Source of the DNA: Candidatus Margulisiibacteriota bacterium
Lineage (GTDB): Bacteria > Margulisbacteria > Riflemargulisbacteria > GWF2-35-9
Direction: 5' to 3'
Length of the DNA: 64,000 nt
NCBI GenBank assembly: GCA_028715625.1
Contig: JAQURL010000002.1
Location: forward strand, 2,438-66,437
The notes under the pieces were generated by a model. It was not told the origin of the DNA. It did no database searches and saw only the letters and a list, made by a program, of their open reading frames with translations. This document shows, one piece after another, positions 1 through 64,000 of the stretch. A program made the translations under genes and the position numbers. Position 1 is the first letter of the stretch. The number at the start of each line of letters is the position of its first letter.

Positions 1-543
1 TGTCGCTATCGTTCTATCATGCTCTTCAGCACTTAAAACCATATACCTGGCCTTCAATAGTCCGGTTAATTTTCTTAGTACAGGCTCAAACAACTTTTTA
101 TCTTTTATATTTATATAGGTGACGATAAAAGCCTTGTCTTCAAATAAATTTTTAACGTAATTGGCAATACCGGTTTTTTCAGAGCCCGCCATGGGATGAG
201 CTCCTACAAACATAACTTTTTTAAGCTGCATGCTCTTTACCTGGTCAACAATAAACAGCTTAACGCTAGCCACATCGATAACCAGGGTTTTCTTGTTTAA
301 AAAGGTATCTATCTTTTGAATATATTCCGGGATTATTTCAATGGGTAGGGCTATAATAATTAAATCCACGCTTTTGACTGCTGTTTTTAAATCTGTGCTA
401 CCTTCATCTATCAATTTATATTTATAGGCTTGGGCAATAGTTTCTTTTTTTCTGGCATAACCTTTTACATAAATGCCTTTGTTTCTTAGCTGCCAAGCTA
501 AAGAACTTCCAATCAGGCCCATTCCAACTACTGTAATTTTCAT
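1..543 (-). CDS. tyrA: prephenate dehydrogenase, N-terminal part (gene runs off the left edge)
   Basis: Hand translation of the reverse strand from ATG 543-541 gives [33 protein letters not shown]... (Rossmann GxGxxG). [14 protein letters not shown] is in frame at 181-222. ATGA start/stop overlap with the upstream DAHP synthase gene. The frame stays open to position 1. Confidence 0.8.
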
Positions 544-1565
544 GAGGTGATGGTTCGATGGTTCATAGAGGCAATAATTTTAATATCTTCCATAAGTTTT
601 TCAAACTTATCGAAACGCAGCGACTGCGCTCCATCACTTAATGCTTTCTTAGGGTCTGGATGGACCTCAATGGTTATTCCGTCAGCCCCGGCTGCAAGAG
701 CGGCTTTAGCCATGGGTGTTACAAGTTCCCAGCGACCTGTTCCATGGCTTGGGTCTACAACTATTGGCAGATGACTAAGTGTCTTTACTACCGGCACTGC
801 ACTGATATCCAGCGTGTTGCGTGTATAGTTTTCATATGTTTTAATTCCTCTTTCACAAAGGATGACATTGCGGTTGCCTTCTGAAAAAATATATTCTGCG
901 GACATTAGCCATTCCTCAATCGTTGCAGATGGACCTCTTTTTAGCAAAACAGGTTTGCGCGTTTTCCCAACTTCTTTTAATAAATTAAAATTTTGCATAT
1001 TCCTGGCGCCAATTTGCAGAATATCGGCATATTCGGCTACGAGCTTCACGTCTCTGGTATCCATAACCTCTGTAATTATCGGTAGTCCTGTTTTTTCTCT
1101 GGCCTCAGCCAGATACTCCAACCCTTTTTTACCAAGCCCCTGAAAACTGTAAGGCGAGGTCCTGGGTTTAAACGCTCCACCTCGCAAAATATTAGCTCCG
1201 GCTTTTTTTACAAATTTAGCAATCTCAATAATGCCTTCCCTGCTCTCTACCGCACATGGTCCGGCAATTACTGCAATTGGTGATTTGGAGCCGATTGTCA
1301 CTTTTTTATTTATTTTTACCTGAGTATCATCAGGATAAATTTCTCTGGAAACCAGCTTATAGGGCTTCTGAACTGGAATGATTTCCATAACCCCATCCAT
1401 CATCAATATTCTGTCTACCTGTACTTTTGTTTTATCGCCGATTGCTCCTATAACCGTGCGTTCAACGCCTTTGCTAATATGAACCCCAAAACCTTCCTGG
1501 TTTAAAACGTCTGTAATTTTATTTATATCGTTTTCTGTAGCCCCTTTTTTCATTACAATAATCAT
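540..1565 (-). CDS. aroF: 3-deoxy-7-phosphoheptulonate (DAHP) synthase, class I-beta with an N-terminal ferredoxin-like regulatory domain
   Basis: 341-aa ORF. The N-terminal ~70 aa ([21 protein letters not shown]...) is followed by a KDO8P/DAHP-synthase barrel ([32 protein letters not shown]). Length and layout match Thermotoga-type DAHPS. It sits in an aromatic amino-acid cluster. Confidence 0.85.
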
Positions 1566-1583
1566 AAATCGTCACCTTTCATT

Positions 1584-1949
1584 TTAATCCAGGTCTTCCC
1601 TGAGGCTTTTGGCATCATGAAGATACACATGTTTAATTTTTTGTTTATCATCCTCAACATTGTAGTGAATTAGAATTCTTATACATTGCCTCATGCTGTT
1701 GGGAACATTTATTTCTCTGGCACACAAAAGCGGAACTTCTGTCCAGCCCAGCTGTCTTGCAGCTACCGCTGGAAATTCAGCGTTCAAATCATCACTCAGG
1801 GTAAAAAATACACTGGCAATCCGTTCCTTTTTTAAAGAATTTTTTTGTATCATTTCCAACAAAAGTTCTTTAGTTTTCATCAGTATTTCAGCTTTTGTAT
1901 TGCTAAGCGCTGTCGTTGCGCCTCTTATTCCTCTTAAAATAAAAACCAC
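1584..1949 (-). CDS. aroH: chorismate mutase, AroH class
   Basis: 121 aa. The N-terminal IRGIRGATT signature is typical of AroH-type monofunctional chorismate mutase. Adjacent to DAHP synthase and tyrA. Confidence 0.8.
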   Translation of the reverse strand: MVFILRGIRGATTALSNTKAEILMKTKELLLEMIQKNSLKKERIASVFFTLSDDLNAEFPAVAARQLGWTEVPLLCAREINVPNSMRQCIRILIHYNVEDDKQKIKHVYLHDAKSLREDLD

Positions 1950-2019
1950 CTCGCTATTTTGCTAAATTTAACAGTAACAGCATATCTTATATCCCGCCTG
2001 ATGATCAACAAGATATTAA

Positions 2020-3189
2020 TCAGAAACTGAATTCGATATTAATATTTGCCTGTTGGTCAAGGCTTGATGTAAGTGTAGAATCATTAACTTTATCTATATT
2101 CAGTCTATTTTCCAGATAACTCATGTTAATCTGCAATACCCAGACGCGAAAGGCTACACCAGCGGAATAACCGAAATATTGTTCCGACAAAGATGCTCCG
2201 GCCCTTAAACGTAATTTAGGTAATATCCAAAAATTTATTAGGTCCTTTTCCATTCCCAAATGATAACTCATTTCCTTGCTGGTACGGTTCAAATTGTGAA
2301 TATCAAAAGCAAGGACCAGGTCCCCGTCCGAATAGGAAAGTCCTGCCCTCAAGTTTTGCAAGGCCCAATCCTCGTTGGCTATCAGGTTCTGCGAGACATT
2401 ACCTTTAATGGGCTGCAGGTTAATGTTGCTGGCAATAAAATTTTCCATGGCCAGCCCCAGGCGAACATTGTTCCACTCAGTCATGATTCCGATGTTCCCG
2501 GCAAATCCTACTCCATTCATTATGCTTGCACTGTTTTGATCGGAAAAAATTGTATTTTCAAAATCAATTGCGTTTTGAATATTATTCGAATTGATCTGAG
2601 CATAAGTCATGTTGTTGTACATTCTGGATAACAATTCACCTCTGCCGGATAAACCCAAAGCAAAAGGGCCCATTTCAAAACTTTTTCCATAAATTGCCAT
2701 AAAATGTGTGTCTTTATTGGCTTTAACTCCTGTTGTCTGAAAAATATACTGCATATCTTCTACTGCGTATAGTGACAAACCATTGTCCGGAGAAAACAGG
2801 CTGAAGTTTAATGCCCTTTTCGCATAAGCTTTTTTCTCCAGCCCTGTATTAAATTGGATCATTTGAGGTCCCGTGCTCTTGTTGTTTTGTATATACTGCA
2901 TCGCGTTAAAGTAGCCCAGATTAAAGAAAAAATCCAGCGAGGCGTTCATGTGTTGCTTGGTGGGTTCTTCCAGTAGTTTCATTACATCCGTTTCGGAATT
3001 ATAAATTTCAGTATCAATAAAATGAAGCCCGGCCGGGTTATAAAACAATGCTCCTTCATCATTAGCCAAACCAACAAAGGCATTGCTCATTCCCCTTGCC
3101 CTGGTTGTGTTTATATCCGGTTCGGAAATAAAGCTTAAAGTAATAACCTGAAACAAAATAATAAGCAGACCCAAAAAGTATCTATGCAT
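2020..3189 (-). CDS. PorV/PorQ-family-like outer-membrane beta-barrel protein
   Basis: 389 aa with a signal-like N-terminus (LGLLIILFQVITLSF). Contains the motif ARGMSNAFVGLANDEGALFYNPAGL, the G-x-G-x-A-x-V-A-x-x-D-D-x-x-A-x-x-x-NPAG signature of PorV/PorQ and UPF0164-type barrels. The sequence is rich in alternating residues and ends in ...NIEFSF (aromatic C-terminal OMP beta-signal). Confidence 0.55.
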   Translation of the reverse strand: MHRYFLGLLIILFQVITLSFISEPDINTTRARGMSNAFVGLANDEGALFYNPAGLHFIDTEIYNSETDVMKLLEEPTKQHMNASLDFFFNLGYFNAMQYIQNNKSTGPQMIQFNTGLEKKAYAKRALNFSLFSPDNGLSLYAVEDMQYIFQTTGVKANKDTHFMAIYGKSFEMGPFALGLSGRGELLSRMYNNMTYAQINSNNIQNAIDFENTIFSDQNSASIMNGVGFAGNIGIMTEWNNVRLGLAMENFIASNINLQPIKGNVSQNLIANEDWALQNLRAGLSYSDGDLVLAFDIHNLNRTSKEMSYHLGMEKDLINFWILPKLRLRAGASLSEQYFGYSAGVAFRVWVLQINMSYLENRLNIDKVNDSTLTSSLDQQANINIEFSF

Positions 3190-3268
3190 AATTACCTCCG
3201 CTAAATTATATGTACTAAAACAATTAACTGAAAATATAATCTTAGAATACTGTTTTTGTTACTAAAAA

Positions 3269-4387
3269 TCAAATCGCTGGGGAAGGGTAATACTCAAGCA
3301 TCAGGTCATCGCCATACCGTTTTGTTTCGCTAAGACTTAATTGCTGCATATCATTTATGCTTTTTTCTCTTGATCCGTTGAAAATAGAGAGAGCGTTATT
3401 ATCTCCCATTATTCTGGGCGCTACAAAAATCACGAACTTGTCCACCATTTGCTGGTTCATTAAGGAGAATGACAACTGACTCCCACCCTCGACAATAATT
3501 GATGTAATATTTAGTTTCCCTAGTTCCAGCATGATTTCATCAAAATTAAAACTTTGATTTTTTGCTTCAAAATATAAAACCGTTATATTGTTATATGAAT
3601 CTTGTAATTTTTCAAATTTTCTTTCGTACATTTTTTGTGTTATAAAAACAATGTGATCCTGCATGTCATATATTTTAGCCTTTTGCGGAGCCTGACCTTT
3701 TTGATCAACTACAATCTTGGTTAATGATTTCGTTTTATTTTTTAACCTTACGTTGAGGGAAGGATCATCTTTTAAAATCGTACCGACACCTGTCATAATG
3801 GCATCATTACTATACCTCAGTTTCTGAACAACATTTCTGGATAAATCATTGGTTATCCATTTGCTGTTTCCATACCTGTCTGCAATTCGGCCATCAAGAG
3901 TTTGTGCCATTTTTAAAGTTATAAAAGGTTTTCTCCACACAATATATTTCCGGAATATTTCATTCAATTTCTGAGCTTCCTGTTCCAGGACCCCATGTAA
4001 AACTTCGATCCCGGCCTGTCTCAGAAGTGCAGGGGCAGAACAGTTCTTCACCAAAGGATTAGGGTCGCTCATAGCATATACAACCCGTTTTATGCCTGCT
4101 TCGATAATAAGTTTGGTACAGGGTGGGTTGTTGCCCCAATGGCAGCAGGGTTCCAGATTCACATATATGGTTGCACCTTTTGCCTTTTTTCCGGCTTTCC
4201 TAAGAGCCTCAGCTTCAGCATGCGGTTTTTTAAAACCTTTATGATAGCCGCTTGCCAGTAATTTATGATCTTTCACGATAACAGCGCCGACCAACGGATT
4301 TGGGGACACGATGCCAATACCCTTTTTTGCCAGGGACAAGGCCTTTTTCATGTATTTAATGTCTTCTTTGGGTAAAAAACTCATCAA
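3269..4387 (-). CDS. ribD: bifunctional riboflavin biosynthesis protein RibD (pyrimidine deaminase / uracil reductase)
   Basis: 372 aa. Carries the CMP/dCMP deaminase zinc motifs HAEAEAL and PCCHWGNNPPC, plus a C-terminal RibD reductase domain. 4-nt overlap with rpe. Confidence 0.9.
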   Translation of the reverse strand: MMSFLPKEDIKYMKKALSLAKKGIGIVSPNPLVGAVIVKDHKLLASGYHKGFKKPHAEAEALRKAGKKAKGATIYVNLEPCCHWGNNPPCTKLIIEAGIKRVVYAMSDPNPLVKNCSAPALLRQAGIEVLHGVLEQEAQKLNEIFRKYIVWRKPFITLKMAQTLDGRIADRYGNSKWITNDLSRNVVQKLRYSNDAIMTGVGTILKDDPSLNVRLKNKTKSLTKIVVDQKGQAPQKAKIYDMQDHIVFITQKMYERKFEKLQDSYNNITVLYFEAKNQSFNFDEIMLELGKLNITSIIVEGGSQLSFSLMNQQMVDKFVIFVAPRIMGDNNALSIFNGSREKSINDMQQLSLSETKRYGDDLMLEYYPSPAI

Positions 4388-5031
4388 ACTTTTTTTAAAT
4401 TCCTGATAGTTTGCCTGATGTCTTTACTGTTAAAAACAGTTGAACCGGCAACCAGCACATTAGCCCCAGCTCTGGTCAGCTGCTTGACATTTTCTTCAGT
4501 AATACCGCCATCAACTTCTATATCAATATTCAGTTTTTGCTTTTCAATTTCTTTTTTCAAGGCCTTAACTTTGTTAATACAATAAGGAATAAGTTTCTGC
4601 CCGGCAAATCCAGGGTTTACTGTCATAACAAGCACCTGGTCAACTATGGACAAGACGGGAAAAACTACTTCAATATTGGTAGAAGGATTTATTGCCAGGG
4701 ATGCCTTGGCGCCTTTTTCTTTAATTAGGTTCAATATTCTGTCCAGATGAACTGAAGCTTCATACTGAATAGAAATTATATCCGCACCGACTTTTATAAA
4801 TTCTTCTACATAATCCTGCGGGTCGAGGATCATCAAGTGCACATCAAGAGGTAAAGATGTAGCTTTTTTTAAATCTTTTATTACTACCGGGCCAAATGTA
4901 ATATTCGGCACAAAGCGGCCGTCCATTACGTCAATATGAACATAATCAGCGCCGGCTTTTTCAATTTTTCGCACATCTTCTGCCAAATGATTAAAATTCG
5001 CAGACAAAATCGAAGGCGCAACTTTTATCAT
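4384..5031 (-). CDS. rpe: ribulose-phosphate 3-epimerase
   Basis: 215 aa with KVAPSILSANF, HIDVMDGRFVPN and VDGGI motifs. Confidence 0.9.
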   Translation of the reverse strand: MIKVAPSILSANFNHLAEDVRKIEKAGADYVHIDVMDGRFVPNITFGPVVIKDLKKATSLPLDVHLMILDPQDYVEEFIKVGADIISIQYEASVHLDRILNLIKEKGAKASLAINPSTNIEVVFPVLSIVDQVLVMTVNPGFAGQKLIPYCINKVKALKKEIEKQKLNIDIEVDGGITEENVKQLTRAGANVLVAGSTVFNSKDIRQTIRNLKKV

Positions 5032-5035
5032 GTCT

Positions 5036-5923
5036 TTAATAATCGCATCTTTTCTTTATCTTTTCAAGCTGGCTATATAGCATCCGGTAAGAGTCATAGC
5101 GCGATTTTTTTATTAATTTTTTTTCTGCAGCCTGCTTTATTGAGCAGTCCGGTTCCTCCTGATGAGAACAGTTGCTGAAACGACATTGAGCAGCAAGGGT
5201 CTGAAATTCAGGGAAACCTCTGGTTAGGTCAATTTGTTTAAACAGGCTTTCATCGAAAAAAGAAAAACCGGGCGTATCAGCTATAAATGTTTTATGTGAA
5301 TCCAGACAATAAAGACTTACCTGTTTGGTCGTCTGTTTTCCTTTTAAGGTCTTTCTGGATATTTCATCCGTTTTTACATTTATATTCATAGACAGATTTT
5401 TTAATAAGGTGGATTTCCCAACTCCGGAGCCTCCGGCAAAGACAATGACTTTATTTTTTATCTCCTCATGAATTTGCTTTTTTTCCTCCGGTTTTAAGTC
5501 CAGCGAATTTAGAAATAAAGGCTCAAAACCTAATGAAGCATAGAACCCCAAATCTTTAAACCCATCTTGATGCACCAGATCTTTCTTGGTAAAAACCAGT
5601 TTTGCTTTGATATTTAAGGAAAAAAGGTAGGCTAAAAATAAATCAATTTGATAAAGTTTATATTCCGGATTTTTCAGAGCAGAAATATAAAAAACCACAT
5701 CAACATTAGCAATACAGGGATGTGTGAGCATATTCTTCCTGGGTTTTACTTCTACAATATTGCCCTTACCACCATTGCTATCAAATATAACATCATCTCC
5801 GACAACAAGATGTTCTATTTTTTTTTGTTTATGGCATGTTTGGGTATTCAAGGATTTTGGGTCAAAAACCTCGTACAGGCTGTTATATATTTTTAATATT
5901 TTACCGTAACCTAAAACGCTCAT
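5036..5923 (-). CDS. rsgA: ribosome small-subunit-dependent GTPase A
   Basis: 295 aa. Circularly permuted GTPase with P-loop GGSGVGKSTLLKNL and C-terminal zinc knuckle CRFSNCSHQEEPDC. Shows the rsgA-rpe synteny seen in B. subtilis cpgA-rpe. Confidence 0.9.
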   Translation of the reverse strand: MSVLGYGKILKIYNSLYEVFDPKSLNTQTCHKQKKIEHLVVGDDVIFDSNGGKGNIVEVKPRKNMLTHPCIANVDVVFYISALKNPEYKLYQIDLFLAYLFSLNIKAKLVFTKKDLVHQDGFKDLGFYASLGFEPLFLNSLDLKPEEKKQIHEEIKNKVIVFAGGSGVGKSTLLKNLSMNINVKTDEISRKTLKGKQTTKQVSLYCLDSHKTFIADTPGFSFFDESLFKQIDLTRGFPEFQTLAAQCRFSNCSHQEEPDCSIKQAAEKKLIKKSRYDSYRMLYSQLEKIKKRCDY

Positions 5924-5934
5924 TACCTTTTTTT

Positions 5935-6804
5935 CTACAAAATGACTTTTCTTGTTTTTGCCAGTTCATTATTGAAATAAACCTCTATCGTTGCTCCTAG
6001 TTCTTCCTCTATTTCAAAATATAATTCTTTCCCGGGCATTACGTTTTCATTATAAAGTATTTGAGAATTATCGCTTTTTATGGAAATAATTTTAATATTG
6101 GTTTTTTCTTTATTCAAACTCTGGCTCACTACCAGATCAATTTTAACCATGAGCCTGTCCAGGCCGGGCTCTATTTGTTCTATATTGATACTAACCGGAT
6201 ACCCTTTGGAAATGTATACTTTAACCGTAGAATCTCTGGTGGCGTACTGTCCTTCCTGCGGGTCTTGCGAGGCTATAACACCCTCTTTATAATCAAATGA
6301 ATAGATGGCATCTGTTTTTTCTATTTTTATAAGTTTATCCTGCAAGAGGCTTTCCGCCTGTTCTAAGGACAGGCCTTTAAGGTCAGGAAGCACCATGCCT
6401 TCCTTACCCATGCTCACGATAAAACCTACTTTACGGCCGGCTTTTACATGGCTGCCTACTTCCGGCCTGCATTCAATTACCTGATTGTTGGAGACCTCTT
6501 CCGAATATCTTTTAGCCAAAACATAACCATTTAGTTTATATTCCTTAAGTACTGCCAACGCGTCCTCTTCATCCAGGCCGACTATATTGGGAACTTTGGT
6601 TTCGGGAATAGCGGTTAAATAATTAACTGCCTGAGAGTATATAAAAGCAAAACCAACACCGATGATTGCAATCAGAATTACTATCAAGACTATCTTATTT
6701 ATCTTTTTCCTGGGCTTGTTTTCCTTTTCCTTTTTCCGATCTTCGCGTGGGGCATCTGCTTTTTCCATAGAAAAAGTATACCGCATGCGTTTTGTTATTA
6801 GCAA
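5935..6804 (-). CDS. membrane-anchored PASTA-domain protein with no kinase domain
   Basis: 289 aa. Has a basic cytoplasmic N-terminus (EDRKKEKENKPRKKINK), one TM (IVLIVILIAIIGVGFAFIY), then PASTA-like units (VPNIVGLDEEDALAVLKEYKL..., VLPDLKGLSLEQAESLLQDKLIKI...). The start could be a downstream Met. Confidence 0.7.
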   Translation of the reverse strand: MLITKRMRYTFSMEKADAPREDRKKEKENKPRKKINKIVLIVILIAIIGVGFAFIYSQAVNYLTAIPETKVPNIVGLDEEDALAVLKEYKLNGYVLAKRYSEEVSNNQVIECRPEVGSHVKAGRKVGFIVSMGKEGMVLPDLKGLSLEQAESLLQDKLIKIEKTDAIYSFDYKEGVIASQDPQEGQYATRDSTVKVYISKGYPVSINIEQIEPGLDRLMVKIDLVVSQSLNKEKTNIKIISIKSDNSQILYNENVMPGKELYFEIEEELGATIEVYFNNELAKTRKVIL

Positions 6805-6888
6805 TATTCTTTATTTTTTAAAGAAATTACTCTTTTCATTTCTGGACAATTATCTGTATAATGAGGTCACGAAAAGGATGTAAGCATT

Positions 6889-8397
6889 ATGACTAAACAG
6901 GAAACACCAAATTTACCACCCTTTGATGAATTTGCTACAAGGCGTCTGAAAAGACAAGCCCTGCTTGATAAGGGCATAAACCCTTATGTACACAGCTATG
7001 AAAAAAAACAAGACATTGGCAAAATTCTCGGATCTGCGACCGGGCTGGAACCCGAAAAACTCAGCCAACTGAAGGTATCAACCGCTGGCAGAATTATTGC
7101 TAAAAGGGGGCATGGAAAAGCGTCTTTCGGTAACATCTGTGATGAATCCGGTAAAATTCAGATTTATTTTAAACAGGACGTTTTGGGTGATGAAAAATAT
7201 GCCTTGTCTCAAAATCTGGATGTTGGTGATATTGTCGGTGTTTCAGGGGAATTATTCATCACTCATACTGGTGAGTTGACCATAAAAATTCAGGATTTTG
7301 TCTTGTTATCCAAGGCGCTTAATCCTCTGCCTGAAAAATATCATGGACTACATGATAAAGAACTGCGTTATCGCAAACGTTACTTGGATCTTATTGCTAA
7401 TCCGGATGTTAAAGATATTTTTAGTAAACGCAGTAAAATTATGGCTTTCATACGAAAATTTTTGACCGACTTGAATTTTATCGAAGTGGAAACTCCGGTT
7501 TTACATACGCTTGCCGGTGGTGCCAGCGCTAAACCTTTCATCACTTATCATAACGCTCTGGATATGAACCTGTATCTAAGAATAGCGTTGGAACTGCATT
7601 TAAAGCGATTAATTGTAGGTGGATTTGAAAAGGTTTTTGAAATCGGCCGCGTTTTTAGAAATGAAGGCATCTCCTTTAAACATAACCCGGAATACACTCT
7701 GCTTGAACTATATCAGGCTTATGCCGACTATAACGACATGATGAGCCTTATGGAAAACCTCCTTTCGGCCCTGGCTAAAGAGATTACAGGAGAGTACAAA
7801 ATAAAGTATGGAGATAATGAGCTGGACTTTACTCCTCCTTTCCCTCGTTTTACCATGCAGGATATAGTTAAAAAACATTCCGGTATTGATATTATCAAGA
7901 CCGACTTCAAGGGTTTAACAAAATTAATTAAGGAAAAACATATCGAAATTCCTGACAACTATACCTCCAAGGGGCAGCTTATTAATCTGTTATATGACAA
8001 ATTGGTTGAACCAAAGCTTATACAGCCGACTTTTGTAATTGACTATCCTGCTGAAACTTCCCCTTTAGCGAAACGTCATCGCAAAGATGATTCTCTTGTG
8101 GAAAGATTTGAACTCATAGTAAACTCACTGGAAATTGCCAACGCATTTTCTGAGCTGAATGACCCTATAGACCAAAGACAGCGCTTTGAAGACCAGCTCA
8201 AACAAAGGGAGGCAGGAGATGAAGAAGCGCATATGATGGATAATGACTTTGTGGAATCACTGGAGTATGGTATGCCGCCCACCGGTGGCTTGGGTATTGG
8301 GATTGACCGCGTTGTAATGCTGCTCACCAATTCTCCTTCTATTCGTGATGTTATTTTCTTCCCACACTTAAAACATAAACCTCTACCGAATGAATAA
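6889..8397 (+). CDS. lysS: lysine--tRNA ligase (class II)
   Basis: 502 aa. N-terminal OB fold plus class II core (FRNEGIS, GGLGIGIDRVVMLLT). Confidence 0.95.
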   Translation: MTKQETPNLPPFDEFATRRLKRQALLDKGINPYVHSYEKKQDIGKILGSATGLEPEKLSQLKVSTAGRIIAKRGHGKASFGNICDESGKIQIYFKQDVLGDEKYALSQNLDVGDIVGVSGELFITHTGELTIKIQDFVLLSKALNPLPEKYHGLHDKELRYRKRYLDLIANPDVKDIFSKRSKIMAFIRKFLTDLNFIEVETPVLHTLAGGASAKPFITYHNALDMNLYLRIALELHLKRLIVGGFEKVFEIGRVFRNEGISFKHNPEYTLLELYQAYADYNDMMSLMENLLSALAKEITGEYKIKYGDNELDFTPPFPRFTMQDIVKKHSGIDIIKTDFKGLTKLIKEKHIEIPDNYTSKGQLINLLYDKLVEPKLIQPTFVIDYPAETSPLAKRHRKDDSLVERFELIVNSLEIANAFSELNDPIDQRQRFEDQLKQREAGDEEAHMMDNDFVESLEYGMPPTGGLGIGIDRVVMLLTNSPSIRDVIFFPHLKHKPLPNE

Positions 8398-9679
8398 CGA
8401 CTGCTTTGATATTGCCATAATCGGAGGCGGGCCTGCCGGTTATGAGGCTGCGCTTGCTGCGGGAAAATACGGTCTTAAATCTTTGCTTGTTGAGGGCAAA
8501 AGCATAGGTGGTACCTGTTTAAATGTAGGTTGCATCCCAACCAAGACCTATCTTCATAAAGCCAAAACTTATGATTTGATTAGAAAAAACATCAATACTT
8601 CGCCTGAACTCAGCGAATTCTCGTCCTTAAAAAATATTAAAAATTCCGCTCAACGTGTTATCAAAAGAATGCAGTTGGGAATGGAAACTAGCCTAAAGGC
8701 TAATAATGTTGTTTATGTTAAAGAAAATGTCGTCGGGTTTGATGCTGCAACATTGATCACGGATCAAAAAAACAAATTTTGGTTTAAAAATCTGATTATC
8801 GCTACTGGTACTAGACCCTTTATTCCTGAACCTTTGATGAATAATAATTTCTATACCAATGAGAATATCTTTGAGCTTGAGGAGCTCCCCGCTTCCATAT
8901 CAATAATTGGTGGCGGTGCTATCGGTGTAGAGTTTGCCTTTTTCTTTTCCTTATTAAATGTTCCTGTAACTTTATATGAAACCGCGCCTTCCATTCTGGC
9001 CTATTTTGATAATGATCTGATTGAAGAAGTACGCAAGTTGCTTAAACGGCAGAAGGTAAAAATATTGGAAAATACAACACCGGATATGGCTTCTTTAAAA
9101 AAAGGCATCGTTCTTGTCGCTACAGGAAGAAAGGCCTGGTTTCCTGAAACTCGACTTAATTTAAAGCTAACTACAAGGGGTTACATCAAAACAAACGCCA
9201 ATTTTCAAACCGACACACAAAATATCTTCGCTATCGGCGATGTAAACGGTCTTTCTCTTCTGGCCCATAGTGCAGCTGACCAGGGCCACCAAGTGCTGAA
9301 CTATATTGCTAAAAAAACTGTTCCGAAAAATAAAGTTATTCCCGGTGTAATTTATACGTCGCCATCTATAACAACCATAGGACTGAGAGAAAAAGATATC
9401 ACGCAAAAAAATCTTTATAAAATTATCAAAATTAACTTTGGTTTGTCTGGAAAATCCCAGGCAGAGGATCAAACAAACGGCTGGGTCAAAGTAATAACAC
9501 AAAAAAATATTCTGAAAGGCTGTCAAATTTTTGGTCATAATAGCGAAGACTTAATACCATTATGCAGCCTTGCGGTTGAAAAAGAAGTTCCTCTGGAGCA
9601 GTTTGCGGAACTGATTTATCCTCATCCTTCTTATTGTGAAGTATTGCGAGACGCGTTCCAAAAAGCGTTAGAAATTTGA
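8390..9679 (+). CDS. lpdA: dihydrolipoyl dehydrogenase-like FAD/NAD(P) disulfide oxidoreductase
   Basis: 429 aa with GGGPAGY, the redox-active GGTCLNVGCIPTK, a second dinucleotide fold IIGGGAIGVEFA, and C-terminal HPSYCE. 8-nt overlap with lysS. Confidence 0.8.
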   Translation: MNNDCFDIAIIGGGPAGYEAALAAGKYGLKSLLVEGKSIGGTCLNVGCIPTKTYLHKAKTYDLIRKNINTSPELSEFSSLKNIKNSAQRVIKRMQLGMETSLKANNVVYVKENVVGFDAATLITDQKNKFWFKNLIIATGTRPFIPEPLMNNNFYTNENIFELEELPASISIIGGGAIGVEFAFFFSLLNVPVTLYETAPSILAYFDNDLIEEVRKLLKRQKVKILENTTPDMASLKKGIVLVATGRKAWFPETRLNLKLTTRGYIKTNANFQTDTQNIFAIGDVNGLSLLAHSAADQGHQVLNYIAKKTVPKNKVIPGVIYTSPSITTIGLREKDITQKNLYKIIKINFGLSGKSQAEDQTNGWVKVITQKNILKGCQIFGHNSEDLIPLCSLAVEKEVPLEQFAELIYPHPSYCEVLRDAFQKALEI

Positions 9680-10527
9680 AATATCCTTCGTTTCTTATAA
9701 ACTCTTTTAGAAAAAAACTTTTCAATATGCAAAAGTTGCCATATCCTATAAATACAGTTTGTGAGGAAGCCAAATGCCCCAATCGCGGGGAATGTTTTTC
9801 CAAAAAAACCGTAACTTTTCTTCTCCTGGGCAAAACCTGCACCCGTAATTGTTTGTTTTGCGGCATAGATAAGGGCACTCCTGATACTCTGCAGGAAAAC
9901 GAACCAGACAAAATACTGGCCGCAATAAAACATTTTGCGCTTAGATATGTAGTATTAACTTCTGTTACTCGTGATGATCTAAAAGACGGCGGCTCAGGTG
10001 AATTTGTAAATGTCATGCAAAAAATCAACGACTATAATCCGGACATAAAAATTGAGGTGCTTGTACCTGATTTCCAGGGAAATTGGGAGGCAATAAATAA
10101 GGTCTGCGAATTAAAACCTTTTGTATTTAATCATAACCTGGAACTTGTTCCGAATATTTTCAAAACCTACAGGCCACTGGGAAATTTTGATCTTTCTCTG
10201 GATATTTTAAAATACGTAAAAAAAAATTACCAGCATCTGCATGTTAAGACCGGGATCATGGTTGGGTTAGGTGAAACCAAAGAAGAGGTCGTACAATTAA
10301 TAAAGTTATTAGGTTCTTTGGGAATCGATATTCTAACAATTGGGCAATATCTGCAGCCATCAAAAAAATGCGCTGAGGTAAAGCGTTTTGTGCTGCCTGA
10401 AGAATTCCTGGAATACGAAAAAAGCGGGGAAAGTTGGGGCATTAAGGTAATTGCAGGGCCGCTGGTTAGAAGTTCGTATATGGCAGAAGCAGTCTTATAT
10501 GATAAAATAACTAATAAGCATGAGTAA
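9676..10527 (+). CDS. lipA: lipoyl synthase
   Basis: Contains [12 protein letters not shown] and the radical-SAM CTRNCLFC cluster motifs. The TTG start at 9676 overlaps the lpd stop. An alternative ATG lies at 9727. Confidence 0.9.
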
Positions 10528-11587
10528 ACATCCTGTTTTAGATAGTAACAGTGAAGATCCTGTTTTGGAAACATCTTTACGCCCCAAATCCTTCAAACAA
10601 TACATCGGTCAGGAAAAAGTAAAACAGAATTTGGAGATCCTGATTAAAGCCGCCAAAGAACGTTCGGAAACACTTGATCATATTTTATTCTATGGCGCTC
10701 CGGGACTGGGAAAAACAACCCTGGCCAATATTATCGCCTACGAAATGAATGTTAATATAAAGACAACTTCCGGGCCGGCCATTGAACGTCCGGGGGATCT
10801 AGCTGCCATCCTCACCAATCTGCAGGAAAATGATATTCTGTTTATCGATGAAATCCACAGATTAAGCAGAGGTGTGGAAGAAGTTTTATATCCTTCCATG
10901 GAAGATTATAAGCTGGATATAATTATAGGAAAGGGCCCCTCGGCGCGCTCCATTCGTCTGGACATACCCAGGTTTACACTGATCGGCGCAACTACAAGGG
11001 CAGGCATGCTCTCTTCACCATTACGTGATCGTTTCGGCTTTGTAGCAAAACTGAATTTTTATACACATGACGAACTTTTGGAAATCTTGATGCACTCCGC
11101 GGCCACGCTCAATCTTAATCTGGATAAAAAAGCCGGTTTGGAGCTAGCTAAAAGAAGCCGTGGCACACCCCGGATAACTCTTCGATTGCTGAAACGGGTC
11201 CGTGATTGGGCTCAGGTTAAAAAACTTGCTCATATCGGTTTTGATATTGTGCATGAAACACTTGCCGCTTTGGGCATAGATAATCTGGGTCTTGATGAAA
11301 CCGATCGCAAACTGTTATCAACAATTATTATAACTTTTAATGGCGGTCCGGTTGGGCTGGATACTCTTTCAGCTTCCATTGCCGAAGACCCCAATACTAT
11401 TGAAGACGTTTTTGAACCATTCCTTTTACAATTAGGGTTGATTGAAAGAACCCCCCGCGGCCGAACAGCAACAATTCATGCGTATAAACACTTAAACATC
11501 AAGCCGCCAGCAAACTATAAAAAAGTTATACAACCTATGCTCTTTAATAATAATATAGATTCGGAAATTGTTCAGGAAAATATCTGA
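10520..11587 (+). CDS. ruvB: Holliday junction branch migration helicase RuvB
   Basis: 355 aa with [16 protein letters not shown], Walker [20 protein letters not shown], and [15 protein letters not shown]. Confidence 0.95.
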
Positions 11588-11603
11588 GGAAAGGGGCAAT
11601 ATA

Positions 11604-12185
11604 ATGCGACAGGCAAGAGAGGAACGCAAGACCAAAGAAACCAGCATCAAAATAACCTGGAAACTTGATGGAACCGGAAAACATCAAATAAAGACCTCCA
11701 TTCCCTTTATGGACCACATGCTGGAGCTTTTTTCCAGACACGGATATTTTGATCTGAAAGTTGATGCTTACGGGGACACAGATATCGATGCGCATCATAC
11801 AGTTGAGGACCTGGGAATTGTTCTGGGTTCTGTATTTAAAAACGCGCTGGGTGATAAAAAAAGTATAAATCGTTATGGCTTTCAGGTTCTACCAATGGAT
11901 GAATCACTGGCGCTAATCAGCCTCGATATCAGCAACAGGCCATATTTGGACTTTAATGTTAAGTTTAAAAGTTCCCTGCAAAATTTTGATAAAGCTCTGG
12001 TTAAAGAATTTTTTTCCGCATTTGTTAATCATGCGGGAATAACGCTACACATCAGAATGTTAAGCGGAGACAATACTCATCATATGATAGAGGCCATTTT
12101 TAAAGCTTTCGCCAAAGCCCTAAGATCAGCAATTGAAGTAAACACCAGAGAAAAAGGAATTCCATCAACCAAGGGTGTGATTTAG
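11604..12185 (+). CDS. hisB: imidazoleglycerol-phosphate dehydratase
   Basis: RKTKETSIKI..., DAHHTVEDLGI and HHMIEAIFKAFA motifs. I chose the ATG at 11604 because it follows the GAGGAAAGGGG SD. The ORF-track start at 11568 adds 12 unlikely residues. Confidence 0.9.
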   Translation: MRQAREERKTKETSIKITWKLDGTGKHQIKTSIPFMDHMLELFSRHGYFDLKVDAYGDTDIDAHHTVEDLGIVLGSVFKNALGDKKSINRYGFQVLPMDESLALISLDISNRPYLDFNVKFKSSLQNFDKALVKEFFSAFVNHAGITLHIRMLSGDNTHHMIEAIFKAFAKALRSAIEVNTREKGIPSTKGVI

Positions 12186-12246
12186 TGCTTGTTTTTTAAA
12201 ATATAACATTTTATGATAATAGCCAGTTAAATAGTGTTAACAAATA

Positions 12247-12765
12247 ATGAAAAAAATTAATAACAACATTGATACATTAGTAAAAAAAATCGCTGATGAA
12301 ATAATACAAAGTAAAACCGATTTAAGCTTCATCCTGCTTGTTGGTATCTTAACCAGGGGTTATCCGATAGCACAACGTATCGCAGACCTCATCAAAAAAG
12401 AAAAAAAAGTCAATGTTCCCGTGGGCAAGCTGGATATAACGCTTTATCGGGATGACCTGGAAATCAAAAAAAATATGCATAATCTCAAAGAAACACTTAT
12501 TCCTGTGAATATAGAAAACAAAACCGTAATTCTGGTTGATGATGTTCTGTATCATGGCCGAACAGTCCGGGCAGCGATTGAGCACCTGCTGGATTACGGC
12601 AGACCCAAGAGGATACAGCTGGCCGTGCTTATTGACAGGGGCCATAGGGAACTGCCGGTATGCGCGGATTATATAGGACTCACAATACAAACAGAAATTG
12701 GTGATACCGTTCAGGTTAAATTAGTGGAAACCGATGGAACAGACAAGATTGAAAAAAATGAGTAA
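12247..12765 (+). CDS. pyrR: bifunctional pyrimidine regulator / uracil phosphoribosyltransferase PyrR
   Basis: 172 aa with the PRTase motif VILVDDVLYHGRTVRAAIE and PyrR-like length and N-terminus. Confidence 0.85.
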   Translation: MKKINNNIDTLVKKIADEIIQSKTDLSFILLVGILTRGYPIAQRIADLIKKEKKVNVPVGKLDITLYRDDLEIKKNMHNLKETLIPVNIENKTVILVDDVLYHGRTVRAAIEHLLDYGRPKRIQLAVLIDRGHRELPVCADYIGLTIQTEIGDTVQVKLVETDGTDKIEKNE

Positions 12766-14617
12766 AAAACCTAAAAAAGATAAAGAACAAAAAAAAGACG
12801 AAAAAAGCCCATTAGAGCTGCAAAAAACTTTTAATTTCAGAAACTTTTTTTTGATATTGATTATTTTTCTCTTCATTCTTTCCTTGTTTTCACCAATGAA
12901 GGGTAAGGGAAAAACATATAACGAAATGTTGTTTTCCGATCTGATTACCGCAATTGATTCCAAACAGGTAACCAGGATCACAATAAACAATGTTGATTCT
13001 TCAGCCACCGGACAGCTTGCCGACGGCTCTTACTTTCATTCCAATATTATGAGTTACCCCGGACTTATTGAAAAACTTCAGGCGGCAAATGTTAAAGTCG
13101 GTATTAAGCATGAAGATAACAGTGCCTTGATAAATATTTTAATTCAAATTGTACCTTTCCTTCTTATTATAGGAATTTGGTTCTTCATTTTCAGGCAGGC
13201 ACAGGGCGTGAACAATCAGGCTCTTTCCTTTGGCAAAAGCAGAGCCCGGCCCTGGAAAAAAGACGATCATAAAAGATATACCTTCAAGGATATCGGTGGC
13301 ATAAGCGAGGCTGTTACTGAACTGGAAGAAATTGTTGAATTTTTAAAGCATCCTGACAAGTTTATCAAAATCGGAGCGAAGATTCCCAGAGGAGTATTGC
13401 TTATGGGCCCACCGGGAACAGGAAAAACCTTGCTGGCCAAAGCAATAGCCGGCGAAGCGGATGTAGCGTTCTTTAGTTTAAGTGCTTCAGAATTCGTGGA
13501 AATGTTTGTAGGTGTTGGCGCCAGCCGTGTTAGAGACTTGTTTCAACAAGCTAAAAAAAATCAGCCCTCTATAGTTTTTATTGATGAAATAGATGCTGTG
13601 GGGCGTCATAGAGGCGCAGGCCTAGGCGGAGGTCATGATGAAAGGGAACAAACCCTTAACCAGTTGCTGGTTGAGCTGGATGGTTTTGATGAGAAGTCTT
13701 CTGTTATTGTTATAGCGGCAACAAACAGGCCCGATATTCTGGATAAGGCTTTGCTCAGACCTGGTCGTTTTGATCGTCAGATTGTTATTGATAAGCCTGA
13801 TATCAACGGTCGTCTGGAAATCCTGAATATCCACCGCGGTAATAAAAAAATTTCCAAAGATGTAGATATGGCTGTTGTTGCTAAAAGAACTGCAGGCTTT
13901 TCAGGAGCCGATCTGGCCAATCTGGTCAATGAAGCTGCACTACTTTCTGCACGTCGCAATAAAAAAATTATCGGGCTGGACGAATTGGAAGAAGCCATAG
14001 ACAGAACTATTGCCGGGCCGGAAAAAAAGAGCAAGGTTATGTCAGAGAAGGAAAAAGAAATTGTAGCATTTCATGAATTAGGCCATGCGATTGTAGCCAA
14101 GACCCTGAAAGATACTGATCCGGTACATAAAATCTCAATTCTTCCCAGAGGGCTTGCGTTGGGCTACACTCTGCAATTGCCGGAAAGAGATAAATATCTG
14201 ATTTCCAAGTATGAACTGTTCAATGAAATTACTATTCTTATGGGTGGCCGTAGCGCTGAAGAAACGTTTTTTGGAGAAATAACCACCGGAGCAACGAATG
14301 ATATAAAAAGAGCCACACAAATTGCGCATCAAATTGTTTGTGAATATGGCATGAGCCCACTTGGTAACAGGACCTATGGTAAGAACCAGGAAAATGTTTT
14401 TCTTGGGCGTGATTTAAATGACCACACCAAGGATTACAGTGAAGAAACAGCGGAAAAAATTGATGAAGAAATATCAAAAATCATAGACGGTTGTTTTCTG
14501 GAAGCAATTAAGATTATCAAAGATAATAAGACAAAACTCAAACAAATAGAAAAGATACTTTTGGAAAAAGAAGTTTTAGAAGGCGCAGAATTCGAAAAAT
14601 TGCTCGCAAATTCATAA
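12734..14617 (+). CDS. ftsH: ATP-dependent zinc metalloprotease FtsH
   Basis: Two TMs, AAA+ Walker [14 protein letters not shown], the SRH region and the zinc motif HELGHA. The start is ambiguous (12734 or 12758) and overlaps the pyrR 3' end. Confidence 0.95.
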
Positions 14618-14727
14618 TTAAATAACCCACCAAAACCCCCGTTATTATTAGCTTTAAATGAAAAATGTTTAAAACAATTTTTTTCAGGGAATACTGTAAA
14701 TAACTTAGAACGGTATGGGGGGAAACA

Positions 14728-15954
14728 ATGTTGCGACGTGCTGCCTTATTAATAATAATCATAACCTTCACTCAAATATCTTTGAGTTTATATGGAGGTC
14801 AACCCGGAGCTTTTTTAAGTTTCGGTGCCAGTGCAAGAAGCATTGGAATGGGCAGGGCTTTTGTTGCCTTAGCTGATGATTCATCGGCAGCCTATTTCAA
14901 TCCGGCAGGTATGGTACAAATTCCAACTATCGAAGGATCATTTTTTCAGTCCAATTTATATAACGAGTATCAATTAACAGCTTTTAATCTGGTTTACCCA
15001 ATGGTTGATAATTATATCGGCGTAAATTTTACTCAGTTAGCTTCCAATCCAATGGAGCTCCGGGATGAATATAACATCAGTCAGGGATCATTTACCGACA
15101 CCAAGTCTTCTATCGGTCTTTCTTATGGTCAACCTTTATTTCTACCAAACTTATCCGTTGGTTTAGGTGTTAAATATGTGACCCGCACGCTTTACACCAA
15201 CACTGATTCCAGAATACTTGGCGACATCAGCGCCCTATACAGACCTTTTGCCTTTCTTTCCATAGGCGCTACCATACAAAATGTATTGGATTTCCAGCTG
15301 GATAAAAATTCAGCGGATAAATTTAAACCTTTAATTCGCGGTGGTATCGCTTACAAAGATAAAAATTTTTCTATAGCATATGACCTTGAGAATGATTTTA
15401 ATACCTGGTTTGTCGGAGCGGAATTAAAGCTACACCCGCTGCTAACAATCAGAGGTGGCATCAACTACGAATCAACAAATTTCGGTTTCAGCAGTGAACT
15501 TTATGGCGTTCGTTTTGATTATGCTTATTCCAATGATGACCTCGGGGCAAATAACCGTTTTTCAATTAATCTGGGCATCGGTCAAATGATTAATGACTTC
15601 CAAAAAAATGTTGCTTCAGATTGGCATAATTCCGCTGTCGAAAAATACAGAGAAGGTTTCTTCCTTATTGCCCTGGAAGATATGAAAAAAGCCTATATTC
15701 TTAATCCACACGATGAAGAAGTAATAAAGAAATTGTCAAAATTAAAAAAACTGGAACAACTTAGCGAAAAACTAAACCTTAATATTGAAACAGAAAGAGC
15801 AATATGGCCCAAGTATGTACAGATTAAACAAAACATTAAAGATGGTCAAACAGATAAGGCTGCTCAGGATATTAAAGAACTGTTAAGAAAATACCCTGAC
15901 AATTCCAATCTGTTACATCTGCTGGATTTAATAAATAATCCTGGGAAAGAATAA
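14728..15954 (+). CDS. PorV/PorQ-family-like outer-membrane barrel fused to a C-terminal helical (TPR-like) extension
   Basis: 408 aa. GGGGGGA SD 5 nt upstream and a signal-like N-terminus. Motif GASARSIGMGRAFVALADDSSAAYFNPAGM is the same signature as ORF 2020..3189. A beta-rich ~290 aa is followed by ~110 aa of helical K/E-rich sequence (AVEKYREGFFLIALEDMKKAYILNPHDEE...). Confidence 0.5.
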   Translation: MLRRAALLIIIITFTQISLSLYGGQPGAFLSFGASARSIGMGRAFVALADDSSAAYFNPAGMVQIPTIEGSFFQSNLYNEYQLTAFNLVYPMVDNYIGVNFTQLASNPMELRDEYNISQGSFTDTKSSIGLSYGQPLFLPNLSVGLGVKYVTRTLYTNTDSRILGDISALYRPFAFLSIGATIQNVLDFQLDKNSADKFKPLIRGGIAYKDKNFSIAYDLENDFNTWFVGAELKLHPLLTIRGGINYESTNFGFSSELYGVRFDYAYSNDDLGANNRFSINLGIGQMINDFQKNVASDWHNSAVEKYREGFFLIALEDMKKAYILNPHDEEVIKKLSKLKKLEQLSEKLNLNIETERAIWPKYVQIKQNIKDGQTDKAAQDIKELLRKYPDNSNLLHLLDLINNPGKE

Positions 15955-15972
15955 ACTATGCTAAGCGAGGGG

Positions 15973-16545
15973 ATGAAAATGAAAAAATGGTCTGTTTTAA
16001 TAATTTCAATGTTTATGGTTTCGCTGGCATTCAGCGCTACAATTGTTAATGAAAGCCAGGATATTCAAGTCCTGCAGGAGCAAAAGATGGTTATGGAATC
16101 TTTAAAAAAATTTATTGATGACAAACCGGAAGCTGCTGATGAAATGGAATATGTAATCCAGCAAAAAGATGAAGCGGCCAGGCAGAAAATGAATTCCATG
16201 CTGGAAAAAATGGCAGCGGATGATAAGACAACCAAAAATGAGGACGAGCTTTCTGGCGGGTCCATTGACTATATATCCAGAAAATTAAATCTGGCACTGG
16301 TTTATTTTTATGAGGCAAAATACTGGCTAACAATCGGTGAATGTAATAACGTTATCAAGGTTGATCCCAAGAATACGCTGGCATGGATCAGGCGAGGTTC
16401 GGGTTATTACATGATAGGCAATTATGATCAGGCCAAAAAAGACTGGCAAATTGCTATGAACTTAAATCCCAAGAAAAAAGATAAGGTGGATTTGCAAAAT
16501 TTTCTGGCGAAAATTGAAGTGTTATCTAAAGAAGAGCAAAACTAA
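15973..16545 (+). CDS. secreted TPR-repeat protein
   Basis: Signal peptide MKKWSVLIISMFMVSLAFSA with no lipobox Cys. C-terminal TPR units (VIKVDPKNTLAWIRRGSGYYMIGNYDQAKKDWQIAMNLNPKKKD). The start is ambiguous among 15958, 15973 and 15979. Confidence 0.6.
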   Translation: MKMKKWSVLIISMFMVSLAFSATIVNESQDIQVLQEQKMVMESLKKFIDDKPEAADEMEYVIQQKDEAARQKMNSMLEKMAADDKTTKNEDELSGGSIDYISRKLNLALVYFYEAKYWLTIGECNNVIKVDPKNTLAWIRRGSGYYMIGNYDQAKKDWQIAMNLNPKKKDKVDLQNFLAKIEVLSKEEQN

Positions 16546-17813
16546 ACACTACGGTATAAATATTCTAAAAGGCTCTTTTCGGGTAACAATAATTTCTGAT
16601 TTCTTCTCTGGTATACTTTTTCTACGGCATCTAAAAATTTATTGAAGTCATATTCAGTTAATTCACCCTTGCTGCTCCAGCTAAAAGCAGGTATCCATTT
16701 AGGCAGGGGCTTCCCCTCTGTAATCAGGTTACATCCTATTCCGATAACAGTACCTGCATTCAGTAATGAGCCTATACCAATTTTAACATGGTCCCCGATA
16801 ATGCTTCCCAGAAATTGCATGTTGGTGTCTTCGTAGTCGTTTGGGCCTTTTGCCAGCTTTATTTTGCTGTAATTGTTTTTCAGGTCTGATGTTGTAGCCA
16901 TCGCACCGATATTTACCCACTCGCCTATATAGGAGTGTCCTACAAATCCTGCGTGATATTTGTTGCTATTCCCTAAAAAAATGCTGTTTTCTATTTCTCC
17001 GCCAATTCTGCAACCTTCTCCTATGGTTGTATTTTTTCTTATATAGCCGGGATAAATAGTTGCGCTATCATCTATAAACGCAGGCCCGTCAATAACAACA
17101 TTGGACTTGATCACGACGTTTTCCCCGATATAGATTGGCCCGGCCGTTGCATCCAGATGAACAAAAGGATCGATATGAGTACCTTTACCTATATATATCT
17201 GTTCTTCTTTTGTTGTGGCTACAAAATTGTTAAGATCAGACAGGATCAGCCCGCCTTTATTCAGCATCTTGAAATCATTAAGTAAAACTTTTCCGTTCTG
17301 TTCAATCAATGACTGAATGTTTTCAAAAAAAATCACATCGCTCAGGTTAACTATTTTACAATTAGGATTTTTTCTGAAAAATTTGATAATATTTTGCTCA
17401 TTAAATTGATCTTCTTTAGCGGCCATCATAAATTCGGACAACAAGTTGCCAGAGACAAAAAGCATGACAACTTTATGGTTGCTAACCATCAGAAAGTTTT
17501 TATCTTCCATGTTTAAAGCTTCCTCAACAATAGCCTGGGTAATTACTGCTCGTCCATTAATTACCAGAGCTTTGAGGCCGTTATTAGAGGTATTTACAAA
17601 ATATTTCGGATATCGCTGTGCAACAGCTGGTTTAAGATAGTCTCTGGTTAGCAGTGTATACTTGGCCTTGGGGAAAAAAAAGTTTATCCTCTCTAGGTTG
17701 GTAAAAATTCCTGCTTTCAATTCAAATACACTTCGCAAATAAACTAGAGGAAAAAACTGTTGTACAAGATTGTCTTCGTAAACAACAATATTCTCAAACA
17801 TATGAGCCATCAT
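16542..17813 (-). CDS. putative sugar nucleotidyltransferase with a left-handed beta-helix (GlmU-like)
   Basis: 423 aa. N-terminal nucleotidyltransferase-like region, then C-terminal hexapeptide repeats (IGENVVIKSNVVIDGPAFIDDSATIYPG..., IGEGCRIGGEIENS, IGDHVKIGIGSLLNAGTVIGIGCNL). Confidence 0.6.
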   Translation of the reverse strand: MMAHMFENIVVYEDNLVQQFFPLVYLRSVFELKAGIFTNLERINFFFPKAKYTLLTRDYLKPAVAQRYPKYFVNTSNNGLKALVINGRAVITQAIVEEALNMEDKNFLMVSNHKVVMLFVSGNLLSEFMMAAKEDQFNEQNIIKFFRKNPNCKIVNLSDVIFFENIQSLIEQNGKVLLNDFKMLNKGGLILSDLNNFVATTKEEQIYIGKGTHIDPFVHLDATAGPIYIGENVVIKSNVVIDGPAFIDDSATIYPGYIRKNTTIGEGCRIGGEIENSIFLGNSNKYHAGFVGHSYIGEWVNIGAMATTSDLKNNYSKIKLAKGPNDYEDTNMQFLGSIIGDHVKIGIGSLLNAGTVIGIGCNLITEGKPLPKWIPAFSWSSKGELTEYDFNKFLDAVEKVYQRRNQKLLLPEKSLLEYLYRSV

Positions 17814-17840
17814 ACCACTTTCATTTTTTTTATAAAACCC

Positions 17841-18557
17841 CTAGAGAAAAAACCACCTTAAAACGCTCAGCATGCTGATTGCAGCTGTTTCTGCTCTTAA
17901 TATTGTTTGGCCGAAAGAAACCAGGGGGATTCCTTCCTTTTTCAAGCCTTCCAGTTCTTCCGGGGCAAATCCTCCTTCAGGTCCGATAATAACCGCCAGC
18001 GAAGAGATGTCTTTATTGAGATGGGTTAAATGCTCCTTCAGGTTTAAACTTCCCTGGGTTTCGGCCAGACAAAATATCTGAGGATATTGCTTCTTTAACA
18101 TACTCAAATTCTTCAAATCCAGCGGATTTCCCAATTCCGGCAAATAAAAACGTCTGGATTGTACTGCTGCTTCCCGCATAATAGTTTCCCATCTCTTCAA
18201 ATTTACTTCTTCTGCTTTGGGCACAATATATTTGGTTTTCAAAGGAATTATCCAATCAACACCAAGTTCTGTGGCTTTCTGTAAAACCAGCTCCATCCCT
18301 GCTCTCTTGATAATTGCCTGAATAAGGGTGATCGCCGGTTTATTTTTCGGCTGTTTGGTAACTTTTTTTAGAACTTTTGCTACCAGCGTTTTTTTGCTCA
18401 TCTCAACAATTTCCGCTTCTGCGAAAAAATCATCACTTAACGAAACCAAAATAAGCTTGTCTCCAACAATTTTTCGCAATGATCTGGTTATATGAAAATA
18501 ATCATCACCGGTTATGCTTAGTTTTTCCTGATTTAGGTTGGGCACAAATATATGCAT
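17841..18557 (-). CDS. rsmE: 16S rRNA (uracil1498-N3)-methyltransferase RsmE
   Basis: 238 aa. PUA-like N-terminus and the C-terminal SPOUT motif IIGPEGGFAPEE...LGQTILRAETAAI. Confidence 0.85.
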   Translation of the reverse strand: MHIFVPNLNQEKLSITGDDYFHITRSLRKIVGDKLILVSLSDDFFAEAEIVEMSKKTLVAKVLKKVTKQPKNKPAITLIQAIIKRAGMELVLQKATELGVDWIIPLKTKYIVPKAEEVNLKRWETIMREAAVQSRRFYLPELGNPLDLKNLSMLKKQYPQIFCLAETQGSLNLKEHLTHLNKDISSLAVIIGPEGGFAPEELEGLKKEGIPLVSFGQTILRAETAAISMLSVLRWFFL

Positions 18558-18610
18558 GGCATCAGTTTATAAACATTACCAATCCTTGTCAAATCGGAAC
18601 TATTTAATAA

Positions 18611-19686
<1,076 letters not shown>

Positions 19687-19712
19687 TATAAACTTTTTGT
19701 TTGATACGCTTC

Positions 19713-19746
19713 AAGGCCCTCAATAATGAGGGCCTTTTATTTTTTG
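19713..19746 (+). terminator. rho-independent terminator after gap
   Basis: Perfect 10-bp stem AAGGCCCTCA / TGAGGGCCTT with a 4-nt loop ATAA, followed by TTATTTTTT. Confidence 0.7.
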
Positions 19747-19811
19747 TTATTCTAAATTTTATTCATCTGTCTTATAATACCCTCAAATATTTCGTTTTGA
19801 GGAGGACGTAC

Positions 19812-21098
19812 ATGGCAAAAAGCTATATGAATAAAAAGTCTATTAAAGACCTTCCCACGTCAGATATCACGGGAAAACGCATTCTTGTTCGTGTTGACTT
19901 TAATGTTCCCATGAAAGACGGTGTAATTCAAGATGACACCCGCATAAAGGCTGCCTTGCCCACATTGAATTATATACTGGATCAGAAGCCGAAAACACTG
20001 GTACTTATGTCCCATTTGGGAGACCCTAAAAAAGATATGCAAAAAGCCAAAGAAAAAGCAGAACAGGCCGGCAAACCTTTTGATGAAGAAAAATATCTGA
20101 ACGCAAAACATCGTATGGCGCCTATCGCCGCTCATTTGAGCAAACTTCTCAACCGCCCGGTGCAACTGGCTCCGGCAGCTATTGGCGCTGCGACCAAAGC
20201 AATGGTTGATAAATTACAGTCCGGTGATGTTTTGATGCTGGAAAATACCCGTTTTCATAAAGAAGAAACTTCCAAGGTAGAGTCTGAACGTGAAAGCATG
20301 GCTAAAGAACTGGCAAGCTATGCCGATTTATTTGTTAATGATGCCTTCGGCACAGCGCATCGTGCTCACGCTTCCACGGAAACTGTCGCACATTACTTGC
20401 CGGCCGTAGCCGGACTGCTGATGGAAAAAGAAATGATATATTTGGGGAAAGTTCTGGAAAACCCCGATCGCCCTTTTATAGCTATAATCGGTGGAGCTAA
20501 GGTCTCTTCCAAAATTGCCGTTTTGGAAAACCTGCTACAAAAAGTAGATCGTCTGATTGTGGGTGGCGGTATGGCTTATACTTTTTTAAAAGCAAAAGGT
20601 TTGTCTGTAGGCACCTCTCTGGTTGAAGATGATATGCTTGATAAAGCCAGGGAAATACTGCAAATAGCTTATGAAAAACAAATTTATATTTATCTGCCGA
20701 TTGACCATATCGTGACACAGGAGTTCAGTGCTGACGCTGAGTTTCGCCATGTAGCTCGAGGTAATATCGAAGATGGCTGGATGGGCATGGATATTGGTCC
20801 TCTGACCATACAAAAATTTGAAGGCGCCTTAAAAGGTGCAAAAACTGTTTTCTGGAATGGCCCTCTCGGAGTTTTTGAGTTTGAAAATTTTTCCAAAGGA
20901 ACAATGGCTATTGCCAAGGCTATCGCCGATCTGCCCGACTGTACAACTATTATCGGTGGAGGAGATAGCGTTTCAGCCGTTAACAAATCCGGTGTTGCTG
21001 ATAAAATGACTCATATCTCCACAGGCGGCGGCGCTTCTTTGGAATTAATCGAAGGGAAGGTACTGCCAGGTATAGCTGCTTTACAGGATAAAGCCTGA
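19812..21098 (+). CDS. pgk: phosphoglycerate kinase
   Basis: RVDFNVP, FGTAHRAHAST and IIGGGDS motifs. The ATG at 19812 follows the GAGGAGGA SD. The ORF-track N-terminal extension from 19701 spans the gap terminator and was rejected. Confidence 0.95.
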   Translation: MAKSYMNKKSIKDLPTSDITGKRILVRVDFNVPMKDGVIQDDTRIKAALPTLNYILDQKPKTLVLMSHLGDPKKDMQKAKEKAEQAGKPFDEEKYLNAKHRMAPIAAHLSKLLNRPVQLAPAAIGAATKAMVDKLQSGDVLMLENTRFHKEETSKVESERESMAKELASYADLFVNDAFGTAHRAHASTETVAHYLPAVAGLLMEKEMIYLGKVLENPDRPFIAIIGGAKVSSKIAVLENLLQKVDRLIVGGGMAYTFLKAKGLSVGTSLVEDDMLDKAREILQIAYEKQIYIYLPIDHIVTQEFSADAEFRHVARGNIEDGWMGMDIGPLTIQKFEGALKGAKTVFWNGPLGVFEFENFSKGTMAIAKAIADLPDCTTIIGGGDSVSAVNKSGVADKMTHISTGGGASLELIEGKVLPGIAALQDKA

Positions 21099-21106
21099 AA
21101 TCTTCT

Positions 21107-21520
21107 ATGAAAATTCTTTTTCTGTTACTTTTGGCGCTTGATCAACTGATCAAGCGCTTGTTTCTGTTCCACCAACACTTTAATTACCAAAATCTGGTTT
21201 TGGTAAAAAACTCTGGTATTGCTTTCGGTTTATTTCAAAATAGTACGTTTTTTATTATTCTTTTGAATCTGATCATTATCCAGTTTATTATCTTTTTTCG
21301 TAAAGCACTTTTTTATGACTCTACCCTAAAAAAACTGGCATTTGTCTTTATTCTCGCAGGTGGTTTTGGGAATCTTATAGACAGATGTCTGCTGGGGTTT
21401 GTTGTTGATTTTATTGCTATCTTAAACTTTCCTGTTTTTAATATTGCCGATGTTTATATAAACATCGGTATTGTGCTGCTATTTATAAGCTATTTACGAA
21501 ATGCAAAAAAAGGAGTTTAA
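21107..21520 (+). CDS. lspA: lipoprotein signal peptidase (signal peptidase II)
   Basis: 137 aa, four TMs, with NSGIAFG and FNIADVYINIG motifs. Confidence 0.85.
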   Translation: MKILFLLLLALDQLIKRLFLFHQHFNYQNLVLVKNSGIAFGLFQNSTFFIILLNLIIIQFIIFFRKALFYDSTLKKLAFVFILAGGFGNLIDRCLLGFVVDFIAILNFPVFNIADVYINIGIVLLFISYLRNAKKGV

Positions 21521-22373
21521 CGAACAGGGATCAATCCGCCTTGATGTTTGGCTTAGCAAACAGACCGAGAAAAGCCGTTCTTTTATTAAAAATTGTTGTG
21601 AATCAAATAAGGTTTTTATTAATAACCGTCCGGTAAAGGTCAGTCGTTTATTAAAGCCTGGGGATGTTGTTCAATATGACCTGTCAGAAGAACCCCTTCT
21701 TCTAACCCCTTCGGCAATAGAGCTGGATATTGTTTACGAAGATGAATCACTAATTGTTATTAATAAACCTTCCGGTTTAACTGTTCATCCGGGAGCTGGC
21801 AATAAAACCGAGACCCTTGTAAACGCGCTTCTCTATTATAACCAGAGCCTGTCAACCTTCGGCGGGCTGGATCGACCGGGAATTGTTCATCGTCTGGATA
21901 AAGATACGTCCGGCCTGTTGGTTGTTGCAAAAAATAATTCCATTCATGAAAAACTCGCCGCGCAATTCAAAAGTCGTCTGGTGAAAAAAAAATATGTAGC
22001 ACTGCTTTATGGTTATTTAAAAGAAAAAAGCGGTACTATTGAGCTGCCTATCGGCCGCAACCCTCACAATTATAAAAAATTTATGGTCAATTTACAAAAA
22101 GGCAGAGCAGCTGTAACTGAATATATAGTTTTAAAAGAAGCCAACGAAAAAAGCCTGGTGGATATAACGCTGCATACCGGAAGAACTCATCAGATAAGAG
22201 TTCACTTCAGCTATCTGAACCATCCTCTGGTAGGGGATTCGTTATATGGGAAACAATCAGCAGGAAAGCAACTGCTTCATGCCTATTGTCTGGGCTTTTA
22301 TCATCCCCTGCACAAAGGGTGGGTAGAATTTAAAACCAATTTTCCATCCTGGGCCAATTTAAAATCCTTCTAA
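21501..22373 (+). CDS. rluD: RluA/RluD-family 23S rRNA pseudouridine synthase
   Basis: S4 domain at the N-terminus, catalytic HRLDKDTSGLLVVAK, and HTGRTHQIRVH. Confidence 0.9.
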   Translation: MQKKEFNEQGSIRLDVWLSKQTEKSRSFIKNCCESNKVFINNRPVKVSRLLKPGDVVQYDLSEEPLLLTPSAIELDIVYEDESLIVINKPSGLTVHPGAGNKTETLVNALLYYNQSLSTFGGLDRPGIVHRLDKDTSGLLVVAKNNSIHEKLAAQFKSRLVKKKYVALLYGYLKEKSGTIELPIGRNPHNYKKFMVNLQKGRAAVTEYIVLKEANEKSLVDITLHTGRTHQIRVHFSYLNHPLVGDSLYGKQSAGKQLLHAYCLGFYHPLHKGWVEFKTNFPSWANLKSF

Positions 22374-22460
22374 TCTACTAAATGTAGGGTTTTTTCCCTC
22401 CTTTATTTTTTATTAGTACTACCCCTATGGATTACCCGGTTTTCCTGGCAAGGTGATGAT

Positions 22461-22488
22461 TTGATTTTCAATTCAAAATACGTATAAT
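22461..22488 (+). promoter_or_regulatory. sigma70-like promoter candidate for the yggS-sepF-proC cluster
   Basis: TTGATT (22461-22466), 16-nt spacer, consensus TATAAT (22483-22488), 37 nt before the yggS ATG. Confidence 0.4.
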
Positions 22489-22524
22489 TAATCTTACTGA
22501 TACCTTTTTCAAGGCAGGGGGAAA

Positions 22525-23184
22525 ATGTTCTATAGTGATAATATTAAAAAAGTTAAGGATATCATATCCCAAAATAAGGTTGTGCCCGAGGTAACTTTAA
22601 TTGGAGTAACAAAAACGTTGTCCACAGAGCAAACCGAGCAGGCCATTCAGTCCGGGCTTCAACATATTGGAGAAAATCGGCTACAAATAGCTGAGCCTAA
22701 AATTATGGCTCTGGCTAATAGATATAAGGTTACCTGGCATTTCATCGGTACAATTCAAAAAAATAAAGCAAAAAAAATTGTTCAGCTGTTTCATGTTATC
22801 CACTCGGTAAATAGCTGGGATATATTAGCGTCCCTTAATAATTACGCGAAAGAATTGAATGTGAAACCTGACATTCTCTTGCAGGTCAATGTTTCCGGAG
22901 AAAAAAGCAAACAGGGTTTTTCAGCCAATGAAATAAGGCTTACTATTCGTTCTGTATACGATTATTCCAATGTGAACTTTATCGGTTATATGACAATGGC
23001 GCCCTATACCAATGATGAAGATTATTTACATTCAATCTTCAAACAATTAAAGGATCTTGCTGAAGAATTAAAAGAATCCGGCATCAATTACCAGCACTTA
23101 TCAATGGGAATGAGTAACGATTTTATTGTAGCCCTCAAGGATGGGGCGACTATGGTCCGGTTAGGGACCATATTATTTTCTTAA
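22525..23184 (+). CDS. yggS: YggS-family pyridoxal-phosphate homeostasis protein
   Basis: 219 aa with LIGVTKT (PLP lysine), HFIGTIQKNK and MGMSNDF motifs. Shows conserved synteny with sepF, proC and yggT. Confidence 0.85.
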   Translation: MFYSDNIKKVKDIISQNKVVPEVTLIGVTKTLSTEQTEQAIQSGLQHIGENRLQIAEPKIMALANRYKVTWHFIGTIQKNKAKKIVQLFHVIHSVNSWDILASLNNYAKELNVKPDILLQVNVSGEKSKQGFSANEIRLTIRSVYDYSNVNFIGYMTMAPYTNDEDYLHSIFKQLKDLAEELKESGINYQHLSMGMSNDFIVALKDGATMVRLGTILFS

Positions 23185-23195
23185 GGAGGAAAAAA

Positions 23196-23660
23196 ATGGT
23201 AAACGCTCAAAAAAATATGTTCGAAAAATTCAAGGTTTTTCTTGGTCTGGAAGATTCGGAATCGGTAAACGGTCCTGCGGAACAGACTGGCAGAAAATCC
23301 AACCAGAAGAATGCTTCCACTATAAGTCTGTCGTATTTCAAAAAAGGTTTCTCGGAAGTAAAAATTATCTCTCCCAAAAAATACTCTGATGCTCTTAATA
23401 TAGCTAATCTTTTAAAAGAAGAAACCCCCATGATTGTTAATTTTCAGTATTTGGATTCAATGAATATGAAAAGGTTTATGGATTTCATTTCCGGGACAAT
23501 TTATTCATTGAACGGCCATTTGGCAAGGCTCACCGATAATATAATCATGTTAACTCCAGCCAAGATTATTATTACTGAGGACCAGCCTGAAAAAACTGTA
23601 GAAACTTTAAAAAACAATGCCAACGAAGAAATAGTAGTAAGTCTAATAAATAACAATTGA
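23196..23660 (+). CDS. sepF: cell division protein SepF
   Basis: 154 aa. Disordered N-terminus, then the SepF core (KIISPKKYSDALNIANLLKEETPMIVNFQYLD...RFMDFISGTIYSLNGHL). AAGGAGG SD. Confidence 0.8.
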   Translation: MVNAQKNMFEKFKVFLGLEDSESVNGPAEQTGRKSNQKNASTISLSYFKKGFSEVKIISPKKYSDALNIANLLKEETPMIVNFQYLDSMNMKRFMDFISGTIYSLNGHLARLTDNIIMLTPAKIIITEDQPEKTVETLKNNANEEIVVSLINNN

Positions 23661-24463
23661 ATAAACAGAAAAAAATCTGCTTTATCGGTGCGGGCAATAT
23701 GGGTGAGGCTCTTATAAAAGGCCTTGGTAGGGATAAGTCTGCTTTTCAGATAGGAATATTTGATACCAACAAGGAACGCACTGCTGTTATTAAAAAAAAT
23801 TATAAGGTAGCTATACTGAAAACTGTTCTGGAAATCAATGAATATGAAATTTGTATCCTGGCCATCAAGCCACAGACTGTTCATGAGGTTATCGGGGAGT
23901 TATCTTCATTTTTAAAAAAAAATGTGCTTCTGGTTTCAATTGCTGCAGGTTTAACAATTGGTTTTTACAAAAAGTATTTCCCCCAAAATAGAATTGCCCG
24001 TGTGATGCCAAACACTCCTGCCCTGATTAACCAGGGGATGAGCGGAATATGTTTTTCAGCAGACTGTTCCTTGCAACATAAAAAAATCGTCTCCAAAATT
24101 TTTGAAAATGTTGGGGATATTCTGCCTATAGAAGAAAAACTGATGAACAGCGTAACCGCACTAAGTGGCAGTGGGCCTGCCTATTTCTTTTATTTCGCCG
24201 ATGTTTTTGCCAGGGAGGCCCTGGAAATAGGCTTAAATTATAATGATGCCCTGCATTTAATCAGCAAAACCATGCTGGGTGCTGCTCAGATGATTTTACG
24301 GAACAAACAGACACCGGCAGAGCTAGTCTCTATGGTGACTTCACCAAAGGGTACCACTGAGGCTGCCTTAAAAGTATTACAAGCGAGTGAAATTTCTGCT
24401 ATAATAAAAGACACCTTATTGGGGGCGAAGAAACGGGCAGAAGAATTAAGTAAGAATATATAA
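23657..24463 (+). CDS. proC: pyrroline-5-carboxylate reductase
   Basis: ICFIGAGNMGEALIKG, RVMPNTPALI and SPKGTTEAAL motifs. The TTG start overlaps the sepF stop. Confidence 0.9.
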   Translation: MNKQKKICFIGAGNMGEALIKGLGRDKSAFQIGIFDTNKERTAVIKKNYKVAILKTVLEINEYEICILAIKPQTVHEVIGELSSFLKKNVLLVSIAAGLTIGFYKKYFPQNRIARVMPNTPALINQGMSGICFSADCSLQHKKIVSKIFENVGDILPIEEKLMNSVTALSGSGPAYFFYFADVFAREALEIGLNYNDALHLISKTMLGAAQMILRNKQTPAELVSMVTSPKGTTEAALKVLQASEISAIIKDTLLGAKKRAEELSKNI

Positions 24464-24465
24464 TA

Positions 24466-24717
24466 ATGACCGTTCAAATAATATCTTTTGCTTTTCAGAT
24501 TTACGAATTCCTGCTGGTATTCAGGATTATTCTTACTTGGTTGCCGCACGATTACAATCACCCTCTGGTTCGTGGTCTTGGCAAAGTTACGGATCCATAT
24601 CTGGAAATGTTTCGCTCCTTGCCATTACAGTTCGGGGGGTTTGATTTTTCGCCGATAGTCGCATTTTTTGTATTAGACTTTATCAGGCAACTTGTTCTCA
24701 GGTTGTTTGTTTTTTAG
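24466..24717 (+). CDS. YggT-family membrane protein (copy 1)
   Basis: 83 aa, two TMs, with YggT-like FRIILTWLP...DFSPIVA. Sits in the canonical position after proC. Confidence 0.75.
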   Translation: MTVQIISFAFQIYEFLLVFRIILTWLPHDYNHPLVRGLGKVTDPYLEMFRSLPLQFGGFDFSPIVAFFVLDFIRQLVLRLFVF

Positions 24718-24969
24718 ATGTTCCTTTATTTTATTTTTAAAATCCTTTATTCAATACTTATCTTGCGTCTTGTTGCCAATGTATTGATTTTCTTTAAAAA
24801 AAATCGTAACCCTGTTCTTAATTTTTTTGTTCAAATTATAGTGTTTTTGTCTTATCCGTTGATAAAACCTTTTCAAAAGATTTTCTTAACACCTTTTGAT
24901 TTTTCTCCTCTGTTGCCACTTGCTCTTCTCGCTTATATTGTAGAACCGCTTCTAAGGTTCTTTTTCTAG
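24718..24969 (+). CDS. YggT-family membrane protein (copy 2)
   Basis: 83 aa, same length and topology as copy 1, with the shared FDFSPL motif. It starts immediately after the copy 1 stop. Confidence 0.65.
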   Translation: MFLYFIFKILYSILILRLVANVLIFFKKNRNPVLNFFVQIIVFLSYPLIKPFQKIFLTPFDFSPLLPLALLAYIVEPLLRFFF

Positions 24970-24971
24970 TT

Positions 24972-25238
24972 GTGCAGACCAAGCCCAAGCTTTTACACGT
25001 AAAAACAATAACCAATGCGAAAAAATGTGAAATTATTTATGAAAATGAAGATCATTTAAAAATAAAACTAAATATTATCCCTGAAAAGGGTAAGGCAAAC
25101 AAAAAAATAATTGATATACTGGCAAAACAATTGAAAATTCCCAAAAAAAAGTTGAAAATTATAAGTGGGGAATTAAGTCACAATAAAATTTTGGCTATTG
25201 AAGATTTTATTAAGCCCCTGCAAGACTTTTTTAATTGA
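24972..25238 (+). CDS. DUF167 (YggU) family protein
   Basis: 88 aa, GTG start. Core GKANKKIIDILAKQLKIPKKKLKIISGELSHNKIL resembles the DUF167 signature GkAN..li.fLak.l.v.k..v.i..G..sr.K. Confidence 0.7.
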   Translation: MQTKPKLLHVKTITNAKKCEIIYENEDHLKIKLNIIPEKGKANKKIIDILAKQLKIPKKKLKIISGELSHNKILAIEDFIKPLQDFFN

Positions 25239-25253
25239 GCTCTGTTTCAAATA

Positions 25254-28200
25254 ATGCTTCTAAAAACAATATACACTGTTCTTCTCTTTTTTTCTTTACT
25301 TTTTTGTGAAACTATTTCCAATAATGTTACCTTAAACGTTTTACCATCAACCTCGCCAACAACAGACAATGAGCCAAATCTCAGCACTAGCAACTTAATG
25401 GAACTTCTTGTGCTTGTGGATACAAAAAATCTTGAGGAAATTTCTCCGGCCATTATTCCCACAATGGCTATAATACCTGTTAATAGCGACTTGTACCCTA
25501 ATAAACAATATACGATTGAAAGTTTAAACAAACCCTCTGTCAACGAGCAGGAGCTTAAGGCAAATTTTGAAGTAACTCCTTCCGTTTCTATTTCCGGTAA
25601 TCTGATTCCTACTGTTGATCACAGTATCGTGGTGCTGGAAAGAAAAATTTTTAAGGTGGAGCTGTCTACTCCTTCCATTAAAGCCAGGGAGCCGGCATTG
25701 CAAAAAATTACTGATGAAGAAGATGTTCTGGAAAAACCTGTTACTTCCAGCTTCTGGAGAGATTTTCGTTGGGAACAATGGGAGGAAAAGCAAAAAAACG
25801 AAGACAACTTACACATAACACCATATATGGATGGCTTCGGTGAAATAAAACTTTATTCATTAAAGGTTAACGGAAATCGTAATAGTGCTTTATTGGACTC
25901 TGTTTATGTTGATTTAATGAGAAAAATAAAGGAGGTTGATTTCCAGATTGAATCGCGCTTTAACCTGCTTTTAAGGGCAAAAATCAATGAGGATACTGAG
26001 GTTAACTATAATATTCAGCAAGAACCGAATATGCCTCAAAAAACCGATATTAATTTAAAAATAAGAAAAAATATTATCAATTTTGGGGTCATTGATAAAG
26101 CATATTCTTTAGGGGCTTTTACAAATATCAGCAAAAAAATAGATGGAATATCAGTTGTAGGCAGTGAGGGGTCTTTCAATTACAACTTTGGGTACGGTCA
26201 AGCTAAAAGTCAGGCAGATTTCTTTAGCAGAACGGGTAGTGGAGTAAATGAATATGTGCTTCGTAACAAACCGATTTTGGAAAACTCTCTGAAAGTTTGG
26301 GTAAACGATGTTCTTCTGGTAGAAAATGTTGATTATCAGATCAACTATTTTGAGGGTAAGGTTGTTTTTAAAACTCCAAAAATGTCTCAGGATAATCTGA
26401 CTTTTTATTACGAATATACCAATCCCATAGAAGAATTCATTCCGATTGCTACACATGTAAATTTTATAGGGTTAAGCGGAGAGTACACAAAGCAGGCTCA
26501 GGATGAACTACAACCTATTTATAAGGAAATAAATGAAACCTATATTTTATCGTCCGATGTTAAAATGATACAGCTAAAAAAGAAACCGGTTAAATTTACT
26601 TCTGAAAAAATATGGTCCGACGGTTTGCCCTTAAAAAACAACCGCGACTATTATATTCATTATATTAATGGTAAAGTGTTTTTTCTGAATAAACCGTTAT
26701 CGCCAACGATAAACATCTCCTATCTTACTCCACAAACCCAGAAAAAAACTGAAGTATTTAACGGTAAAGGAAAGTTGGGTATTTATTACTTACAATTTAT
26801 GCCAATTCTGGAATATAGTGACGAAGTCATTGTACAGGACATGGTTTACAAAAGAGATGTGGACTATAAAATCGATTACATTAACGGTAGGTTGATGTTC
26901 AATTATCCAATTCCCCAAACATCTAAAATCGTTATTAATTATGAGCAACATGTATTGGGCAAATATTCCGCTACCAATCCTGAGACCGACTCAAATTATA
27001 AAGTTCAATTCGGATACTTCAAAGAGTTTGCCAAAGCGCAAAAAGACTTAAATACCAAATTAATTTCTGATACTTATAGCTCCCCATCTCTCAATGCTGA
27101 CAATAGCCTGACATTGTACCTAAGCTCCTGGCCGATTGTTTTAGATTCTATCGCAGTTTATGTTAATCAGCAGCTTATCAGTTCTGTTAATTACAACTTA
27201 AATGCTTATACCGGTGTGGTAACTATTAACAACACAGTAATAACCGGCTCTCAAAATGACGTAAATATAACCTATTATTATTATAAGGAATATGGACCGT
27301 CTCAATGGTTCTTTTCAGGAACCGATCCGGACTTTGAACACAATGTTATCTTTAATAATCAATCTGCCCATAGAATTCTCTCAAAAATGGAGCAGCCTGT
27401 TAAGTATGACCGCTACAACAACCAAATTCTCGTTGAGTATCAAAAAGCCTCTCAAGCAGGTTACTTAACACTGATTTATGGTAAGGATTATATTGTTGAT
27501 TATTATAATGCGGGAGTAAATGTAGGACAAATATATATAGTTTTGTTTAATCAATATCTTGGGAAAGATGGTATGGTTTACGGTGTTCCTGCCAACCTCA
27601 CATCTTATGATCAGTTTCGTATTACTTATAAATACAATAAATCCAACATACCAGACCCCGGCGACATTTCACATGAGCAATTTGAGGCAGTATATAATCA
27701 AAATTTCTCCAAAAATCTAGATATTTGTCTTGATGTAGCAAAAACCAGTAAGGAGTATTCCAGAAGTTTTCAAACTACAACCAATTATATAGCAGCAAAC
27801 GGACAATACGGGTTTACCTATTCTCTGAATTACCCGAACATTGTTGAAAACTCCGAAATAGTTTACATAAATGGTCAACCTAATGCCATAAAAAATGAGC
27901 ATTACTATATAAATTATGCTTTGGGAAAAATAACCTTTATAAACCTTAATCCTACACCTTCTGATAATGTCTATATCAAATACTCATATTACACAACAGA
28001 TTCCGGCGAAAACATACAAAAGGTCTTCAAGGAAGGTAATGCGGTTAATCTGCGAACCAAATATACCAATAATTTTTCCAGTTCTCAGTTGGAACTGGTT
28101 TCTGTTGATGATGATTTTGCTCCGTTCGGTTCCACGAAATATGCCGCAGGATCAAACGTTATCAACTTTGCTACAGCCGTAACACCTTACAATAACGTTT

Positions 28201-30398
28201 CTGTGGCTACCTCCTATTTTGTTAATAAAACAAAATTGGATACAGCTTCTTTAAATGGCACTAAATTATCTCAAACTCAAGAAAAAATAATGGCCGAGAT
28301 CGGTTATAAACCATTCAATATTCTGGCTGTTACCTATCACTGGGAAAAAGAAAACAATTTGTCGGATATAGATAATACAGTATCTCCAAACTCCAGAGCG
28401 GTCGATAATATCGGCTATAAAAATATGTTGGGAGTTTCTGTAGGCCCACAATATTTTCTTACAAACTTTTCTCTTAATCAGTATGACTACAGAAATGATT
28501 ATATGGATTTATCTAATGTTACAGACAAAAAATCCTACAGCTGGATAGTGGATAACACCTGCACGGCATATGATAACCGTTTCCAGCTTAAAACAATTCT
28601 TTCCAAAACAAATGAAACCGAACTGGAACCTCTTTCGGGTAATCATAAACTCAGAGAAAATGCCTATCAGAAATCATCTTTTCAGCTTACCTTAAAACCC
28701 TTACCCTTTCTAGATTTATATCATTTATATAACAGAGAACTTACTGAAGTTTATAACGGTTTTGATAGTAACAATAATCCTGTTTCAAATAATTATAGCC
28801 TGGTTACTTTGCAAAACTATCAACACAACATTACTCTATATCCGCAAATTCAGACCTTTATCGTTGATAACCCCAATTATCAATATTCCATTGCTCAGTC
28901 AGAAAAAGCTTCATTACTGGTCAGCCAGACTCCTGATACAACCTTCAGTTTGCTACATCAATTTACCTGGAAATTTATCAACCTTACCAATGTCCTTTAT
29001 AAAACTTCTAATGCTAACTCTTTAGAAAGCAACAATAATATCAATAAAAATGCTAATGTTACCGAGTATAATGTTTCCAGCTTTTATTTGTTCGGAAATA
29101 TTTTTCCTGTTCAAATACAAACTATTTCCCGCCGGTTCACAAAATCGTTTGATTCCAATAGTATTCCGCGAAACACAACATTATATTCATCCGGAGAAAA
29201 TTATTCCAGCGACTCCAGATATGGACTATCGTTAACACCATTGTCTAATCTTCGTTACAGTTTTGATTTTGCTTCGGCTACTAACTATTCATTTTCTACC
29301 GAGAACAGAACAACTGATACTTTGATATCTTTTCAAAATTATCCTAAAGAAAATACCAAACAGGTTATTCAATATACTTTGGGAGATTTACTTAAATCTC
29401 AATATACCAGTGATTATACTCTTGAGGAAAACTATAAAAATACCGTGTCTTTATCAACGGTAAATATAACTTCAGTTAATAGTGTATCCATTTATAATAA
29501 AACTGCCCATATTAATGCTCAAAACCTAAGCAATGCCTTGCTGTTTTTCAAATATCCTATTAATTTGAATATTAATCAAACTTATGACGATTATATTGAT
29601 ACTGACAAAGGTTTAAAGTATAGAATTATGCAGCTGATGAATATAAATACCAATATTCCTGTAGCCGATTTTAGCGTTTCTCCTGTTCTTAACTACAGCC
29701 GAACTATACAATACCTGAAGGTTTCCGCTGATATTGATTTGGCTGATATTCAGGGTAATTATAATTCATATTTGTATAACAAAACAATTGAGGGTCAGCT
29801 AAATTGCGTTAAACAACTTAATGCCCAGTTTTCCTTTTTGTTAAATTACGGTTATAAAAAAATCGAAGAAAATTTAATTACACCCCCTACTGAGGATATT
29901 AAAAGTATAAGCGTACATAGCCTGGGCATAGGGATGCTAATGTATTTACTGCCAAAATTATCTATCAGCTATACTTATACACTAAAAGCAAACATTAATG
30001 ACATTACACAAATGGCTTTTAACAACTATGCTGATGCATTCCTGGCAGAATACAGGCCTGATCCGGTAAATAATGGAAAATATACAAGCTCGGTGGTTGT
30101 TACCTTTAGAAGAGAACATAGCTGGGGTATCGGGCTTAATGATTACGCCAAATTTGAAAACAATCAGGTTAACGGAAACACGCTATCTACCGAAATTACC
30201 GATATAGATAATATTTCTTCTACCGGGGTAGTCGCGGCAAATATTGAAATACCGATGGCTGAAAGAAGTAACGGAACAATTGAGAAATTTGTTTTTACCG
30301 CTGAAGGAAATTATGTAGAAAAAAAGGATTTAACTGGAAAAACTGACTTTAACTATTCAATTATTTCTTTTATTTTTAGCGGAAAACTCATTTTTTAG
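25254..30398 (+). CDS. very large (1,714 aa) secreted / outer-membrane protein of unknown function
   Basis: Signal peptide MLLKTIYTVLLFFSLLFCE. The composition is N/S/T/Y-rich and Cys-poor throughout. The motif DY-x-I-x-Y-x-x-G-x-V-x-F recurs. The C-terminal ~700 aa has an alternating beta-strand-like pattern and ends ...ISFIFSGKLIF (aromatic C-terminal residue typical of an OMP beta-signal). Confidence 0.6.
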   Translation: MLLKTIYTVLLFFSLLFCETISNNVTLNVLPSTSPTTDNEPNLSTSNLMELLVLVDTKNLEEISPAIIPTMAIIPVNSDLYPNKQYTIESLNKPSVNEQELKANFEVTPSVSISGNLIPTVDHSIVVLERKIFKVELSTPSIKAREPALQKITDEEDVLEKPVTSSFWRDFRWEQWEEKQKNEDNLHITPYMDGFGEIKLYSLKVNGNRNSALLDSVYVDLMRKIKEVDFQIESRFNLLLRAKINEDTEVNYNIQQEPNMPQKTDINLKIRKNIINFGVIDKAYSLGAFTNISKKIDGISVVGSEGSFNYNFGYGQAKSQADFFSRTGSGVNEYVLRNKPILENSLKVWVNDVLLVENVDYQINYFEGKVVFKTPKMSQDNLTFYYEYTNPIEEFIPIATHVNFIGLSGEYTKQAQDELQPIYKEINETYILSSDVKMIQLKKKPVKFTSEKIWSDGLPLKNNRDYYIHYINGKVFFLNKPLSPTINISYLTPQTQKKTEVFNGKGKLGIYYLQFMPILEYSDEVIVQDMVYKRDVDYKIDYINGRLMFNYPIPQTSKIVINYEQHVLGKYSATNPETDSNYKVQFGYFKEFAKAQKDLNTKLISDTYSSPSLNADNSLTLYLSSWPIVLDSIAVYVNQQLISSVNYNLNAYTGVVTINNTVITGSQNDVNITYYYYKEYGPSQWFFSGTDPDFEHNVIFNNQSAHRILSKMEQPVKYDRYNNQILVEYQKASQAGYLTLIYGKDYIVDYYNAGVNVGQIYIVLFNQYLGKDGMVYGVPANLTSYDQFRITYKYNKSNIPDPGDISHEQFEAVYNQNFSKNLDICLDVAKTSKEYSRSFQTTTNYIAANGQYGFTYSLNYPNIVENSEIVYINGQPNAIKNEHYYINYALGKITFINLNPTPSDNVYIKYSYYTTDSGENIQKVFKEGNAVNLRTKYTNNFSSSQLELVSVDDDFAPFGSTKYAAGSNVINFATAVTPYNNVSVATSYFVNKTKLDTASLNGTKLSQTQEKIMAEIGYKPFNILAVTYHWEKENNLSDIDNTVSPNSRAVDNIGYKNMLGVSVGPQYFLTNFSLNQYDYRNDYMDLSNVTDKKSYSWIVDNTCTAYDNRFQLKTILSKTNETELEPLSGNHKLRENAYQKSSFQLTLKPLPFLDLYHLYNRELTEVYNGFDSNNNPVSNNYSLVTLQNYQHNITLYPQIQTFIVDNPNYQYSIAQSEKASLLVSQTPDTTFSLLHQFTWKFINLTNVLYKTSNANSLESNNNINKNANVTEYNVSSFYLFGNIFPVQIQTISRRFTKSFDSNSIPRNTTLYSSGENYSSDSRYGLSLTPLSNLRYSFDFASATNYSFSTENRTTDTLISFQNYPKENTKQVIQYTLGDLLKSQYTSDYTLEENYKNTVSLSTVNITSVNSVSIYNKTAHINAQNLSNALLFFKYPINLNINQTYDDYIDTDKGLKYRIMQLMNINTNIPVADFSVSPVLNYSRTIQYLKVSADIDLADIQGNYNSYLYNKTIEGQLNCVKQLNAQFSFLLNYGYKKIEENLITPPTEDIKSISVHSLGIGMLMYLLPKLSISYTYTLKANINDITQMAFNNYADAFLAEYRPDPVNNGKYTSSVVVTFRREHSWGIGLNDYAKFENNQVNGNTLSTEITDIDNISSTGVVAANIEIPMAERSNGTIEKFVFTAEGNYVEKKDLTGKTDFNYSIISFIFSGKLIF
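26300..27950 (+). repeat. coding repeats: recurring ~15-aa motif DY-x-(I/V)-x-Y-x-x-G-x-(V/I)-x-F inside the 1,714-aa ORF
   Basis: Instances: VENVDYQINYFEGKVVF (~26320-26370), NNRDYYIHYINGKVFF (~26641), KRDVDYKIDYINGRLMF (~26851), VNYNLNAYTGVVTI (~27186), GKDYIVDYYNAGVNVGQIYI (~27481), EHYYINYALGKITF (~27898). Confidence 0.55.
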
Positions 30399-31501
30399 AT
30401 TACATTTATTATTTGCTGCAGAGGACTTAACATAATATATCCGAACATGAATACAATACCTCCGATAACCAGCATAATCAGCAAAACAATCAGATTGGCT
30501 AAACGGTCGTAATGCTCTTCCTCATTGAGATTTAGCTCCTTTATCATTTTTTCTATTATGGATATTTTTTTTGTATTCTCTACCTGCTGGGAAAATATCG
30601 GTTTATACTTTTTAAGTATTGCCATTGATTCCATGGCTTCCGGCAACCCTTTTCCTTGTTTGATCAACAGGCTCAGTGTGGAAAATAAATAGCTTTCATG
30701 AAAATTATTTTGTACTTCATTATATTTATCTATTAAATAATCAAATGAAATATGATATTTAATCGAAGCCTGGTAAATAGTAAATAAAGATTTTTGAAAA
30801 TGTCTGAACATAATACTTTTTATCAAAGGAAGTTTCATAACCATTGCTTTGTTCCGCTTAAACATAAAAAAACCAAAGGTTCCGATAACAAAAATTGCAA
30901 ATATTATTATTAATAAATTAGAGGGATAAAATAAGACTAATAGCAATGGCGTTTTTAGTTGGTAGTATTTATAATAATTACTAATTTGAGGAATGATTAT
31001 CGTTGAAAAAACTGGAATTAATATAATTACCAGAAGAGATAAGGTAGCCGGATAAAATATTTTGCTTAGCATTTTATTGTGTTCAACAATTTTGTTGCTT
31101 AACATCTCGTATATATCCTCTATGGCAGTTTCCATGTTGCCAGTTTCTTTAGCTATGAATAAATAAAGCCTGGCGTTACTTCCTATCAGAGAACCCGAGA
31201 GTAAAGCATCTGAAAAGCTGCTCCCTTTCTTTAATAAACCCAAAACCCTTTTTATCAACGGCTTCCTTGACTTTTTTACAACATTTTTGTAATTATCCAG
31301 AATGTAATAAGCATTCGTTCCTTCCTTATAATATAAATACAAAAATTGAAATAAATCTTTTTGTTCTGGCAATGATAAACCGGCTTTGCCAATATATAAA
31401 ATCAACCATTTGCTTTTCTTAATTTTTTTTAGGGTTGTCTTCGAAAAATAAACTCTGAAAAACCCTTTTGTTAATGAAAAACAAAATGCCTCATAGATCA
31501 T
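30395..31501 (-). CDS. type II secretion system F / PilC-family inner-membrane platform protein (divergent, orphan)
   Basis: 368 aa. Two cytoplasmic helical domains have GspF-like signatures (GSSFSDALLSGSLIGSNARLYLFIAKETGNMETAIEDIYEML; GKGLPEAMESMAILKKYKPIFSQQVENTKKISIIEKMIKEL). Three TMs sit in the canonical T2SSF positions (~150-175, ~190-215, C-terminal LIVLLIMLVIGGIVFMFGYIMLSPL). Confidence 0.55.
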   Translation of the reverse strand: MIYEAFCFSLTKGFFRVYFSKTTLKKIKKSKWLILYIGKAGLSLPEQKDLFQFLYLYYKEGTNAYYILDNYKNVVKKSRKPLIKRVLGLLKKGSSFSDALLSGSLIGSNARLYLFIAKETGNMETAIEDIYEMLSNKIVEHNKMLSKIFYPATLSLLVIILIPVFSTIIIPQISNYYKYYQLKTPLLLVLFYPSNLLIIIFAIFVIGTFGFFMFKRNKAMVMKLPLIKSIMFRHFQKSLFTIYQASIKYHISFDYLIDKYNEVQNNFHESYLFSTLSLLIKQGKGLPEAMESMAILKKYKPIFSQQVENTKKISIIEKMIKELNLNEEEHYDRLANLIVLLIMLVIGGIVFMFGYIMLSPLQQIINVI

Positions 31502-32265
31502 GGAAAAAATAATCCGTTTGTGTTCTTTTCAATAATATTTGCCAGTTCTTTTATGCTGATTCGCTTAATTTCGGCTAATTTGTTTAATATAACAACCAGA
31601 TATTCTGGCTGATTAATATGTTTTCTGTATGGTTCGGGAGTCAGGTATGGCCCATCCGTTTCAATGAGCAATTTGTCTAAAGGTATTTGCTGGATTATAT
31701 CCAAAAGATTTTTATTATTCTTAAACGTTATCATGCCGTTAAGCGAAATATAAATACCAATATCCAACAGTTTTTTAAGTGTATCTAAAGGGCCGGTATA
31801 AGAATGTAATATCATTTTTATTTTCTTGGTATCTTTGATAATCTGGTAAACATCTTCTTCTGCGCCCCTGCTGTGGATTGAAGCGGGAAGCTGAAATTCC
31901 TGTGCTTTTTCTAGAAAATAAATAAAAACGTCTTTTTGTGATTTTTGTTCACTATACGAATAAAAATAATCCAGGCCTATCTCCCCTATTGCTACACATT
32001 TCGGATTATTCTTGAATGCTAATAAAGATTCTTCAAACTCTGCTTTTAAAAAGCTTTTAGCTTCATGCGGGTGACAACCGAAACCATAATACAAACATTC
32101 ATGATTTTGCGATATCTCTTTAACATTCAGACTATCTTTGTAATCTACCCCAAAATTAATAATTTTGTTTACATTATGTTTATTTGCATTATTTAACAAT
32201 TCTTGGATATTTATGGAGCTAAATTTTATATCAGTAAGATGACAATGGGAATCTATTAAATTCAT
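31498..32265 (-). CDS. tatD: TatD-family metal-dependent hydrolase
   Basis: 255 aa with IDSHCHL, GEIGLDY, HSR/HSY and ETDGPYL motifs. Confidence 0.85.
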   Translation of the reverse strand: MNLIDSHCHLTDIKFSSINIQELLNNANKHNVNKIINFGVDYKDSLNVKEISQNHECLYYGFGCHPHEAKSFLKAEFEESLLAFKNNPKCVAIGEIGLDYFYSYSEQKSQKDVFIYFLEKAQEFQLPASIHSRGAEEDVYQIIKDTKKIKMILHSYTGPLDTLKKLLDIGIYISLNGMITFKNNKNLLDIIQQIPLDKLLIETDGPYLTPEPYRKHINQPEYLVVILNKLAEIKRISIKELANIIEKNTNGLFFP

Positions 32266-32269
32266 TATA

Positions 32270-35200
32270 TTAATGAACTACGCCTACCATCCTTACAACT
32301 TTCGTTACCTCACCCTTTGCTTCAGGTGCTTCTATAACCACAAAGTATCCTCCTTTTTCAACATATTCTCCCGCTTCATCTTTCCCATCCCATTCAACTT
32401 CGCAGTCACCCTTAACCGATTTTCCCTGAAGTCCGCCTGTAAATGTGAATTTCTTTACAAAATGACCGATTGAATCATAAACTTTTATCTCTATTCCTGT
32501 ATCCTGATTTAAAAAATAGAATAGTTTGGTCTTTTCTTTCCGCGAATAAAACGGATTGGGATAATTGGAAACATGGCTGAGAACTTTATTGGTTTCAACC
32601 GTCGTAACGGAATTTGTATAAATATAATCGCTTAATAATCCAGCCAGATTTTGTGCTTTTATTCTGTATGTATATGACATGTTGGGCTTGCGATTATACA
32701 TTACAGCCAGTCTGTCTGATGATTTAATGCTGGCAGGATCGCTAATGTAGTTTTCTTTTACTACGGACCAGGATGGCGAGTAATTGCTTTTTTCTTCAAC
32801 AATAAACTTACCGATACCTGATTCTTCCTCTAAAAAATCACCCCAAGTAATTTGGTGAGTAATATTATTTACATCCGTATCGCTAATAACAACTGAAGGA
32901 GGATAATTTGGCAAATGCGGAGGCGAAAAATCCGTTTTAAACTCAAAATACGAAGTCTTAGAGTAATATTTGACGCTGGGATTATCGGTCCTTTCGCTGA
33001 TAGTATTGAGCATAATAAAATATTTTTTATTATCCTCCAAAATAATATTTTCGATGTTTAAAGGTTCATCAATCAATAGACTCCTCGGTGTGGCCAGGGC
33101 TTTTTCTGTATAAGTGGCAATATCTGTGCCTTCTTTTGTGCTTCCTATATAGTATTTGACCCCGACAATATTGTTTCCATTTTTGGTGTAGGAATCATAA
33201 TCGATACCAATTTTTTGTACGTACTGGGAGTAATAATTACCGCTTATAATTGGCTGGCTCGGCCTAAAGGCGTCAATGATTAAAACAGTGTTGGTTGTAA
33301 TCGTTTTATCGGCTTTTGCTGTCCCGTTCTGAAAGATAACATAGGGATTTGCGGTTGTTATGTAATATGTGGTTCTAAATACAAATTGTTTGTCAATGTT
33401 TGCTGTCGGACTAACCGTTGCAACTAATGCGAAACTATTTGATGAGGACAATTCATAAGGATTTGCAAATTGAATCCTGACTTTTTTATCACTATCCATC
33501 CAGGTATTCACCGCATCAAGTTTTGAAGCATCAGTTAACTCGAAATAACTGCTGTTATAGGTTTGGTTTCTTGATAGGGTGTATATGGCAATATCGTTGA
33601 AATCGCTTTTTATAGCTGTTCCATCCAATAGGTAGTCTATACTTCTAAGTTTTGGATTAAAATAGTCTACAGTTAGGTTAAATTTTTGTAAAACTATTCT
33701 GTCTCCTTGATAAACATCTTCCTGCTTGTTGTTATTATGGGTAACATCAATTTTGGAAGTGTATTTCTGAATATTAAACGGGATTGAATTAACCGGGAAT
33801 GAACTGTCAACAACAATATTCGGAGTTTCAATATAGATATCGTTGGCGGTAACTATTCTCATGGAAAATGTTGTTCCTATTGGTGCGTTAATGCCAACTG
33901 CGCCGACAATATAGTATGTGTCATTATCAGATTCATTGGTTAAAGCCTGGTTAATTTTAAAATTAACTGTAATTGTATTTTTTCCGGATTCAAATCTATC
34001 ATTTCCATTACTTATCAGGACGTCAATATCTTTATTAAAAATGCCGTTATAGTCCCCATCTTTGTATATGGCAATTTGTGAAAAGTTGGAGTTATCCAAT
34101 GAACCGGTATATGAAATTTTCATTCCGCTCCAGACTACACTCCCAACATCTGTATAAAGTTTTAGTTTTTTTATTGTGGCTAAATCCGCACCCTGATTAA
34201 ATGTGGGATTCAAGTCGCTATCATCCATATTGTTTATATAAACACGGCTTATCGGTTTAACAAATGTGACGGTTTTGGTTTTAAATGTATTATAAGGATC
34301 TATTGAATAATCAACCATTTCGTTATCATTTACCTGACAAACATTTTTTGTAGCATATTGTAAATACATAGTATTCCCTTTTACCGCTCCGGCCCCTATA
34401 TCAGCAGCCACAAAAAATTTCTTTTTATTGCTGCTCACAATTATTTCATCCTCATAAAAGGGTATATATACTACATGAGTGTTATCCAGTTCTTTATCGC
34501 TGACACCTACAATTACATCATATTTTTTTCTCGGCTCAAACAAACCATTATCATCTCCATCTTTATATATTGTAAATTGACTGATGTCTGAGGCGACATA
34601 ATGACCGTATGCTAAAATTCTAATGCCCTTTAAATGCACAGGCTTATCATTGGCGCTAACTGTAAAAGACATAAATGCAAAATCTTTTTGTCCCTGTTCT
34701 GCATATGGTTGTTTGATGCTTACTTCGTCCTTATATTCCTGCAGCACAAGTTTTTGCCTTAAGGCCTCTCTGGCGATAAGTCTGTTACCCGCCATGTCGT
34801 CACCTATAACTTTAATATATATATTTTTTTGTTTGTCCGAACCTTCCACGTTAATTGTGGTTATATATACATAATCGCTTTTGTTTAGTTTGAGGAAAAC
34901 CAGTTCATAGGAGCTAATTGTCGTTATTTCATCTTCGTTTATTATATAAATTGTCGGGGTGGGGTTATCACACATTTTTTCATTAAAATTTATCGTCACC
35001 CTTAGAGTTTCTGTATAGTTTAAATTATCTTTTTGTTTGTACAAATCCGTCTGCATACTGTACGTCGGTATGGTTATATCAAATGTGATAACTTTTTTAA
35101 CTATTCCAGGGTTTATATAAAGACTTTTCCTGGTCCAGACATATAACGATTTTGGACCTTCCAGCGCATTCTCAACAGCAGTGCCGTTATCAATCCTGTA

Positions 35201-38200
35201 GGATAAGGTTATTTTGTTCTCCCCCGCTGGCCAGGGGTTATTAACTTCGGTTGCCAGTGGTGTGTTATAAGATCCGTCAATTACCCGGTAATAATCATAA
35301 TTCGTAAGAGAGGAGTCCTTACTGATAACAAGATTTACTGTTAGCCATCTTGTGTATTCAGTTCTTTGATCCAGTGAATATATATATAGTCCCGGGTTCG
35401 TTGCCGCATCAATATTGACATTAAAGGTCGCTCCGTCAAAGATAACATCTGTATAATTCAATGCATTATCTGTTATACCAATCCTAAAATAGGCGTTACC
35501 GCTTGCTTCTGCCAAATTTGTATTATACGTTGCCAGCCAAACCGTTCGATAGTTGGAACTTAAAGGGTTGCTCATGGTTTCAGGTAAAACAGGAGTCAAA
35601 TCTACTGTAACCGTGCTGTAAAGACCAGGCAATAAAACCTGCCAAAAGGGGGTAACAATTGCCGCCTCAATATAAGCAGGATCCTGATAAGCAAGCTTGT
35701 TGGAAACCTCCATCTTGGCGGTCATCAAGCCCTTTGGCACTATCACATTGCTATATAAACCTTGAGACCCAACTTCGTCAGGTTGTATTCTGACTAATGG
35801 TTCTGTTGTGTCGTAATAAATGCTACAGGTTACGGATTCGGAAGATATAATACCCAAATCATTGGCAACCCACAAATATAGAAGCTTGGTTTCGTTTTTC
35901 TGACTATCAAATGTGTAATAATAATCTGTAGTCGGGTAGTCTGAAAAATTAGTTATATCCAGGTTTGGTGTGGCTTCCTCGGTAATCCAATATTTTTTCA
36001 CCTGTGAGTCTACATTAAAGGTAACCTTAACTTGATCTAATTTTGTATAATATTGATCTTCAGTTAACGGATTATACATTCTAAAATTTGTTGCCTGTGG
36101 CGGAGATGATGTTTTAATAATAAAATAGGAGTCCCCGTTTAAGCTTGTTGTTTTATTGCCGGCATTATCGAATACTGTTGTTTTGAAAATATACCACCCG
36201 TCCTCAAGTGAGCTGACATTAAATGTACAAAACCATTCTTGCATAGCTGGCATAAGGTTTACAAAGGTCTCAAGGTTTGGGCTGTTTAAATAGTAATATC
36301 CCAACATTGGTGTTATGGTAACTTCTTCTGAAAGTTGAAGTGTAACACTTACAATATCTGAGGTTATTAGGAATGGTTTAATGAAACTTCTGGCAATTGA
36401 ATAGCTTAAGGTGACTGTGGGCGCTGAAACATCAACTTTAATTTCCCTGGTGGCAATTGAACCGTTTCCGGCTCGATCCAGGGCGAATAAAAGAACATTG
36501 ATCGTGTCATGATTATTCGCACTTACCGATAATGTTGCTGTTAACTGCGATGTAAAATCAGAATAATCTACCTGGCCTGTGGACGCCTTATATTTATATG
36601 GTGCATCTCTTAATTGACCGTTTTCTATTGGTACATCCCAGGACAAAGTAATAACCGTCTGGCTGAACCAGCCTGGTAAAGGTAGAACAACCCCGTTAGG
36701 GATATCGGTATCAACAATTGGGGACTGCGCGATAATATCAAATGTGTTGATAATGGGTGGTGTTTTATCAATCTTAATATATAAATTTTTGGTTGTTAAA
36801 TTACCCGCTTTGTCCCGAACCTGTATATAGGCATCTCTCGTGTCGTCCCCTCCCTCAAGCACTCCCAATCCATTGTAGGCCAATTCGTTCTGCCAGTCTG
36901 TCCAGTTTTGTGTTGTTACAGACTTAAGCCTGTATGGTTTTGCTGGCAGTTGCCCGTCATCGTTTGATTGATTCCATTCCAGATTAATTTGTTCATTATC
37001 ATACCAACCACTTTCCGACAAATATCCGTTGCCATCACTATCAGTATTATCCGCCAATATATTAGCATAAAAAGATGCCGGATTTACCATGTCTACATAA
37101 ACATTGGTTGTCTTTTGCAGCACGTTACCTGCGTGGTCTGCTATGGCGCCGACAATATAGTGTGTTAAAGACCCGCCTTCGGTTGTATAAATACTGACAT
37201 CCTTAGAGTTTGTAAATCCCTGGCCGTATGTGGTCTTGCCCAGATCGTTTTTAATAAAATATTTTGCGCTTCTAAGGCCTAAACTATCCGTAACATTTTC
37301 AGAAATAAAAGAACAAAAAACATAATTATCCGAATACCACCCCAAATCAGGAGTAACTCCTCCGCGATGCGGGCCGTCGTCTTCTAGTTTAAGCGTATAG
37401 GATCCTGTGGGTAAAGTAACATCAACCGTCACAAAAACTGAATTTGTAACTATATTACCTGCTTCATCAGCACATTCTATAGAAATTTCATTTCTTATGT
37501 TGGCCGATACCTTAAAATTAGCTACCGTATTTTCTGCTTGCCAATTACCCCATCCATTGTTGTTAATTTTAATACGATAGGGTTTGTCTCTCAGTTTCCC
37601 CCCATCTATTGGCTGCTGCCAGCTTAAATCTATTGTATCATCATCGTACCAGCCAGGTTCAGGGTCTATACCGTCACCATTGCTGTCAGCATCCGGTACA
37701 AGGGTAATATTAAGATTTGATGGTGTTGTTACGTCGGCTTTTATATATTTGTTTATACTTTTAGTCCAACCAGCCTTATCTACAAATAACGCCGTAAAAA
37801 TAATGGGTGTATTATCCTGCGGTATAACTGTAAATTCCGAAAAAGTCGGATTTGAGGAGGGATTTTGACTATAAGAAACGTCTTTGTCGGTTTTCAGGTA
37901 TAGCCTGGATAATCCGGCACCGCCACTATCAATATCCCATGTCAGAACAATATTAAGGGTAGACTGATCATACCAGTTCGCATTTGGCAAAACACCATCG
38001 TTCTGGTTATCACTATCATCAGGAAGAAAATTAATATCGACAAAATTAAATGAAATCGGCGTCTCGCTTACATATACAATCCCTGATGTGGTCTGAATAT
38101 TTCCGGCTGCGTCTTTAGCAATTAATACAAATTCATTCCCGGTTAAAGATTCCGACGTTCCAACCATAACGTCTGAAATATTGGTCCAGTTTGATGTTGT

Positions 38201-39838
38201 TGAGTTCAGGCCTGACGTATTTCTATAGGCAAAAGGTTGATTTGGAAGTGCGCCGCCATCAGATACCGACCACATCCAGCGAACTTCCGACCCGTCATTG
38301 TACCAACCTTTTTCCGGCAACATTTGTCCATCAGCTTTATTTGTATCATCCATCAGTAGCAAATAATTTATTGTAGGAGGCTGAATATCAACTTTTACGT
38401 TTGCATATGCTTCCCTGACATTCCCTGCTTTATCTGCAGCCCTCACATAAACCGTTCTGTTTGTATTATTGCCTGGTTCAATATATAGGGCATTTGCATT
38501 CATCGTACTTTGAAATTGATTTATTGAAATAGTGTCTCCAATTTGAGCGGACCAATAGGGCCAACCTACATCGCTTTTTATTTGGTAAGGCTGATCTTTT
38601 AAGGCTGTGTCACTTGGTTGAGTCCAGCTAAAACTGACAGTTTCATCATTGTACCAGCCTTGTTCCGGTACTGACTGGGTTGGATTATTGTCCGTATCAT
38701 CTGCTATAGTTACATAAAAAGTCCCTGGCAGTGTCTGGTCTACATTTACCGTTATCGACATGGTTACATAGTTATAAACATTATCTAAAAGATACACAAC
38801 GATTTCACGGTCTGTGCCTTCCAGTGTTTTTATACTAACTGTGACGTTTGAGCTGGAATACAGCGATTGAACAATTGATTCATAATAAAACTGGCTTCTT
38901 ACGCCACTTCCGGTATTATCTGTAGCCAAATTGTTAATTTTCACAGAAACGGTTAGCTGGTCATACCAGCCTGTTTCTGGAAGGATACCGTCTCCACCGT
39001 TATCCGACAAATCTGGCAATAATTGAAAACTAGAACCGTTAATTGCCGGTGCCTGATTATCAATCATTATATTTTTGGTGTTTATATAAACCGTGTTATC
39101 GATAGTTGCATTTCCTTGAGGAAAAACCAGGTTAATTTTTAGCTCCACGTTTCTGCTAATACTTGCTGAGGTTGGTAGAACAAAATTATTGAAATCAAAC
39201 AAACCGCTTGTATTTATATTTACGACCGAACCCTCTGCTTTATTGTCAAAAAAAATCCTCGCCGATACATCCTGCAGTGGATAAATGTTCTGATTATACT
39301 TATATGTGACTTTGCCGCTACAATGCAACTGTTCGGCTGAACCTATTCCTCCTTTAAACCAGGTTCCCTCCGGACTTAGGTACATATATTTGGAATCGCA
39401 GGTGATGTTAAAAGTGTTTACAACAAACTGTTCGTTATAAGTTAGGTTATCGTTATAAATATAATCGTTACTGCCATCATAGCTGTTGATGGTTACAGAA
39501 TATATTCCATCTTGTATAAATGAATTTTGCCACTTAATTTTAAAATTCAAAGAACATTCAGACCCATATTTGCCTCCACTGAAACTATCAAGCAAATCAA
39601 AACCCTGTACAATAGTACATGTCGGTTGATTTGCAGGAGTATATATAACGACAATTTTATCTCCGATATTAATTGTCAGCGTGTCATCATCCGATTTCAG
39701 CTGGATTGCTTCATTTTGCATGATATTCATATAGTTTGTAGTAATTCCTGATGATTTGAAAACTACTTCACTTATGGAACCGTAACTGAATACTGCTAAA
39801 AAAAGAAAAAGGCTGATTAAACGTATTAGACGGGTCAT
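32270..39838 (-). CDS. giant (2,522 aa) multi-domain cell-surface protein with a C-terminal FlgD-Ig / T9SS-type sorting-like domain
   Basis: Signal peptide MTRLIRLISLFLFLAVFSYG. Eight tandem ~105-118-aa Ig-like repeats (aa ~258-1138), further beta-sandwich modules, three ~160-aa repeats (aa ~1705-2190), an FN3-like module (aa ~2305-2415), and a C-terminal ~100 aa NYPNPF...IEIKVYDSIGHFVKKF...VEWDGKDEAGEYVEKGGYFVVIEA. Confidence 0.8.
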   Translation of the reverse strand: MTRLIRLISLFLFLAVFSYGSISEVVFKSSGITTNYMNIMQNEAIQLKSDDDTLTINIGDKIVVIYTPANQPTCTIVQGFDLLDSFSGGKYGSECSLNFKIKWQNSFIQDGIYSVTINSYDGSNDYIYNDNLTYNEQFVVNTFNITCDSKYMYLSPEGTWFKGGIGSAEQLHCSGKVTYKYNQNIYPLQDVSARIFFDNKAEGSVVNINTSGLFDFNNFVLPTSASISRNVELKINLVFPQGNATIDNTVYINTKNIMIDNQAPAINGSSFQLLPDLSDNGGDGILPETGWYDQLTVSVKINNLATDNTGSGVRSQFYYESIVQSLYSSSNVTVSIKTLEGTDREIVVYLLDNVYNYVTMSITVNVDQTLPGTFYVTIADDTDNNPTQSVPEQGWYNDETVSFSWTQPSDTALKDQPYQIKSDVGWPYWSAQIGDTISINQFQSTMNANALYIEPGNNTNRTVYVRAADKAGNVREAYANVKVDIQPPTINYLLLMDDTNKADGQMLPEKGWYNDGSEVRWMWSVSDGGALPNQPFAYRNTSGLNSTTSNWTNISDVMVGTSESLTGNEFVLIAKDAAGNIQTTSGIVYVSETPISFNFVDINFLPDDSDNQNDGVLPNANWYDQSTLNIVLTWDIDSGGAGLSRLYLKTDKDVSYSQNPSSNPTFSEFTVIPQDNTPIIFTALFVDKAGWTKSINKYIKADVTTPSNLNITLVPDADSNGDGIDPEPGWYDDDTIDLSWQQPIDGGKLRDKPYRIKINNNGWGNWQAENTVANFKVSANIRNEISIECADEAGNIVTNSVFVTVDVTLPTGSYTLKLEDDGPHRGGVTPDLGWYSDNYVFCSFISENVTDSLGLRSAKYFIKNDLGKTTYGQGFTNSKDVSIYTTEGGSLTHYIVGAIADHAGNVLQKTTNVYVDMVNPASFYANILADNTDSDGNGYLSESGWYDNEQINLEWNQSNDDGQLPAKPYRLKSVTTQNWTDWQNELAYNGLGVLEGGDDTRDAYIQVRDKAGNLTTKNLYIKIDKTPPIINTFDIIAQSPIVDTDIPNGVVLPLPGWFSQTVITLSWDVPIENGQLRDAPYKYKASTGQVDYSDFTSQLTATLSVSANNHDTINVLLFALDRAGNGSIATREIKVDVSAPTVTLSYSIARSFIKPFLITSDIVSVTLQLSEEVTITPMLGYYYLNSPNLETFVNLMPAMQEWFCTFNVSSLEDGWYIFKTTVFDNAGNKTTSLNGDSYFIIKTSSPPQATNFRMYNPLTEDQYYTKLDQVKVTFNVDSQVKKYWITEEATPNLDITNFSDYPTTDYYYTFDSQKNETKLLYLWVANDLGIISSESVTCSIYYDTTEPLVRIQPDEVGSQGLYSNVIVPKGLMTAKMEVSNKLAYQDPAYIEAAIVTPFWQVLLPGLYSTVTVDLTPVLPETMSNPLSSNYRTVWLATYNTNLAEASGNAYFRIGITDNALNYTDVIFDGATFNVNIDAATNPGLYIYSLDQRTEYTRWLTVNLVISKDSSLTNYDYYRVIDGSYNTPLATEVNNPWPAGENKITLSYRIDNGTAVENALEGPKSLYVWTRKSLYINPGIVKKVITFDITIPTYSMQTDLYKQKDNLNYTETLRVTINFNEKMCDNPTPTIYIINEDEITTISSYELVFLKLNKSDYVYITTINVEGSDKQKNIYIKVIGDDMAGNRLIAREALRQKLVLQEYKDEVSIKQPYAEQGQKDFAFMSFTVSANDKPVHLKGIRILAYGHYVASDISQFTIYKDGDDNGLFEPRKKYDVIVGVSDKELDNTHVVYIPFYEDEIIVSSNKKKFFVAADIGAGAVKGNTMYLQYATKNVCQVNDNEMVDYSIDPYNTFKTKTVTFVKPISRVYINNMDDSDLNPTFNQGADLATIKKLKLYTDVGSVVWSGMKISYTGSLDNSNFSQIAIYKDGDYNGIFNKDIDVLISNGNDRFESGKNTITVNFKINQALTNESDNDTYYIVGAVGINAPIGTTFSMRIVTANDIYIETPNIVVDSSFPVNSIPFNIQKYTSKIDVTHNNNKQEDVYQGDRIVLQKFNLTVDYFNPKLRSIDYLLDGTAIKSDFNDIAIYTLSRNQTYNSSYFELTDASKLDAVNTWMDSDKKVRIQFANPYELSSSNSFALVATVSPTANIDKQFVFRTTYYITTANPYVIFQNGTAKADKTITTNTVLIIDAFRPSQPIISGNYYSQYVQKIGIDYDSYTKNGNNIVGVKYYIGSTKEGTDIATYTEKALATPRSLLIDEPLNIENIILEDNKKYFIMLNTISERTDNPSVKYYSKTSYFEFKTDFSPPHLPNYPPSVVISDTDVNNITHQITWGDFLEEESGIGKFIVEEKSNYSPSWSVVKENYISDPASIKSSDRLAVMYNRKPNMSYTYRIKAQNLAGLLSDYIYTNSVTTVETNKVLSHVSNYPNPFYSRKEKTKLFYFLNQDTGIEIKVYDSIGHFVKKFTFTGGLQGKSVKGDCEVEWDGKDEAGEYVEKGGYFVVIEAPEAKGEVTKVVRMVGVVH
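33269..34726 (-). repeat. three ~160-aa coding repeats in the giant surface protein
   Basis: Units share Q-G-x-(D/R)...(F/I)-x-(L/F)...ending in SQFTIYKDGDDNGLFEP, SQIAIYKDGDYNGIFNK and NDIAIYTLSRNQTYNSS. Confidence 0.5.
36425..39067 (-). repeat. eight tandem coding repeats (~105-118 aa each) in the giant surface protein
   Basis: Each unit opens with (L/V)P-x-x-GWY(D/N) followed by a P(Y/F)-x-(I/Y/L)K element. Examples: PETGWYDQ, PEQGWYNDETVSFSWTQP..DQPYQIK, PEKGWYNDG..NQPFAYR, PNANWYDQ, PEPGWYDDD..DKPYRIK, PDLGWYSDN, SESGWYDNE..AKPYRLK, LPGWFSQ..DAPYKYK. Most units close with D-x-AGN (ADKAGN, KDAAGN, VDKAGW, ADEAGN, ADHAGN, RDKAGN, LDRAGN). The repeats are diverged at the DNA level. Confidence 0.8.
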
Positions 39839-39841
39839 AGA

Positions 39842-40642
39842 TTATGTTTTATTAGGCTCTTCTTTTAATATTGGCTCAATAAAACCGTCTCTCTCCAGAT
39901 TTTTGGATAGTTCTATTATATATTGCTGTGATTTATTAATATCAGACTTGGAATATTTGTTCTTTCCCAATTCTATACCCTGTTGCACTATGTTTTTTAC
40001 TCCTTTTGGCAACACATCATAAAGGCGGCTTATTTGTTCCTGAGGCTGATGACAAAAAGCTATAGACAGGATATCGCTCTGTATCTCTGAAAAAATTCTG
40101 AGAAAATCCTTTTCGCTAACCTTAAATAAATCTTCGAACATAATCATTATACCTCTAAAATCTTTTTCGTTTTCAGGATATTTAACCTTATAAACATTTG
40201 ATAAATTAATTTTTTGATCAATATCGAGATATTCCAGAATTTTCGCCAGAACATATTTGCCTCCAAACTGCTCTGTAAGTAATCTTCTTAAGATTTTATC
40301 AAAATTTTCGATTTCTTTTTTTGTATATTGAATCAGAGACATCAATTCAGAAATTATTATGGCTTTTATATCATCCTGAAATTCCTCAAGAATTTTTTCA
40401 GCAATTTCTGGCCTGACTGATGATATGACCAGACAAACATATTTTAAGTTTTCCGGTTTTGCTCCCAGAATTTTTTTTAAAACATGAGCTGTATGATATG
40501 AGTTATATTCATTTATATAAGTAAAAAAATTCTGGGGCTGGGTTATATTCTGGTCTATTGGCTTCTCCATTTGTATAGAATCCTTTATATCATCTCTGGT
40601 TACTTTATTGGCTTTATTTACAGGCTTAACTTCTTTACTCAT
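39842..40642 (-). CDS. FliG-like protein (middle + C-terminal domains only, no FliF-binding N-domain)
   Basis: 266 aa. KPENLKYVCLVISSVRPEIAEKILEEF resembles FliG-M EHPQTIALILSxLxPxxAAxIL. FGGKYVLAKILEYL matches the GG linker region. IMIMFEDLFKVSEKDFLRIFSEIQSDILSIAF resembles MFVFEDIxxLDDRSIQxxLREVDxxxLAxAL. DINKSQQYIIELSKNLERDGFI resembles VEEAQQKIVxxxRRLEEAGEI. 8-nt overlap with the upstream gene. Confidence 0.7.
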   Translation of the reverse strand: MSKEVKPVNKANKVTRDDIKDSIQMEKPIDQNITQPQNFFTYINEYNSYHTAHVLKKILGAKPENLKYVCLVISSVRPEIAEKILEEFQDDIKAIIISELMSLIQYTKKEIENFDKILRRLLTEQFGGKYVLAKILEYLDIDQKINLSNVYKVKYPENEKDFRGIMIMFEDLFKVSEKDFLRIFSEIQSDILSIAFCHQPQEQISRLYDVLPKGVKNIVQQGIELGKNKYSKSDINKSQQYIIELSKNLERDGFIEPILKEEPNKT

Positions 40643-42131
40643 GACTTATTCTTATAAATCCTTCCTTCTCTAAATTTTGTGACATAGTAATAACCTTCTG
40701 CCGCGCTTGTTCCACATCATATCTTGAAGCAGTGTTGGTTTTCAGATTTAGCCACTGATCCACCATTGCCTGTACTCCCTTGGGCAATCTATCGGTAATC
40801 TTCCTCTGCAAGGTTGAGTCTATGTGTACCAGTGATGTGGCGATTACTTCGGTGTCTATGTCCTTAAAAATAGTTGCCAAGCTGTCTTCGTCCAATTCTA
40901 AAATGTCCTCAAACAGCACAATCAGAGAGTTTAGTTCGTCGGCAACTGCCGGGTACTGTTTTTGAATGATACGCAAAATTTTCTTTTTGTCTTCACCTGA
41001 AATTTTCTCCATAATTTGCTGTAACCGATATTTCCCACCGAAAAGATAATCAATGTTGCTTTTAATTTCTTCTTCCAAAACAGCCATATCTTTTTCGGGA
41101 TAATGTTGGAGATTTATTAGGTTATTACAAATTTCCGATTGAATTTTTATTGGATATTCTATTAGTATCGATGCCGCCAGTTTAAATGGCAAACAAGCCA
41201 TTACCACCGCTATTGTACGTGGTGATGCCTGTTGTAGTGCGATTTTAACCTGTAACAAAAATTTTAATTTATAAATATTTTCTTCATTAATAAAATTGAA
41301 ATAACGAATTCCATTGCCCAGAATGTTTTTATTCATTATTTCTATCTTTTCTTCTTCCTCTTTTTTCTTTTTCTCATCTTCCAGCATTTTTTTCTGTTCG
41401 TCAGTTGATTCAGGCTTAACCTCCCCTGCTCCCTTTGCTGCTATGTATTGGGTGGGTTCTTCAGTGCCTATTGGTTCTTTCTTCTTCCCCTTGAATAATA
41501 ACCTCCAGATAATTACCAGAAAAATTATACCGGCTAAAGCAGCCACAGCTAAGATAACTGCATTGAGCAAGCTGAACTTGCTTCTGGTCGTAAGTTTTTG
41601 TTTTGATAAAGCTTCTTTTCTTTCCAGTTCGCTAAAGTTTTCCTTTAAAATTGTAAGCTTGTCTCCTTTTTCCTCATCCAGATTTAAAAATTTTGTTACG
41701 AAAAGTTTCAGGCTTCTTAGTTCTCCCAATTTGATTTTTGAGTCCAGAATGATTATAACTTCCTTGTTTTTGATGATTGGGGATTTTTCTATTACTTCAT
41801 AATTCAAAGGCAGAGAGTTTTCGCCTCCCGCACCTTCTGTTAAAAAACGTAATGAGGGTATTCCTGGCACAATTGTGCTTTGTTTTTTTGTTCCGCCCAT
41901 GTTTTCCACACCCTCAATTTCCGGTATTTTTGTGTAGTTTATTTCCCATTTTGTTTCTTCGGCAATTAGAGAAATATAAACTATAGATTTCCCCTCACCC
42001 AAAATTTTATTTAAAGCAGATTGAACCGTATCTTCCAAATGCTTTTGAAGCATGAGTGTGCCTTGAGATTGGGAATAGGAAAATTGCAGTATAAAAATTA
42101 GCGGCAATAACAGCCTTAAAAACTTCCTCAA
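40635..42131 (-). CDS. chimeric membrane protein: FliF/SctJ-like ring-building periplasmic domain, TM, K/E linker, FliG-like (M+C) cytoplasmic domain
   Basis: 498 aa. TTG start with a GGGGG SD 5 nt upstream. Hydrophobic leader aa 5-20, periplasmic aa ~22-185 (LEDTVQSALNKILGEGKSIVYISL; EVIIILDSKIKLGELRSLKLFVTKFLNLDEEKGDKLTILKENF), TM aa ~186-212, K/E-rich linker, then a FliG-like region aa ~270-498 (ASPRTIAVVMACLPFKLAASILIEYP; FGGKYRL; LIVLFEDILELDEDSLATIFKDIDTEVIATSL; YDVEQARQKVITMSQNLEKEGFI). Confidence 0.65.
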   Translation of the reverse strand: MRKFLRLLLPLIFILQFSYSQSQGTLMLQKHLEDTVQSALNKILGEGKSIVYISLIAEETKWEINYTKIPEIEGVENMGGTKKQSTIVPGIPSLRFLTEGAGGENSLPLNYEVIEKSPIIKNKEVIIILDSKIKLGELRSLKLFVTKFLNLDEEKGDKLTILKENFSELERKEALSKQKLTTRSKFSLLNAVILAVAALAGIIFLVIIWRLLFKGKKKEPIGTEEPTQYIAAKGAGEVKPESTDEQKKMLEDEKKKKEEEEKIEIMNKNILGNGIRYFNFINEENIYKLKFLLQVKIALQQASPRTIAVVMACLPFKLAASILIEYPIKIQSEICNNLINLQHYPEKDMAVLEEEIKSNIDYLFGGKYRLQQIMEKISGEDKKKILRIIQKQYPAVADELNSLIVLFEDILELDEDSLATIFKDIDTEVIATSLVHIDSTLQRKITDRLPKGVQAMVDQWLNLKTNTASRYDVEQARQKVITMSQNLEKEGFIRISHE

Positions 42132-42220
42132 AAAAACCCCCAGTATCTGAATTTAGTTAGACTTTATTATTTAAAAGTATACACTTGAAAATATTTTTAA
42201 ACAATATTTCCATATGGTTG

Positions 42221-42265
42221 AAGATAATAAAAAGGATTGATATTAATTCATCTATCAATCCTTTT
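42221..42265 (-). terminator. rho-independent terminator after ssb
   Basis: Perfect 13-bp stem (42230-42242 AAAAGGATTGATA / 42253-42265 TATCAATCCTTTT) with a 10-nt loop. On the minus strand it is followed by TATTATCTT. It lies 12 nt downstream of the ssb stop. Confidence 0.6.
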
Positions 42266-42276
42266 TAAATTTATAG

Positions 42277-42627
42277 TTATTTACTCTTAACTGTCTTTTC
42301 TTCTGTAACTGTTTTTGAAGTTAAAAATTTGCAGTTTTCAGCAACAACTTCAGTAATCCATTTCCTTTCATTTTCTACCTTATATGTCCTTACCTGAATA
42401 CGTCCGTCAACCAGCACTTTTTTCCCTTTGCCCAAATAAGATCCGCATATCTCTGCCAGTTTTCCCCAACTTACAATGTTGAAAAAATCCACACTTGGCT
42501 CTTTGTCTTTTCCCATATAGCGCTCTACTGCTAAAGTAAAGTTTGCTTTGCTTTTCTTGCCAATTTTTACTACTTCCGGATCTTTAACTAAATTGCCCAC
42601 CAGGGTCACATGATTATAATGACTCAT
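42277..42627 (-). CDS. ssb: single-stranded DNA-binding protein, short form without an acidic C-terminal tail
   Basis: 116 aa. OB fold NHVTLVGNLVKDPEV...FFNIVSWGKLAEICGSYLGKGKKVLVDGRIQVRTY. It ends ...TVTEEKTVKSK, with no Gly/Pro-rich linker and no D-D-D-I-P-F-type tip. Confidence 0.8.
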   Translation of the reverse strand: MSHYNHVTLVGNLVKDPEVVKIGKKSKANFTLAVERYMGKDKEPSVDFFNIVSWGKLAEICGSYLGKGKKVLVDGRIQVRTYKVENERKWITEVVAENCKFLTSKTVTEEKTVKSK

Positions 42628-42740
42628 AAAAAACCTCCTAAATATTTTCTAAATGAAAGCCGGCTTATCTGACAATAAAATATCATAAAACTATTATTAC
42701 GTCAATAGTTGTTTATATATATTTAATAACGTTAATTTGG

Positions 42741-42775
42741 ATATAATAAAAATGCCCCTTGTTACGGGGGCATTT
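42741..42775 (-). terminator. rho-independent terminator after hup
   Basis: Minus strand reads AAATGCCCC-CGTAACAA-GGGGCATTT (9-bp stem, 8-nt loop) followed by TTATTATAT. It lies 13 nt downstream of the hup stop. Confidence 0.7.
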
Positions 42776-42787
42776 ATAAAGTCGAGA

Positions 42788-43060
42788 CTAGTTTACAGCA
42801 TCCTTTAATTTTTTACCTGAACTGAATACTACGGTATTCTTTGCAGGTATATTAATGGTTTTGCCGGTCTGGGGATTTCTCCCGGTTCTTGCTGCTCTTT
42901 TCTTTTTCTTCCATGTTCCAAAGCCTACCAATGAAACATCTTGTCCTTTTTTCAGAGCACCTTTTACATTGTCTAATATGGAGTCTAATACTTTAGTTAT
43001 TTCTGTTTTCTTTAATTTTGTACTTGCAGCTACGCTATCGATTAATTGACCTTTATTCAT
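42788..43060 (-). CDS. hup: HU-family nucleoid-associated DNA-binding protein
   Basis: 90 aa: MNKGQLID...VSLVGFGTWKKKKRAARTGRNPQTGKTINIPAKNTVVFSSGKKLKDAVN. Confidence 0.95.
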   Translation of the reverse strand: MNKGQLIDSVAASTKLKKTEITKVLDSILDNVKGALKKGQDVSLVGFGTWKKKKRAARTGRNPQTGKTINIPAKNTVVFSSGKKLKDAVN

Positions 43061-43185
43061 TGTCTCACCTCCTTAAAAACGAGTATATATAAGGAATATA
43101 CACTACTTTTTTAAATAAAGTCAAGTACTATAAGGAATTTAGCGGTTTTGTCTTCTTAAACCCTTTCCCAGCTTGCTTTTCATCC

Positions 43186-43214
43186 TTGCAATAGAATGCT
43201 TAATATTGTAATAT
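43186..43214 (+). promoter_or_regulatory. sigma70-like promoter candidate for clpC
   Basis: TTGCAA (43186-43191), 17-nt spacer, TAATAT (43209-43214). GGAGG SD at 43224-43228 and ATG at 43235. Confidence 0.3.
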
Positions 43215-43234
43215 ACTACAAAATGGAGGCCTAG

Positions 43235-45541
43235 ATGTTTTCAAGATTTACTCAAAAAGCTATACAAGTCATTATGTTTGCTCAGGAAAAAGCAAAAAAA
43301 ATAAAGATTCCTTTTATAAATAATGAATTGCTTTTATATGGAATTTTAAAAACTGATGACCCTTTGATTATTACAGCGCTGAATAAAGTCGGCATTGATA
43401 TCAATTATTTCAGAAGTATCATCCAGAAACACCTGCAAAACCAAAAAGGGACCTATAAAAACGAAACCATTCCTTTTTCTCCTCAGGTTAAGCTCACTTT
43501 GTCTCAGGCTTGGGATGAAGCCCGTCAACTAGGTCATAACCATGTTTCTGTGGAGCATTTATTTCTGGCGATACTAAAGGATTCTTCTCCCGGCATTACA
43601 AATGTTATCATTGAAGCGAATATTGATATTTTAAAGATTAGAAACGCTATTTTGGAGGTTCTTGGTGAAAGCTATTCTGCCTCCACGCTTCCTCCGGAAG
43701 AAGTTCGGCCGCAGACACCTACACTTGATTTATATAGTTTGGATCTAACCTTGCTGGCCAAAGAAAACAAGTTGGATCCGGTTATCGGTAGAGAATTTGA
43801 AATTAAAAGAATTATCCAAATCTTAAGTCGACGAAACAAGAACAATCCGGTTTTGACAGGTGAAGCTGGGGTTGGTAAAACGGCAATTGTTGAAGGTCTT
43901 GCTCAACGCATAGTTAATGCACAGGTCCCTCCAAATTTGCTAAATAAAAGAGTTGTAACGCTGGATCTGGGACTACTGGTAGCCGGGACACGTTTTCGGG
44001 GTGAATTTGAAGAAAGAATTAAAAAAATTCTGGACGAAATTAAGAACGACAAAACTACTGTTTTGTTTATTGACGAGCTACATACAATTATAGGCACGGG
44101 TAACTCGGAAGGTTCTCTAGACGCAGCCAATATGTTAAAACCTGCTTTGGCGCGTGGTGAAATACAGTGCATTGGCGCAACAACACTTAATGAGTTTCGT
44201 AAGACAATTGAAAATGACGCTGCTCTGGAAAGACGTTTTCAATCTATTCTTATTGACCCCCCTACTCCTGAAGAAACACTGGAAATTCTCAAGGGTCTCA
44301 GAAAAAGATATGAAGATTACCATAAGGTAACGATTACAGATGAGGCTCTGGAAGGAGCTGTCTATTATTCTTCCCGCTATATCACCAATCGTCAGTTACC
44401 TGATAAGGCGGTTGACCTTATCGATGAGGCAGCTTCCACTGAGATGTTGGAAGCATCCAAAACAAATTTATTGCAAAACAAACCCAAAAAAGAAATACTG
44501 GTAACCAGAGAATCAATTATCAGTGTTGTTTCCATTTGGACCGGAATACCCCTGAAAGAGCTTTCCCAGTCTGAAGCCGCTCGCTTAAAAAATATGGCTG
44601 AAGATATTGCCAAACATGTTATAGGTCAAACAGAAGCCATTCAGGCACTGTCCAAATCCATCAAGCGGACCAAAGCCGGCTTGAAAGATCCCAAAAGACC
44701 TACGGGTTCATTTTTGTTCCTGGGCCCCAGCGGTGTCGGTAAAACTGAGCTGGCCCGCCAGCTGGCAAAATATTTATTCGGCAAAGAGGATGCCATAGTT
44801 CGTATTGACATGAGTGAATATACCGAAAAGCACACTATTTCCCGATTAATCGGCTCTCCACCCGGATATGTAGGCTACAACGAAGGCGGTCTTTTGAGTG
44901 AGCCTGTTAGAAAAAAGCCTTATTCTATCGTTCTTTTTGATGAAATTGAAAAAGCCCATCCGGAAGTAATTAATTTGTTGCTGCAGATTATGGAAGACGG
45001 TCGATTGACTGATTCCACGGGGAAACTTGTTGACTTTAAAAATACCATTGTAATTATGACCTCTAATGTAGGAGCTAAAACTATTGAAAACACATCTTCC
45101 TTCGGTTTCCGCACAACTCAGGATGACAAAGCTGATTACGAACGCATGAAAGAAAAAATAATGGGTGAAATAAAGGAAGCTTTCAGCCCGGAATTTATCA
45201 ACCGTATTGATGATATAATAATTTTTAAAGCATTAACTAAGGAATATCTTGGACAGATTGCCCAGCTTTTTCTTGATGATTTGAACACAAGAGTTAAAGA
45301 TAAAGAGCTAATCATAAAGCTTTCTCAAGCTGCATTGGACTTTTTAATAGATAAAGCCTATGTGCCAAACAAGGGTGCTCGTTTGTTGCGTAAAGTAATA
45401 CAAGATAATATCGAAGACAAGATAGCTGATTTGTTAATTGATAAAGATTCCATTCAAAATTCCACTATCCTGGTAGATGCTAAAGATAAAGAATTGAAAT
45501 TCACTGTTAAAACAAAAAAAACCCCTAAACCGGCTAATTAA
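43235..45541 (+). CDS. clpC: ATP-dependent Clp protease ATP-binding subunit (ClpC/ClpA-type, two AAA+ modules)
   Basis: 768 aa. Double Clp_N repeat, Walker [16 protein letters not shown] and [15 protein letters not shown], the signature [23 protein letters not shown], and an FGF tripeptide at the position of the ClpP-docking loop. I recognised no long ClpB-type middle domain and no clear UVR motif. Confidence 0.85.
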
Positions 45542-46265
45542 CGGTTACTTTTTCATTTAAATAAATATTGATTTCCACTCGTCTGTTCTTTGCTTTATCC
45601 TCATCGGTATCATTAGGAACAATGGGTCTGTACTCTCCATAACCGATAGCATGCATCTTGAGCGGGGACATTTTAACTTCGTTTACCATATATTTTATTA
45701 CTGAATAAGCCCGGTCAAATGACAGATCCCAGTTTGAATCGTATTTGTCGGTGTGGATAGGAACAGTATCTGTATGACCTTCAATATCAATGGGGTTTTT
45801 TACCTTCATTAAAATTTGACCTATGTCACTAAGTATTCCTTTGGCAGATTCCTTCAATTCCGCATGCCCGCTGTCAAAAAGAATCGGTTGTTGCAAGATA
45901 ATTCTGATTTTCTTTTCCTCCAAAATGACACTGATATAATCATTTAGTTTTTCATTATTGACCAGGGTGATGATTTCTTTGGCAATCTTGAGTTCTGCCT
46001 TTTCTTCCTGAACTGCTGATTTTTGTTTCTCTGCAACAGTTTCCTTTTTCAAAACCTTTTTTTCTTCCACCACTTTTTTGAAATTGTCGCTGATTTTTTT
46101 TAAAAATTCTTCGTATGTTGTGCCTTGTGTTTTAGATACATATTGGGAGGCAAATACGAATAATAAAATAAAAAAACATAATAACTGCGACATCAAGTCG
46201 CCGAACATTACAAATCCGATCGGGCTCTCGCCTTCCTCGTGTTGTATTTTTTTTCTTTTACTCAT
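45534..46265 (-). CDS. motB: flagellar-type stator protein MotB (OmpA-like C-terminal domain)
   Basis: 243 aa. An N-terminal plug/TM region carries the conserved Asp (FVMFGDLMSQLLCFFILLF). C-terminal OmpA/MotB fold (IEGHTDTVPI...SNWDLSFDRAYSVIKYM...GYGEYRPIVPNDTDEDKAKNRRVEI). Confidence 0.85.
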   Translation of the reverse strand: MSKRKKIQHEEGESPIGFVMFGDLMSQLLCFFILLFVFASQYVSKTQGTTYEEFLKKISDNFKKVVEEKKVLKKETVAEKQKSAVQEEKAELKIAKEIITLVNNEKLNDYISVILEEKKIRIILQQPILFDSGHAELKESAKGILSDIGQILMKVKNPIDIEGHTDTVPIHTDKYDSNWDLSFDRAYSVIKYMVNEVKMSPLKMHAIGYGEYRPIVPNDTDEDKAKNRRVEINIYLNEKVTVN

Positions 46266-47042
46266 TTAGTTTGCTTTTGTACTTTTACCAATATCTGAAA
46301 AGTTGAGGTAACTTAATAAATATTTTTCAACTTTTATAGGTACTTCTCCTTTTGCTATGAACAATATTCCTTCAGCCATCATTCGCTTAAGGCTGGCCTC
46401 CTCATCGCTCATGATTCTGAGTTTCTGGGCTATCGGATTAAAAATCATCCCTGAAAAAAATCCTCCGTAAAATGTAGCGATAAGACCAAGCGCCATGGCT
46501 CGCCCCAGCTGAGATGGATCGGCCATGTTCCTTAGAACCTGTATCAACCCGATAACCGTACCTACCATGCCTGCAACCGGTGCAACAACTGAGGTGTTTT
46601 TATTAACCGTTATCAGAATATTATGCCTCTCCTGCATCTCTTCTATACTGTTATAAAGGGCCGCTCGGATAAACGGTTCCTGAAATCTTTCTACAACAAG
46701 CGTTATCCCATATTGAATGAAAGGGTCTTTAATTTTTTCTATCTCTGTCATTAAGGATGCTTTTCCGCTCTCCAGCGAAATTCTTGATAAATCCACAATT
46801 AACTTAATTGCGTCCTGCGGATCCATCTTTTTTTGGGGAATCATAATAAAAGTCATTGATTTAAAATATGATTTCAGGTTTTTAAATTTCGTTCCGAAAA
46901 TGATAGAGAAAACACAACCCCCCAAGACTATCATGCCAGCAGGTACATGGAAATAATTCTGGGGATTATGTATTAACTCCGGCACGCCGATAAATACAAT
47001 TAAAAACATGACAACAGGCGCTAAAATGACATTCCATTCCAT
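46266..47042 (-). CDS. motA: flagellar-type stator protein MotA (MotA/TolQ/ExbB proton-channel family)
   Basis: 258 aa, four TMs, with VAPVAGMVGTVIGLIQVL and MALGLIATFYGGFFSGMIFNPIAQKL, which resembles MotA TM3/TM4. Directly abuts motB. Confidence 0.8.
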   Translation of the reverse strand: MEWNVILAPVVMFLIVFIGVPELIHNPQNYFHVPAGMIVLGGCVFSIIFGTKFKNLKSYFKSMTFIMIPQKKMDPQDAIKLIVDLSRISLESGKASLMTEIEKIKDPFIQYGITLVVERFQEPFIRAALYNSIEEMQERHNILITVNKNTSVVAPVAGMVGTVIGLIQVLRNMADPSQLGRAMALGLIATFYGGFFSGMIFNPIAQKLRIMSDEEASLKRMMAEGILFIAKGEVPIKVEKYLLSYLNFSDIGKSTKAN

Positions 47043-47235
47043 AATTCAAACCCTCTTTTTTCTTAATTTTTTGAGAAACTTTTCTTTTTTAATTATATTC
47101 GCATTTAATGAATTCTCAATATAAAGTCCATAAATTAGCTTAAAGCCAAGATATTTGATAGACAACCCATTCCCGGTAATATAAAATTAGTAACGCTTAG
47201 GTAATGCTCAGCAACCAGGTTAGGTGTCACATTAA

Positions 47236-47312
47236 GCGCCTGTAGCTCAATTGGATAGAGCACATGACTACGGATCATGAGGTCGGGAGTTCGAATCTCT
47301 TCAGGCGCGCCA
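47236..47312 (+). tRNA. tRNA-Arg (anticodon ACG), CCA encoded
   Basis: Cloverleaf by hand: acceptor GCGCCTG/CAGGCGC, D-arm GCTC-AATTGGATA-GAGC, anticodon stem CATGA/TCATG with loop CTACGGA (anticodon ACG), variable AGGTC, T-arm GGGAG-TTCGAAT-CTCTT, discriminator G, then CCA. Confidence 0.9.
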
Positions 47313-47416
47313 ATCTTAGCTTGGCATTGCCGGTATATTTTTAACCCAGGCAATTGTAATATATCCATTGTTTATGATATAATTGCTGTTCTTACTGCTT
47401 ATTAGGAGGTGAGTAG

Positions 47417-47701
47417 ATGGCCGTACATATAAAACTACAAAGAAGAGGAAAAAACAAGCAGCCCATATACAGGGTCGTAGTACAAGATTCAGAAGTAGCC
47501 AGAAATGGTAAGGTAATTGATGTTCTTGGTATTTATAACCCGATTAAAACGCCAAGTATTATTGAGATAAATGAAGAAAAATCCAAAATTTGGCTGGGTA
47601 AAGGTGCTCTACCTACAAAAACTGTAGAAAGAATTTTTATTACAAAAGGGATATTGCCCCCCAAGGAAAAAAATAAAAAGGAGGACGTAAAAAAGGATTA
47701 A
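47417..47701 (+). CDS. rpsP: 30S ribosomal protein S16
   Basis: MAVHIKLQRRGKNKQPIYRVVVQDSEVARNGKVIDVLGIYNP. AGGAGG SD. Confidence 0.95.
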   Translation: MAVHIKLQRRGKNKQPIYRVVVQDSEVARNGKVIDVLGIYNPIKTPSIIEINEEKSKIWLGKGALPTKTVERIFITKGILPPKEKNKKEDVKKD

Positions 47702-47728
47702 GGAAAATTTTGTGTAGGAGGTAGACAA

Positions 47729-47962
47729 ATGAAAGAGTTAGTAGAATTAATCACAAAAGCATTGGTAGATGATCCGAATAGCGTCGAAATTAAAGAAACT
47801 ACAGGAGAAAGCATAATAATTCTCGAAATTAAAGTCGGGCAAGATGATATTGGCAAAGTAATCGGTAAAGAGGGCAGAATCGCAAATGCAATAAGAACCG
47901 TTGTTAAAGCCGCTGCTGCTAAGCATGGCAAAAAAGTAACGGTTGAAATTATAACAAAGTAA
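47729..47962 (+). CDS. khpA: KH-domain RNA-binding protein (YlqC/KhpA-like)
   Basis: 77 aa with LVDDPNSVEI...GKVIGKEGRIANAIRTVV (GxxG KH motif). Canonical position between rpsP and rimM. Confidence 0.85.
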   Translation: MKELVELITKALVDDPNSVEIKETTGESIIILEIKVGQDDIGKVIGKEGRIANAIRTVVKAAAAKHGKKVTVEIITK

Positions 47963-47972
47963 GGAATATTTT

Positions 47973-48401
47973 ATGGTAAAAACAGTTACTTTAAAACGTA
48001 CGGTTACGATTAAGGCCATAGTTACTGAGGATTTTAAAAATTATCTTTCTTTTGAACTGGAAACAGCAATTAAAGACCTGCAAAATAAAATCCAGGAGAT
48101 AGATAAACAGGGGCAATTATTAATTGAGTCTTTAAAAAAAGAAGGGGCTTCAGAACAAACAAAGTCCATAGAACAACAGCTCAAGCTGGAAAAACAGCAA
48201 CAGCTTTCAGTAATCAATGATTTGAAAAATCGTATTGCTGAAGCAAAAAATTTACAGCTGGAATCTGAGTTTGTTCAGGGTACAATTGACGGTTTTGTGG
48301 CTATAAAGCCCGGAGATAATTTATATCAAAAACTCGGTGCCTTGGAAATTATTGTTAAAGACGGAATTATTCAAGAAATAAAAGGTGACGTGGAGGGATA
48401 A
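47973..48401 (+). CDS. YlqD-family protein
   Basis: 142 aa, coiled-coil-rich, in the same position as B. subtilis ylqD between ylqC and rimM. The N-terminus VTLKRTVTIKAIVTEDFKNYL is YlqD-like. Confidence 0.55.
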   Translation: MVKTVTLKRTVTIKAIVTEDFKNYLSFELETAIKDLQNKIQEIDKQGQLLIESLKKEGASEQTKSIEQQLKLEKQQQLSVINDLKNRIAEAKNLQLESEFVQGTIDGFVAIKPGDNLYQKLGALEIIVKDGIIQEIKGDVEG

Positions 48402-48923
48402 GTGATATCCCTCCCTGTTCCCCTGGAAACCTCGACCGTTCCAATAGGTTTTATTCGTACTACCCATGGTTTAATCGGAGGATTAAAAATTGGGTTTTTT
48501 CGTGATGATTATAAACCCCTTTTGAAATTCACCTCTTCTCTTTTTATTGACCGGACCCTGTTTCATATCAAAAAAGTTTCATGGCAGCATAATGGTGCTG
48601 TTCTTTTGATTGAAGAAATAATTTCTCTTGAAGAAGCTAAAAAGTATAAAGATTGCGTTGTTAGTGTGGATGAACAACTTATCGAAAAGCATCTTGTCGC
48701 AAATAAATATCTTTCTGAGACCTGGATAGGTTTTAATGTTTTTGATATTTCCCGGCAAGCAGTCGGATCGGTTGACCACATCATTTATACCGGAAGCAAT
48801 GATGTGCTTTCGGTCTCTACAGCAGATCATAAGGAGCTGCTTGTGCCGGTTACTGGAGATTTTATCATCAAACAAGACCATAAAAACAAATTATTGGTCA
48901 TTAAAATTCCCGAATATGTTTAA
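48402..48923 (+). CDS. rimM: ribosome maturation factor RimM
   Basis: 173 aa, GTG start. RimM N-terminal barrel (IGFIRTTHGLIGGLKI) and a PRC-barrel-like C-terminus. rimM-trmD synteny with an 8-nt overlap. Confidence 0.8.
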   Translation: MISLPVPLETSTVPIGFIRTTHGLIGGLKIGFFRDDYKPLLKFTSSLFIDRTLFHIKKVSWQHNGAVLLIEEIISLEEAKKYKDCVVSVDEQLIEKHLVANKYLSETWIGFNVFDISRQAVGSVDHIIYTGSNDVLSVSTADHKELLVPVTGDFIIKQDHKNKLLVIKIPEYV

Positions 48924-49668
48924 AACCAATATAAAAAAACTGGATATACTAACCTTGTTCCCCGATATCATTAAGGCCTATCTTGCTGAAAGCATAATTA
49001 AAAGAGCTATCGATTCAAAAAAAATTAACATTGATGTACATAATATCAGGGATTGTACCGAGGACAAACATCATCAGGTTGATGATGTTCCTTATGGCGG
49101 GAGTACGGGAATGGTCTTACAGCCGGGACCCATTAAAAAAACATTGGATAAACTACGAAAAAAAAATACCTGTGTAATTGTTTTCTCGCCTGTTGGTAAC
49201 ACATTAAATATGGATATAATTAAAGAACTTCTCGCCAAACCCCATCTTATTCTAATTTCCGGTCATTATGAAGGAATTGACAGGCGTGTTGATAATTATG
49301 TTGACCGGAAAATTTCCGTCGGCGATTATGTTTTAACAGGTGGGGAACTCCCTGCGTTATTGCTTTCAGATGCGCTGATCAGGCTTTTGCCCGGTGTTTT
49401 GGGAAATACAAATTCCTTTCAAGAAGACTCTTTTTTTAATAACCTGCTGGATTGGGATGTTTACACCCGCCCTAAAAAATTTGAAAATTTTACAGTTCCT
49501 GATATACTACTCTCCGGTAATCATAAAAAAATAGAGCGTTGGAAAAAAAGAAGTGCTATAATAAATACCCTTCGTTATAAACCGGACCTGCTGGCTCGGC
49601 ATAAACCCGACGAAGAAGAAGAAAAAATTATTAAACACTATTTTTTAGAGGAGGACTGTGATGAGTAA
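48916..49668 (+). CDS. trmD: tRNA (guanine37-N1)-methyltransferase TrmD
   Basis: From the ATG at 48916: MFKTNIKKLDILTLFPDIIKAYL...HQVDDVPYGGSTGMVL...ISGHYEGIDRRV...GDYVLTGGELPALLL. The 60-aa upstream extension in the ORF track lies inside rimM and was rejected. Confidence 0.9.
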   Translation: MFKTNIKKLDILTLFPDIIKAYLAESIIKRAIDSKKINIDVHNIRDCTEDKHHQVDDVPYGGSTGMVLQPGPIKKTLDKLRKKNTCVIVFSPVGNTLNMDIIKELLAKPHLILISGHYEGIDRRVDNYVDRKISVGDYVLTGGELPALLLSDALIRLLPGVLGNTNSFQEDSFFNNLLDWDVYTRPKKFENFTVPDILLSGNHKKIERWKKRSAIINTLRYKPDLLARHKPDEEEEKIIKHYFLEEDCDE

Positions 49669-50020
49669 AATTATTGATGAATTGGAAAAAGCCCAACTAA
49701 AGGCCGATTTGCCAGCGTTTAATGTGGGCGACACGGTAAAGGTTAGCCTGAAGGTTATAGAGGGAAAAAAAGAAAGGATTCAGTCTTTTGAAGGTATAGT
49801 TACAAAGGTTCAAAATGGCGGAGTTCGTAAAAATTTAACCGTAAGAAAAGTTGTTGATGGTATAGGTGTAGAAAAAACCTTTCTTGTCAATTCACCTCAA
49901 GTGCCTGAAATTAAAGTCTTAAGACAGGGCAAGACTAGAAGAGCCAAGCTTTTTTATTTAAGAGAAAGATTGGGATCAAAAGCCGGACGTATTAAAGCTA
50001 AAGATCCGCGCTATAATTAA
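49661..50020 (+). CDS. rplS: 50S ribosomal protein L19
   Basis: MSKIIDELEKAQLK...FNVGDTVKVSLKVIEGKKERIQSFEGIV...RKVVDGIGVEKTF. The ATG at 49661 follows the GAGGAGGA SD. The ORF track starts 3 nt earlier at a GTG. Confidence 0.95.
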   Translation: MSKIIDELEKAQLKADLPAFNVGDTVKVSLKVIEGKKERIQSFEGIVTKVQNGGVRKNLTVRKVVDGIGVEKTFLVNSPQVPEIKVLRQGKTRRAKLFYLRERLGSKAGRIKAKDPRYN

Positions 50021-50027
50021 TAAAAGT

Positions 50028-50714
50028 ATGGGAAAATTCATCAGATCTACTCTGGCTGTGCTTGCCGCGATTGCTATAGCTTTATTTATTAAGGCTTTTA
50101 TTATAGAGTTTCATTTAATTCCAACTGGTTCTATGATCCCCAATATAAATGTCGGCGATCGTATTATCGTAAATCGCTTTTATTTCGGTATTCAGAACCC
50201 TTTGTACGAAATAAAGCAAAAAAAATCTATAATGCTTTTAATGGCTAACCCTTTTTATAAAAAAAATTTAGCGTTTTCTGACAAAAAATATATTCTCAAG
50301 TTCAATAAAAAAATCAAACGTTTTGATGTAATTGTTTTTTTTCCACCTGAGGTTCCGGTTGAAGGTTTAAAGTATTACTTTTCACCTGGAAGTGATCCTG
50401 TTTACTTTGAGCCGCCAAGTCTGATTGGAGAGAGGTACGTAAAAAGAGTTATAGGTCTTCCCGGAGAAATCCTTGAAATAAAAAATGGTGATGTATACAT
50501 AAATAATAAAAAATTAACCGAACCGCAAACACGTAATGAGGACTTCAGCGACTTCGGACCTATTCGCATTCCTGCACATAACTACTTCATGATGGGCGAT
50601 AATCGTCCAAGGAGCAGTGATAGTAGGGTCTGGGGTACTGTTCCCGAAAACGATATTTTAGGTAAAGCCTGGGTTGTTATTTGGCCATTGTCTTCAATAA
50701 AACTTGTTAAATAA
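50028..50714 (+). CDS. lepB: signal peptidase I
   Basis: N-terminal TM, catalytic Ser box PTGSMIPNINVGDRIIVNR, the KRVIGLPGE Lys box, and GDNRPRSSDSRVWG. Confidence 0.9.
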   Translation: MGKFIRSTLAVLAAIAIALFIKAFIIEFHLIPTGSMIPNINVGDRIIVNRFYFGIQNPLYEIKQKKSIMLLMANPFYKKNLAFSDKKYILKFNKKIKRFDVIVFFPPEVPVEGLKYYFSPGSDPVYFEPPSLIGERYVKRVIGLPGEILEIKNGDVYINNKKLTEPQTRNEDFSDFGPIRIPAHNYFMMGDNRPRSSDSRVWGTVPENDILGKAWVVIWPLSSIKLVK

Positions 50715-50715
50715 T

Positions 50716-50922
50716 ATGACCAAGGATGCTTTTCCTGAAGACTTTTTGCAAACCAAAGATGAATTGAAGAAGCTTTTGGCTCATGCTCTTCCAAAAATAA
50801 AGGAATTAAATGCCAAGCAAAAATCTGGTGATGATTTAACTGCTGTCCAGCAAGCAGCGCTAGTAAAATATAAACGTATTATTTTTCTGTTGAAGGCTTC
50901 AAAAAAAATTAACTTATTTTAG
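50716..50922 (+). CDS. small hypothetical helical protein (68 aa)
   Basis: ORF only (MTKDAFPEDFLQTKDELKKLL...), with no recognisable family. It follows lepB closely, and its stop overlaps the stop of the convergent flagellar-family gene. Confidence 0.3.
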   Translation: MTKDAFPEDFLQTKDELKKLLAHALPKIKELNAKQKSGDDLTAVQQAALVKYKRIIFLLKASKKINLF

Positions 50923-51782
50923 CTGCCTATAGTTTGGATTACATTTTGAATCTGTTGGTTAACCATCTTCATGGCTGTCAGTGAGGCATTCATTGCCCGC
51001 TGTATCTCTGCTTCATCCACTGTTTCCCCAATAATTGAAACATTGGATTTTTCAACTGCACCTGAGAGGATCTGGCCCCTGCCCTCTTCCCCGGAAACGG
51101 TAGGATTTAATGGTCTGCCTGAGGCCGGGGTTTCTCTGTAACCATTAGCATTTGCCAAAAGTAACGCTTCAGGATTTGGAAAATCAGTTAAGGCCAGCTG
51201 GAATGTTGGTTTGCTATCTGACAGTTGACCTTCGCTGTTTTTGTTAGAAAAATAATCATCAACCAGAATTCCACGAACACCTTGATATTGCCAGCCAGCT
51301 TTAGACAGATTATCTGTTTTGATAGGCTCCAGCCTGCTCTGGTCAGTGTTTCCGCTGGGATCAACTTTGAACCCGTAAACTTTTCGTCCGCCAGCATCTA
51401 CCAAATAGCCGCTGTTATTAAATTTGAACTGACCGTTTCTGGTATATATAAAGTTGCGGCCTTCATCCTCTGAAATAATAAAAAAACCAGAACCATTTAT
51501 AGCTACATCCATGGTCCCGCCACTTCCTATTTCTCCTTGAGTGAAGTCAATTTTCGTTGAAGACAGGGCAACACTTGAGCCCTCCTGAACTGGGTTTGTT
51601 CCTCCGTAAGTTGATGACGCAGCGCTCCCCATATTTACGACTTTGTTGAAAATGCTTTGAAATGAATAACGTAGTGCTTTATACCCCACGGTCGTTGAAT
51701 TTCCCAAATTTGCCGCGCTCATGCGTAAGGCTGATTCATATGCCTTCATAGCATTGGCTTCATTGTTTAAAATATCCAGCAT
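50919..51782 (-). CDS. flagellar hook / basal-body rod family protein (FlgE/FlgF/FlgG-like, divergent)
   Basis: 287 aa. N-terminal rod motif MSAANLGNSTTVGYKA (resembles ANNLANVNTTGFK). Central NGSGFFIISEDEGRNFIYTRNGQFKFNNSGYLVDAGGRKVYGF. C-terminal GAVEKSNVSIIGETVDEAEIQRAMNASLTAMKMVNQ (resembles LExSNVDxxxEMVxMIxAQRAYEANSK). Confidence 0.7.
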   Translation of the reverse strand: MLDILNNEANAMKAYESALRMSAANLGNSTTVGYKALRYSFQSIFNKVVNMGSAASSTYGGTNPVQEGSSVALSSTKIDFTQGEIGSGGTMDVAINGSGFFIISEDEGRNFIYTRNGQFKFNNSGYLVDAGGRKVYGFKVDPSGNTDQSRLEPIKTDNLSKAGWQYQGVRGILVDDYFSNKNSEGQLSDSKPTFQLALTDFPNPEALLLANANGYRETPASGRPLNPTVSGEEGRGQILSGAVEKSNVSIIGETVDEAEIQRAMNASLTAMKMVNQQIQNVIQTIGS

Positions 51783-52077
51783 AAAATTTTCCCTTTCCGG
51801 CCTTAGTTAGGCTAATATTTTTATCGGATTAATAGCTGAAAATCTTGTATCGATATTTTTCTATGTAATCAGTTCTTGATTAATTTTTGTAAATTTTCCT
51901 TGATCCTGTCTTACACTTAAAAAATTGTTGCGGCAAACAGGATATACTGCAGCACTACAAAACCATTCCTTCTTCGTACATAGCCAATTATGGTAATGTT
52001 TTTTCCATAATTTTCTCAAAATGATAGTCTTCATTGAAATTATATATCGTTTTTTACGGAGACGATTATGCTAGGTT

Positions 52078-52182
52078 TTATTTACCGCTACACCAGCAAC
52101 CATCTGCGGTAACAACACCTTTCTTGCACTTTTTTCCATTTCCGTTGAATTGCGGACATTCCTTACAATAATTGATTTTCAT
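52078..52182 (-). CDS. unannotated small Cys-rich ORF (34 aa)
   Basis: Hand translation: MKINYCKECPQFNGNGKKCKKGVVTADGCWCSGK*. GGGGGGA SD ~7 nt upstream of the ATG (52182-52180). It is below the ORF-track size cut-off and lies in the largest intergenic gap of the window. Confidence 0.35.
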   Translation of the reverse strand: MKINYCKECPQFNGNGKKCKKGVVTADGCWCSGK

Positions 52183-52364
52183 ACCGATTCCCCCCGTGCC
52201 GTATATATATTATCGGTAGAAATAGAAAAATTTTTACTTTCCATATATGTTAATTTAATTTTATACTATATCTAAAAATAATGAAAGCCAGGTGTTTCTT
52301 GGCCGGGTAGAAAATATTTCTTTAATTTGTTTGCAATGCTGGATTTTATAAAACAATTTTTGTT

Positions 52365-53465
52365 TTATACGTTAAATTTAAACTCTACTACATCCCCATC
52401 CCGCATAACATATTCTTTTCCTTCTAAGCGTAAGGTGCCGTTTTCTCTGGCTTTTGCCAGGCTACCCGCTTTTACCAGATCCTTGTAACTAACAATTTCA
52501 GCTTTAATAAAACCTTTTTCAAAATCTGTATGAATTACACCGGCTGCTTGTGGGGCTTTTGTCCCGGCTTTTATGGTCCAGGCCCTGGTTTCTTTCTCGC
52601 CTGAGGTTAAATAGGTAATAAGTCCCAACAAATCATAACTTGCCTTCACCAACTGATTTAATCCTGGTTCTTTAATATCCAGGGCGTCCAGATATTCTTT
52701 GTTCTCTTCTTCTGCCAATTGACTGATTTCAGCCTCAATCTTAGAAGAAATTATAACCATCCCTGCCTTTTCTTTATCGGCAACTTCTTTCAAGGCCTGC
52801 ACGCGATAATTTTTTTCTCCAGCCTTTATATCCTGTTCACTAACATTGGCAACATAGATAACCGGCTTTTCCGATAATAAACTCAACTCTTTTAGAAGCT
52901 CTCTTTCCCTTTCGGTCCAGCTCAAGCTCCTTATGGGTTTACCTTCCTCCAATACCCTTTTTGCTTTTTGAAAAACATCCAGTTGTTCTATAGCCTCTTT
53001 ATCGTTGCTTTTTGCTTTTTTGGCAATAGCTCCTATCCTCTTTTCCAGAGTCGCCAGATCGGCCAGAATTAGCTCCAAATTAATGATATCGGTGTCTTCC
53101 TTTGGGTCTACCCTTCCATGCACATGAATAATGTCCTGGTCCTCAAAACAACGTACAACCTGCAAAATTGCTTTTACCTCCCTTATGTGTGATAAAAACT
53201 GATTGCCTAGTCCTTCTCCCTGAGAAGCGCCTTTAACCAGACCTGCTATATCCACGAATTCAATGCTTGTTTGAACAATTTTTTTGCTTTTGGAAAGTTG
53301 AGCTAATACATTTAGTCGTTCATCCGGTACTGTTACAATTCCCACATTGGGATCGATTGTGCAAAAGGGATAATTACTGGCTTGAGCATTACAGCTGGTT
53401 AAAGCATTAAAAAGAGTTGATTTCCCAACATTGGGTAATCCTACTATACCTAGAGAAAAACCCAC
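52365..53465 (-). CDS. ychF: redox-regulated ribosome-binding ATPase YchF
   Basis: 366 aa with GIVGLPNVGKSTLFNALT, the YchF coiled-coil insertion, and a C-terminal TGS-like domain (GFIKAEIV...EGKEYVMRDGDVVEFKFNV). Confidence 0.95.
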   Translation of the reverse strand: MGFSLGIVGLPNVGKSTLFNALTSCNAQASNYPFCTIDPNVGIVTVPDERLNVLAQLSKSKKIVQTSIEFVDIAGLVKGASQGEGLGNQFLSHIREVKAILQVVRCFEDQDIIHVHGRVDPKEDTDIINLELILADLATLEKRIGAIAKKAKSNDKEAIEQLDVFQKAKRVLEEGKPIRSLSWTERERELLKELSLLSEKPVIYVANVSEQDIKAGEKNYRVQALKEVADKEKAGMVIISSKIEAEISQLAEEENKEYLDALDIKEPGLNQLVKASYDLLGLITYLTSGEKETRAWTIKAGTKAPQAAGVIHTDFEKGFIKAEIVSYKDLVKAGSLAKARENGTLRLEGKEYVMRDGDVVEFKFNV

Positions 53466-53470
53466 CTAAA

Positions 53471-55927
53471 CTACTCTTTTTCCTCTTTTAAAATTTTATC
53501 AAAGGACACTACCCTGTCACCATCATCAAGTTTCTGAACTCTAACTCCTCTGGCAGCTCTTCCCTGTAAAGATATGCTTTTCACATTTTGTCTGGATACT
53601 GTTCCTTTTTCGGAAACAATAATGACTTCATCGTCAAGTTCCACTACAGCTCCACCCGCAAGACTGTCTTTATCTTTAAGTTTTATTCCCCGAAGTCCCA
53701 TCCCTGCCCTTTTCTGCAGTCTGTAGTCTTTCAATTTGGTACGTTTGCCGATTCCTTTTTCGGAAATCAATAACAAGCTGGACTGATCTTCAGCGGAATT
53801 AATTACGCTGTTAACCACTATTTGATCTCCCTGTTTTAAGGCCATACCCCTTACTCCACGGGCAGTTCTTCCGGTTGTGCGAACTTGATCCTCCTTAAAA
53901 TGAATAACCATACCCAGTTTGCTGACGAGTAATATTTCTTTCTGGCCATCAGTCACTTCCACCCAGCGCAGTTCATCTCCCTCATCAAGGTTTATAGCAA
54001 TAATACCGTTGGAGCGTATGTTTTTGAAATCCTCAAATTTTACCTTTTTCACTACTCCTTTGCGGGTTGTAAAAAACAGGAATTTTCCTGATTCAAAATC
54101 GTTCATGATAGTTCCTGTGGTTACTTTTTCATTCTCGCCTAATTTTAAAAGGTTAGATATATTCGAACCTTTACTATATCTGGATTCTTCCTGTATATGA
54201 TAAACTTTGGTTTTATAGGCTTTACCTATAGATGTAAAACAAACAAGGTAATCATGCGTTGAGGTAATAAATACTTTTTCAATCACATCTCCTTCGCGTG
54301 TTACCATGCCCCCGATTCCTCTGCCTCCACGCAACTGATTTCTAAAGGTATCCAGAGAAAGTCTTTTTACAAAACCGAATTTAGTAATAAAAACAACTAC
54401 AGTTTCTTCCTGTATTAAATCTTCCAGGTTAATTTCCTCAAAATCTGTAGTCAGTTCTGTTTTACGCTTGTCGCCGAAACGATCTTTTATTTCCAGGGCA
54501 TCAGCTTTTATAATATCCATTATTCTTTCTTTTTTAGCTAAAATGTCTTTCATATCTTTAATTTTTTCCAGAAGTTCGGCATATTCTTCCTCAATCTTTT
54601 CTCTTTCCAGACCGGTTAAGCGCTGCAGCCTCATATCCAGGATTGCCTGTGCCTGGATTTCCGATAGTTTGAAGCGTTTTACCAGTTTAGCTCTTGCTTC
54701 ATCAGCATTTGCGCTGGCTTTAATAAGGGCAATAACGTCGTCCAGATTGTTAATGGCAATCCGTAAACCTTCCAATATATGGGCTCTGGCTTCAGCTTTT
54801 TTAAGGTCAAATTCCACTCCCCTTTTTACAACAATAAACCTGTGCTCAATATATTTTGTCAGTAATTCCTTAAGGTTTAACTGCTTGGGTTGACCATTAT
54901 CCAGCGCTACAACATTGATTCCGTAACTGATAAGCATCTGGGTGTTTTTCAGAAGTTGATTAATAATTACATCTTCATTAGCGTCTTTTTTTATTTCTAT
55001 ATAAATTCTCATTCCTTTACGGTCAGACTCGTCTCGAATATCGGATATCCCATCAATAGTCTTGTCTTTCACAAGTTCGGCTATTCGAATTATTAATTGA
55101 GCTTTATTTACGGTGTAAGGTATTTCGGTAACTATAATGGCTTTCTTTTTTTTAGTTTTATTTTCTTCAACATGATATTTTGACTGGATTTTAATGATTC
55201 CTTTTCCGGTCAGATATGCATCAATAATGCCCTTTTGCCCGCAAATCATACCGCCCGTAGGAAAATCAGGAGCTTTAATATACTGCATTAGTTGCATAAT
55301 GTTCAACTCCGGGTTTTCAATGAGTGCTACTATCGCATCTATTACTTCTGTTAAATTATGTGGAGGAATATTTGTAGCCATTCCTACTGCTATTCCTGAA
55401 CTTCCATTAACCAGTAAATTAGGTAATTTTGCCGGCAATACTGTCGGTTCTTTGAGGGATTCGTCAAAATTAGGTGAAAAATCTACAGTATTTTTTTCTA
55501 TATCCTGTAACATTTCGGCAGCTATTTTACTCATTCTGGTCTCGGTATATCTCATTGCCGCAGGATTATCTCCGTCTACAGAGCCAAAGTTACCCTGACC
55601 ATCAATAAGCATATATCTGAGTGAAAAATCCTGCGCCATACGTACCAGGGAATCATAAACTGCTGTATCACCGTGAGGATGATATTTACCTAAAACTTCA
55701 CCGACTACCCTGGCGCTTTTTTTATAAGGCTTATCATGAGTAATGCCCTGTTCATACATGGCGTATAAAATTCTTCTGTGAACCGGTTTCAGTCCGTCAC
55801 GTACATCGGGTAAAGCTCTTCCGACTATTACGCTCATCGCATAATCGATATAGGAAGTTTTCATTTCGTCTTCTATGTTTATCTTTTTAACGTTATACAC
55901 TGAAAATAATTCTCCTTGATCTCCCAT
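53471..55927 (-). CDS. gyrA: DNA gyrase subunit A
   Basis: 818 aa with [24 protein letters not shown], the active-site region AAMRYTE, and C-terminal beta-pinwheel repeats. Confidence 0.97.
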
Positions 55928-55951
55928 AACTATCTCCTTTTAAATCTGCTT

Positions 55952-58318
55952 CTAAACATCAAGCCATTTCACTTTACGTGCATAGGTTTCAATAAAATTT
56001 TTCCTGGGCACTACATCGCTACCCATAAGAATTGTAAATATTTCATCTGCTATTTCCGCATCATCGAGATTAATTTGCAGCAAAGTCCGTAAGGAAGGAT
56101 TCATGGTGGTTTCCCACAGCTGCTCGGGGTTCATTTCTCCCAAACCTTTATATCGCTGTATAGTAAGGCCCTTTGAAGCCATTCTTTCAATATATTCAAC
56201 CAGTAATTCGTTAGTATCAACTTCTTTTTCCTCATTATTAACAACTACTTTATAAGGAGCATTTTTTTCTTCCAGCAAATCATCTGTTTGCTGCTTGATT
56301 TCTCGTAAAACATTGGTGTCCAGTTGTTTTTCCTGAATTAACTTAACAAGATATTTTTCAATTTTATCTGTTATAACTTTTATTTCTTCTGTTTTTTCCT
56401 CAAGCACTATTTTCTTGATTTCTAAAAAACGCGACAATTCCATTTCAAATATTATCTTCTTGATTTTTGCCCTATCATAAAGTTGTTTGTCTGTTTCTAT
56501 AAGAAAATCCTTGAATTGTTTTAATTTTTCTATAAAGTTTAAAATTTCCGGACCTTTCAAACCTTTATCCTTATCTTTTGTTTTCACTACAATACCTTCC
56601 AGGTTTAAACGGCTCTGTACTTCTTTTTTTTGCTGCTCATTATATACATACTCCTTGCTGTTGCCTTTTTTGATTAAATATAACGGTGGCTGGGCTATGT
56701 ATAACAAGCCGGAATCAACCAGTTCTCTGGCATATCGATAAAAAAATGTAAGCAACAATGTACGTATATGAGCACCATCTACGTCTGCGTCTGTCATGAT
56801 AATAATTTTGTGATAGCGAACTTTTTTTAAAACATCCTCGTTTTTAAGTTCTTCCTCTTTATCCAGCCTGGCAATCACATCTGGACCGATTGCTGTTATC
56901 AAGTTTTTTATTTCTTCGTTTTCCAGAATTTTATCCAACCTGGCTTTTTCCACATTAATTATCTTGCCGCGTAATGGAAGTATGGCCTGAAAATTCCTGT
57001 CTCTGCCCTGTTTCGCGCTACCTCCTGCGCTATCACCCTCAACTATAAATATTTCTGTTTTTGAAGGATCTGATTCGGAGCAATCTGCTAATTTTCCTGG
57101 TAGTGTAGTACTTTCCAGCACATTTTTACGTCTGGCTAATTCTTGCGCTTTACGGGCTGCTTCTCTGGCTTTAGCAGCCATAAGTGACTTTAGAATAATT
57201 TCTCTTGCTGTTGCCGGGTCCTTTTCCAGTATAAGCTCAAGGCTTTCTCCGGTTATTGCATCAACAACACCTCTTACTTCACTGTTTCCTAGCTTGGATT
57301 TAGTTTGTCCTTCAAATTGTGGATCACGAACTTTAATACTAATAATAGCAGATAAACCCTCTTTAGTGTCATTTCCGGTGAGAATTTCCTCTCCTTTAAA
57401 AAGCTTATATTTTTTAGCAAAAAGATTCAGAGATCTGGTCAGGGCGGTTCTAAAACCGACAACATGGGTTCCACCTTCTCTGGTTTTAATATTATTAACA
57501 AAAGAGATTACATGTTCATCATAATAATTCCGGCTATAATGCAGTGCGATTTCTACATCTGTGTCATCTTTGCTTTTGTGGATATAAAAAGGTTCTTTGA
57601 ATAACGGCTCTTTGCTGGCATCTATGGCTTTTATGTAAGACACTATCCCGCCTTCAAACTGATATTCCTCTTTTACTATGCTTTCGCTTCGCTCATCAAC
57701 AACCACTATCTTCAAACCTTTGTTCAGATAAGCCAATTCTTTGCATCTCATGGCTATTGTAGCGAAATCAAAATCTGTTGTTTCAAAAATGGTGGCATCC
57801 GGATAAAAAATTATCTTGGTTCCGGTTTTTTTATCTCCGGTTGCAATCACCTTTCCCGGCGCGTCAGGATTGCCGCGAGTAAACCATTGAGTATACTGTT
57901 TGCCTTCGCGATATGTTTCCACAAATAATTTCTGGGAAAGAGCGTTTACACAAGAAACCCCCACACCATGTAGTCCGCCTGAAACCTTGTATCCTTGTCC
58001 GCCGAATTTTCCACCTGCATGTAGAATAGTCAGTACTACCTCAACTGCGCTGATCCCTTTCTCTTCTATAATATCAATAGGGATTCCTCTGCCGTCATCT
58101 TCAACGCTTACTGCTCCATCTGCGGTAAAAATAATATTTATTTCCTTACAGTATCCTGCTAAAGCTTCATCAATACTGTTATCTAAAACTTCATAAACTA
58201 GATGATGAAGGCCACTTTTATCGGTGGACCCGATATACATTGCTGGCCTTTTTCTAACGGCTTCCAAGCCTTCTAGTATCTTGATATCAGACGCACCATA
58301 GGACTGACTTTGCTCCAT
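55952..58318 (-). CDS. gyrB: DNA gyrase subunit B (with a ~130-aa insertion in the C-terminal half)
   Basis: 788 aa. GHKL ATPase (LEGLEAVRKRPAMYIG, GGLHGVG), TOPRIM (EIFIVEGDSAGGSAKQGRD, IMTDADVDGAHI), and QRYKGLGEMNPEQLWETTMNP. Confidence 0.97.
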   Translation of the reverse strand: MEQSQSYGASDIKILEGLEAVRKRPAMYIGSTDKSGLHHLVYEVLDNSIDEALAGYCKEINIIFTADGAVSVEDDGRGIPIDIIEEKGISAVEVVLTILHAGGKFGGQGYKVSGGLHGVGVSCVNALSQKLFVETYREGKQYTQWFTRGNPDAPGKVIATGDKKTGTKIIFYPDATIFETTDFDFATIAMRCKELAYLNKGLKIVVVDERSESIVKEEYQFEGGIVSYIKAIDASKEPLFKEPFYIHKSKDDTDVEIALHYSRNYYDEHVISFVNNIKTREGGTHVVGFRTALTRSLNLFAKKYKLFKGEEILTGNDTKEGLSAIISIKVRDPQFEGQTKSKLGNSEVRGVVDAITGESLELILEKDPATAREIILKSLMAAKAREAARKAQELARRKNVLESTTLPGKLADCSESDPSKTEIFIVEGDSAGGSAKQGRDRNFQAILPLRGKIINVEKARLDKILENEEIKNLITAIGPDVIARLDKEEELKNEDVLKKVRYHKIIIMTDADVDGAHIRTLLLTFFYRYARELVDSGLLYIAQPPLYLIKKGNSKEYVYNEQQKKEVQSRLNLEGIVVKTKDKDKGLKGPEILNFIEKLKQFKDFLIETDKQLYDRAKIKKIIFEMELSRFLEIKKIVLEEKTEEIKVITDKIEKYLVKLIQEKQLDTNVLREIKQQTDDLLEEKNAPYKVVVNNEEKEVDTNELLVEYIERMASKGLTIQRYKGLGEMNPEQLWETTMNPSLRTLLQINLDDAEIADEIFTILMGSDVVPRKNFIETYARKVKWLDV

Positions 58319-58332
58319 CTTAAGACTCCTCT

Positions 58333-59046
58333 TTATTCATTATTCATCTCACAATAAACCTTATGTATCCTGCTCGGTAAATGATTTTTGACCATATCGC
58401 TGGTGATTTTTTCAGGTCTGACACATAACTTTAATATAATATATCTATTTACTTTCTCAATAAAAATATTTTTATTATTTTTATTTTTGTTTAGCTTAAT
58501 CTCTCTGTAACACTGACTAATGATATCATATAATTGGCTAATTTCATACCTTTTTTCGTCCATAAACAGCCGTTTGGGGATAGGATGAATGGTTTCTATT
58601 GCTTTTACGTCTTCAAACTGTATCCATGGGGTTTTTTGTAATATTTTTCGTGCTTTGCTTTTTGTCTTCTCTTCTTCTCTACATAGACATAGTGAACAAA
58701 GTGAATTGCTTTTAGGCAGTAGTTTTGAACCGCATTTTCTACACTGATGTTCATCATCGCCGTTTTGCTCCTCACCTGCATTATTACCAACAATTACTCT
58801 AATTTCTTTAATCCCTGGAATTTTTTGGGTTATAGTTTTTAAAAAAATTGCTTTTTTATAATGTAGTTTATTTGCCAGCACTGGGCTGCTTACTTCCATA
58901 TAAAGAATTTTATTTTTTATAAATAATTGCCTAGTTTTTTCAAAAACTTCTTTTTCTACTAGAGACTGATATATTTCTAATAATGATAATTGTTCTTTGA
59001 TGTTTCTGTGATTAATTTCTTTTAACAGCTCTTTTATATGTTGCAT
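58333..59046 (-). CDS. DUF721 (DciA-like) protein with an internal zinc ribbon and C-terminal extension
   Basis: 237 aa. The N-terminal ~90 aa are DUF721-like (...ILYMEVSSPVLANKLHYKKAIFLKTITQKIPGIKEIRVIVG), then CRKCGSKLLPKSNSLCSLCLC. Position between recF and gyrB. Confidence 0.55.
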   Translation of the reverse strand: MQHIKELLKEINHRNIKEQLSLLEIYQSLVEKEVFEKTRQLFIKNKILYMEVSSPVLANKLHYKKAIFLKTITQKIPGIKEIRVIVGNNAGEEQNGDDEHQCRKCGSKLLPKSNSLCSLCLCREEEKTKSKARKILQKTPWIQFEDVKAIETIHPIPKRLFMDEKRYEISQLYDIISQCYREIKLNKNKNNKNIFIEKVNRYIILKLCVRPEKITSDMVKNHLPSRIHKVYCEMNNE

Positions 59047-59047
59047 T

Positions 59048-60091
59048 TTATATTTCTATTATATTAACTTTTGCTTTAAATACTTCAACTGATTTTTCTG
59101 TGGAAGTGACAATAACCTGAAGCTTCATATCCAAAAGATTTTTCATAATTACAGCTTTTTCAGCATCCAGACCCATAAAGGCGTCATCAACGAGCACAAC
59201 AGGACTAATTGAATATTTTTCAACATAATAGTCTTTCTCTGCCAACTTTAATAGTATAGACAAAATTCTTTTTTCACCTAGTGAAAGGTATTTTTTAACT
59301 TCTGTTTCTCCGGTTTGAACTGAAAAATCATCGCGATGCGCCCCATACAGGCATTCCCGGTATTGCCTCTCTTTATTAAGAATTTCCTGTCCTGGGTATT
59401 CTCCCATTGTATCCTTATAAAAAATTTGTATGTTTTTATATTGCGCACGCGCAAAATATTCTTTCAAATATTTGTTCAATTTTTTTTCTATATATAAAAC
59501 AAACTCTTTTCTTTTTTTTACCAACTGTTTATTTAAATCCGTCATTTTCTGTTGATAATCCTCCAGCAGGGTTTGGTTTTGAATTTTTTCAGTTTTTAAG
59601 ACAATGTTTTTAAGTTTGATAATTCTTTTTAAATCTTTGAGCTCATGCATATAATAATTATCGGTTTTTGATAAAATAATATCTAAGTATTTTCGTCTTT
59701 TTGTTGGTTCTCCATCAATAATATTGATGTCTTCATGAGTTATGGTAACTGTTGAAAAAATTTTCAACAATTCACTGCTTTTGTTTAATATTTTCTGGTT
59801 TATTTTTATTGTTTTTTGTTGATCCTGAATTTGAATTTGAATTTTATTTTCACCGTGATTATCATCACAAACCGTAGCTTTTAAAAGAGCATGGTCCTTT
59901 TGCTGCATTATCAGTTCTTTTGTTTGATGCGTTTTTATGGATCTTAAGGTTGATAATAATTGTATTGCCTCTATTAGATTACTTTTCCCTTGTCCGTTTT
60001 GACCAGTAATTAAATTGATGCTTTTTTCGAAACTTATTTCTCTATTTTGGTAATTTCTATAATTGATAAGCTGAATATCTTTTATTTGCAT
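59048..60091 (-). CDS. recF: DNA replication and repair protein RecF
   Basis: 347 aa with Walker A GQNGQGKSNLIEAI, the signature LSLGEKR, and Walker B VVLVDD. Confidence 0.9.
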   Translation of the reverse strand: MQIKDIQLINYRNYQNREISFEKSINLITGQNGQGKSNLIEAIQLLSTLRSIKTHQTKELIMQQKDHALLKATVCDDNHGENKIQIQIQDQQKTIKINQKILNKSSELLKIFSTVTITHEDINIIDGEPTKRRKYLDIILSKTDNYYMHELKDLKRIIKLKNIVLKTEKIQNQTLLEDYQQKMTDLNKQLVKKRKEFVLYIEKKLNKYLKEYFARAQYKNIQIFYKDTMGEYPGQEILNKERQYRECLYGAHRDDFSVQTGETEVKKYLSLGEKRILSILLKLAEKDYYVEKYSISPVVLVDDAFMGLDAEKAVIMKNLLDMKLQVIVTSTEKSVEVFKAKVNIIEI

Positions 60092-60098
60092 GCATATT

Positions 60099-61214
60099 TC
60101 AATCTCTTTTTACTTTTATTGGCATCATAATATAAATATATTCTTTATTGTTTTCTTCTTTAATAACAATCGGTTTCTCATCATTTATAATATCAATAAA
60201 AATCTGGTCCGTTTCCAGGTTTTTTAATACCTCAATCATCAGCCGGACGTTGAAAATTACCTGTATAGCCTTATCGCCTTTTGTTTTAATTTTAATTTTT
60301 TCGCTTCCATCACCAAAATCAGGTGTTACTGAACTGATAACCAGGTTTTCTTCAATAACCTCTATTTTAACCATATAAGAATTTCTCTGCGCTATAATAT
60401 TTATTCGTTCGCAGCCATCTAATAATTCTTTTCTATTTATTTTTATTTGAAGTTTATGTTCCTGAGGAATTAACAGTTTGTAATCCGGAAATTTTCCTGT
60501 AATTAGTCTGGAATAAAGTGAAATATGATCGCATAAAAACAATACTTTGTTCTGGCCAAGTCTTATTACCAACTCCTTTACTTCCAAAATATTAATTATA
60601 TTTAACGCCTCTTTAATGGTCATAATTGGAATAATGGCTGTAATATTTTCATTGGTTTCAAAGTTTATGTCGTCTTTTGCCAGCCTGTAACCATCTGCGG
60701 CAACAAATAATAACTTTTGCTGATCTTTTAATATATCAACCAGTACTCCGTTTAGAATTAATTTTTCTTCCTCATTAGAAGCAGCAAATGATACTCTTCG
60801 TACCATGTCTTTAAACATATTAATGTCTAGTTTTATTTCTTTATATTCTTCAATTTTCATATTTTCCGGGAAATCATTAATGTTTGATGTAAATATATTA
60901 AATGTGGAATTACCACCCTGGATAATTACTGTATTATTTTCACTTAAATAAATTGTTACTTCACCGGCAGGTAATTTACTAATAATATTAAAAAATGTTT
61001 TAGCATGAACCAGTGTTTTTCCTGATTTATTAACAGTAGCCTTTAATTCGCTTATTATATTGGTTTCCAGGTTATTGGATGTAATAATTAGTTTATTTTC
61101 CAACGCTTCCAGTTTGAAGCATTTTAAAGCCTCTACTGAAGTTCTTTCATTCACAGCATTAACACAAATAGATAATGCTTTTAATAAATTTTCTTTTCCA
61201 CAACTGATATTCAT
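60099..61214 (-). CDS. dnaN: DNA polymerase III beta sliding clamp
   Basis: 371 aa with three-domain clamp length. N-terminus MNISCGKENLLKALSICVNAV. dnaA-dnaN-recF synteny. Confidence 0.9.
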   Translation of the reverse strand: MNISCGKENLLKALSICVNAVNERTSVEALKCFKLEALENKLIITSNNLETNIISELKATVNKSGKTLVHAKTFFNIISKLPAGEVTIYLSENNTVIIQGGNSTFNIFTSNINDFPENMKIEEYKEIKLDINMFKDMVRRVSFAASNEEEKLILNGVLVDILKDQQKLLFVAADGYRLAKDDINFETNENITAIIPIMTIKEALNIINILEVKELVIRLGQNKVLFLCDHISLYSRLITGKFPDYKLLIPQEHKLQIKINRKELLDGCERINIIAQRNSYMVKIEVIEENLVISSVTPDFGDGSEKIKIKTKGDKAIQVIFNVRLMIEVLKNLETDQIFIDIINDEKPIVIKEENNKEYIYIMMPIKVKRD

Positions 61215-61442
61215 TTATAATCCTCCTAGTTTAATATTTTATTATATATAAAAGCTACGAATTACTCATACATACTGTTTATAAGTGGAAAAAATTAAAA
61301 ATTAGAGACTATTATCATTAAAGTTTATCCACAAACTAAACTCTTTTTCCTCCTTGTTATCCCGTATTTTTATATAACTTTAATTGTTTTTATATTTATT
61401 AAGAAATTATTAACAGGATATAAATATAAAAACATAAAAAAT
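61215..61442. other. candidate oriC (AT-rich dnaA-dnaN intergenic region with DnaA boxes)
   Basis: 228-nt non-coding, extremely AT-rich spacer. It contains one perfect TTATCCACA box, a 2-mismatch box at 61284-61292 (AGTGGAAAA), and A/T runs that could act as an unwinding element. Confidence 0.6.
61325..61333 (+). promoter_or_regulatory. consensus DnaA box
   Basis: Exact TTATCCACA read directly at 61325-61333. Confidence 0.75.
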
Positions 61443-62843
61443 TTATTCAACCAAAATAAGCTTAATTTGATTTAAAGCACTTTTTAAATCATGATTCTTT
61501 TTGATTTCATTATTTATTTTATCACAAGCATGCATGACAGTAGTATGGTCCCGGTTACCGAAACTTTCTCCAATTTTCGGCAATGAATAATTAGTTAGAT
61601 CTCTAGCAAGAAACATGGCAACTTGACGAGCGTGAGCTATTTCCTTTGTACGAATTTTTGCGGATAAATATTCAATATCAATATCATAATATTCAGAAAC
61701 AGTTTTTTTAATTTTTGATAAAGAAATGGGTTTTTTGGCCTTATCTTTAACGATATCTTTAATAACATCCTTGGCTAAATTTATTGTTATTTGCTGATTA
61801 ACCAGGGAGGCATAAGCAATAATTTTAATTAACGCTCCCTCCAGCTCTCTTACGTTTTCCGGTATCTGAGAGGCGATATAATAAATAACATCTTTTGGAA
61901 CAACCTGAATGTCTGGTTCAATTTTTTTATAAAGAATTGCTATTCTGGTTTCCAGTTCAGGAGACTGAATATCGGCCGATAAACCCCATTCAAAACGGGA
62001 ACGCAGACGATCTTCAATAGATGGTATATCTTTAGGAAGACGATCAGAAGTAATTACTATCTGTTTATTCATTTGATGCAGATTATTGAATGTATGAAAA
62101 AATTCTTCCTCAGTTTTTTCTTTGCCTGCGATAAAGGGAATATCATCAATTAAAAGAACGTCTACACTTCGATAACGCTCCCTGAAATTCATTATTTTAT
62201 TATTTTGCAGGGAATGAATCAGATCGTTAGTAAAATCTTCCGCGGTAGTATATAAAACATTTAGCTGCGGATATGTTTCCAAAACCTTATTACCAATAGC
62301 ATGCATAAGATGTGTTTTTCCTAACCCGACTCCACCATAAACAAACAACGGGTTATAGGCTTTGCCGGGAGCCTTGGAAACAGCAACAGCAGCAGCATGA
62401 GGAAAACGATTACACTGGCCTACAACAAAATTATCGAAAGTATACTTTGGATTTAGGGGATTTTTGGTTGTTTGGGGAACATAAGCTTTTTCTTTTATTT
62501 GATAAGATACTGCTGGTTGGGCCTGAACTTCCAATTCATCGGCAGTATCAGCGATATTAATGTCGCGATCTATTTCGGTACGAATAAGGTCATTTATGTT
62601 TATTTCTAGAATAATATCCATATCCGAATAATCTTTAACTGCTTTTTTTATATAATATTCACTTTTATCCAATACCCATTTTTTCATAAAATTGTTTGGA
62701 ACACCTAAAATTAAGGTATTATTAAAAAAAGAAATAGGCTTAACCGCTTTTTGAAAAGTTGAATACGAAACTCTACCCAATTTTTCTTGTAAAAAGCAAT
62801 CGACTACCTGCCAGATTTCTATAACACTTTGTTGCGTGACCAT
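61443..62843 (-). CDS. dnaA: chromosomal replication initiator protein DnaA
   Basis: 466 aa with Walker A GGVGLGKTHLMHAIG, LLIDDIPFIAGKEKTEEEFFHTFN, and C-terminal HTH FGNRDHTTVMHACDKI. Confidence 0.97.
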   Translation of the reverse strand: MVTQQSVIEIWQVVDCFLQEKLGRVSYSTFQKAVKPISFFNNTLILGVPNNFMKKWVLDKSEYYIKKAVKDYSDMDIILEININDLIRTEIDRDINIADTADELEVQAQPAVSYQIKEKAYVPQTTKNPLNPKYTFDNFVVGQCNRFPHAAAVAVSKAPGKAYNPLFVYGGVGLGKTHLMHAIGNKVLETYPQLNVLYTTAEDFTNDLIHSLQNNKIMNFRERYRSVDVLLIDDIPFIAGKEKTEEEFFHTFNNLHQMNKQIVITSDRLPKDIPSIEDRLRSRFEWGLSADIQSPELETRIAILYKKIEPDIQVVPKDVIYYIASQIPENVRELEGALIKIIAYASLVNQQITINLAKDVIKDIVKDKAKKPISLSKIKKTVSEYYDIDIEYLSAKIRTKEIAHARQVAMFLARDLTNYSLPKIGESFGNRDHTTVMHACDKINNEIKKNHDLKSALNQIKLILVE

Positions 62844-62865
62844 AAGAATTTTTTAACCTTTTCTC

Positions 62866-62955
62866 TGTGGACAACTCACTGTTGATAACTAATATATCAG
62901 ACTTTTTATTATTCTTCAACAGGCCAAAGTTACAATTTTGTAAATATTATCCACC
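62866..62955. promoter_or_regulatory. cluster of three one-mismatch DnaA boxes upstream of dnaA
   Basis: TGTGGACAA (62866-62874), TGTTGATAA (62880-62888) and TTATCCACC (62947-62955, overlapping the thiS 3' end). Confidence 0.5.
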
Positions 62956-63147
62956 GCCAAGAAAGCGAATAATTTCAAGCTTGTCACCATTTTTTAAATA
63001 AGTTTTGTCGTAGACAATTTTGTCAAGTATTTTTTTATTTCTTTCAACAACAATTAAATCAATATTTATTTTAAGTTTTAATAAAAGTTCCTGAACAGAA
63101 CATGTTTCGGATAAAACTTTTTCCTGACCGTTAATGATTATTTTCAT
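62947..63147 (-). CDS. thiS: sulfur-carrier protein ThiS
   Basis: 66 aa, ubiquitin-like, ending in ...RFLGGG (C-terminal Gly-Gly). 4-nt overlap with the upstream thiH. Confidence 0.85.
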   Translation of the reverse strand: MKIIINGQEKVLSETCSVQELLLKLKINIDLIVVERNKKILDKIVYDKTYLKNGDKLEIIRFLGGG

Positions 63148-64000
63148 TTCCTGTTTTTAACACCCTGAAAATCATAAGACCAATTTTTTAAAGCAGGATC
63201 AATTTCATGGAACTCCAGCATTTTCATAATGGTTTTTAAAGATCTGTGATCAGCGATAGAAAATTGTTCTCCGGATGAATTGCCGCCCGAATAACCACCG
63301 GGATTAGTTTTTGAGGCGGCACTCATCTGAGTAACGCCCAGTTTTATTAAGTGATCGCGCAGTGAAGACGGTTCTCTGGTAGATAAAGTAATGCCCGCAG
63401 ACGGAAGGAATAATCTGATTGCCAGAATCATTTGAACCAGGTCCTGGTCTGTGACTTTATTTTTTTTCTTTTTGTTACCGTGAGCATACCGTAACCGGGG
63501 AAAGGAAACAGCTATTTCCGAACGCCAGTACTTTTTTTGCAAATATTGTGTATGCAGGCCAAGCATTGCCATTTCGTATCTCCAGTCAAAAAGACCAAGC
63601 AAAGCACCAACTCCCATTCTTCTGAATCCTGCAGTCAAAGCCCTGTCAGGACTGTTCAGGCGATACAGATAGTTCTTTTTGCGTCCGGCCAGGTGAACTT
63701 TTTTATATGTTGGGGCATGATATGTTTCCTGATAAAGGGTCAAACCTGTTGCACCAGCCTGGATAAACTTTTTATAGGCAGCAATACCAGCAGGATAAAT
63801 TTCCAAAGAAACCGAAGAAAAAAAATCTCTGGCCAGACAAATCATTTCAGTTAAATATGAAGTATCAACAATATTCGGAGATTCGCCGGTAAGCAGCAGA
63901 ATATTGTCAAACCCCATTTTTTTTAAATGCTGATATTCTTTAATTGCTTCTTGTTTGGTAAGAGTTTTTCTCTTGATATCGGACATTTTATTAAAACCGC
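63144..64000 (-). CDS. thiH: 2-iminoacetate synthase ThiH-like radical-SAM protein, C-terminal part (gene runs off the right edge)
   Basis: The frame stays open upstream of the Met at 63986 to the window edge (...GFNKMSDIK). LLLTGESP, the TIM-barrel radical-SAM body and the BATS-like C-terminus are ThiH/HydG-like. The CxxxCxxC motif would lie outside the window. Coupling to thiS favours ThiH. Confidence 0.7.
   Translation of the reverse strand, partial: GFNKMSDIKRKTLTKQEAIKEYQHLKKMGFDNILLLTGESPNIVDTSYLTEMICLARDFFSSVSLEIYPAGIAAYKKFIQAGATGLTLYQETYHAPTYKKVHLAGRKKNYLYRLNSPDRALTAGFRRMGVGALLGLFDWRYEMAMLGLHTQYLQKKYWRSEIAVSFPRLRYAHGNKKKKNKVTDQDLVQMILAIRLFLPSAGITLSTREPSSLRDHLIKLGVTQMSAASKTNPGGYSGGNSSGEQFSIADHRSLKTIMKMLEFHEIDPALKNWSYDFQGVKNRK

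What the first reader, a model, noticed from the sequence alone, without database searches (positions are those of the whole stretch)
30395..42131. Tightly coupled five-gene operon combining FliF/FliG-like rotor modules, a 2,522-aa surface protein, TatD and an orphan PilC/GspF-like platform protein
Five minus-strand ORFs are packed with essentially no intergenic space:
- 8-nt overlap at 40635-40642.
- 3-nt gap at 39839-39841.
- 4-nt gap at 32266-32269.
- ATGA overlap at 31498-31501.

In order the operon encodes:
1. A membrane protein whose periplasmic part looks like FliF/SctJ ring-building motifs and whose cytoplasmic part looks like FliG middle + C domains.
2. A soluble FliG-like protein lacking the FliF-binding N-domain.
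3. A giant secreted multi-Ig-repeat protein with a FlgD-Ig / T9SS-type C-terminal domain.
4. TatD.
5. A three-TM T2SS-F/PilC-like protein.

None of the normal partners is adjacent. There are no flagellar partners (fliE/H/I/J, flhA/B, hook or filament), no type IV pilus or T2SS partners (ATPase, pilins, secretin), and no T9SS partners (gldK/L/M/N).

The only strong terminator-like hairpin nearby (42230-42265) sits just upstream and belongs to ssb, so the operon appears to have its own start. My inference is that flagellar-rotor-derived and pilus-platform-derived parts have been recruited into a non-flagellar envelope complex that exports, anchors or moves the giant surface protein. I am not aware of a described system with this composition.
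Basis: partly seen in the sequence, partly recalled or inferred. Interest (0 to 1): 0.85.

Follow-up and report, generated by a model that had tools for sequence, protein, structure and literature searches.

The report
Fused FliF-FliG rotor with giant partner
In an uncultured Margulisbacteria genome, the two core rotor proteins of the bacterial flagellar motor are naturally fused into one shortened protein, encoded with a second rotor-like protein, motor stator genes and a conserved 2,500-residue secreted protein; this looks like an undescribed, stripped-down variant of the flagellar motor, while the neighbouring TatD and PilC-like genes are not conserved with it outside the nearest relative.

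Summary
The five ORFs, their junctions and the FliG, FliF, TatD and T2SSF homologies are real. The functional unit is different from the one proposed.

Across about 12 Margulisbacteria genomes the conserved block is: FliF(RBM3)-TM-FliG(M+C) fusion, then a soluble FliG(M+C) paralog, then (MotA-MotB), then a colinear giant protein of about 2,550 aa. In four genomes motAB sits inside the operon.

TatD and the T2SSF gene follow the giant gene only in the window and its nearest relative. Elsewhere an aminoacyl-tRNA synthetase intervenes, or the genes are not seen.

The lineage is not free of flagellar parts. A true FlgE/F/G-family gene lies at 50919-51782. Nine of ten genomes with the fusion also carry a cluster of Flg, two FliM/N-like genes, FliOPQR and FlhB elsewhere.

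Best reading: the rotor and stator of a highly derived flagellar-type motor, with a natural FliF-FliG fusion not described in the literature I could search. The role of the giant Sec-exported protein is inferred, not shown. A truly non-flagellar motor that moves this protein is not excluded.

The parts
40635..42131 (-). Protein A (498 aa from TTG): a natural FliF-FliG fusion. Signal peptide or N-terminal anchor, aa 1-24. Periplasmic FliF RBM3/beta-collar-like domain, aa 25-185 (nt 41577-42059). TM, aa 188-213 (nt 41493-41570). K/E-rich linker, aa 214-290. FliG_M, aa 298-359 (nt 41055-41240). FliG_C, aa 389-495 (nt 40647-40967).
   Evidence: Pfam FliG_M 32.5 bits and FliG_C 56.7 bits. TM and signal peptide. 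Foldseek: FliG_MC 1lkv E 4e-10; FliG_C 8ucs_H TM 0.89, rmsd 1.6. N-domain: top 18 hits are FliF RBM3. hhalign against FliF 98.3%, E 1.2e-14. 24 close homologs, all of those named being Margulisbacteria.
39842..40642 (-). Protein B (266 aa): soluble FliG middle + C-terminal domain paralog. It has no FliG_N domain and no TM. It overlaps A by 8 nt.
   Evidence: Pfam FliG_C 47.5 bits; FliG_M 19.6 bits, below the cut-off. phmmer against T. maritima FliG_MC 3ajc E 1.2e-8 over residues 63-255, with the Gly-Gly linker and the 'MFED' hinge retained. It follows A in every locus that extends far enough.
32270..39838 (-). Protein C (2,522 aa): giant protein with a Sec signal peptide, no internal repeats and no Pfam domain above its cut-off. 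The most conserved part is the C-terminal ~119 aa (nt 32273-32629), a FlgD-Ig / T9SS-CTD-like beta-sandwich.
   Evidence: Orthologs are 2,513-2,617 aa and colinear over the full length at 30-51% identity. They follow B, or MotB, in all loci that extend far enough. CTD: PorU-CTD 29 bits, FlgD 31 bits, TIGR04183 22.0 against a cut-off of 23; FlgD 4zzf E 0.016. No self-repeats.
46266..47042 (-). MotA: flagellar-type stator A subunit with 4 TM. It has its own near-consensus promoter-like site at 47092-47119.
   Evidence: Pfam MotA_ExbB 75 bits. PDB PomA 8brd E 7e-34 and MotA 8ucs E 2e-31. NCBIfam MotA/PomA/MotP about 142-152 bits, below the equivalog cut-offs. Promoter-like site 11/12. In four genomes motAB sits between B and C.
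45534..46265 (-). MotB: stator B subunit with plug, the conserved channel Asp (FGD23LMSQLL) and an OmpA-type peptidoglycan-binding domain. It abuts motA with no gap.
   Evidence: Pfam MotB_plug 32.4 bits and OmpA 69.7 bits. NCBIfam MotS/MotB/MotD 142-163 bits. Sequence.
50919..51782 (-). FlgE/F/G-family axial (rod/hook-type) protein, 287 aa. It is a probable component of the same flagellar-type apparatus. In other Margulisbacteria its ortholog heads the cluster of two FliM/N-like genes, FliOPQR and FlhB.
   Evidence: TIGR03506 148.7 bits against a cut-off of 70. Pfam LlgE_F_G_D1 43.8 bits. About 30 Margulisbacteria orthologs. Operon context in L032, L034, L039 and L043.
31498..32265 (-). TatD-family hydrolase (255 aa). 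It lies 4 nt after C. It is a syntenic housekeeping neighbour, not part of the conserved unit.
   Evidence: Pfam 257 bits; TIGR00010 264.8 against a cut-off of 206. In L006 and L008 it lies about 1.5 kb beyond C. In the closely related L004 the gene after C is a class-I aaRS.
30395..31501 (-). ComGB/PilC/GspF-like T2SSF platform protein (368 aa, 3 TM). It is translationally coupled to tatD through an ATGA overlap. The neighbour is lineage-specific and there is no conserved link to the motor genes.
   Evidence: Pfam T2SSF 49.1 bits, two stretches. NCBIfam ComGB 60 bits against a cut-off of 240. Only one homolog found, at 69% identity, in the same TatD-T2SSF arrangement. Absent from all other loci.
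42225..42262 (-). A/T-rich hairpin (12-bp stem AAAGGATTGATA/TATCAATCCTTT) followed by a T-run, just downstream of ssb and upstream of A. It is a possible terminator or attenuator separating ssb from the motor operon.
   Evidence: Read directly from the sequence. It was not flagged by the scan, which requires at least 3 G-C pairs.

Best explanation
The core of the finding is A, B, the nearby MotA/MotB and probably the Flg gene at 50919-51782. I read this as the rotor-stator module of a highly derived flagellar-type rotary motor of Margulisbacteria.

Protein A replaces separate FliF and FliG. Its periplasmic RBM3/beta-collar domain would oligomerise into an S-ring-like ring. One TM helix crosses the inner membrane. 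A flexible K/E-rich linker takes the place of the non-covalent FliF-tail/FliG_N contact. The FliG middle and C-terminal domains would form the cytoplasmic torque ring. Protein B is a second FliG_MC unit without a membrane anchor and would co-assemble into that ring.

The MotA5B2-type stators have the channel Asp, the plug and a peptidoglycan anchor. They would use ion flow to turn the FliG_C ring.

The same genomes encode, at another locus, two FliM/N-like proteins, the FliOPQR-FlhB export gate and a FlgE/F/G-type axial protein. The machine therefore probably still exports and rotates a short axial structure.

The 2,522-aa Sec-exported protein C is co-transcribed with the rotor genes in every relative. 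I propose it is an envelope or surface component physically associated with this motor, either the element that is turned or a large scaffold around it.

Shown: the homologies, the domain architecture, the conserved gene order and the genome co-occurrence. Inferred: ring formation, torque transfer, membership of one apparatus with the export gate, and any role of C. TatD and the T2SSF gene are neighbours by lineage-specific synteny.
For: - FliG: Pfam FliG_M and FliG_C are above their cut-offs in A, and FliG_C is above its cut-off in B.
- FliG fold: 1lkv E 4e-10; FliG_C TM 0.88-0.89, including the FliG chain of the MotAB-FliG complex 8ucs. The Gly-Gly linker is invariant in 37 family members.
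- FliF: hhalign 98.3%, E 1.2e-14, aligning A 26-171 to FliF 242-415. The top 18 Foldseek hits are all FliF RBM3/S-ring. 14 of 37 distant family members hit Pfam YscJ_FliF_C.
- Stator: MotA against PomA/MotA structures E 1e-31 to 1e-34. MotB has the plug, the OmpA domain and the Asp.
- Linkage: A-B-MotA-MotB-C is tightly packed in CAYSAQ, MFRH, DYQY and CAZXTL. A-B-C with motAB next to clpB is found in the window clade.
- Distant fusion-family members also sit directly beside motAB.
- Flagellar parts: FlgEFG 148.7 bits. The Flg, FliMN x2, FliOPQR, FlhB cluster is present in 9 of 10 fusion-bearing MAGs, including the same MAG as L014.
- Engineered FliF-FliG fusions assemble into rings (PMC11481574; 10.1101/2023.02.06.527414).
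Against: - A lacks RBM1 and RBM2, which in flagella and injectisomes contact the export gate. It also lacks FliG_N.
- The canonical charged torque-helix residues (E. coli R281, D288, D289) are not conserved in A or B.
- All scores are far below the NCBIfam equivalog cut-offs for FliG and MotA.
- FlhA, FliI/H/J, FliE, FlgB/C, hook-associated proteins and flagellin were not seen in any fusion-bearing genome. The FlhA scan was truncated and is uninformative.
- The rotor and gate clusters are never adjacent in the loci held, so 'one apparatus' rests on co-occurrence in MAGs.
- The window-clade MotA is only 33-37% identical to the in-operon MotA of other clades. That is as far as either is from PomA, so it may be a paralog replacement.
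- C has a Sec signal peptide, which is not the flagellar export route.
- Other fusion-family loci carry a different giant protein (L028) or none (L029, L031).
Confidence: 0.6

Rival explanations
1. A genuinely non-flagellar rotary machine. The FliF-FliG fusion ring and B, driven by MotAB, work independently of the type III export cluster. They move, anchor or energise the giant Sec-exported surface protein C, giving a gliding-, adhesion- or surface-remodelling device analogous to GldLM-SprB or SiiAB-SiiE.
For: - A-B-(MotAB)-C is one tightly packed, conserved operon, with gaps of 6-14 nt between motB and C.
- C is length-conserved and colinear, and its most conserved part is a CTD resembling T9SS sorting domains.
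- A lacks RBM1/2, the part of FliF that houses the export gate.
- Other fusion-family members occur as minimal TPR-fusion-MotAB modules, or with another giant protein (Kelch/beta-propeller, >3,722 aa), without flagellar genes nearby.
- No FlhA lies next to FlhB in fusion-bearing genomes, and no flagellin was seen.
Against: - The Flg, FliM/N-like, FliOPQR, FlhB cluster co-occurs in 9 of 10 fusion-bearing MAGs. That cluster has no FliF, FliG or stator genes within the ~20-kb loci held, so the two clusters are complementary.
- A true FlgE/F/G gene lies 9 kb from A in the window.
- There is no evidence that a cytoplasmic FliG ring can act on a Sec-exported protein.
- No T9SS components were examined.
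Confidence: 0.25
2. All five genes, including TatD and the PilC/GspF-like platform protein, form one functional export or anchoring system for the giant protein.
For: - In the window the five ORFs are packed without room for terminators: a 4-nt gap between C and D, and an ATGA overlap between D and E.
- The same C-TatD-T2SSF arrangement recurs in the nearest relative, L030.
Against: - The T2SSF gene was found in only one other contig, at 69% identity. It is absent from all 14 other A-bearing loci.
- In L006 and L008 TatD lies about 1.5 kb beyond C. In the closely related L004 the gene after C is a class-I aaRS.
- A TatD gene next to an aaRS gene is an ordinary housekeeping arrangement (my own knowledge of metG-tatD pairs in Firmicutes).
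- No pilus ATPase, pilin or secretin is present in the 64-kb window or its flanks.
Confidence: 0.04
3. The giant gene is an unrelated passenger. A, B and MotAB are motor genes, and C is merely a syntenic neighbour near the replication origin with no functional tie.
For: - The whole region (ychF, rpsP-trmD-rplS, clpB, hup, ssb) is syntenic across these genomes, so conserved order alone is weak evidence.
- Other fusion-family loci lack C.
Against: - The same neighbourhood shows rearrangements: motAB moved, an aaRS is present or absent, and the Flg gene moved. A-B-C stays contiguous throughout.
- In four genomes motAB is inserted between B and C without separating them transcriptionally.
- An analogous fusion, FliG_C protein and giant protein arrangement exists in L028 with a different giant protein.
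Confidence: 0.11

Closest known systems
Flagellar basal-body rotor and stator (FliF MS-ring, FliG C-ring protein, MotA5B2 stator)
   Same: - The RBM3/beta-collar fold and sequence motifs of FliF are present.
- The FliG middle and C-terminal domains are present, with the Gly-Gly linker and the hinge.
- The stator is flagellar-type, with plug, channel Asp and peptidoglycan-binding domain.
- FliM/N-like, FliOPQR, FlhB and a FlgE/F/G-type protein are encoded in the same genomes.
   Different: - FliF and FliG are one polypeptide.
- RBM1, RBM2, the FliF C-terminal tail and FliG_N are absent.
- An extra anchor-less FliG_MC paralog is present.
- The canonical torque-helix charges are not conserved.
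- A giant Sec-exported protein is co-transcribed.
- The genes are split over at least two or three loci.
- FlhA, the ATPase complex, the other rod proteins and flagellin were not seen (not fully searched).
Engineered FliF-FliG fusion proteins of Salmonella and Vibrio alginolyticus (PMC11481574; bioRxiv 10.1101/2023.02.06.527414)
   Same: FliF is covalently joined to FliG. By their abstracts, these laboratory fusions assemble into MS-ring/S-ring structures.
   Different: - Those are laboratory constructs of full-length FliF and FliG.
- Here the fusion is natural and conserved across a phylum-level lineage.
- It is truncated on both sides of the junction and at the FliF N-terminal half.
Bacteroidota gliding/T9SS motor GldLM with the giant adhesin SprB (PMC8986121)
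   Same: - An ion-driven inner-membrane motor is genetically tied to a very large surface protein.
- C's C-terminal domain resembles T9SS type-A sorting domains (TIGR04183 22.0 against 23 bits; the CTDs of PorU and PorZ).
   Different: - There is no GldL/GldM homology.
- The stator here is MotAB and acts on a FliG-type ring.
- T9SS core genes were not looked for.
- C is not repetitive and has no SprB similarity.
SiiAB-SiiE of Salmonella SPI-4 (a MotAB/ExbBD-like proton channel with a giant Ig-repeat adhesin; from my own knowledge)
   Same: A MotAB-family proton channel is encoded with a giant secreted surface protein.
   Different: - SiiE is a T1SS substrate with 53 Ig repeats.
- No FliG or FliF-type rotor is involved.
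Other RBM ring builders: SpoIIIAG and SctJ/PrgK
   Same: They share a ring-building motif fold. SpoIIIAG also has an inserted beta-collar. These are the next-best fold matches after FliF.
   Different: - Their scores are much weaker than those of FliF RBM3 (E 4e-4 and 6e-3, against 1e-7).
- Neither has a FliG fusion.

Membership tests
FliG (flagellar rotor/switch protein) | FliG C-terminal domain (ARM_C plus torque helix) | tested here: met
   Pfam PF01706: A 56.7 bits and B 47.5 bits, against a cut-off of 23.3. Foldseek: 1qc7 TM 0.88 and 8ucs_H TM 0.89, rmsd 1.6.
FliG (flagellar rotor/switch protein) | FliG middle domain and Gly-Gly linker | tested here: met
   A scores 32.5 bits on PF14841, above the cut-off of 25. 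B scores 19.6 bits, below it, but aligns to T. maritima FliG_MC at E 1.2e-8. G365 and G366 are invariant in 37 family members.
FliG (flagellar rotor/switch protein) | FliG N-terminal domain that binds the FliF C-terminal tail | tested here: not met
   Neither A nor B hits PF14842 at E <= 0.1. In A this position is occupied by a TM helix plus a K/E-rich linker.
FliG (flagellar rotor/switch protein) | Conserved charged torque-helix residues (E. coli R281, D288, D289) | tested here: not met
   A reads LPKGVQAMVDQWLNLK and B reads LPKGVKNIVQQGIELGK. Only some charges are retained.
FliG (flagellar rotor/switch protein) | Score above the curated equivalog cut-off (TIGR00207) | tested here: not met
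   A scores 59 bits and B 33.9 bits, against a cut-off of 226.7.
FliF (MS-ring protein) | RBM3 with beta-collar insertion (S-ring) | tested here: met
   hhalign 98.3%, E 1.2e-14, aligning A 26-171 to FliF 242-415. Foldseek E 1.4e-7, TM up to 0.62, and the top 18 hits are all FliF. The collar insert is modelled with low confidence.
FliF (MS-ring protein) | RBM1 and RBM2 (inner M-ring, contact with the export gate) | tested here: not met
   The periplasmic part is only about 160 aa and aligns to the RBM3 half alone. Pfam YscJ_FliF does not hit.
FliF (MS-ring protein) | Pfam YscJ_FliF_C match | tested here: inconclusive
   The window's own protein is not hit at E <= 0.1. 14 of 37 family members are hit, with a best E of 7e-10.
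Flagellar stator MotA/MotB | 4-TM A subunit with a cytoplasmic domain; B subunit with plug, channel Asp and OmpA-type domain; adjacent genes | tested here: met
   PomA 8brd E 7e-34. MotB_plug 32.4 bits, OmpA 69.7 bits, Asp23. The genes abut. NCBIfam equivalog cut-offs are not reached: 151.8 against 340.
Flagellar stator MotA/MotB | Conserved MotA charges facing FliG (E. coli R90/E98; PomA R88/E96) | tested here: inconclusive
   Charged residues are present but shifted in the alignment, and they differ between the two Margulisbacteria MotA types.
Complete bacterial flagellum | Export gate FliPQR/FlhB/FlhA, ATPase FliHIJ, rod FliE/FlgBCFG, hook, junction proteins, flagellin | tested here: inconclusive
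   FliOPQR, FlhB, two FliM/N-like genes and one FlgE/F/G-type gene were found in 9 of 10 fusion-bearing MAGs. FlhA and the rest were not seen. The FlhA scan was truncated.
T2SS-F / PilC / ComGB platform protein | Two T2SSF domains and three TM helices | tested here: met
   PF00482 49.1 bits against a cut-off of 25.2, in two stretches. Three TM segments.
T2SS-F / PilC / ComGB platform protein | Encoded with an assembly ATPase, pilins and a prepilin peptidase | tested here: not met
   None is present in the window or in the flanks of its contig. ComGB equivalog 60 bits against a cut-off of 240.
T9SS type-A C-terminal sorting domain | TIGR04183 match at the extreme C-terminus | tested here: inconclusive
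   22.0 bits against a cut-off of 23, E 1.2e-4. The CTDs of PorU, PorZ and an M6-like protease match at E 2e-7 to 5e-5. FlgD matches equally well at 31 bits.
T9SS type-A C-terminal sorting domain | T9SS core genes (SprA/Sov, PorV, PorU, GldKLMN) in the genome | not tested
   No whole genome was available, and none is present in the window.
TatD/YchF-family hydrolase | Full-length TatD_DNase domain above the curated cut-off | tested here: met
   PF01026 257.3 bits. TIGR00010 264.8 bits against a cut-off of 206.

The most novel reading that the evidence does not exclude
Margulisbacteria, the sister phylum of Cyanobacteria, possess a minimal ion-driven rotary machine. Its rotor is a single fused FliF(RBM3)-FliG polypeptide plus an anchor-less FliG paralog, turned by MotAB. 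The machine has been uncoupled from filament-based swimming and instead drives or organises a giant cell-surface protein. This would be a new kind of surface motility or adhesion engine derived from the flagellar motor. Modular variants exist in the same phylum: a TPR partner only, or a Kelch-type giant partner.
Probability: 0.25. Interest if true: 0.9.

Novelty: new variant of a known kind. Interest (0 to 1): 0.68.

Why it matters
How the MS-ring couples to the C-ring, and how much of FliF and FliG is really needed for a working rotor, are active questions in flagellar motor research. Laboratory FliF-FliG fusions have been used to study them.

This lineage offers a natural experiment, conserved across at least 79 sequence clusters. 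The fusion drops FliF RBM1/2, the FliF tail and FliG_N, and adds a second FliG_MC subunit. It is almost always linked to MotAB.

- If it is the rotor of a working flagellar-type machine, it sets a new lower bound on rotor complexity and offers a simpler target for structural work.
- If it works apart from the export apparatus and acts on the giant secreted protein, it would be a new class of envelope motor in an uncultured phylum whose cell biology is essentially unknown.

Either way, these proteins are currently annotated only as 'hypothetical' or 'FliG C-terminal domain-containing'.

Tried and rejected
1. 'Split FliF' idea. I asked whether the conserved unknown ORF between fliP and fliQ (288-361 aa) is the missing TM1+RBM1/2 half of FliF. 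Rejected: it has a signal peptide, is beta-rich, has no TM, and has no PDB relatives.
2. FliK idea. I asked whether the small ORF ahead of the Flg gene (160-197 aa) is a diverged FliK. It sits where the FliK-like gene sits in Saganbacteria. Rejected: hhalign probability 0.35%.
3. FlhA scan of genome contigs.
4. Single-sequence scan for the T2SSF gene in genomes found nothing. The homology search found one relative only.
5. Search for any fusion-family gene within +-10 kb of the 160 FliP and FlhA loci held. None was found; the only hits were canonical FliFs in Firmicute operons.
6. The wide fusion-family alignment (A4) was too divergent for a locus scan.
7. Taxonomic names for distant fusion-family clusters were mostly uninformative: 'bacterium', and two 'Thermoproteota/Thermoprotei archaeon' labels that I suspect are binning errors.
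8. P0027, a canonical FliG, turned out to belong to an ordinary flagellar operon of another organism.
9. Literature searches found nothing on this system: FliG plus Margulisbacteria, non-flagellar FliG/MotAB, natural FliF-FliG fusion, Termititenax, Marinamargulisbacteria, Saganbacteria flagella. The Termititenax genome paper is not held.
10. Rfam and tRNA scans show only tRNA-Arg at 47236-47312.

Full report
**1. Observation.**

The five minus-strand ORFs exist exactly as described:
- 40635-42131 (498 aa, TTG start)
- 39842-40642 (266 aa)
- 32270-39838 (2,522 aa)
- 31498-32265 (255 aa)
- 30395-31501 (368 aa)

The junctions are an 8-nt overlap, a 3-nt gap, a 4-nt gap and a 4-nt ATGA overlap, as stated.

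All five are real genes. Each has a family match above the Pfam cut-off or conserved homologs.

The hairpin after ssb is present, with a 12-bp A/T-rich stem and a T-run at about 42225-42262. The TTG start of the first gene has a G-rich Shine-Dalgarno-like element 6 nt upstream. It restores a signal peptide that is conserved in 22 of 24 homologs. A gene caller's 472-aa version loses that peptide.

**2. What the proteins are.**

*Protein A*:
- signal peptide
- periplasmic domain of about 160 aa
- one TM helix
- K/E-rich linker
- FliG_M (32.5 bits) and FliG_C (56.7 bits)

The full-length AlphaFold model is of moderate quality (pLDDT 66.6). Its C-terminal half matches FliG_MC structures (1lkv, E 4e-10). 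FliG_C superposes at TM 0.88-0.89 and rmsd 1.6-2.0 A, including on the FliG chain of the MotAB-FliG complex 8ucs.

The periplasmic domain was also modelled alone. Its top 18 PDB hits are all FliF RBM3/S-ring/collar structures (E 1.4e-7 to 4e-6, TM up to 0.62). SpoIIIAG and PrgK follow.

At the sequence-profile level the domain aligns to residues 242-415 of canonical FliF with 98.3% probability and E 1.2e-14.

A is therefore a natural fusion of the C-terminal periplasmic half of FliF to FliG without its N-domain. RBM1, RBM2, the FliF cytoplasmic tail and FliG_N are missing.

*Protein B* is a soluble FliG_M+C paralog:
- FliG_C scores 47.5 bits.
- It matches T. maritima FliG_MC at E 1.2e-8.
- It keeps the Gly-Gly linker and the hinge.

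The canonical charged residues of the torque helix are not strictly kept in either A or B.

*Protein C*:
- It has a Sec-type signal peptide.
- It has no Pfam domain above its cut-off and no detectable internal repeats.
- Its C-terminal ~119 aa resemble both FlgD-Ig and T9SS type-A sorting domains at borderline scores:
  - FlgD 31 bits
  - PorU CTD 29 bits
  - TIGR04183 22.0 bits against a cut-off of 23

*Protein D* is a standard TatD (TIGR00010, 264.8 bits).

*Protein E* is a three-TM T2SSF protein, closest to ComGB.

**3.

- A motA-motB pair lies 3.4 kb upstream on the same strand (45534-47042). Only clpB, hup and ssb separate it from A.
- It is a flagellar-type stator. MotA matches PomA/MotA structures at E 1e-31 to 1e-34. 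MotB has the plug, the channel Asp and an OmpA domain.
- It has its own near-consensus promoter-like site.
- At 50919-51782 there is a genuine FlgE/F/G-family gene (TIGR03506, 148.7 bits against a cut-off of 70).
- The rest of the window and the contig flanks are housekeeping genes around dnaA.

**4. Conservation.**

All named relatives of A are Margulisbacteria: Marinamargulisbacteria, Riflemargulisbacteria, Termititenax and GWF2_35_9.

| Feature | Where it is found |
|---|---|
| Order hup-ssb-A-B | every locus |
| B follows A | wherever sequence continues |
| C ortholog follows | every locus extending at least 1 kb further |
| motA-motB between B and C, gaps of 6-14 nt | CAYSAQ, MFRH, DYQY, CAZXTL |
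| motAB next to clpB instead | window clade |

The C orthologs are 2,513-2,617 aa and colinear over the full length at 30-51% identity.

The two MotA types are only 33-37% identical to each other, but they share private motifs. Window-clade genomes carry two copies of their type and none of the other type. This suggests paralog turnover rather than simple translocation.

TatD and the T2SSF gene behave differently:
- The T2SSF gene has one detectable homolog, in the nearest relative and in the same arrangement. It is absent from all other loci.
- In L006 and L008 TatD lies about 1.5 kb beyond C. In the closely related L004 the gene after C is a class-I aminoacyl-tRNA synthetase.

The conserved unit is therefore A, B, MotAB and C, not the five-gene string.

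**5. A wider family.**

I ran an exhaustive profile search with the periplasmic domain alone. It found 79 clusters at the 50% identity level, mostly 460-510 aa long with the domain at the N-terminus.

Of 37 sampled members:
- 36 have FliG_C
- 32 have FliG_M
- 14 hit the Pfam FliF model YscJ_FliF_C

Contexts of distant members:
- TPR protein, fusion, MotA, MotB, in three genomes.
- CheY-like regulator, fusion, FliG_C-only protein, 197-aa protein, and a different giant protein (>3,722 aa, Kelch/beta-propeller).

Fusion plus stator is the recurrent core, and the large partner varies.

**6. Flagellar partners elsewhere in the genome.**

The FlgE/F/G-type protein has about 30 Margulisbacteria orthologs.

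In L032 and L034 it heads an operon of two FliM/N-like genes, FliO, FliP, an unknown secreted protein, FliQ, FliR and FlhB. L034 comes from the same MAG as the A-B-MotAB locus L014.

FliP, in the same cluster, is present in 9 of the 10 MAGs that carry A, including four MAGs of the window's clade.

Sister lineages (Saganbacteria and other Margulisbacteria) have fuller clusters, with FliK-like, FliM, FlhG-like and FlhA genes.

In fusion-bearing genomes FlhB is followed by comEA-like and ligA genes, not by flhA. My FlhA scan was truncated and is uninformative.

The rotor/stator cluster and the gate cluster are complementary in content. They are never adjacent in the DNA I hold.

**7. Interpretation.**

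The most economical reading has four parts:
- A and B form the rotor, and MotAB the stator, of a highly derived flagellar-type motor.
- FliF and FliG are covalently fused and trimmed.
- The export gate and an axial protein are encoded elsewhere.
- C is a conserved envelope or surface partner.

Engineered FliF-FliG fusions are known to form rings (papers found), which makes the architecture plausible.

Still inferred, not shown:
- ring assembly
- torque transfer
- whether the rotor and the gate belong to one machine
- what C does

C's constant size and lack of repeats fit an architectural element at least as well as an adhesin.

The main rival is a truly non-flagellar motor acting on C. The following points keep it alive:
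- RBM1/2 are absent.
- C uses the Sec route.
- Minimal fusion-MotAB modules exist.
- No FlhA or flagellin has been seen.

**8. Novelty.**

I found no paper describing a natural FliF-FliG fusion, a FliG/MotAB/giant-protein operon, or motility structures in Margulisbacteria. Database names for these proteins are 'hypothetical protein' or 'FliG C-terminal domain-containing protein'.

I classify the finding as a new variant of a known kind, the flagellar rotary motor. There is a substantial chance that it is something further removed.

Noticed in passing
window 50919-51782 (-): A genuine FlgE/F/G-family axial protein gene sits alone between lepB and ychF. In other Margulisbacteria its ortholog heads the FliM/N-FliOPQR-FlhB operon, so here (and in L012) it has been relocated or duplicated.
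   Followed up: yes
window 25254-30398 (+): A second giant ORF (1,714 aa) has a signal peptide, no family match apart from a sub-threshold DUF2460 hit, and no similarity to the 2,522-aa protein. It converges on the T2SSF gene, and their stop codons overlap by 4 nt. An unannotated convergent ORF occupies the same position in the nearest relative (L030); its similarity to this ORF was not tested.
   Followed up: partly
L020 7989-9555; L021; L022: Window-clade Marinamargulisbacteria carry a second MotAB paralog (62-65% identical MotA) on other contigs. Its neighbours are lgt, a TatD paralog, an unknown 654-aa coiled-coil protein and a FadL-like outer-membrane protein, with no flagellar genes nearby.
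   Followed up: partly
L035 10662-11528; L039 10672-11706; L043 10653-11738; L050 10573-11577: A conserved unknown secreted beta-rich protein (288-361 aa; motifs GNYG, TANGGPA, PLPGSNYP) is inserted between fliP and fliQ in Margulisbacteria export-gate clusters. It has no Pfam or PDB relatives.
   Followed up: partly
L029 4899-8762; L031 9048-12954: There are minimal modules of TPR protein, FliF-FliG fusion, MotA and MotB, next to heme-biosynthesis genes and rho, in other Marinamargulisbacteria-like genomes. No FliG paralog or giant gene is adjacent.
   Followed up: partly
L028 9216-21650: A variant in Margulisbacteria GWD2_39_127: CheY-like receiver, fusion (549 aa), FliG_C-only protein (225 aa), a 197-aa unknown, and a giant Kelch/beta-propeller protein of >3,722 aa. 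An SLH-domain protein is encoded divergently upstream.
   Followed up: no
window 53471-62843 (-): A dnaA-dnaN-recF-(DciA-like)-gyrB-gyrA block, with parAB and gidB just beyond the window (L196), places the motor operon about 20 kb from the probable replication origin.
   Followed up: no
window 45534-45541: The clpB-like gene (43235-45541, +) and motB (45534-46265, -) converge, and their 3' ends overlap by 8 nt.
   Followed up: no
window 2020-3189 (-) and 14728-15954 (+): Two ORFs of about 390-410 aa have no Pfam match. The second is followed by a small TPR protein (15958-16545).
   Followed up: no

What the first reader, a model, noticed from the sequence alone, without database searches (positions are those of the whole stretch)
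32270..39838. 2,522-aa surface protein with three different internal repeat families
After a signal peptide the protein contains:
1. A Cys-containing N-terminal region.
2. Eight tandem units of ~105-118 aa (aa ~258-1138). Each opens with P-x-x-GWY(D/N) and P(Y/F)xxK and closes with D-x-AGN followed by a V-D-x-x-x-P boundary. That pattern is typical of Ig-like or OmpL47-type beta-sandwich adhesin modules.
3. More degenerate modules with the same D-x-AGN ending (FDNAGNKTT, GDDMAGNRL).
4. Three ~160-aa units ending in (I/Y)YKDGD-x-NG-x-F.
5. An FN3-like module (YTYRIKAQNLAGLLSDY).
6. The C-terminal sorting-like domain.

The repeats are diverged at the nucleotide level, so this is an old, maintained array rather than a recent expansion. 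At 7.6 kb it is the largest gene in the window and sits in the middle of the FliG-like/GspF-like operon.
Basis: seen in the sequence. Interest (0 to 1): 0.65.

Follow-up and report, generated by a model that had tools for sequence, protein, structure and literature searches.

The report
Giant Ig-repeat surface protein, Margulisbacteria
This is a real 2,522-residue secreted protein of an uncultured Margulisbacterium, built from about twenty beta-sandwich modules and a type-IX-like sorting tail; every relative keeps the same module count and encodes it directly behind two flagellar-rotor-like (FliG) genes, which hints at an undescribed envelope machine.

Summary
The ORF is real. An independent assembly of a landfill metagenome reproduces it collinearly, and 12 independent orthologues share its layout.

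- **Repeats.** There are four internal repeat families, not three: A x8 (Ig/FN3-like, "GWY...DxAGN"), C x3 alternating with D x2, and B x3 (a 165-aa beta-sandwich with no significant PDB match). An FN3 domain and a C-terminal domain follow.
- **C-terminal domain.** It resembles a T9SS type A sorting domain and the FlgD Ig domain (22.0 bits against a cut-off of 23 for TIGR04183).
- **Age of the array.** All 12 orthologues, down to 30% identity, have exactly 8 A units. In 88 of 88 cases a unit's nearest relative is the same-position unit of another species. The array is old and fixed.
- **Best reading.** It is a Sec-exported, fixed-length fibrous surface protein, probably sorted through its tail with PorV-family outer-membrane proteins; two PorV-like genes lie in the window.
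- **Neighbourhood.** In every orthologous locus where the upstream DNA is held, the gene follows a Chlamydia-type FliF::FliG fusion and a FliG_MC-only protein; the shorter contigs show part of the pair. MotAB sits between them and the giant gene or a few kb away. An unrelated contig links the same tail, PorV-TPR and membrane-anchored FliG-like proteins. A functional link is plausible but not shown.

The parts
39779..39838 (-). Sec-type signal peptide (aa 1-20, MTRLIRLISLFLFLAVFSYG); no lipobox Cys
   Evidence: Read from the translation. Orthologues also start with a hydrophobic leader.
39053..39778 (-). N-terminal region, aa 21-262. It is the distal 'head' if the protein is anchored by its C-terminus. 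No known family matches.
   Evidence: No Pfam, NCBIfam or PDB-sequence match. Conserved among orthologues, including C173, KGGIGSAE and NNF.
36419..39052 (-). Eight tandem A units (aa 263-1140). They are Ig/FN3-like beta-sandwiches with an acidic D-x-D-x-N-G-D-G-like loop, then PExGWY(D/N), closing with DxAGN...VDxxxP.
   Evidence: phmmer and HMM; hhalign at least 90.9% for all pairs; AF2 model and Foldseek; 8 units in all 12 orthologues.
34739..36418 (-). Five further modules, C1-D1-C2-D2-C3 (aa 1141-1700). C is Big_13/Big_3-like and ends in DxAGN/DNALN. D has the '...LYLW/VW...YD(T/I)xxP' type.
   Evidence: Big_13 at 1201-1232, 21.6 bits. Orthologues reach E 7.8e-10. hhalign: C1-C2 94.5, C1-C3 92.4, D1-D2 83.6.
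33269..34738 (-). Three B units (aa 1701-2190) of about 165 aa. They are all-beta sandwiches with no Pfam family and no significant structural match.
   Evidence: HMM; hhalign 98.2 and 94.5; AF2 pLDDT 84, pTM 0.79; Foldseek PDB best TM about 0.5 and no E<1e-3; no Pfam match.
32924..33268 (-). Connector region X (aa 2191-2305), unassigned
   Evidence: No match. Conserved among orthologues.
32594..32923 (-). FN3 domain (aa 2306-2415)
   Evidence: phmmer against PDB: contactin-2 FN3, E 6.7e-5.
32273..32593 (-). C-terminal sorting-type domain (aa 2416-2522): SNYPNPF...WDG...KGGYFVVI...GVVH-COOH. Related to T9SS type A CTDs and the FlgD Ig domain.
   Evidence: FlgD_ig 22.2 bits. TIGR04183 22.0 bits against cut-off 23, plus the PorU and PorZ CTDs. 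PDB sequences: FlgD and PorU CTD. 316 relatives found.
39842..40642 (-). FliG_M+FliG_C-only protein (266 aa), 3 nt upstream of the giant gene
   Evidence: Pfam and NCBIfam. Conserved directly upstream in 8 loci.
40635..42131 (-). Membrane-anchored FliF::FliG-fusion-like protein (498 aa): leader, periplasmic domain of about 170 aa, TM helix, charged linker, FliG_M, FliG_C
   Evidence: Translation. Profile against PDB: FliG_MC E 3e-42, and FliF residues 421-500 E 0.002. Family search.
31498..32265 (-). TatD-family hydrolase, 4 nt downstream. It is a housekeeping gene sharing the gene string.
   Evidence: Pfam E 1.9e-76.
30395..31501 (-). Divergent GspF/PilC/ComGB-family polytopic membrane protein (368 aa). 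It is the last gene of the string.
   Evidence: Pfam T2SSF E 6.8e-13. NCBIfam ComGB E 2e-16, far below cut-offs. Conserved position.
25254..30398 (+). Convergent 1,714-aa secreted protein with an invariant C-terminal FSGKLIF. It is a candidate giant outer-membrane beta-barrel.
   Evidence: Translation. No family match. The C-terminus is identical in L003, L005 and L006. Conserved position.
45534..47042 (-). MotA (46266-47042) and MotB (45534-46265) stator pair
   Evidence: Pfam and NCBIfam. In L003 and L006/L011 a MotAB pair lies between FliG-short and the giant gene.
14728..15954 (+). PorV/PorQ-family outer-membrane protein with a TPR-like tail (408 aa)
   Evidence: NCBIfam PorV_fam E 2.6e-22, 79.8 bits against cut-off 90. 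Full-length homologue of the L008 PorV-TPR, E 2e-39.
2020..3189 (-). Second, weaker PorV/PorQ-family candidate (389 aa)
   Evidence: NCBIfam PorV_fam E 3.9e-8 over the whole profile.

Best explanation
The gene encodes a giant, acidic, fibrous envelope protein of an uncultured Margulisbacterium related to Marinamargulisbacteria, from a landfill metagenome.

**Proposed pathway**
- It is exported by Sec through an N-terminal signal peptide.
- Its last ~107 residues form a small beta-sandwich of the T9SS type A / FlgD-Ig kind. I propose this is a sorting and anchoring signal handled by PorV-family outer-membrane proteins, and possibly by the neighbouring 1,714-aa putative outer-membrane barrel.
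- The protein therefore ends up on the cell surface, anchored by its C-terminus.

**Proposed structure**
- Between leader and tail lie about 20 beta-sandwich modules: head, 8 A, C-D-C-D-C, 3 B, X and FN3.
- They would form a rod roughly 80 nm long, with the unassigned N-terminal region at the tip.
- Acidic loops at the start of the A units may bind Ca2+ and stiffen the rod, as in SiiE.

**Proposed role**
Each module is individually orthologous across species and the number never varies. This suggests the protein works as a fixed-length spacer or adhesin, not as an expandable antigenic repeat array.

**Shown:** the ORF, the repeats, the folds of A and B, the fixed module number, the tail homology and the synteny.
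**Inferred:** Sec export, outer-membrane translocation through the tail and PorV, surface exposure, Ca2+ binding, rod length and the adhesin role.
For: **Gene and repeats**
- ORF and leader.
- Repeats.
- The A unit is an Ig/FN3/BIg sandwich. Foldseek finds the SiiE BIg domains among its best matches. A weak profile match goes to a DAAGN-containing FN3 of chitinase A1.
- FN3.

**C-terminal domain**
- All 9 tested tails hit TIGR04183 and the CTDs of PorU and PorZ. The window tail scores 22.0 bits against a cut-off of 23.
- The PorU CTD also appears in the PDB sequence search.
- Homologous tails in L008 pass TIGR04183 and sit beside two proteins that pass the PorV_fam cut-off.

**PorV-family and barrel candidates**
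- The window has a full-length homologue of that PorV-TPR protein, E 2e-39.
- The 1,714-aa neighbour has a leader and an invariant beta-signal-like C-terminal Phe.

**Fixed architecture**
- 8 A units in 12 of 12 orthologues at 30-55% identity.
- 88 of 88 units have their nearest neighbour at the same position in another species. Mean identity is 47% for the same position against 24% within one protein.

**Other**
- Acidic composition: D+E 297 against K+R 196, with D-rich loops.
- Independent assembly.
Against: - The window tail misses the curated TIGR04183 and Pfam thresholds. It is about as similar to FlgD's Ig domain.
- No core T9SS component (SprA/Sov, PorK/L/M/N/U) was recognised in the 64-kb window. 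T9SS is not described for this phylum, as far as I know.
- The window PorV-like proteins are below the curated cut-off. They lie 17 and 30 kb from the gene.
- There is no experimental localisation.
- The 1,714-aa protein has no family assignment, so its barrel nature rests only on its termini.
Confidence: 0.6

Rival explanations
1. The giant protein is the working part of a new rotor-driven envelope machine. A ring made of the FliF::FliG fusion and the FliG_MC protein is turned by MotAB. That rotation powers secretion of the giant protein, or its movement along the surface for gliding-type motility. This would be analogous to GldLM and SprB in Bacteroidota, but built from flagellar-motor parts.
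For: **Conserved order in Margulisbacteria**
- FliG-long, FliG-short, then the giant gene is seen in full in the window, L002-L006 and L016. L001 is cut at its 5' end and shows only FliG-short. This holds down to 30% identity of the giant protein.
- MotA-MotB is inserted exactly between FliG-short and the giant gene in L003 and L006/L011.
- In the window, gaps or overlaps of 3-8 nt suggest translational coupling.

**The same parts in an unrelated contig**
- L008 clusters tail proteins, a giant protein with B units, two PorV-family proteins and a protein with the same leader-periplasm-TM-FliG_MC layout.
- PorV-TPR followed by the membrane-anchored FliG-like gene recurs in L014 and L015.

**Other**
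- A paralogous giant protein in Margulisbacteria GWF2_35_9 lies next to CheD, CheR and FliM.
- FliG-long is a shortened FliF fused to FliG_MC, like the non-flagellar Chlamydia fusion (PMC4768692).
Against: - Gene order alone does not show a shared function. The same string carries housekeeping genes: SSB, TatD, and MetRS in other genomes.
- Some Margulisbacteria carry flagellin and FlgV (PMC7018530, PMC11607428). The window has an FlgE/F/G-family gene. The FliG and MotAB genes may therefore simply belong to a flagellum.
- The MotAB position is not fixed.
- Two small tail proteins (P0220, P0274) have no such neighbours.
- There is no functional data.
Confidence: 0.25
2. The protein is an accessory structure of a flagellum, such as a periplasmic scaffold, a sheath or a hook-associated fibre. 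It is recruited through its FlgD-Ig-like tail, and its position next to the FliG and MotAB genes reflects a flagellar regulon.
For: - The tail matches the FlgD Ig domain.
- Flagellar-type genes lie nearby: FliG-like x2, MotAB and an FlgE/F/G-family gene.
- A paralogue sits next to FliM, CheD and CheR.
Against: - It has a Sec leader, not a flagellar type III export signal.
- It has no FlgD N-terminal domain.
- The tail carries the NYPNPF-type motif of T9SS tails. In L008 it travels with PorV-family proteins and no flagellar axial genes.
- Stand-alone leader-plus-tail proteins exist.
Confidence: 0.08
3. It is an ordinary giant adhesin or S-layer-like coat protein with no link to its neighbours. 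It is released or anchored by an unrelated route, and the synteny is a frozen accident of a small, compact genome.
For: - Profiles of the A unit hit 17,906 cluster representatives, mostly giant multi-repeat proteins.
- The neighbourhood (SSB, HU, ClpC, TatD, RimM/TrmD) is conserved as a block in all loci. The synteny is therefore not specific to the motor genes.
Against: - The tail, PorV-TPR and membrane-FliG association recurs in a lineage with otherwise unrelated gene order.
- MotAB is inserted precisely at the FliG/giant junction in two genomes.
Confidence: 0.07

Closest known systems
T9SS type A cargo proteins of Bacteroidota (for example gingipains, and PorU/PorZ with their own CTDs; TIGR04183 / PF18962)
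   Same: - Sec leader plus a beta-sandwich tail of about 100 aa at the extreme C-terminus, with an N-Y-P-N-P-F-type start.
- All family tails hit TIGR04183 and the PorU and PorZ CTDs.
- PorV-family proteins are present in the window and adjacent in L008.
   Different: - The window tail is 1 bit under the curated cut-off.
- The distinctive conserved ending KGGY...(I/V)GV(I/V)H-COOH is shared with tails named from Elusimicrobiota and Endomicrobiia MAGs.
- The phylum is outside the FCB group.
- No SprA or PorKLMNU was seen in the window.
Giant BIg-repeat adhesins such as Salmonella SiiE (PDB 2yn3/2yn5)
   Same: - Long tandem array of Ig-like sandwiches. The SiiE BIg domains rank second among the PDB matches of the A unit and give the highest TM-scores among the first ten hits (TM 0.62-0.64).
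- Acidic inter-domain loops that could bind Ca2+.
   Different: - SiiE is a T1SS substrate with no Sec leader and no CTD.
- It has 53 near-uniform repeats.
- Here there are four distinct module families and a strictly fixed module count.
SprB / RemA gliding adhesins with the GldLM motor (Flavobacterium)
   Same: A giant repetitive surface protein with a C-terminal sorting domain, encoded in organisms with a proton-channel stator. This is the functional analogy behind the novel reading (PMC8986121 for the GldLM-SprB system).
   Different: - SprB uses a type B CTD. TIGR04131 is hit by only 1 of 9 tails, at E 0.073.
- The candidate motor here is MotAB plus FliG-like proteins, not GldLM.
- No homology to SprB was tested or seen.
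FlgD hook-cap protein (Ig-like domain, PF13860)
   Same: The tail aligns to the FlgD Ig-like domain.
   Different: It has no FlgD N-terminal domain, it carries a Sec leader, and it is 2,522 aa rather than about 140-290 aa.
Chlamydiaceae FliF-FliG fusion (PMC4768692). This is the closest known relative of the upstream neighbour, not of the giant protein.
   Same: - Layout: leader, shortened periplasmic region, TM helix, then a FliG-like cytoplasmic part.
- The L008 homologue weakly hits the chlamydial model PRK05934.
- The profile hits both FliF and FliG.
   Different: - The Margulisbacteria protein carries both FliG_M and FliG_C.
- It is followed by a second FliG_MC gene, and it travels with MotAB and the giant protein.

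Membership tests
T9SS type A cargo | N-terminal Sec signal peptide | tested here: met
   MTRLIRLISLFLFLAVFSYG, read from the translation. No predictor was available.
T9SS type A cargo | C-terminal domain reaching the curated TIGR04183 / PF18962 threshold | tested here: inconclusive
   The window tail scores 22.0 bits against cut-off 23 (E 1.1e-4). All 9 family tails hit the model, best E 2.9e-8. The homologous L008 tail scores 29.6 bits and passes. In Pfam, Por_Secre_tail appears in only 1 of 7 orthologues, at E 0.082.
T9SS type A cargo | PorV shuttle protein encoded in the genome | tested here: inconclusive
   PorV_fam 79.8 bits against cut-off 90 for 14728-15954, and 33.3 bits for 2020-3189. 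The first is a full-length homologue (E 2e-39) of an L008 protein that passes at 125 bits.
T9SS type A cargo | Core machinery (SprA/Sov, PorK, L, M, N, PorU sortase) in the genome | not testable with these tools
   Only a 64-kb window is available. None was recognised among the genes scanned.
T9SS type A cargo | Tail cleaved and cargo linked to anionic LPS | not testable with these tools
   This is a biochemical feature.
Bacterial Ig-like Big_13 / Big_3 domains | Match above the Pfam gathering score | tested here: not met
   In the window protein, Big_13 scores 21.6 bits against 27, and only at C1. Single A units hit Big_13 in 7 of 56 cases, best E 0.002. Whole orthologues reach E 7.8e-10.
Ig/FN3-like beta-sandwich fold (A unit) | Predicted fold superposes on Ig/FN3/PKD/BIg structures | tested here: met
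   AF2 pLDDT 81.5. Foldseek TM 0.6-0.67 to SiiE BIg, FN3 and PKD domains, at E about 3e-3 to 3e-2.
FN3 (module at aa 2306-2415) | Significant sequence match to FN3 domains | tested here: met
   Contactin-2 FN3, E 6.7e-5.
FlgD hook-cap protein | FlgD N-terminal domain (PF03963), no Sec leader, about 140-290 aa | tested here: not met
   Only the Ig-like part matches, and far below the equivalog cut-offs.
   No such family is listed at E up to 1.
T1SS RTX giant adhesins (SiiE/LapA type) | No Sec leader; C-terminal T1SS signal or RTX repeats | tested here: not met
   A leader is present. The C-terminus is a CTD-type sandwich and no RTX match was found.
T9SS type B cargo (SprB type) | TIGR04131 / CHU_C tail | tested here: not met
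   TIGR04131 is hit by 1 of 9 tails at E 0.073. CHU_C is hit by 1 of 7 orthologues at E 0.0016.

The most novel reading that the evidence does not exclude
Margulisbacteria, and an unrelated lineage represented by contigs L008, L014 and L015, possess an undescribed envelope-spanning machine.

- A rotor is built from a natural mini-FliF::FliG fusion plus a FliG_MC protein and is driven by MotAB.
- It works together with PorV-family outer-membrane proteins and a giant outer-membrane barrel.
- It secretes, anchors or moves giant fixed-length proteins that carry a T9SS-like tail.

This would be a flagellar-motor-derived counterpart of the T9SS/gliding apparatus. The 2,522-aa protein would be its main cargo or adhesin.
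Probability: 0.25. Interest if true: 0.85.

Novelty: new variant of a known kind. Interest (0 to 1): 0.55.

Why it matters
Giant Ig-repeat surface proteins are common, so the protein alone is of moderate interest. Three things raise it.

1. **Fixed module count.** The number and the identity of each module are frozen across a deep clade, down to 30% identity. This is unusual for repeat adhesins and points to a length-dependent role.
2. **Tail outside the FCB group.** A T9SS-type sorting tail and PorV-family proteins occur in the sister phylum of Cyanobacteria, outside the FCB group where T9SS is known.
3. **Rotor-like neighbours.** The gene is always coupled to a FliF::FliG-fusion-like protein and a FliG_MC protein, often with MotAB. 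The same tail, PorV and membrane-FliG combination recurs in an unrelated lineage.

If the link is functional, it would be a new use of flagellar rotor parts. It would also be a new route for surface-protein sorting or gliding in uncultured phyla. One of these has an animal symbiont, 'Ruthmannia eludens', that can be imaged.

Tried and rejected
**Methods that gave nothing**
- Self-BLAST of the whole protein returned only the identity hit, because contained hits are culled. I replaced it with fragment phmmer, HMM iteration and hhalign.
- Pfam and NCBIfam on the whole protein gave only sub-threshold FlgD_ig and Big_13 hits.
- PDB sequence searches of the N-terminal region and the B units gave nothing significant.
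- Foldseek of the B unit found no match with E<1e-3.
- The promoter and terminator scan was at chance level for promoters, 78 found against 71±9 expected. It does not define the operon.

**Literature**
- Searches for Marinamargulisbacteria motility or secretion, for a 'FlgD Ig-like' tail with T9SS, for Elusimicrobia with PorV, and for FliG with PorV found nothing describing this system.

**Contexts that did not help**
- P0220 and P0274 are small tail proteins with no related neighbours.
- P0178 is cut by the contig end, and its neighbour is a HEAT-repeat protein.
- P0062 is too long for the context tool.

**Readings rejected**
- Assembly artefact (and the 12 collinear orthologues).
- Recent repeat expansion.
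- A giant FlgD.
- An RTX/T1SS adhesin.
- OmpL47-type domains.
Full report
**1. The observation**

The minus-strand ORF 32270-39838 encodes 2,522 aa and is the longest gene in the window. Its start is a typical Sec leader (MTRLIRLISLFLFLAVFSYG). The protein is acidic (D+E 297, K+R 196) and rich in T, N, S, I and D.

At the DNA level there is no tandem array. Only a 23-nt block encoding PExGWY recurs four times.

An independent assembly (Logan contigs of a landfill-metagenome run) has one 15,683-bp contig covering window 30000-41881. It shows three mismatches, no gaps and flat depth. A collapsed or chimeric assembly is excluded.

**2. Repeat anatomy**

- **A units.** One A unit used alone as a phmmer query finds the other seven (i-E 1e-5 to 7e-19). 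An iterated HMM places eight units at aa 270-1140.
- **Profile-profile comparison.** I used sub-alignments of 11 orthologues, an HHrepID-like test. Every A-A pair gives at least 90.9% probability. B1-B2 gives 98.2% and B2-B3 94.5%. C1-C2 gives 94.5% and C1-C3 92.4%. D1-D2 gives 83.6%. No cross-family pair exceeds 24%.
- **Result.** The protein holds four repeat families: A x8, C x3 interleaved with D x2 (aa 1141-1700), and B x3 (aa 1701-2190).
- **Motifs.** They are a little less regular than reported. GW[YF] occurs in 7 of 8 A units and DxAGN in 6 of 8. YKDGD occurs in two B units only, and in the middle of the unit.
- **Cysteines.** Only one of the four N-terminal Cys residues (C173) is conserved.

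**3. Folds and families**

- **A unit.** Modelled from 56 stacked units, it is a seven-strand sandwich (pLDDT 81.5). Its best PDB neighbours are SiiE BIg domains, FN3 and PKD domains (TM 0.6-0.67, E about 3e-3 to 3e-2). The profile weakly matches the DAAGN-bearing FN3 of chitinase A1 (E 0.006). Pfam sees A units only below threshold (Big_13 in 7 of 56). An exhaustive profile search nevertheless finds 17,906 cluster representatives, mostly giant multi-repeat proteins. The domain type is common but poorly modelled.
- **C modules.** They are Big_13/Big_3-like.
- **B unit.** It gives a confident all-beta model (pLDDT 84, pTM 0.79). It has no Pfam family and no PDB match with E<1e-3. The nearest are sialidase N-terminal carbohydrate-binding-like domains and cohesins, at TM about 0.5.
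- **FN3.** Residues about 2311-2400 are an FN3 domain (contactin FN3, E 6.7e-5).
- **N-terminal region.** The first 240 residues after the leader match nothing.

**4. The C-terminal domain**

In the whole protein, the last ~107 residues hit FlgD_ig (22.2 bits, cut-off 27). Scanned alone, they hit TIGR04183 'T9SS type A sorting domain' at 22.0 bits (cut-off 23). They also hit the CTDs of PorU, PorZ and a T9SS-dependent M6-like protein, and the FlgD Ig domain. PDB sequences give FlgD (E 0.005) and the PorU CTD (E 0.03).

A profile of nine tails retrieves 316 proteins. The few that carry a taxon name are 'FlgD immunoglobulin-like domain containing protein' from Elusimicrobiota or Endomicrobiia MAGs. 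They share SNYPNPF...WDG...KGGY... and a conserved extreme C-terminus, (I/V)GV(I/V)H. Some are stand-alone proteins of a leader plus the tail. The tail is therefore a distinct subfamily of the T9SS type A / FlgD-Ig fold.

**5. Relatives and the fixed module number**

The word-indexed search of 5.8 billion proteins finds only six full-length homologues (42-50% identity, 2,525-2,580 aa). GTDB genomes add six loci, named Candidatus Marinamargulisbacteria or Margulisbacteria GWF2_35_9. A contig labelled Riflemargulisbacteria adds one more orthologue, P0018.

After removing duplicates there are 12 orthologues at 30-55% identity to the window protein.

- All 12 have exactly eight A units, and nearly all have three B units.
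- Units are orthologous by position. Mean identity is 47% for the same position in different species and 24% between positions within one protein.
- The nearest neighbour of 88 of 88 units is the same-position unit of another species.

The array predates the clade and shows neither expansion nor homogenisation.

Paralogues and more distant family members do vary: P0011 has 13 or more A units in 3,252 aa, and P0062 is 5,692 aa with many C/D modules. They keep the same B-FN3-tail end. The fixed count is therefore a property of this orthologue group. That argues for selection on length and on individual modules.

**6. Neighbourhood**

In the window the genes are packed with gaps or overlaps of 3-8 nt, in this order: FliG-long (498 aa), FliG-short (266 aa), the giant gene, TatD, then a divergent GspF/PilC-family protein. 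A 1,714-aa gene lies convergent to them.

- **FliG-long.** It has a leader, a periplasmic domain of about 170 aa, a TM helix, a charged linker and FliG_M+FliG_C. Its profile matches FliG_MC (E 3e-42). With its periplasmic end and TM it also matches FliF residues about 420-500 (E 0.002). It is a natural shortened FliF::FliG fusion, a layout so far described for Chlamydiaceae (PMC4768692).
- **FliG-short.** It is FliG_MC only.
- **Conserved order.** FliG-long, FliG-short, then the giant gene is conserved wherever the upstream DNA is available: the window, L002-L006 and L016. L001 is cut at its 5' end and shows only FliG-short.
- **MotAB.** In L003 and L006/L011 a MotA-MotB pair lies exactly between FliG-short and the giant gene. 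In the window and L005 MotAB lies about 5 kb away, beyond ClpC.
- **The 1,714-aa neighbour.** It has a leader, no family match and an invariant C-terminal ...FSGKLIF. That ending is typical of outer-membrane barrels; this is an inference.
- **PorV candidates.** The window also encodes two PorV/PorQ-family candidates, at 14728-15954 (79.8 bits, cut-off 90) and 2020-3189.
- **Flagellar-type gene.** There is an orphan FlgE/F/G-family gene.

**7. An independent occurrence of the same parts**

Following the tail profile led to contig L008 (429 kb, organism unknown). Within 20 kb it has:

- a 2,435-aa protein with B units;
- a 585-aa protein matching the FN3 and tail of the giant protein;
- two small tail proteins, one of which passes TIGR04183;
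- two proteins that pass the PorV_fam cut-off;
- a 627-aa protein with the same leader-periplasm-TM-FliG_MC layout, alignable to FliG-long over its whole length.

The window's 408-aa PorV-like protein is a full-length homologue of the L008 PorV-TPR gene (E 2e-39). That gene lies between a tail protein and the FliG-like gene. Two further contigs, L014 and L015, repeat the order PorV-TPR, membrane FliG-like, large protein.

These are few cases, and two small tail proteins have unrelated neighbours. Even so, the recurrence in a lineage without shared synteny is the best evidence that tail cargo, PorV-family proteins and membrane-anchored FliG-like proteins work together.

**8. Interpretation**

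The best-supported reading (confidence 0.6) is a Sec-exported fibrous envelope protein of about 20 beta-sandwich modules. Its T9SS-type tail directs it to, and probably anchors it at, the outer membrane with the help of PorV-family proteins. The unassigned N-terminal region would sit at the distal tip.

A rod length near 80 nm follows from about 4 nm per Ig-like domain (general knowledge, inferred). Ca2+ binding by the D-rich loops is inferred by analogy with SiiE.

What the protein binds is unknown.

The more novel reading (0.25) is that the FliF::FliG fusion, the FliG_MC protein and MotAB form a rotor. That rotor would power secretion or surface movement of this protein, by analogy with GldLM and SprB.

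Against it:
- the gene string also carries housekeeping genes;
- flagellins and FlgV homologues are reported from some Margulisbacteria (PMC7018530, PMC11607428);
- a paralogue's neighbours include FliM, CheD and CheR.

A flagellar role for the FliG and MotAB genes therefore cannot be excluded with a 64-kb window. A canonical flgBC-fliEFGHI operon was seen in L013, but its organism is unknown.

**9. Verdict**

The protein is a new variant of a known kind, a giant tail-bearing Ig-repeat surface protein. It has an unusual frozen architecture, an unmodelled 165-aa module, and a conserved and suggestive association with flagellar-rotor-like and PorV-like genes.

Noticed in passing
window 40635-42131 (-): A 498-aa protein with a leader, a periplasmic domain of about 170 aa, a TM helix and FliG_M+FliG_C. 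Its profile hits both FliG (E 3e-42) and the FliF segment before TM2 (E 0.002). It is a natural shortened FliF::FliG fusion like the chlamydial one. About 24 relatives turned up; the few that could be placed are Margulisbacteria. TPR-tailed versions occur in another lineage.
   Followed up: partly
window 25254-30398 (+): A 1,714-aa secreted protein with no family match and an invariant C-terminal FSGKLIF, even at 35% identity. It may be a giant outer-membrane barrel. It is always convergent to the gene string.
   Followed up: partly
window 14728-15954 (+) and 2020-3189 (-): Two PorV/PorQ-family candidates in a phylum not known for T9SS. The first has a TPR-like tail and is a full-length homologue of a PorV-TPR gene that sits next to a membrane FliG-like gene in L008, L014 and L015.
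   Followed up: partly
L003:8507-9989 and L006:8478-9970, compared with window 45534-47042: A MotA-MotB pair lies between FliG-short and the giant gene in two genomes. In the window and L005 it lies beyond ClpC. The two versions are only 33-48% identical, so they may be different paralogues.
   Followed up: partly
window 50919-51782 (-): An orphan 287-aa FlgE/F/G-family rod/hook protein lies between the signal peptidase I and YchF genes. No other flagellar axial genes are nearby.
   Followed up: no
L007 (Margulisbacteria GWF2_35_9, MFRH01000022): A paralogous giant protein, P0011 (3,252 aa, 13 or more A units, same B-FN3-tail end), is followed by the CheD, CheR, HDOD and FliM genes. It is preceded by a further open reading frame running from the locus start to 9954.
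   Followed up: partly
L008 (ENA ERZ25039590 contig_44710), 1-20396: A cluster in an unidentified bacterium holds a giant B-unit protein, FN3+tail proteins, two PorV-family proteins, a PMT_2/TPR protein, a Collar-domain protein, a membrane FliG-like+TPR protein and a 1,628-aa protein.
   Followed up: partly
P0220, P0268, P0214, P0274: Small stand-alone proteins of 100-150 aa, most with a recognisable signal peptide before the tail (P0274, 102 aa, starts directly at the tail motif). They end in (I/V)GV(I/L)H. Their role is unknown.
   Followed up: partly
window 30395-31501 (-): An orphan, fast-evolving GspF/PilC/ComGB-family membrane protein with no adjacent ATPase or pilin genes. It is conserved at the end of the gene string in all loci (27-33% identity).
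   Followed up: no
window 32265-32270, compared with L001-L006: All other loci have a gene of about 1.5 kb between the giant gene and TatD. It is called as a methionyl-tRNA synthetase (tRNA-synt_1g family) in the P0007 contig. The window lacks it there.
   Followed up: no
L012 (GCA_036681025.1): A 693-aa FliG-like protein is followed by FlbD, MotA and two MotB genes in another unidentified genome.
   Followed up: no

What the first reader, a model, noticed from the sequence alone, without database searches (positions are those of the whole stretch)
40635..42131. Natural FliF-like/FliG-like fusion with a miniature periplasmic domain and apparently non-canonical torque-helix residues
**Architecture read from the sequence**
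- TTG start.
- Hydrophobic leader (LLLPLIFILQFSYS).
- About 165 periplasmic residues.
- One TM (LLNAVILAVAALAGIIFLVIIWRLLF).
- K/E-rich linker (...EQKKMLEDEKKKKEEEEKIE).
- About 230 aa that align by eye along the whole FliG middle and C-terminal domains.

**FliG-like matches**
- ASPRTIAVVMACLPFKLAASILIEYP against EHPQTIALILSYL..AA.IL.
- The FGGKY Gly-Gly region.
- LIVLFEDILELDEDSLATIFKDID against MFVFEDILKLDDRSIQLVLREVD.
- YDVEQARQKVITMSQNLEKEGFI against VEEAQQKIINIIRRLEEAGEI.

**FliF-like match**
The periplasmic stretch EVIIILDSKIKLGELRSLKLFVTKFLNLDEEKGDKLTILKENF mirrors the end of the FliF periplasmic region (..VaVvvD....l..i..lV..avGfd..RGD.v.V....F).

**Why it is unusual**
Canonical FliF is about 550 aa with a roughly 400-aa periplasmic ring, and it binds FliG non-covalently through FliG-N. 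Here FliG-N is replaced by a covalent link.

In my by-eye alignment, the positions of the E. coli FliG stator-interacting charges (R281, D288, D289, in the MSxRAAxxLxDDL helix) read LPKGVQAMVDQWL. The Arg and the acidic pair are therefore not evidently conserved, which argues against a canonical torque-generating FliG.
Basis: partly seen in the sequence, partly recalled or inferred. Interest (0 to 1): 0.8.

Follow-up and report, generated by a model that had tools for sequence, protein, structure and literature searches.

The report
Natural single-chain FliF–FliG motor rotor
This gene fuses the ring-forming end of the flagellar membrane-ring protein FliF to the torque-receiving part of FliG; it belongs to a conserved, undescribed gene module in Margulisbacteria with its own MotA/MotB ion motor and a giant surface protein.

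Summary
The ORF lies on the minus strand (40635-42131, 498 aa, TTG start). It encodes a signal peptide, a roughly 140-aa periplasmic domain, one TM helix, a flexible K/E-rich tether, and FliG middle and C-terminal domains.

The periplasmic domain is a FliF RBM3 (S-ring/beta-collar) fold. This rests on Foldseek matches (E about 3e-8) and a transitive profile link. RBM1, RBM2 and FliG-N are absent.

The canonical torque-helix charges are replaced: R281 by G452, D288 by Q459 and D289 by W460. All three replacements are invariant in the family. MotA's partner residues R90 and E98 are also lost.

It is not a frameshift artefact:
- 23 close homologues (Margulisbacteria) share the architecture.
- So do most of about 75 more distant cluster representatives, some from Elusimicrobiota.

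Gene order is conserved: fusion, then a FliG-MC paralogue, then motA-motB (sometimes displaced or unseen), then a roughly 2,500-aa secreted protein.

A FlgE/F/G-like gene also lies in the window. In a relative, its orthologue sits beside FliM, FliN, FliOPQR and FlhB.

Best reading: a single-chain rotor subunit of a flagellum-derived ion-driven motor. What it turns is unresolved. No publication describing it was found. Interest is high.

The parts
40635..42131 (-). Whole ORF: single-chain FliF(RBM3)-TM-tether-FliG(MC) protein, 498 aa, TTG start
42066..42131 (-). aa 1-22: basic n-region, 11-residue hydrophobic core and small-residue c-region. Probably a cleavable Sec signal peptide; this is inferred, as no SignalP run was possible.
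   Evidence: Leader pattern conserved in 20 of 23 homologues. Too short to score as a TM helix in the hydropathy scan.
41631..42053 (-). aa 27-167: periplasmic FliF RBM3-like (S-ring plus shortened beta-collar) domain. It includes the invariant PGIPSL loop (nt 41850-41867) and the C-terminal GDKLTILKENF strand.
   Evidence: AF2 models. Foldseek top 18 hits are all FliF RBM3, E about 3e-8. hhalign chain.
41493..41570 (-). aa 188-213: the single transmembrane helix, the equivalent of FliF TM2
   Evidence: Hydropathy. AF2 helix 188-213.
41337..41492 (-). aa 214-265: K/E-rich flexible tether that replaces the FliF C-terminal tail and FliG-N
   Evidence: pLDDT below 50 for aa 214-241. Length 45-101 aa and only 31% identity across the family.
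41046..41336 (-). aa 266-362: FliG middle (ARM-M) domain. Of the EHPQR motif only the Pro is kept (ASPR...N).
   Evidence: Pfam FliG_M 32.5 bits. Alignment to E. coli and T. maritima FliG.
40638..41045 (-). aa 363-498: FliG C-terminal domain, including the conserved Gly-Gly (G365/G366)
   Evidence: Pfam FliG_C 56.7 bits. 1qc7 TMt 0.87 and rmsd 1.9 A; 8ucs_H TMt 0.84.
40731..40787 (-). aa 449-467: torque-helix equivalent, LPKGVQAMVDQWLNLKTNT, with G452, Q459 and W460 in place of R281, D288 and D289
39842..40642 (-). Soluble FliG-MC paralogue, 266 aa, with no TM and no FliG-N. Its start overlaps the fusion's stop by 8 nt, suggesting translational coupling. It follows the fusion in 12 of the 13 Margulisbacteria loci; in L010 the contig ends before it.
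   Evidence: Pfam FliG_C 47.5 bits. 3ajc E 1.2e-8. Synteny.
32270..39838 (-). Giant secreted protein, 2,522 aa: signal peptide, Ig-like repeats, FN3 and a FlgD-Ig-like C-terminal domain. It starts 3 nt after the paralogue. It is collinear at 28-45% identity in relatives. Its C-terminal 650-880 aa are also conserved in the giant proteins next to distant fusions.
46266..47042 (-). MotA-type stator A subunit, 258 aa. P173 and P222 are kept. R90 is Leu and E98 is Met.
   Evidence: Pfam and NCBIfam. Alignment. Inside the operon in 6 distinct relatives' loci.
45534..46265 (-). MotB-type stator B subunit, 243 aa, with plug, the conserved channel Asp (D32 equivalent) and an OmpA-like peptidoglycan-binding domain
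50919..51782 (-). Possible further component: a flagellar FlgE/F/G-subfamily axial protein, 287 aa, with no signal peptide
   Evidence: TIGR03506 148.7 bits (cut-off 70.25). Pfam LlgE_F_G_D1 43.8 bits. Its orthologue in L023 sits in a FliM-FliN-FliOPQR-FlhB operon.
14728..16545 (+). Possible further component: a PorV/PorQ-family outer-membrane protein (408 aa) followed by a TPR protein (195 aa). Together they are homologous to the single PorV-TPR protein encoded directly upstream of the fusion in distant lineages.
   Evidence: tblastn E 4e-52. PorV_fam 79.8 bits here and 116.5 bits (above the cut-off of 90) in L019.
42229..42266 (-). Hairpin plus T-run after ssb. The fusion gene appears to begin its own transcription unit.
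   Evidence: Read directly from the sequence. Not picked up by the consensus scan.

Best explanation
**What it is**
The gene encodes a single-chain rotor subunit of a flagellum-derived, ion-driven rotary motor.

**Proposed topology and assembly**
- After Sec export and probable signal-peptide cleavage, the RBM3 domain sits in the periplasm. By analogy with FliF RBM3 and SpoIIIAG, it oligomerises into a roughly 30-mer S-ring with a short beta-collar.
- One TM helix anchors each subunit in the inner membrane.
- A 45-100-aa flexible K/E-rich tether holds one FliG middle plus C-terminal module per subunit under the membrane. This gives a built-in 1:1 FliG ring without FliG-N or the FliF C-terminal tail.
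- This is the natural counterpart of the laboratory Salmonella FliF-FliG 'deletion fusion', which is still motile.

**Proposed drive**
- MotA5B2-type stator units are anchored to peptidoglycan by the MotB OmpA domain. They are driven by ion flow through the conserved MotB Asp.
- They push on the FliG-C torque helix and turn the ring.
- The interface is re-wired. The canonical charge pairs (MotA R90 with FliG D289, MotA E98 with FliG R281) are absent on BOTH partners. Invariant Gly, Gln and Trp take their place on FliG.

**Partners**
- A co-translated soluble FliG-MC paralogue probably completes the cytoplasmic ring.
- The rotor operon always carries a giant secreted Ig-repeat protein.

**Shown versus inferred**
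- Shown:
  - the domain identities;
  - conservation of the architecture;
  - the operon linkage with motAB, the paralogue and the giant protein;
  - the residue substitutions.
- Inferred:
  - ring formation;
  - rotation;
  - stator engagement;
  - signal-peptide cleavage.
- Unresolved: what the rotor drives. Two options remain:
  - a reduced flagellar axial structure exported by a flagellar type III system, as suggested by the FlgE/F/G-like gene here and the FliMN-FliOPQR-FlhB operon in a relative;
  - the giant surface protein.
For: **FliG part**
- Pfam FliG_M and FliG_C score above their cut-offs.
- T. maritima FliG-MC matches at E 1e-20.
- Foldseek hits are FliG only. 1qc7 gives rmsd 1.9 A, and stator-bound FliG 8ucs_H gives TMt 0.84.

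**RBM3 part**
- Foldseek top 18 hits are all FliF RBM3/S-ring, E about 3e-8, probability 1.00. SpoIIIAG is next.
- hhalign A2 to A7: 99.3%, E 2e-20. A7 to E. coli FliF 238-430: 91.9%, E 6.9e-7, with LPGIP aligned on FliF vPGAL.
- 24 of 77 family members hit Pfam YscJ_FliF_C directly.

**Purifying selection on both domains, with a free linker**
- Identity is 64.5%, 74.6% and 64.6% for the domains against 31% for the linker. Linker length is 45-101 aa.

**Operon linkage across 13 Margulisbacteria loci**
- Gene order fusion, paralogue, motA-motB, giant protein: 6 distinct loci.
- motAB 3-4 kb upstream beyond clpC: 4 loci, including this window.
- motAB not seen within the held flanks: 3 loci.

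**Same association in distant lineages**
- L019: giant protein, PorV-TPR protein, fusion, MotA, MotB.
- L020 (Elusimicrobiales): giant protein, TPR, histidine kinase, MotA, fusion, a 398-aa protein, MotB.
- The C-terminal regions of the giant proteins are homologous across phyla, E 3e-44 and 9e-23.

**Stator competence**
- MotB D32 and MotA P173 and P222 are conserved. The best NCBIfam matches are flagellar MotA, MotP and PomA.

**Precedent**
- Vibrio FliF-FliG fusions assemble S-rings (PMC11481574; PDB 8z4d seen).
Against: - No direct evidence exists for ring formation or rotation.
- RBM1 and RBM2, which in flagella surround the export gate, are missing. No separate RBM1/2 protein was found.
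- All five FliG charged residues implicated in stator contact are changed. MotA R90 and E98 are also changed, so the interface cannot be inferred from E. coli.
- The FliM-binding EHPQR motif is not kept.
- In this window motAB is not in the operon. It is only 35-38% identical to the in-operon MotA of relatives, so it could be a different stator paralogue.
- Three Margulisbacteria loci show no motAB within the held flanks.
- The N-domain of this protein gives no significant direct hit to FliF by HMMER or by single hhalign. The assignment rests on a medium-confidence model (pLDDT 67.5) plus a transitive profile link.
Confidence: 0.6

Rival explanations
1. It is simply the FliF+FliG of an otherwise ordinary, if divergent, flagellum of Margulisbacteria. 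On this view two adjacent ancestral genes, fliF and fliG, fused and lost RBM1/2 and FliG-N. The giant neighbouring gene would be an accessory or unrelated to motor output.
For: - A bona fide FlgE/F/G-subfamily gene lies in the window and on the same scaffold as the fusion in L013.
- Its 56%-identical orthologue sits in the operon FlgE-like, FliM-like, FliN/Y, FliO, FliP, a 286-aa ORF, FliQ, FliR, FlhB.
- FlbD-MotA-MotB lies near a distant fusion in L022.
- FlgV homologues, which co-occur with flagellar genes, are reported in Margulisbacteria (PMC11607428).
- Searches seeded with the fusion turned up no canonical FliG or FliF labelled Margulisbacteria. This is weak evidence.
- Laboratory deletion fusions work in a real flagellum (PMC6445934).
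Against: - In none of about 20 loci does the fusion sit beside flgB, flgC, fliE, fliH, fliI or other flagellar genes. It always sits beside a giant secreted protein whose C-terminal region is conserved across phyla.
- Distant members are flanked by PorV-TPR outer-membrane proteins.
- RBM1/2, EHPQR and the torque-helix charges are lost.
- Whether these genomes encode flagellin, FlhA, FliI, rod proteins or L/P rings could not be tested.
Confidence: 0.25
2. It is a non-rotating envelope ring. The RBM3 domain would form a SpoIIIAG-like periplasmic channel or scaffold used to export or anchor the giant protein. The FliG-like ARM domains would be only a cytoplasmic adaptor. MotAB would act as a generic PMF energiser or anchor in the manner of ExbBD and TolQR.
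For: - SpoIIIAG, a non-rotating channel ring, is the next-best structural match (E 2.5e-4).
- The canonical stator-contact charges are absent on both FliG and MotA.
- The invariant neighbour is a secreted giant protein with a FlgD-Ig / T9SS-CTD-like C-terminal domain. PorV-family proteins accompany the module.
- The Chlamydiaceae FliF-FliG fusion is thought to work with a secretion system rather than a motor (PMC4768692).
Against: - The FliG-C domain, whose only known role is stator contact, is retained at 64.6% identity. Its fold superposes on stator-bound FliG.
- The stators are of the flagellar MotA/PomA type rather than the ExbB/TolQ type (NCBIfam E 1e-44 against 6e-3), and they have a MotB plug.
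- FliF ranks about 4 orders of magnitude better than SpoIIIAG.
Confidence: 0.12
3. It is an artefact: a sequencing or assembly frameshift that joined two genes, or a decaying remnant of flagellar genes.
For: None found. The only oddities are the TTG start and a public gene call that begins at Met27.
Against: - The same uninterrupted architecture occurs in 23 close homologues and in most of about 75 further cluster representatives, from independent assemblies and samples.
- Conservation is domain-specific, and many residues are invariant.
- The gene is translationally coupled to the next gene.
Confidence: 0.01

Closest known systems
Canonical flagellar MS-ring protein FliF plus rotor/switch protein FliG (E. 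coli, Salmonella, T. maritima)
   Same: - The periplasmic domain has the FliF RBM3/S-ring fold, including the conserved (V/I)PG loop and the C-terminal (R)GD...F strand.
- It is followed, as in FliF, by the second TM helix.
- The cytoplasmic part has the FliG ARM-M, Gly-Gly and C-terminal six-helix domain with a torque helix.
- MotA/MotB stators are encoded alongside.
   Different: - It is one polypeptide instead of two.
- RBM1 and RBM2 (Pfam PF01514) are missing.
- The FliF C-terminal FliG-binding tail and FliG-N are missing, replaced by a disordered K/E-rich tether.
- EHPQR is reduced to the Pro.
- K264, R281, D288, D289 and R297 are replaced by V, G, Q, W and S.
- It scores 59 bits against the 226.7-bit cut-off of the FliG equivalog model TIGR00207.
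- Its operon partners are a FliG-MC paralogue and a giant secreted protein rather than fliE and fliH.
Engineered FliF-FliG fusions: the Salmonella full-length and 'deletion' fusions (PMC6445934, PMC6079021) and the Vibrio FliFG fusion (PMC11481574, PDB 8z4d/8z4g)
   Same: - FliF is covalently linked to FliG at 1:1 stoichiometry.
- The Salmonella deletion fusion likewise lacks the FliF C-terminal tail and FliG-N, yet still assembles flagella and rotates.
- The Vibrio fusion assembles 34/35-mer S-rings.
   Different: - Those fusions are laboratory constructs that keep RBM1 and RBM2 and the canonical charged torque helix.
- This one is natural, conserved across at least two phyla, keeps only RBM3, and has a re-wired torque helix.
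Chlamydiaceae natural FliF-FliG fusion (CT719 family; Bergeron 2016, PMC4768692)
   Same: It is a naturally occurring short FliF fused at its cytoplasmic end to a FliG-like domain, in a lineage with only a few flagellar genes.
   Different: The Chlamydia protein is the mirror image.
- It keeps RBM2 (SctJ-like) plus an uncharacterised RBM-like segment and LACKS the SpoIIIAG-like RBM3.
- It carries only a FliG-M-like region.
- No dedicated MotAB is described for it.

Here RBM3 is the only periplasmic domain, both FliG-M and FliG-C are present, and MotAB is linked.
SpoIIIAG (sporulation feeding-tube ring, PDB 5wc3)
   Same: It has the same RBM3-type fold with a beta insertion, and it is the second-best structural match (E 2.5e-4).
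   Different: SpoIIIAG scores about 4 orders of magnitude worse than FliF. It has no FliG module and no stator partners. Its context is Firmicutes sporulation.
GldLM/PorLM motor with SprB-type giant adhesins and PorV (Bacteroidota type IX secretion and gliding). This is a functional analogy only.
   Same: - A 5:2-type ion-driven motor is encoded with a giant cell-surface repeat protein.
- That protein carries an Ig-like C-terminal domain (FlgD_ig / Por_Secre_tail-like).
- PorV-family outer-membrane proteins are also present.
   Different: - There are no GldL, GldM, GldK or GldN homologues.
- The motor is MotAB with a FliF/FliG-type ring.
- The C-terminal domain did not reach the T9SS sorting-domain models.
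- Any functional link is untested.

Membership tests
FliG (flagellar rotor/switch protein) | FliG C-terminal domain (PF01706) present | tested here: met
   56.7 bits against a cut-off of 23.3. 1qc7 TMt 0.87, rmsd 1.9 A.
FliG (flagellar rotor/switch protein) | FliG middle domain (PF14841) present | tested here: met
   32.5 bits against a cut-off of 25. Aligned over the whole M domain of T. maritima FliG.
FliG (flagellar rotor/switch protein) | FliG N-terminal domain (PF14842), which binds the FliF C-terminal tail | tested here: not met
   No hit. The region before FliG-M is a disordered K/E-rich tether.
FliG (flagellar rotor/switch protein) | Scores above the curated equivalog cut-off (TIGR00207, 226.7 bits) | tested here: not met
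   59 bits
FliG (flagellar rotor/switch protein) | Conserved charged residues of the torque helix and its surroundings (E. coli K264, R281, D288, D289, R297) | tested here: not met
   The residues are V435, G452, Q459, W460 and S469. G452, Q459 and W460 are invariant in 23 sequences.
FliG (flagellar rotor/switch protein) | EHPQR motif that binds FliM | tested here: not met
   The motif reads A-S-P-R ... N. Only P127 (P304) is kept.
FliG (flagellar rotor/switch protein) | Conserved Gly-Gly hinge (E. coli G194/G195) | tested here: met
   G365/G366 within LFGGK. G366 is invariant and G365 nearly invariant.
FliF (flagellar MS-ring protein) | RBM1+RBM2 / SctJ-homology region (PF01514 YscJ_FliF) | tested here: not met
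   No hit at E<=1. Only about 140 folded periplasmic residues are present. Of 77 family members, only the 2 canonical FliFs carry PF01514.
FliF (flagellar MS-ring protein) | RBM3 / S-ring plus beta-collar domain (PF08345 YscJ_FliF_C) | tested here: met
   - By structure: the top 18 Foldseek hits are all FliF RBM3, E about 3e-8.
- By transitive profile: A2 to A7 at E 2e-20, and A7 to E. coli FliF 238-430 at E 6.9e-7.
- 24 of 77 family members hit PF08345.
- Caveat: this protein has no direct Pfam or HMMER hit, and the model pLDDT is 67.5.
FliF (flagellar MS-ring protein) | Two membrane-spanning segments flanking the periplasmic region | tested here: inconclusive
   The C-terminal TM is clear. 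The N-terminal segment has only an 11-residue hydrophobic core followed by AxA-like sites, so it looks like a cleavable signal peptide. No dedicated predictor was available.
FliF (flagellar MS-ring protein) | C-terminal cytoplasmic helix that binds FliG-N non-covalently | tested here: not met
   It is replaced by the covalent tether.
FliF (flagellar MS-ring protein) | Assembles into a ring of about 33-34 subunits that houses the export gate and rod | not testable with these tools
   This needs expression plus EM, or multimer modelling.
Chlamydiaceae-type FliF-FliG fusion (PMC4768692) | Keeps RBM2, lacks the SpoIIIAG-like RBM3, and has only a FliG-M-like cytoplasmic domain | tested here: not met
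   The domain content is the opposite: RBM3 only, with FliG-M plus FliG-C.
MgtE N-terminal domain family (PF03448) | Best match is to MgtE_N rather than to FliG | tested here: not met
   MgtE_N 14.7 bits (cut-off 25.9) against FliG_C 56.7 bits. The MgtE structure appears only at Foldseek E 0.67.
Flagellar MotA/MotB stator (the neighbouring genes) | MotB channel Asp (D32), MotA P173 and P222, plug, OmpA-like peptidoglycan-binding domain | tested here: met
Flagellar MotA/MotB stator (the neighbouring genes) | MotA R90 and E98, which pair with FliG D289 and R281 | tested here: not met
   Leu and Met in this window. Gln and Glu in the in-operon type of relatives.
Type IX secretion / gliding apparatus | GldK/L/M/N and SprA core, and a T9SS sorting-domain model hit on the cargo | tested here: inconclusive
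   - PorV/PorQ-family proteins are present: 79.8 bits here (below the cut-off of 90) and 116.5 bits in L019.
- The C-terminal domain of the giant protein matches FlgD_ig (22 bits, below cut-off) and FlgD models, but no T9SS sorting-domain model.
- No GldKLMN-like gene was seen in the window.
- The rest of the genome was not available.

The most novel reading that the evidence does not exclude
The module may not be part of a flagellum at all. It would then be a new kind of envelope-spanning rotary machine. A flagellar-type stator (MotAB) would turn a minimal one-protein FliF(RBM3)-FliG rotor. That rotation would move, tension or export a giant Ig-repeat cell-surface protein through PorV-TPR-type outer-membrane partners. 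This would be a surface-motility, adhesion or secretion engine convergent with the GldLM/SprB system of Bacteroidota, present in Margulisbacteria, Elusimicrobiota and unclassified lineages.
Probability: 0.3. Interest if true: 0.92.

Novelty: new variant of a known kind. Interest (0 to 1): 0.8.

Why it matters
- **A natural minimal rotor.** The protein consists of the S-ring domain, one TM helix, a tether and FliG-MC. It shows which parts of the MS-ring/C-ring junction evolution itself has found dispensable: RBM1/2, the FliF tail, FliG-N, EHPQR and the charged torque-helix residues. It mirrors 30 years of laboratory FliF-FliG fusion work.
- **A re-wired stator-rotor interface.** Charged residues are lost on both FliG and MotA at the same time, and an invariant Gly/Gln/Trp set takes their place. 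This gives a directly testable alternative to the electrostatic model of torque generation.
- **A possible new output for a flagellar motor.** The rotor, the stator and a giant secreted protein are linked across phyla, and distant members also have PorV-TPR partners. This points either to a very divergent flagellum in the sister phylum of Cyanobacteria or to flagellar motor parts re-used for a non-flagellar machine. Either outcome bears on how the flagellum was assembled from, or dismantled into, modules.
- **A tractable structural target.** Because the rotor is a single protein, it should be unusually easy to express and study.

Tried and rejected
**Searches that found nothing or were not significant**
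1. The direct sequence route from the N-domain to FliF failed:
   - Pfam at E<=1 gave no FliF family.
   - A HMMER profile of the Margulisbacteria N-domains against all PDB sequences gave only noise.
   - hhalign of that profile against E. coli FliF aligned the right 31 residues but at E 0.15.
   - The link became significant only through the structure model and the intermediate TPR-type subfamily.
2. The window's own protein is not in the contig index, so its source record could not be retrieved.
3. Ten literature searches found only engineered fusions and the Chlamydia case, and nothing on this module.
   - The Termititenax genome paper was not held.
   - The supplements of the FlgV paper do not mention Margulisbacteria.

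**Ideas tested and dropped**
4. MgtE-N-type fold: rejected.
5. Frameshift or artificial join: rejected by the family-wide architecture.
6. I first placed D458 opposite D288. Residue-numbered mapping showed that D458 aligns with R287 and that D288/D289 are Q459/W460.
7. The 197-aa ORFs of L023 (FlgD position) and L027 (between the paralogue and the giant protein) are not homologous. No other link was found between the flagellar operon and the fusion operon.
8. The roughly 830-aa proteins downstream of distant fusions showed almost no mutual BLAST similarity and none to the Margulisbacteria giant protein.

**What could not be done**
9. I could not establish whether genomes with the fusion also carry canonical fliF, fliG, flhA, fliI or flagellin.
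10. Cluster look-ups gave no taxon for the canonical FliF and FliG hits.

Full report
**1. The observation**

The ORF is at 40635-42131 on the minus strand, 498 codons, with a TTG start. A GGGGG run lies 7 nt before the TTG. A 14-bp hairpin followed by Ts (42229-42266) separates it from the upstream ssb gene, so it appears to head its own transcription unit.

A public gene call for this protein starts at Met27 (472 aa). However, 20 of 23 homologues carry the extra N-terminal segment. That segment has basic residues, a short hydrophobic core, and small residues such as VNA|Q, VSA|Q and SYS|Q. I therefore accept the TTG start and read the segment as a probable cleavable Sec signal peptide. This is an inference, as no signal-peptide predictor was available.

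A hydropathy scan finds one strong TM segment at aa 188-213. The following 52 residues contain 13 Lys and 13 Glu.

**2. The cytoplasmic half is FliG-MC**

- Pfam gives FliG_M at 32.5 bits (cut-off 25) and FliG_C at 56.7 bits (cut-off 23.3). MgtE_N reaches only 14.7 bits.
- Against all PDB sequences, the last 236 residues match T. maritima FliG-MC (3ajc, 1lkv, 4fhr) at E 1e-20 to 2e-19 along both domains. They also match FliG from H. pylori, A. aeolicus and Salmonella.
- A full-length AlphaFold model has mean pLDDT 67.4, with the FliG part at 70-90. It shows the TM helix at 188-213 and a disordered stretch at 214-241.
- In Foldseek against the PDB, all 31 hits with E<=1e-3 are FliG or FliF:
  - 1lkv: E 2.8e-9.
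  - FliG-C 1qc7: TMt 0.87, rmsd 1.9 A.
  - 8ucs_H, FliG-C bound to the MotAB stator: TMt 0.84.
  - MgtE: only E 0.67.

The MgtE-N alternative is rejected.

**3. The periplasmic half is FliF RBM3**

Direct sequence searches did not see this. Three other lines of evidence did.

- *Structure.* An AlphaFold model of aa 1-190 has pLDDT 67.5, with the core strands and helices at 80-90. Its topology is helix, two strands, a poorly modelled beta insertion, two strands, helix, strand. Foldseek against the PDB returned FliF RBM3/S-ring structures for all 18 top places (Salmonella 8zds, 8ftf, 8t8p, 6scn, 6sd1; Vibrio 8z4g) at E 3e-8 to 3e-7 and probability 1.00. SpoIIIAG followed at 2.5e-4, and everything after that was noise.
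- *Family search.* An exhaustive HMM search of 1.84 billion cluster representatives with the N-domain profile found 76 proteins. Of the 77 sequences scanned (the query plus these 76), 63 carry FliG_C, 48 FliG_M and 24 hit Pfam YscJ_FliF_C, the RBM3 model. Only two carry YscJ_FliF (RBM1/2), and those two are canonical FliFs at the tail of the list.
- *Profile-profile comparison.* The Margulisbacteria N-domain profile matches the TPR-type subfamily at 99.3% probability, E 2e-20. That subfamily matches E. coli FliF residues 238-430 at 91.9%, E 6.9e-7. The family's invariant (L)PGIP loop falls on FliF's conserved vPGAL, and RGD..L.I....F falls on RGDSLNVVNSPF.

The domain is therefore a shortened RBM3. 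RBM1 and RBM2 are absent.

**4. Non-canonical functional residues**

Residue-numbered alignment to E. coli FliG gives the following:

| E. coli FliG | This protein |
|---|---|
| K264 | V435 |
| R281 | G452 |
| D288 | Q459 |
| D289 | W460 |
| R297 | S469 |
| E125-H126-P127-Q128, R160 | A-S-P-R, N |
| G194/G195 | G365/G366 (kept) |

- G452, Q459 and W460 are invariant in the 23-sequence family.
- Across the wider family the R281-to-Gly change is nearly universal. The TPR-type/Elusimicrobiota branch keeps an acidic pair (EE) at positions 288/289.
- On the stator side, MotB keeps the channel Asp (D32) and MotA keeps P173 and P222.
- MotA R90 and E98, the partners of FliG D289 and R281, are Leu and Met here. 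In the in-operon MotA of relatives they are Gln and Glu.

The charge pairs are thus missing on both partners.

**5. Not an artefact**

- Twenty-three homologues at 52-68% identity have the same architecture.
- Identity is 64.5% in RBM3, 74.6% in FliG_M and 64.6% in FliG_C. It is only 21-31% in the signal peptide, TM and tether.
- Tether length ranges from 45 to 101 aa.
- The stop codon overlaps the next gene's ATG by 8 nt.

**6. Genomic context**

Downstream, on the same strand, lie the following genes:

- A 266-aa soluble FliG-MC paralogue (Pfam FliG_C 47.5 bits; 3ajc E 1.2e-8).
- Three nucleotides further, a 2,522-aa protein. It has a signal peptide, Ig-like repeats, an FN3 domain and a FlgD-Ig-like C-terminal domain.
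- Then tatD and a GspF/PilC-like gene.

Upstream lie ssb, hup and clpC (opposite strand). Beyond clpC lies a motA-motB pair of the flagellar type.

Thirteen loci from Margulisbacteria were compared, drawn from Marinamargulisbacteria, Riflemargulisbacteria, Termititenax and GWF2_35_9. The order fusion, paralogue, giant protein holds wherever the contig extends far enough. The position of motA-motB varies:

| Position of motA-motB | Loci |
|---|---|
| Between the paralogue and the giant gene | 6 distinct loci |
| Just beyond clpC | 4 loci (this window, L004, L009, L010) |
| Not seen in the held flanks | 3 loci |

The giant proteins are collinear at 28-45% identity.

A divergent second clade occurs in Margulisbacteria (L027, GCA_001784515.1). 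Its order is a CheY-like receiver, the fusion, a FliG-C-like protein, a 197-aa ORF, then a 3,722-aa Kelch-repeat giant.

Distant fusions show the same theme:

- L019: a 16,931-aa protein, a PorV-family-plus-TPR protein, the fusion, MotA, MotB.
- L020 (Elusimicrobiales): a giant protein with FlgD_ig/Por_Secre_tail, a TPR protein, a histidine kinase, MotA, the fusion, a 398-aa coiled-coil protein, MotB.
- L021: PorV genes and CTD cargo genes, a TPR protein, the fusion.
- L022: a TPR protein, the fusion, a 1,190-aa protein, and FlbD-MotA-MotB close by.

The C-terminal 650-880 residues of the window's giant protein are homologous to those of the L019 and L020 giants, at E 3e-44 and 9e-23. The PorV-TPR protein has a split homologue in this window at 14728-16545 (tblastn E 4e-52; PorV_fam 79.8 bits).

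A profile search with the TPR-type members found at least 45 further proteins of 600-690 aa. All but a few short canonical FliGs at the tail share the RBM3-FliG(M, C)-TPR architecture. They are annotated only as 'TPR protein [bacterium]' or 'FliG C-terminal domain-containing protein [Elusimicrobiota]'.

**7. Other flagellar genes**

The rest of the window is housekeeping. It includes dnaA, dnaN, recF, gyrB and gyrA, so it lies next to the replication origin.

There is one exception. The gene at 50919-51782 (minus strand) encodes a 287-aa FlgE/F/G-subfamily axial protein with no signal peptide (TIGR03506 148.7 bits against a cut-off of 70.25).

- It has about 30 close homologues, several of them named Margulisbacteria.
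- One lies on the same scaffold as the fusion in GWF2_35_9.
- Its 56%-identical orthologue P0120 sits in this operon: a 197-aa ORF, the FlgE-like gene, a FliM-like gene, FliN/Y, FliO, FliP, a 286-aa ORF, FliQ, FliR, FlhB.

So at least some relatives encode a flagellar type III export gate and C-ring proteins. I could not test whether the genomes with the fusion also have canonical fliF and fliG, flhA, fliI, proximal-rod genes or flagellin.

**8. Interpretation**

The best-supported reading is a single-chain rotor subunit. It would form an RBM3 S-ring in the periplasm, a TM anchor, and one tethered FliG-MC per subunit. MotA/MotB stators would drive it through a re-wired interface.

Experimental precedent shows such a design can work. 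[quoted passage not shown] Vibrio FliFG fusions form 34/35-mer S-rings (PMC11481574).

The only published natural FliF-FliG fusion I found is the Chlamydiaceae protein. It keeps RBM2, lacks RBM3 and has only FliG-M, so it is the mirror image of this one (PMC4768692).

What the rotor drives is open. I give 0.6 to the rotor-and-stator reading as a whole. Within it, two options stand roughly level:
- It is the basal body of a divergent flagellum.
- It is a separate machine coupled to the giant surface protein.

A non-rotating ring or secretion scaffold gets 0.12. An artefact gets 0.01.

**9. Novelty**

Ten full-text searches found no description of an RBM3-only FliF-FliG fusion or of its module. 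Database names are generic.

I class it as a new variant of a known kind, the flagellar rotor. A substantial minority chance (about 0.3) remains that the module is a new type of machine.

Noticed in passing
window 50919-51782 (-): A lone flagellar FlgE/F/G-subfamily gene (287 aa, no signal peptide) lies between lepB and ychF, with no other flagellar gene beside it. In a relative (L023) the orthologue heads a FliM-FliN-FliO-FliP-(286 aa)-FliQ-FliR-FlhB operon. Its Pfam N- and C-terminal rod motifs score below cut-off, so this is a divergent Margulisbacteria-specific subfamily of about 30 members.
   Followed up: yes
window 39842-40642 (-): A second, soluble FliG-MC paralogue (266 aa) is translationally coupled to the fusion by an 8-nt overlap. 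It is only about 27% identical to the fusion's FliG part, and its torque helix is even more degenerate (G, Q, G). It follows the fusion in all the Margulisbacteria loci whose contigs extend far enough, but it is absent from the distant TPR-type loci.
   Followed up: partly
window 32270-39838 (-): A 2,522-aa secreted protein carries repeated 'GWY(D/N)' Ig-like modules, an FN3 domain and a FlgD-Ig-like C-terminal domain with an NYPNPF motif. Its C-terminal third is conserved in giant proteins next to distant fusions, including one of 16,931 aa in L019.
   Followed up: partly
window 14728-16545 (+) and 2020-3189 (-): Two PorV/PorQ-family outer-membrane proteins (79.8 and 33.3 bits, both below the cut-off of 90) are present, plus a small TPR protein. 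This lineage is not known for type IX secretion. In distant lineages the PorV and TPR parts form one protein encoded directly upstream of the fusion.
   Followed up: partly
window 45534-47042 (-) compared with L002 12427-13922: Margulisbacteria have two MotAB types: one inside the rotor operon and one beyond clpC, as here. MotA is only 35-38% identical between them and MotB 43-49%. The fusions in the same genomes are about 56-60% identical. Either the stator genes moved and evolved fast, or they are different paralogues.
   Followed up: partly
window 53471-62843 (-): dnaA, dnaN, recF, a DciA-like gene, gyrB and gyrA lie in a row. The window therefore lies next to the chromosomal replication origin.
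   Followed up: no
window 25254-30398 (+): A 1,714-aa ORF has no family assignment (only a sub-threshold DUF2460 match) and no homologue in any fetched locus.
   Followed up: no
window 30395-32265 (-): tatD and a GspF/PilC/ComGB-like platform gene follow the giant gene with 4-nt spacing or overlap, so they may be co-transcribed with the rotor operon here. They are not conserved at this position in relatives.
   Followed up: partly
L027 9216-13030 (GCA_001784515.1) and L019 18684-19481: A single-domain CheY-like receiver lies directly upstream of a divergent fusion in L027, and a PilZ-domain protein lies near the fusion in L019. These are hints that the motor is under chemotaxis-like or c-di-GMP control.
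   Followed up: no
L023 13852-14712: A 286-aa signal-peptide protein with no family match is inserted between fliP and fliQ. It is a candidate for the missing periplasmic ring component (an RBM1/2 substitute). This was not tested.
   Followed up: no
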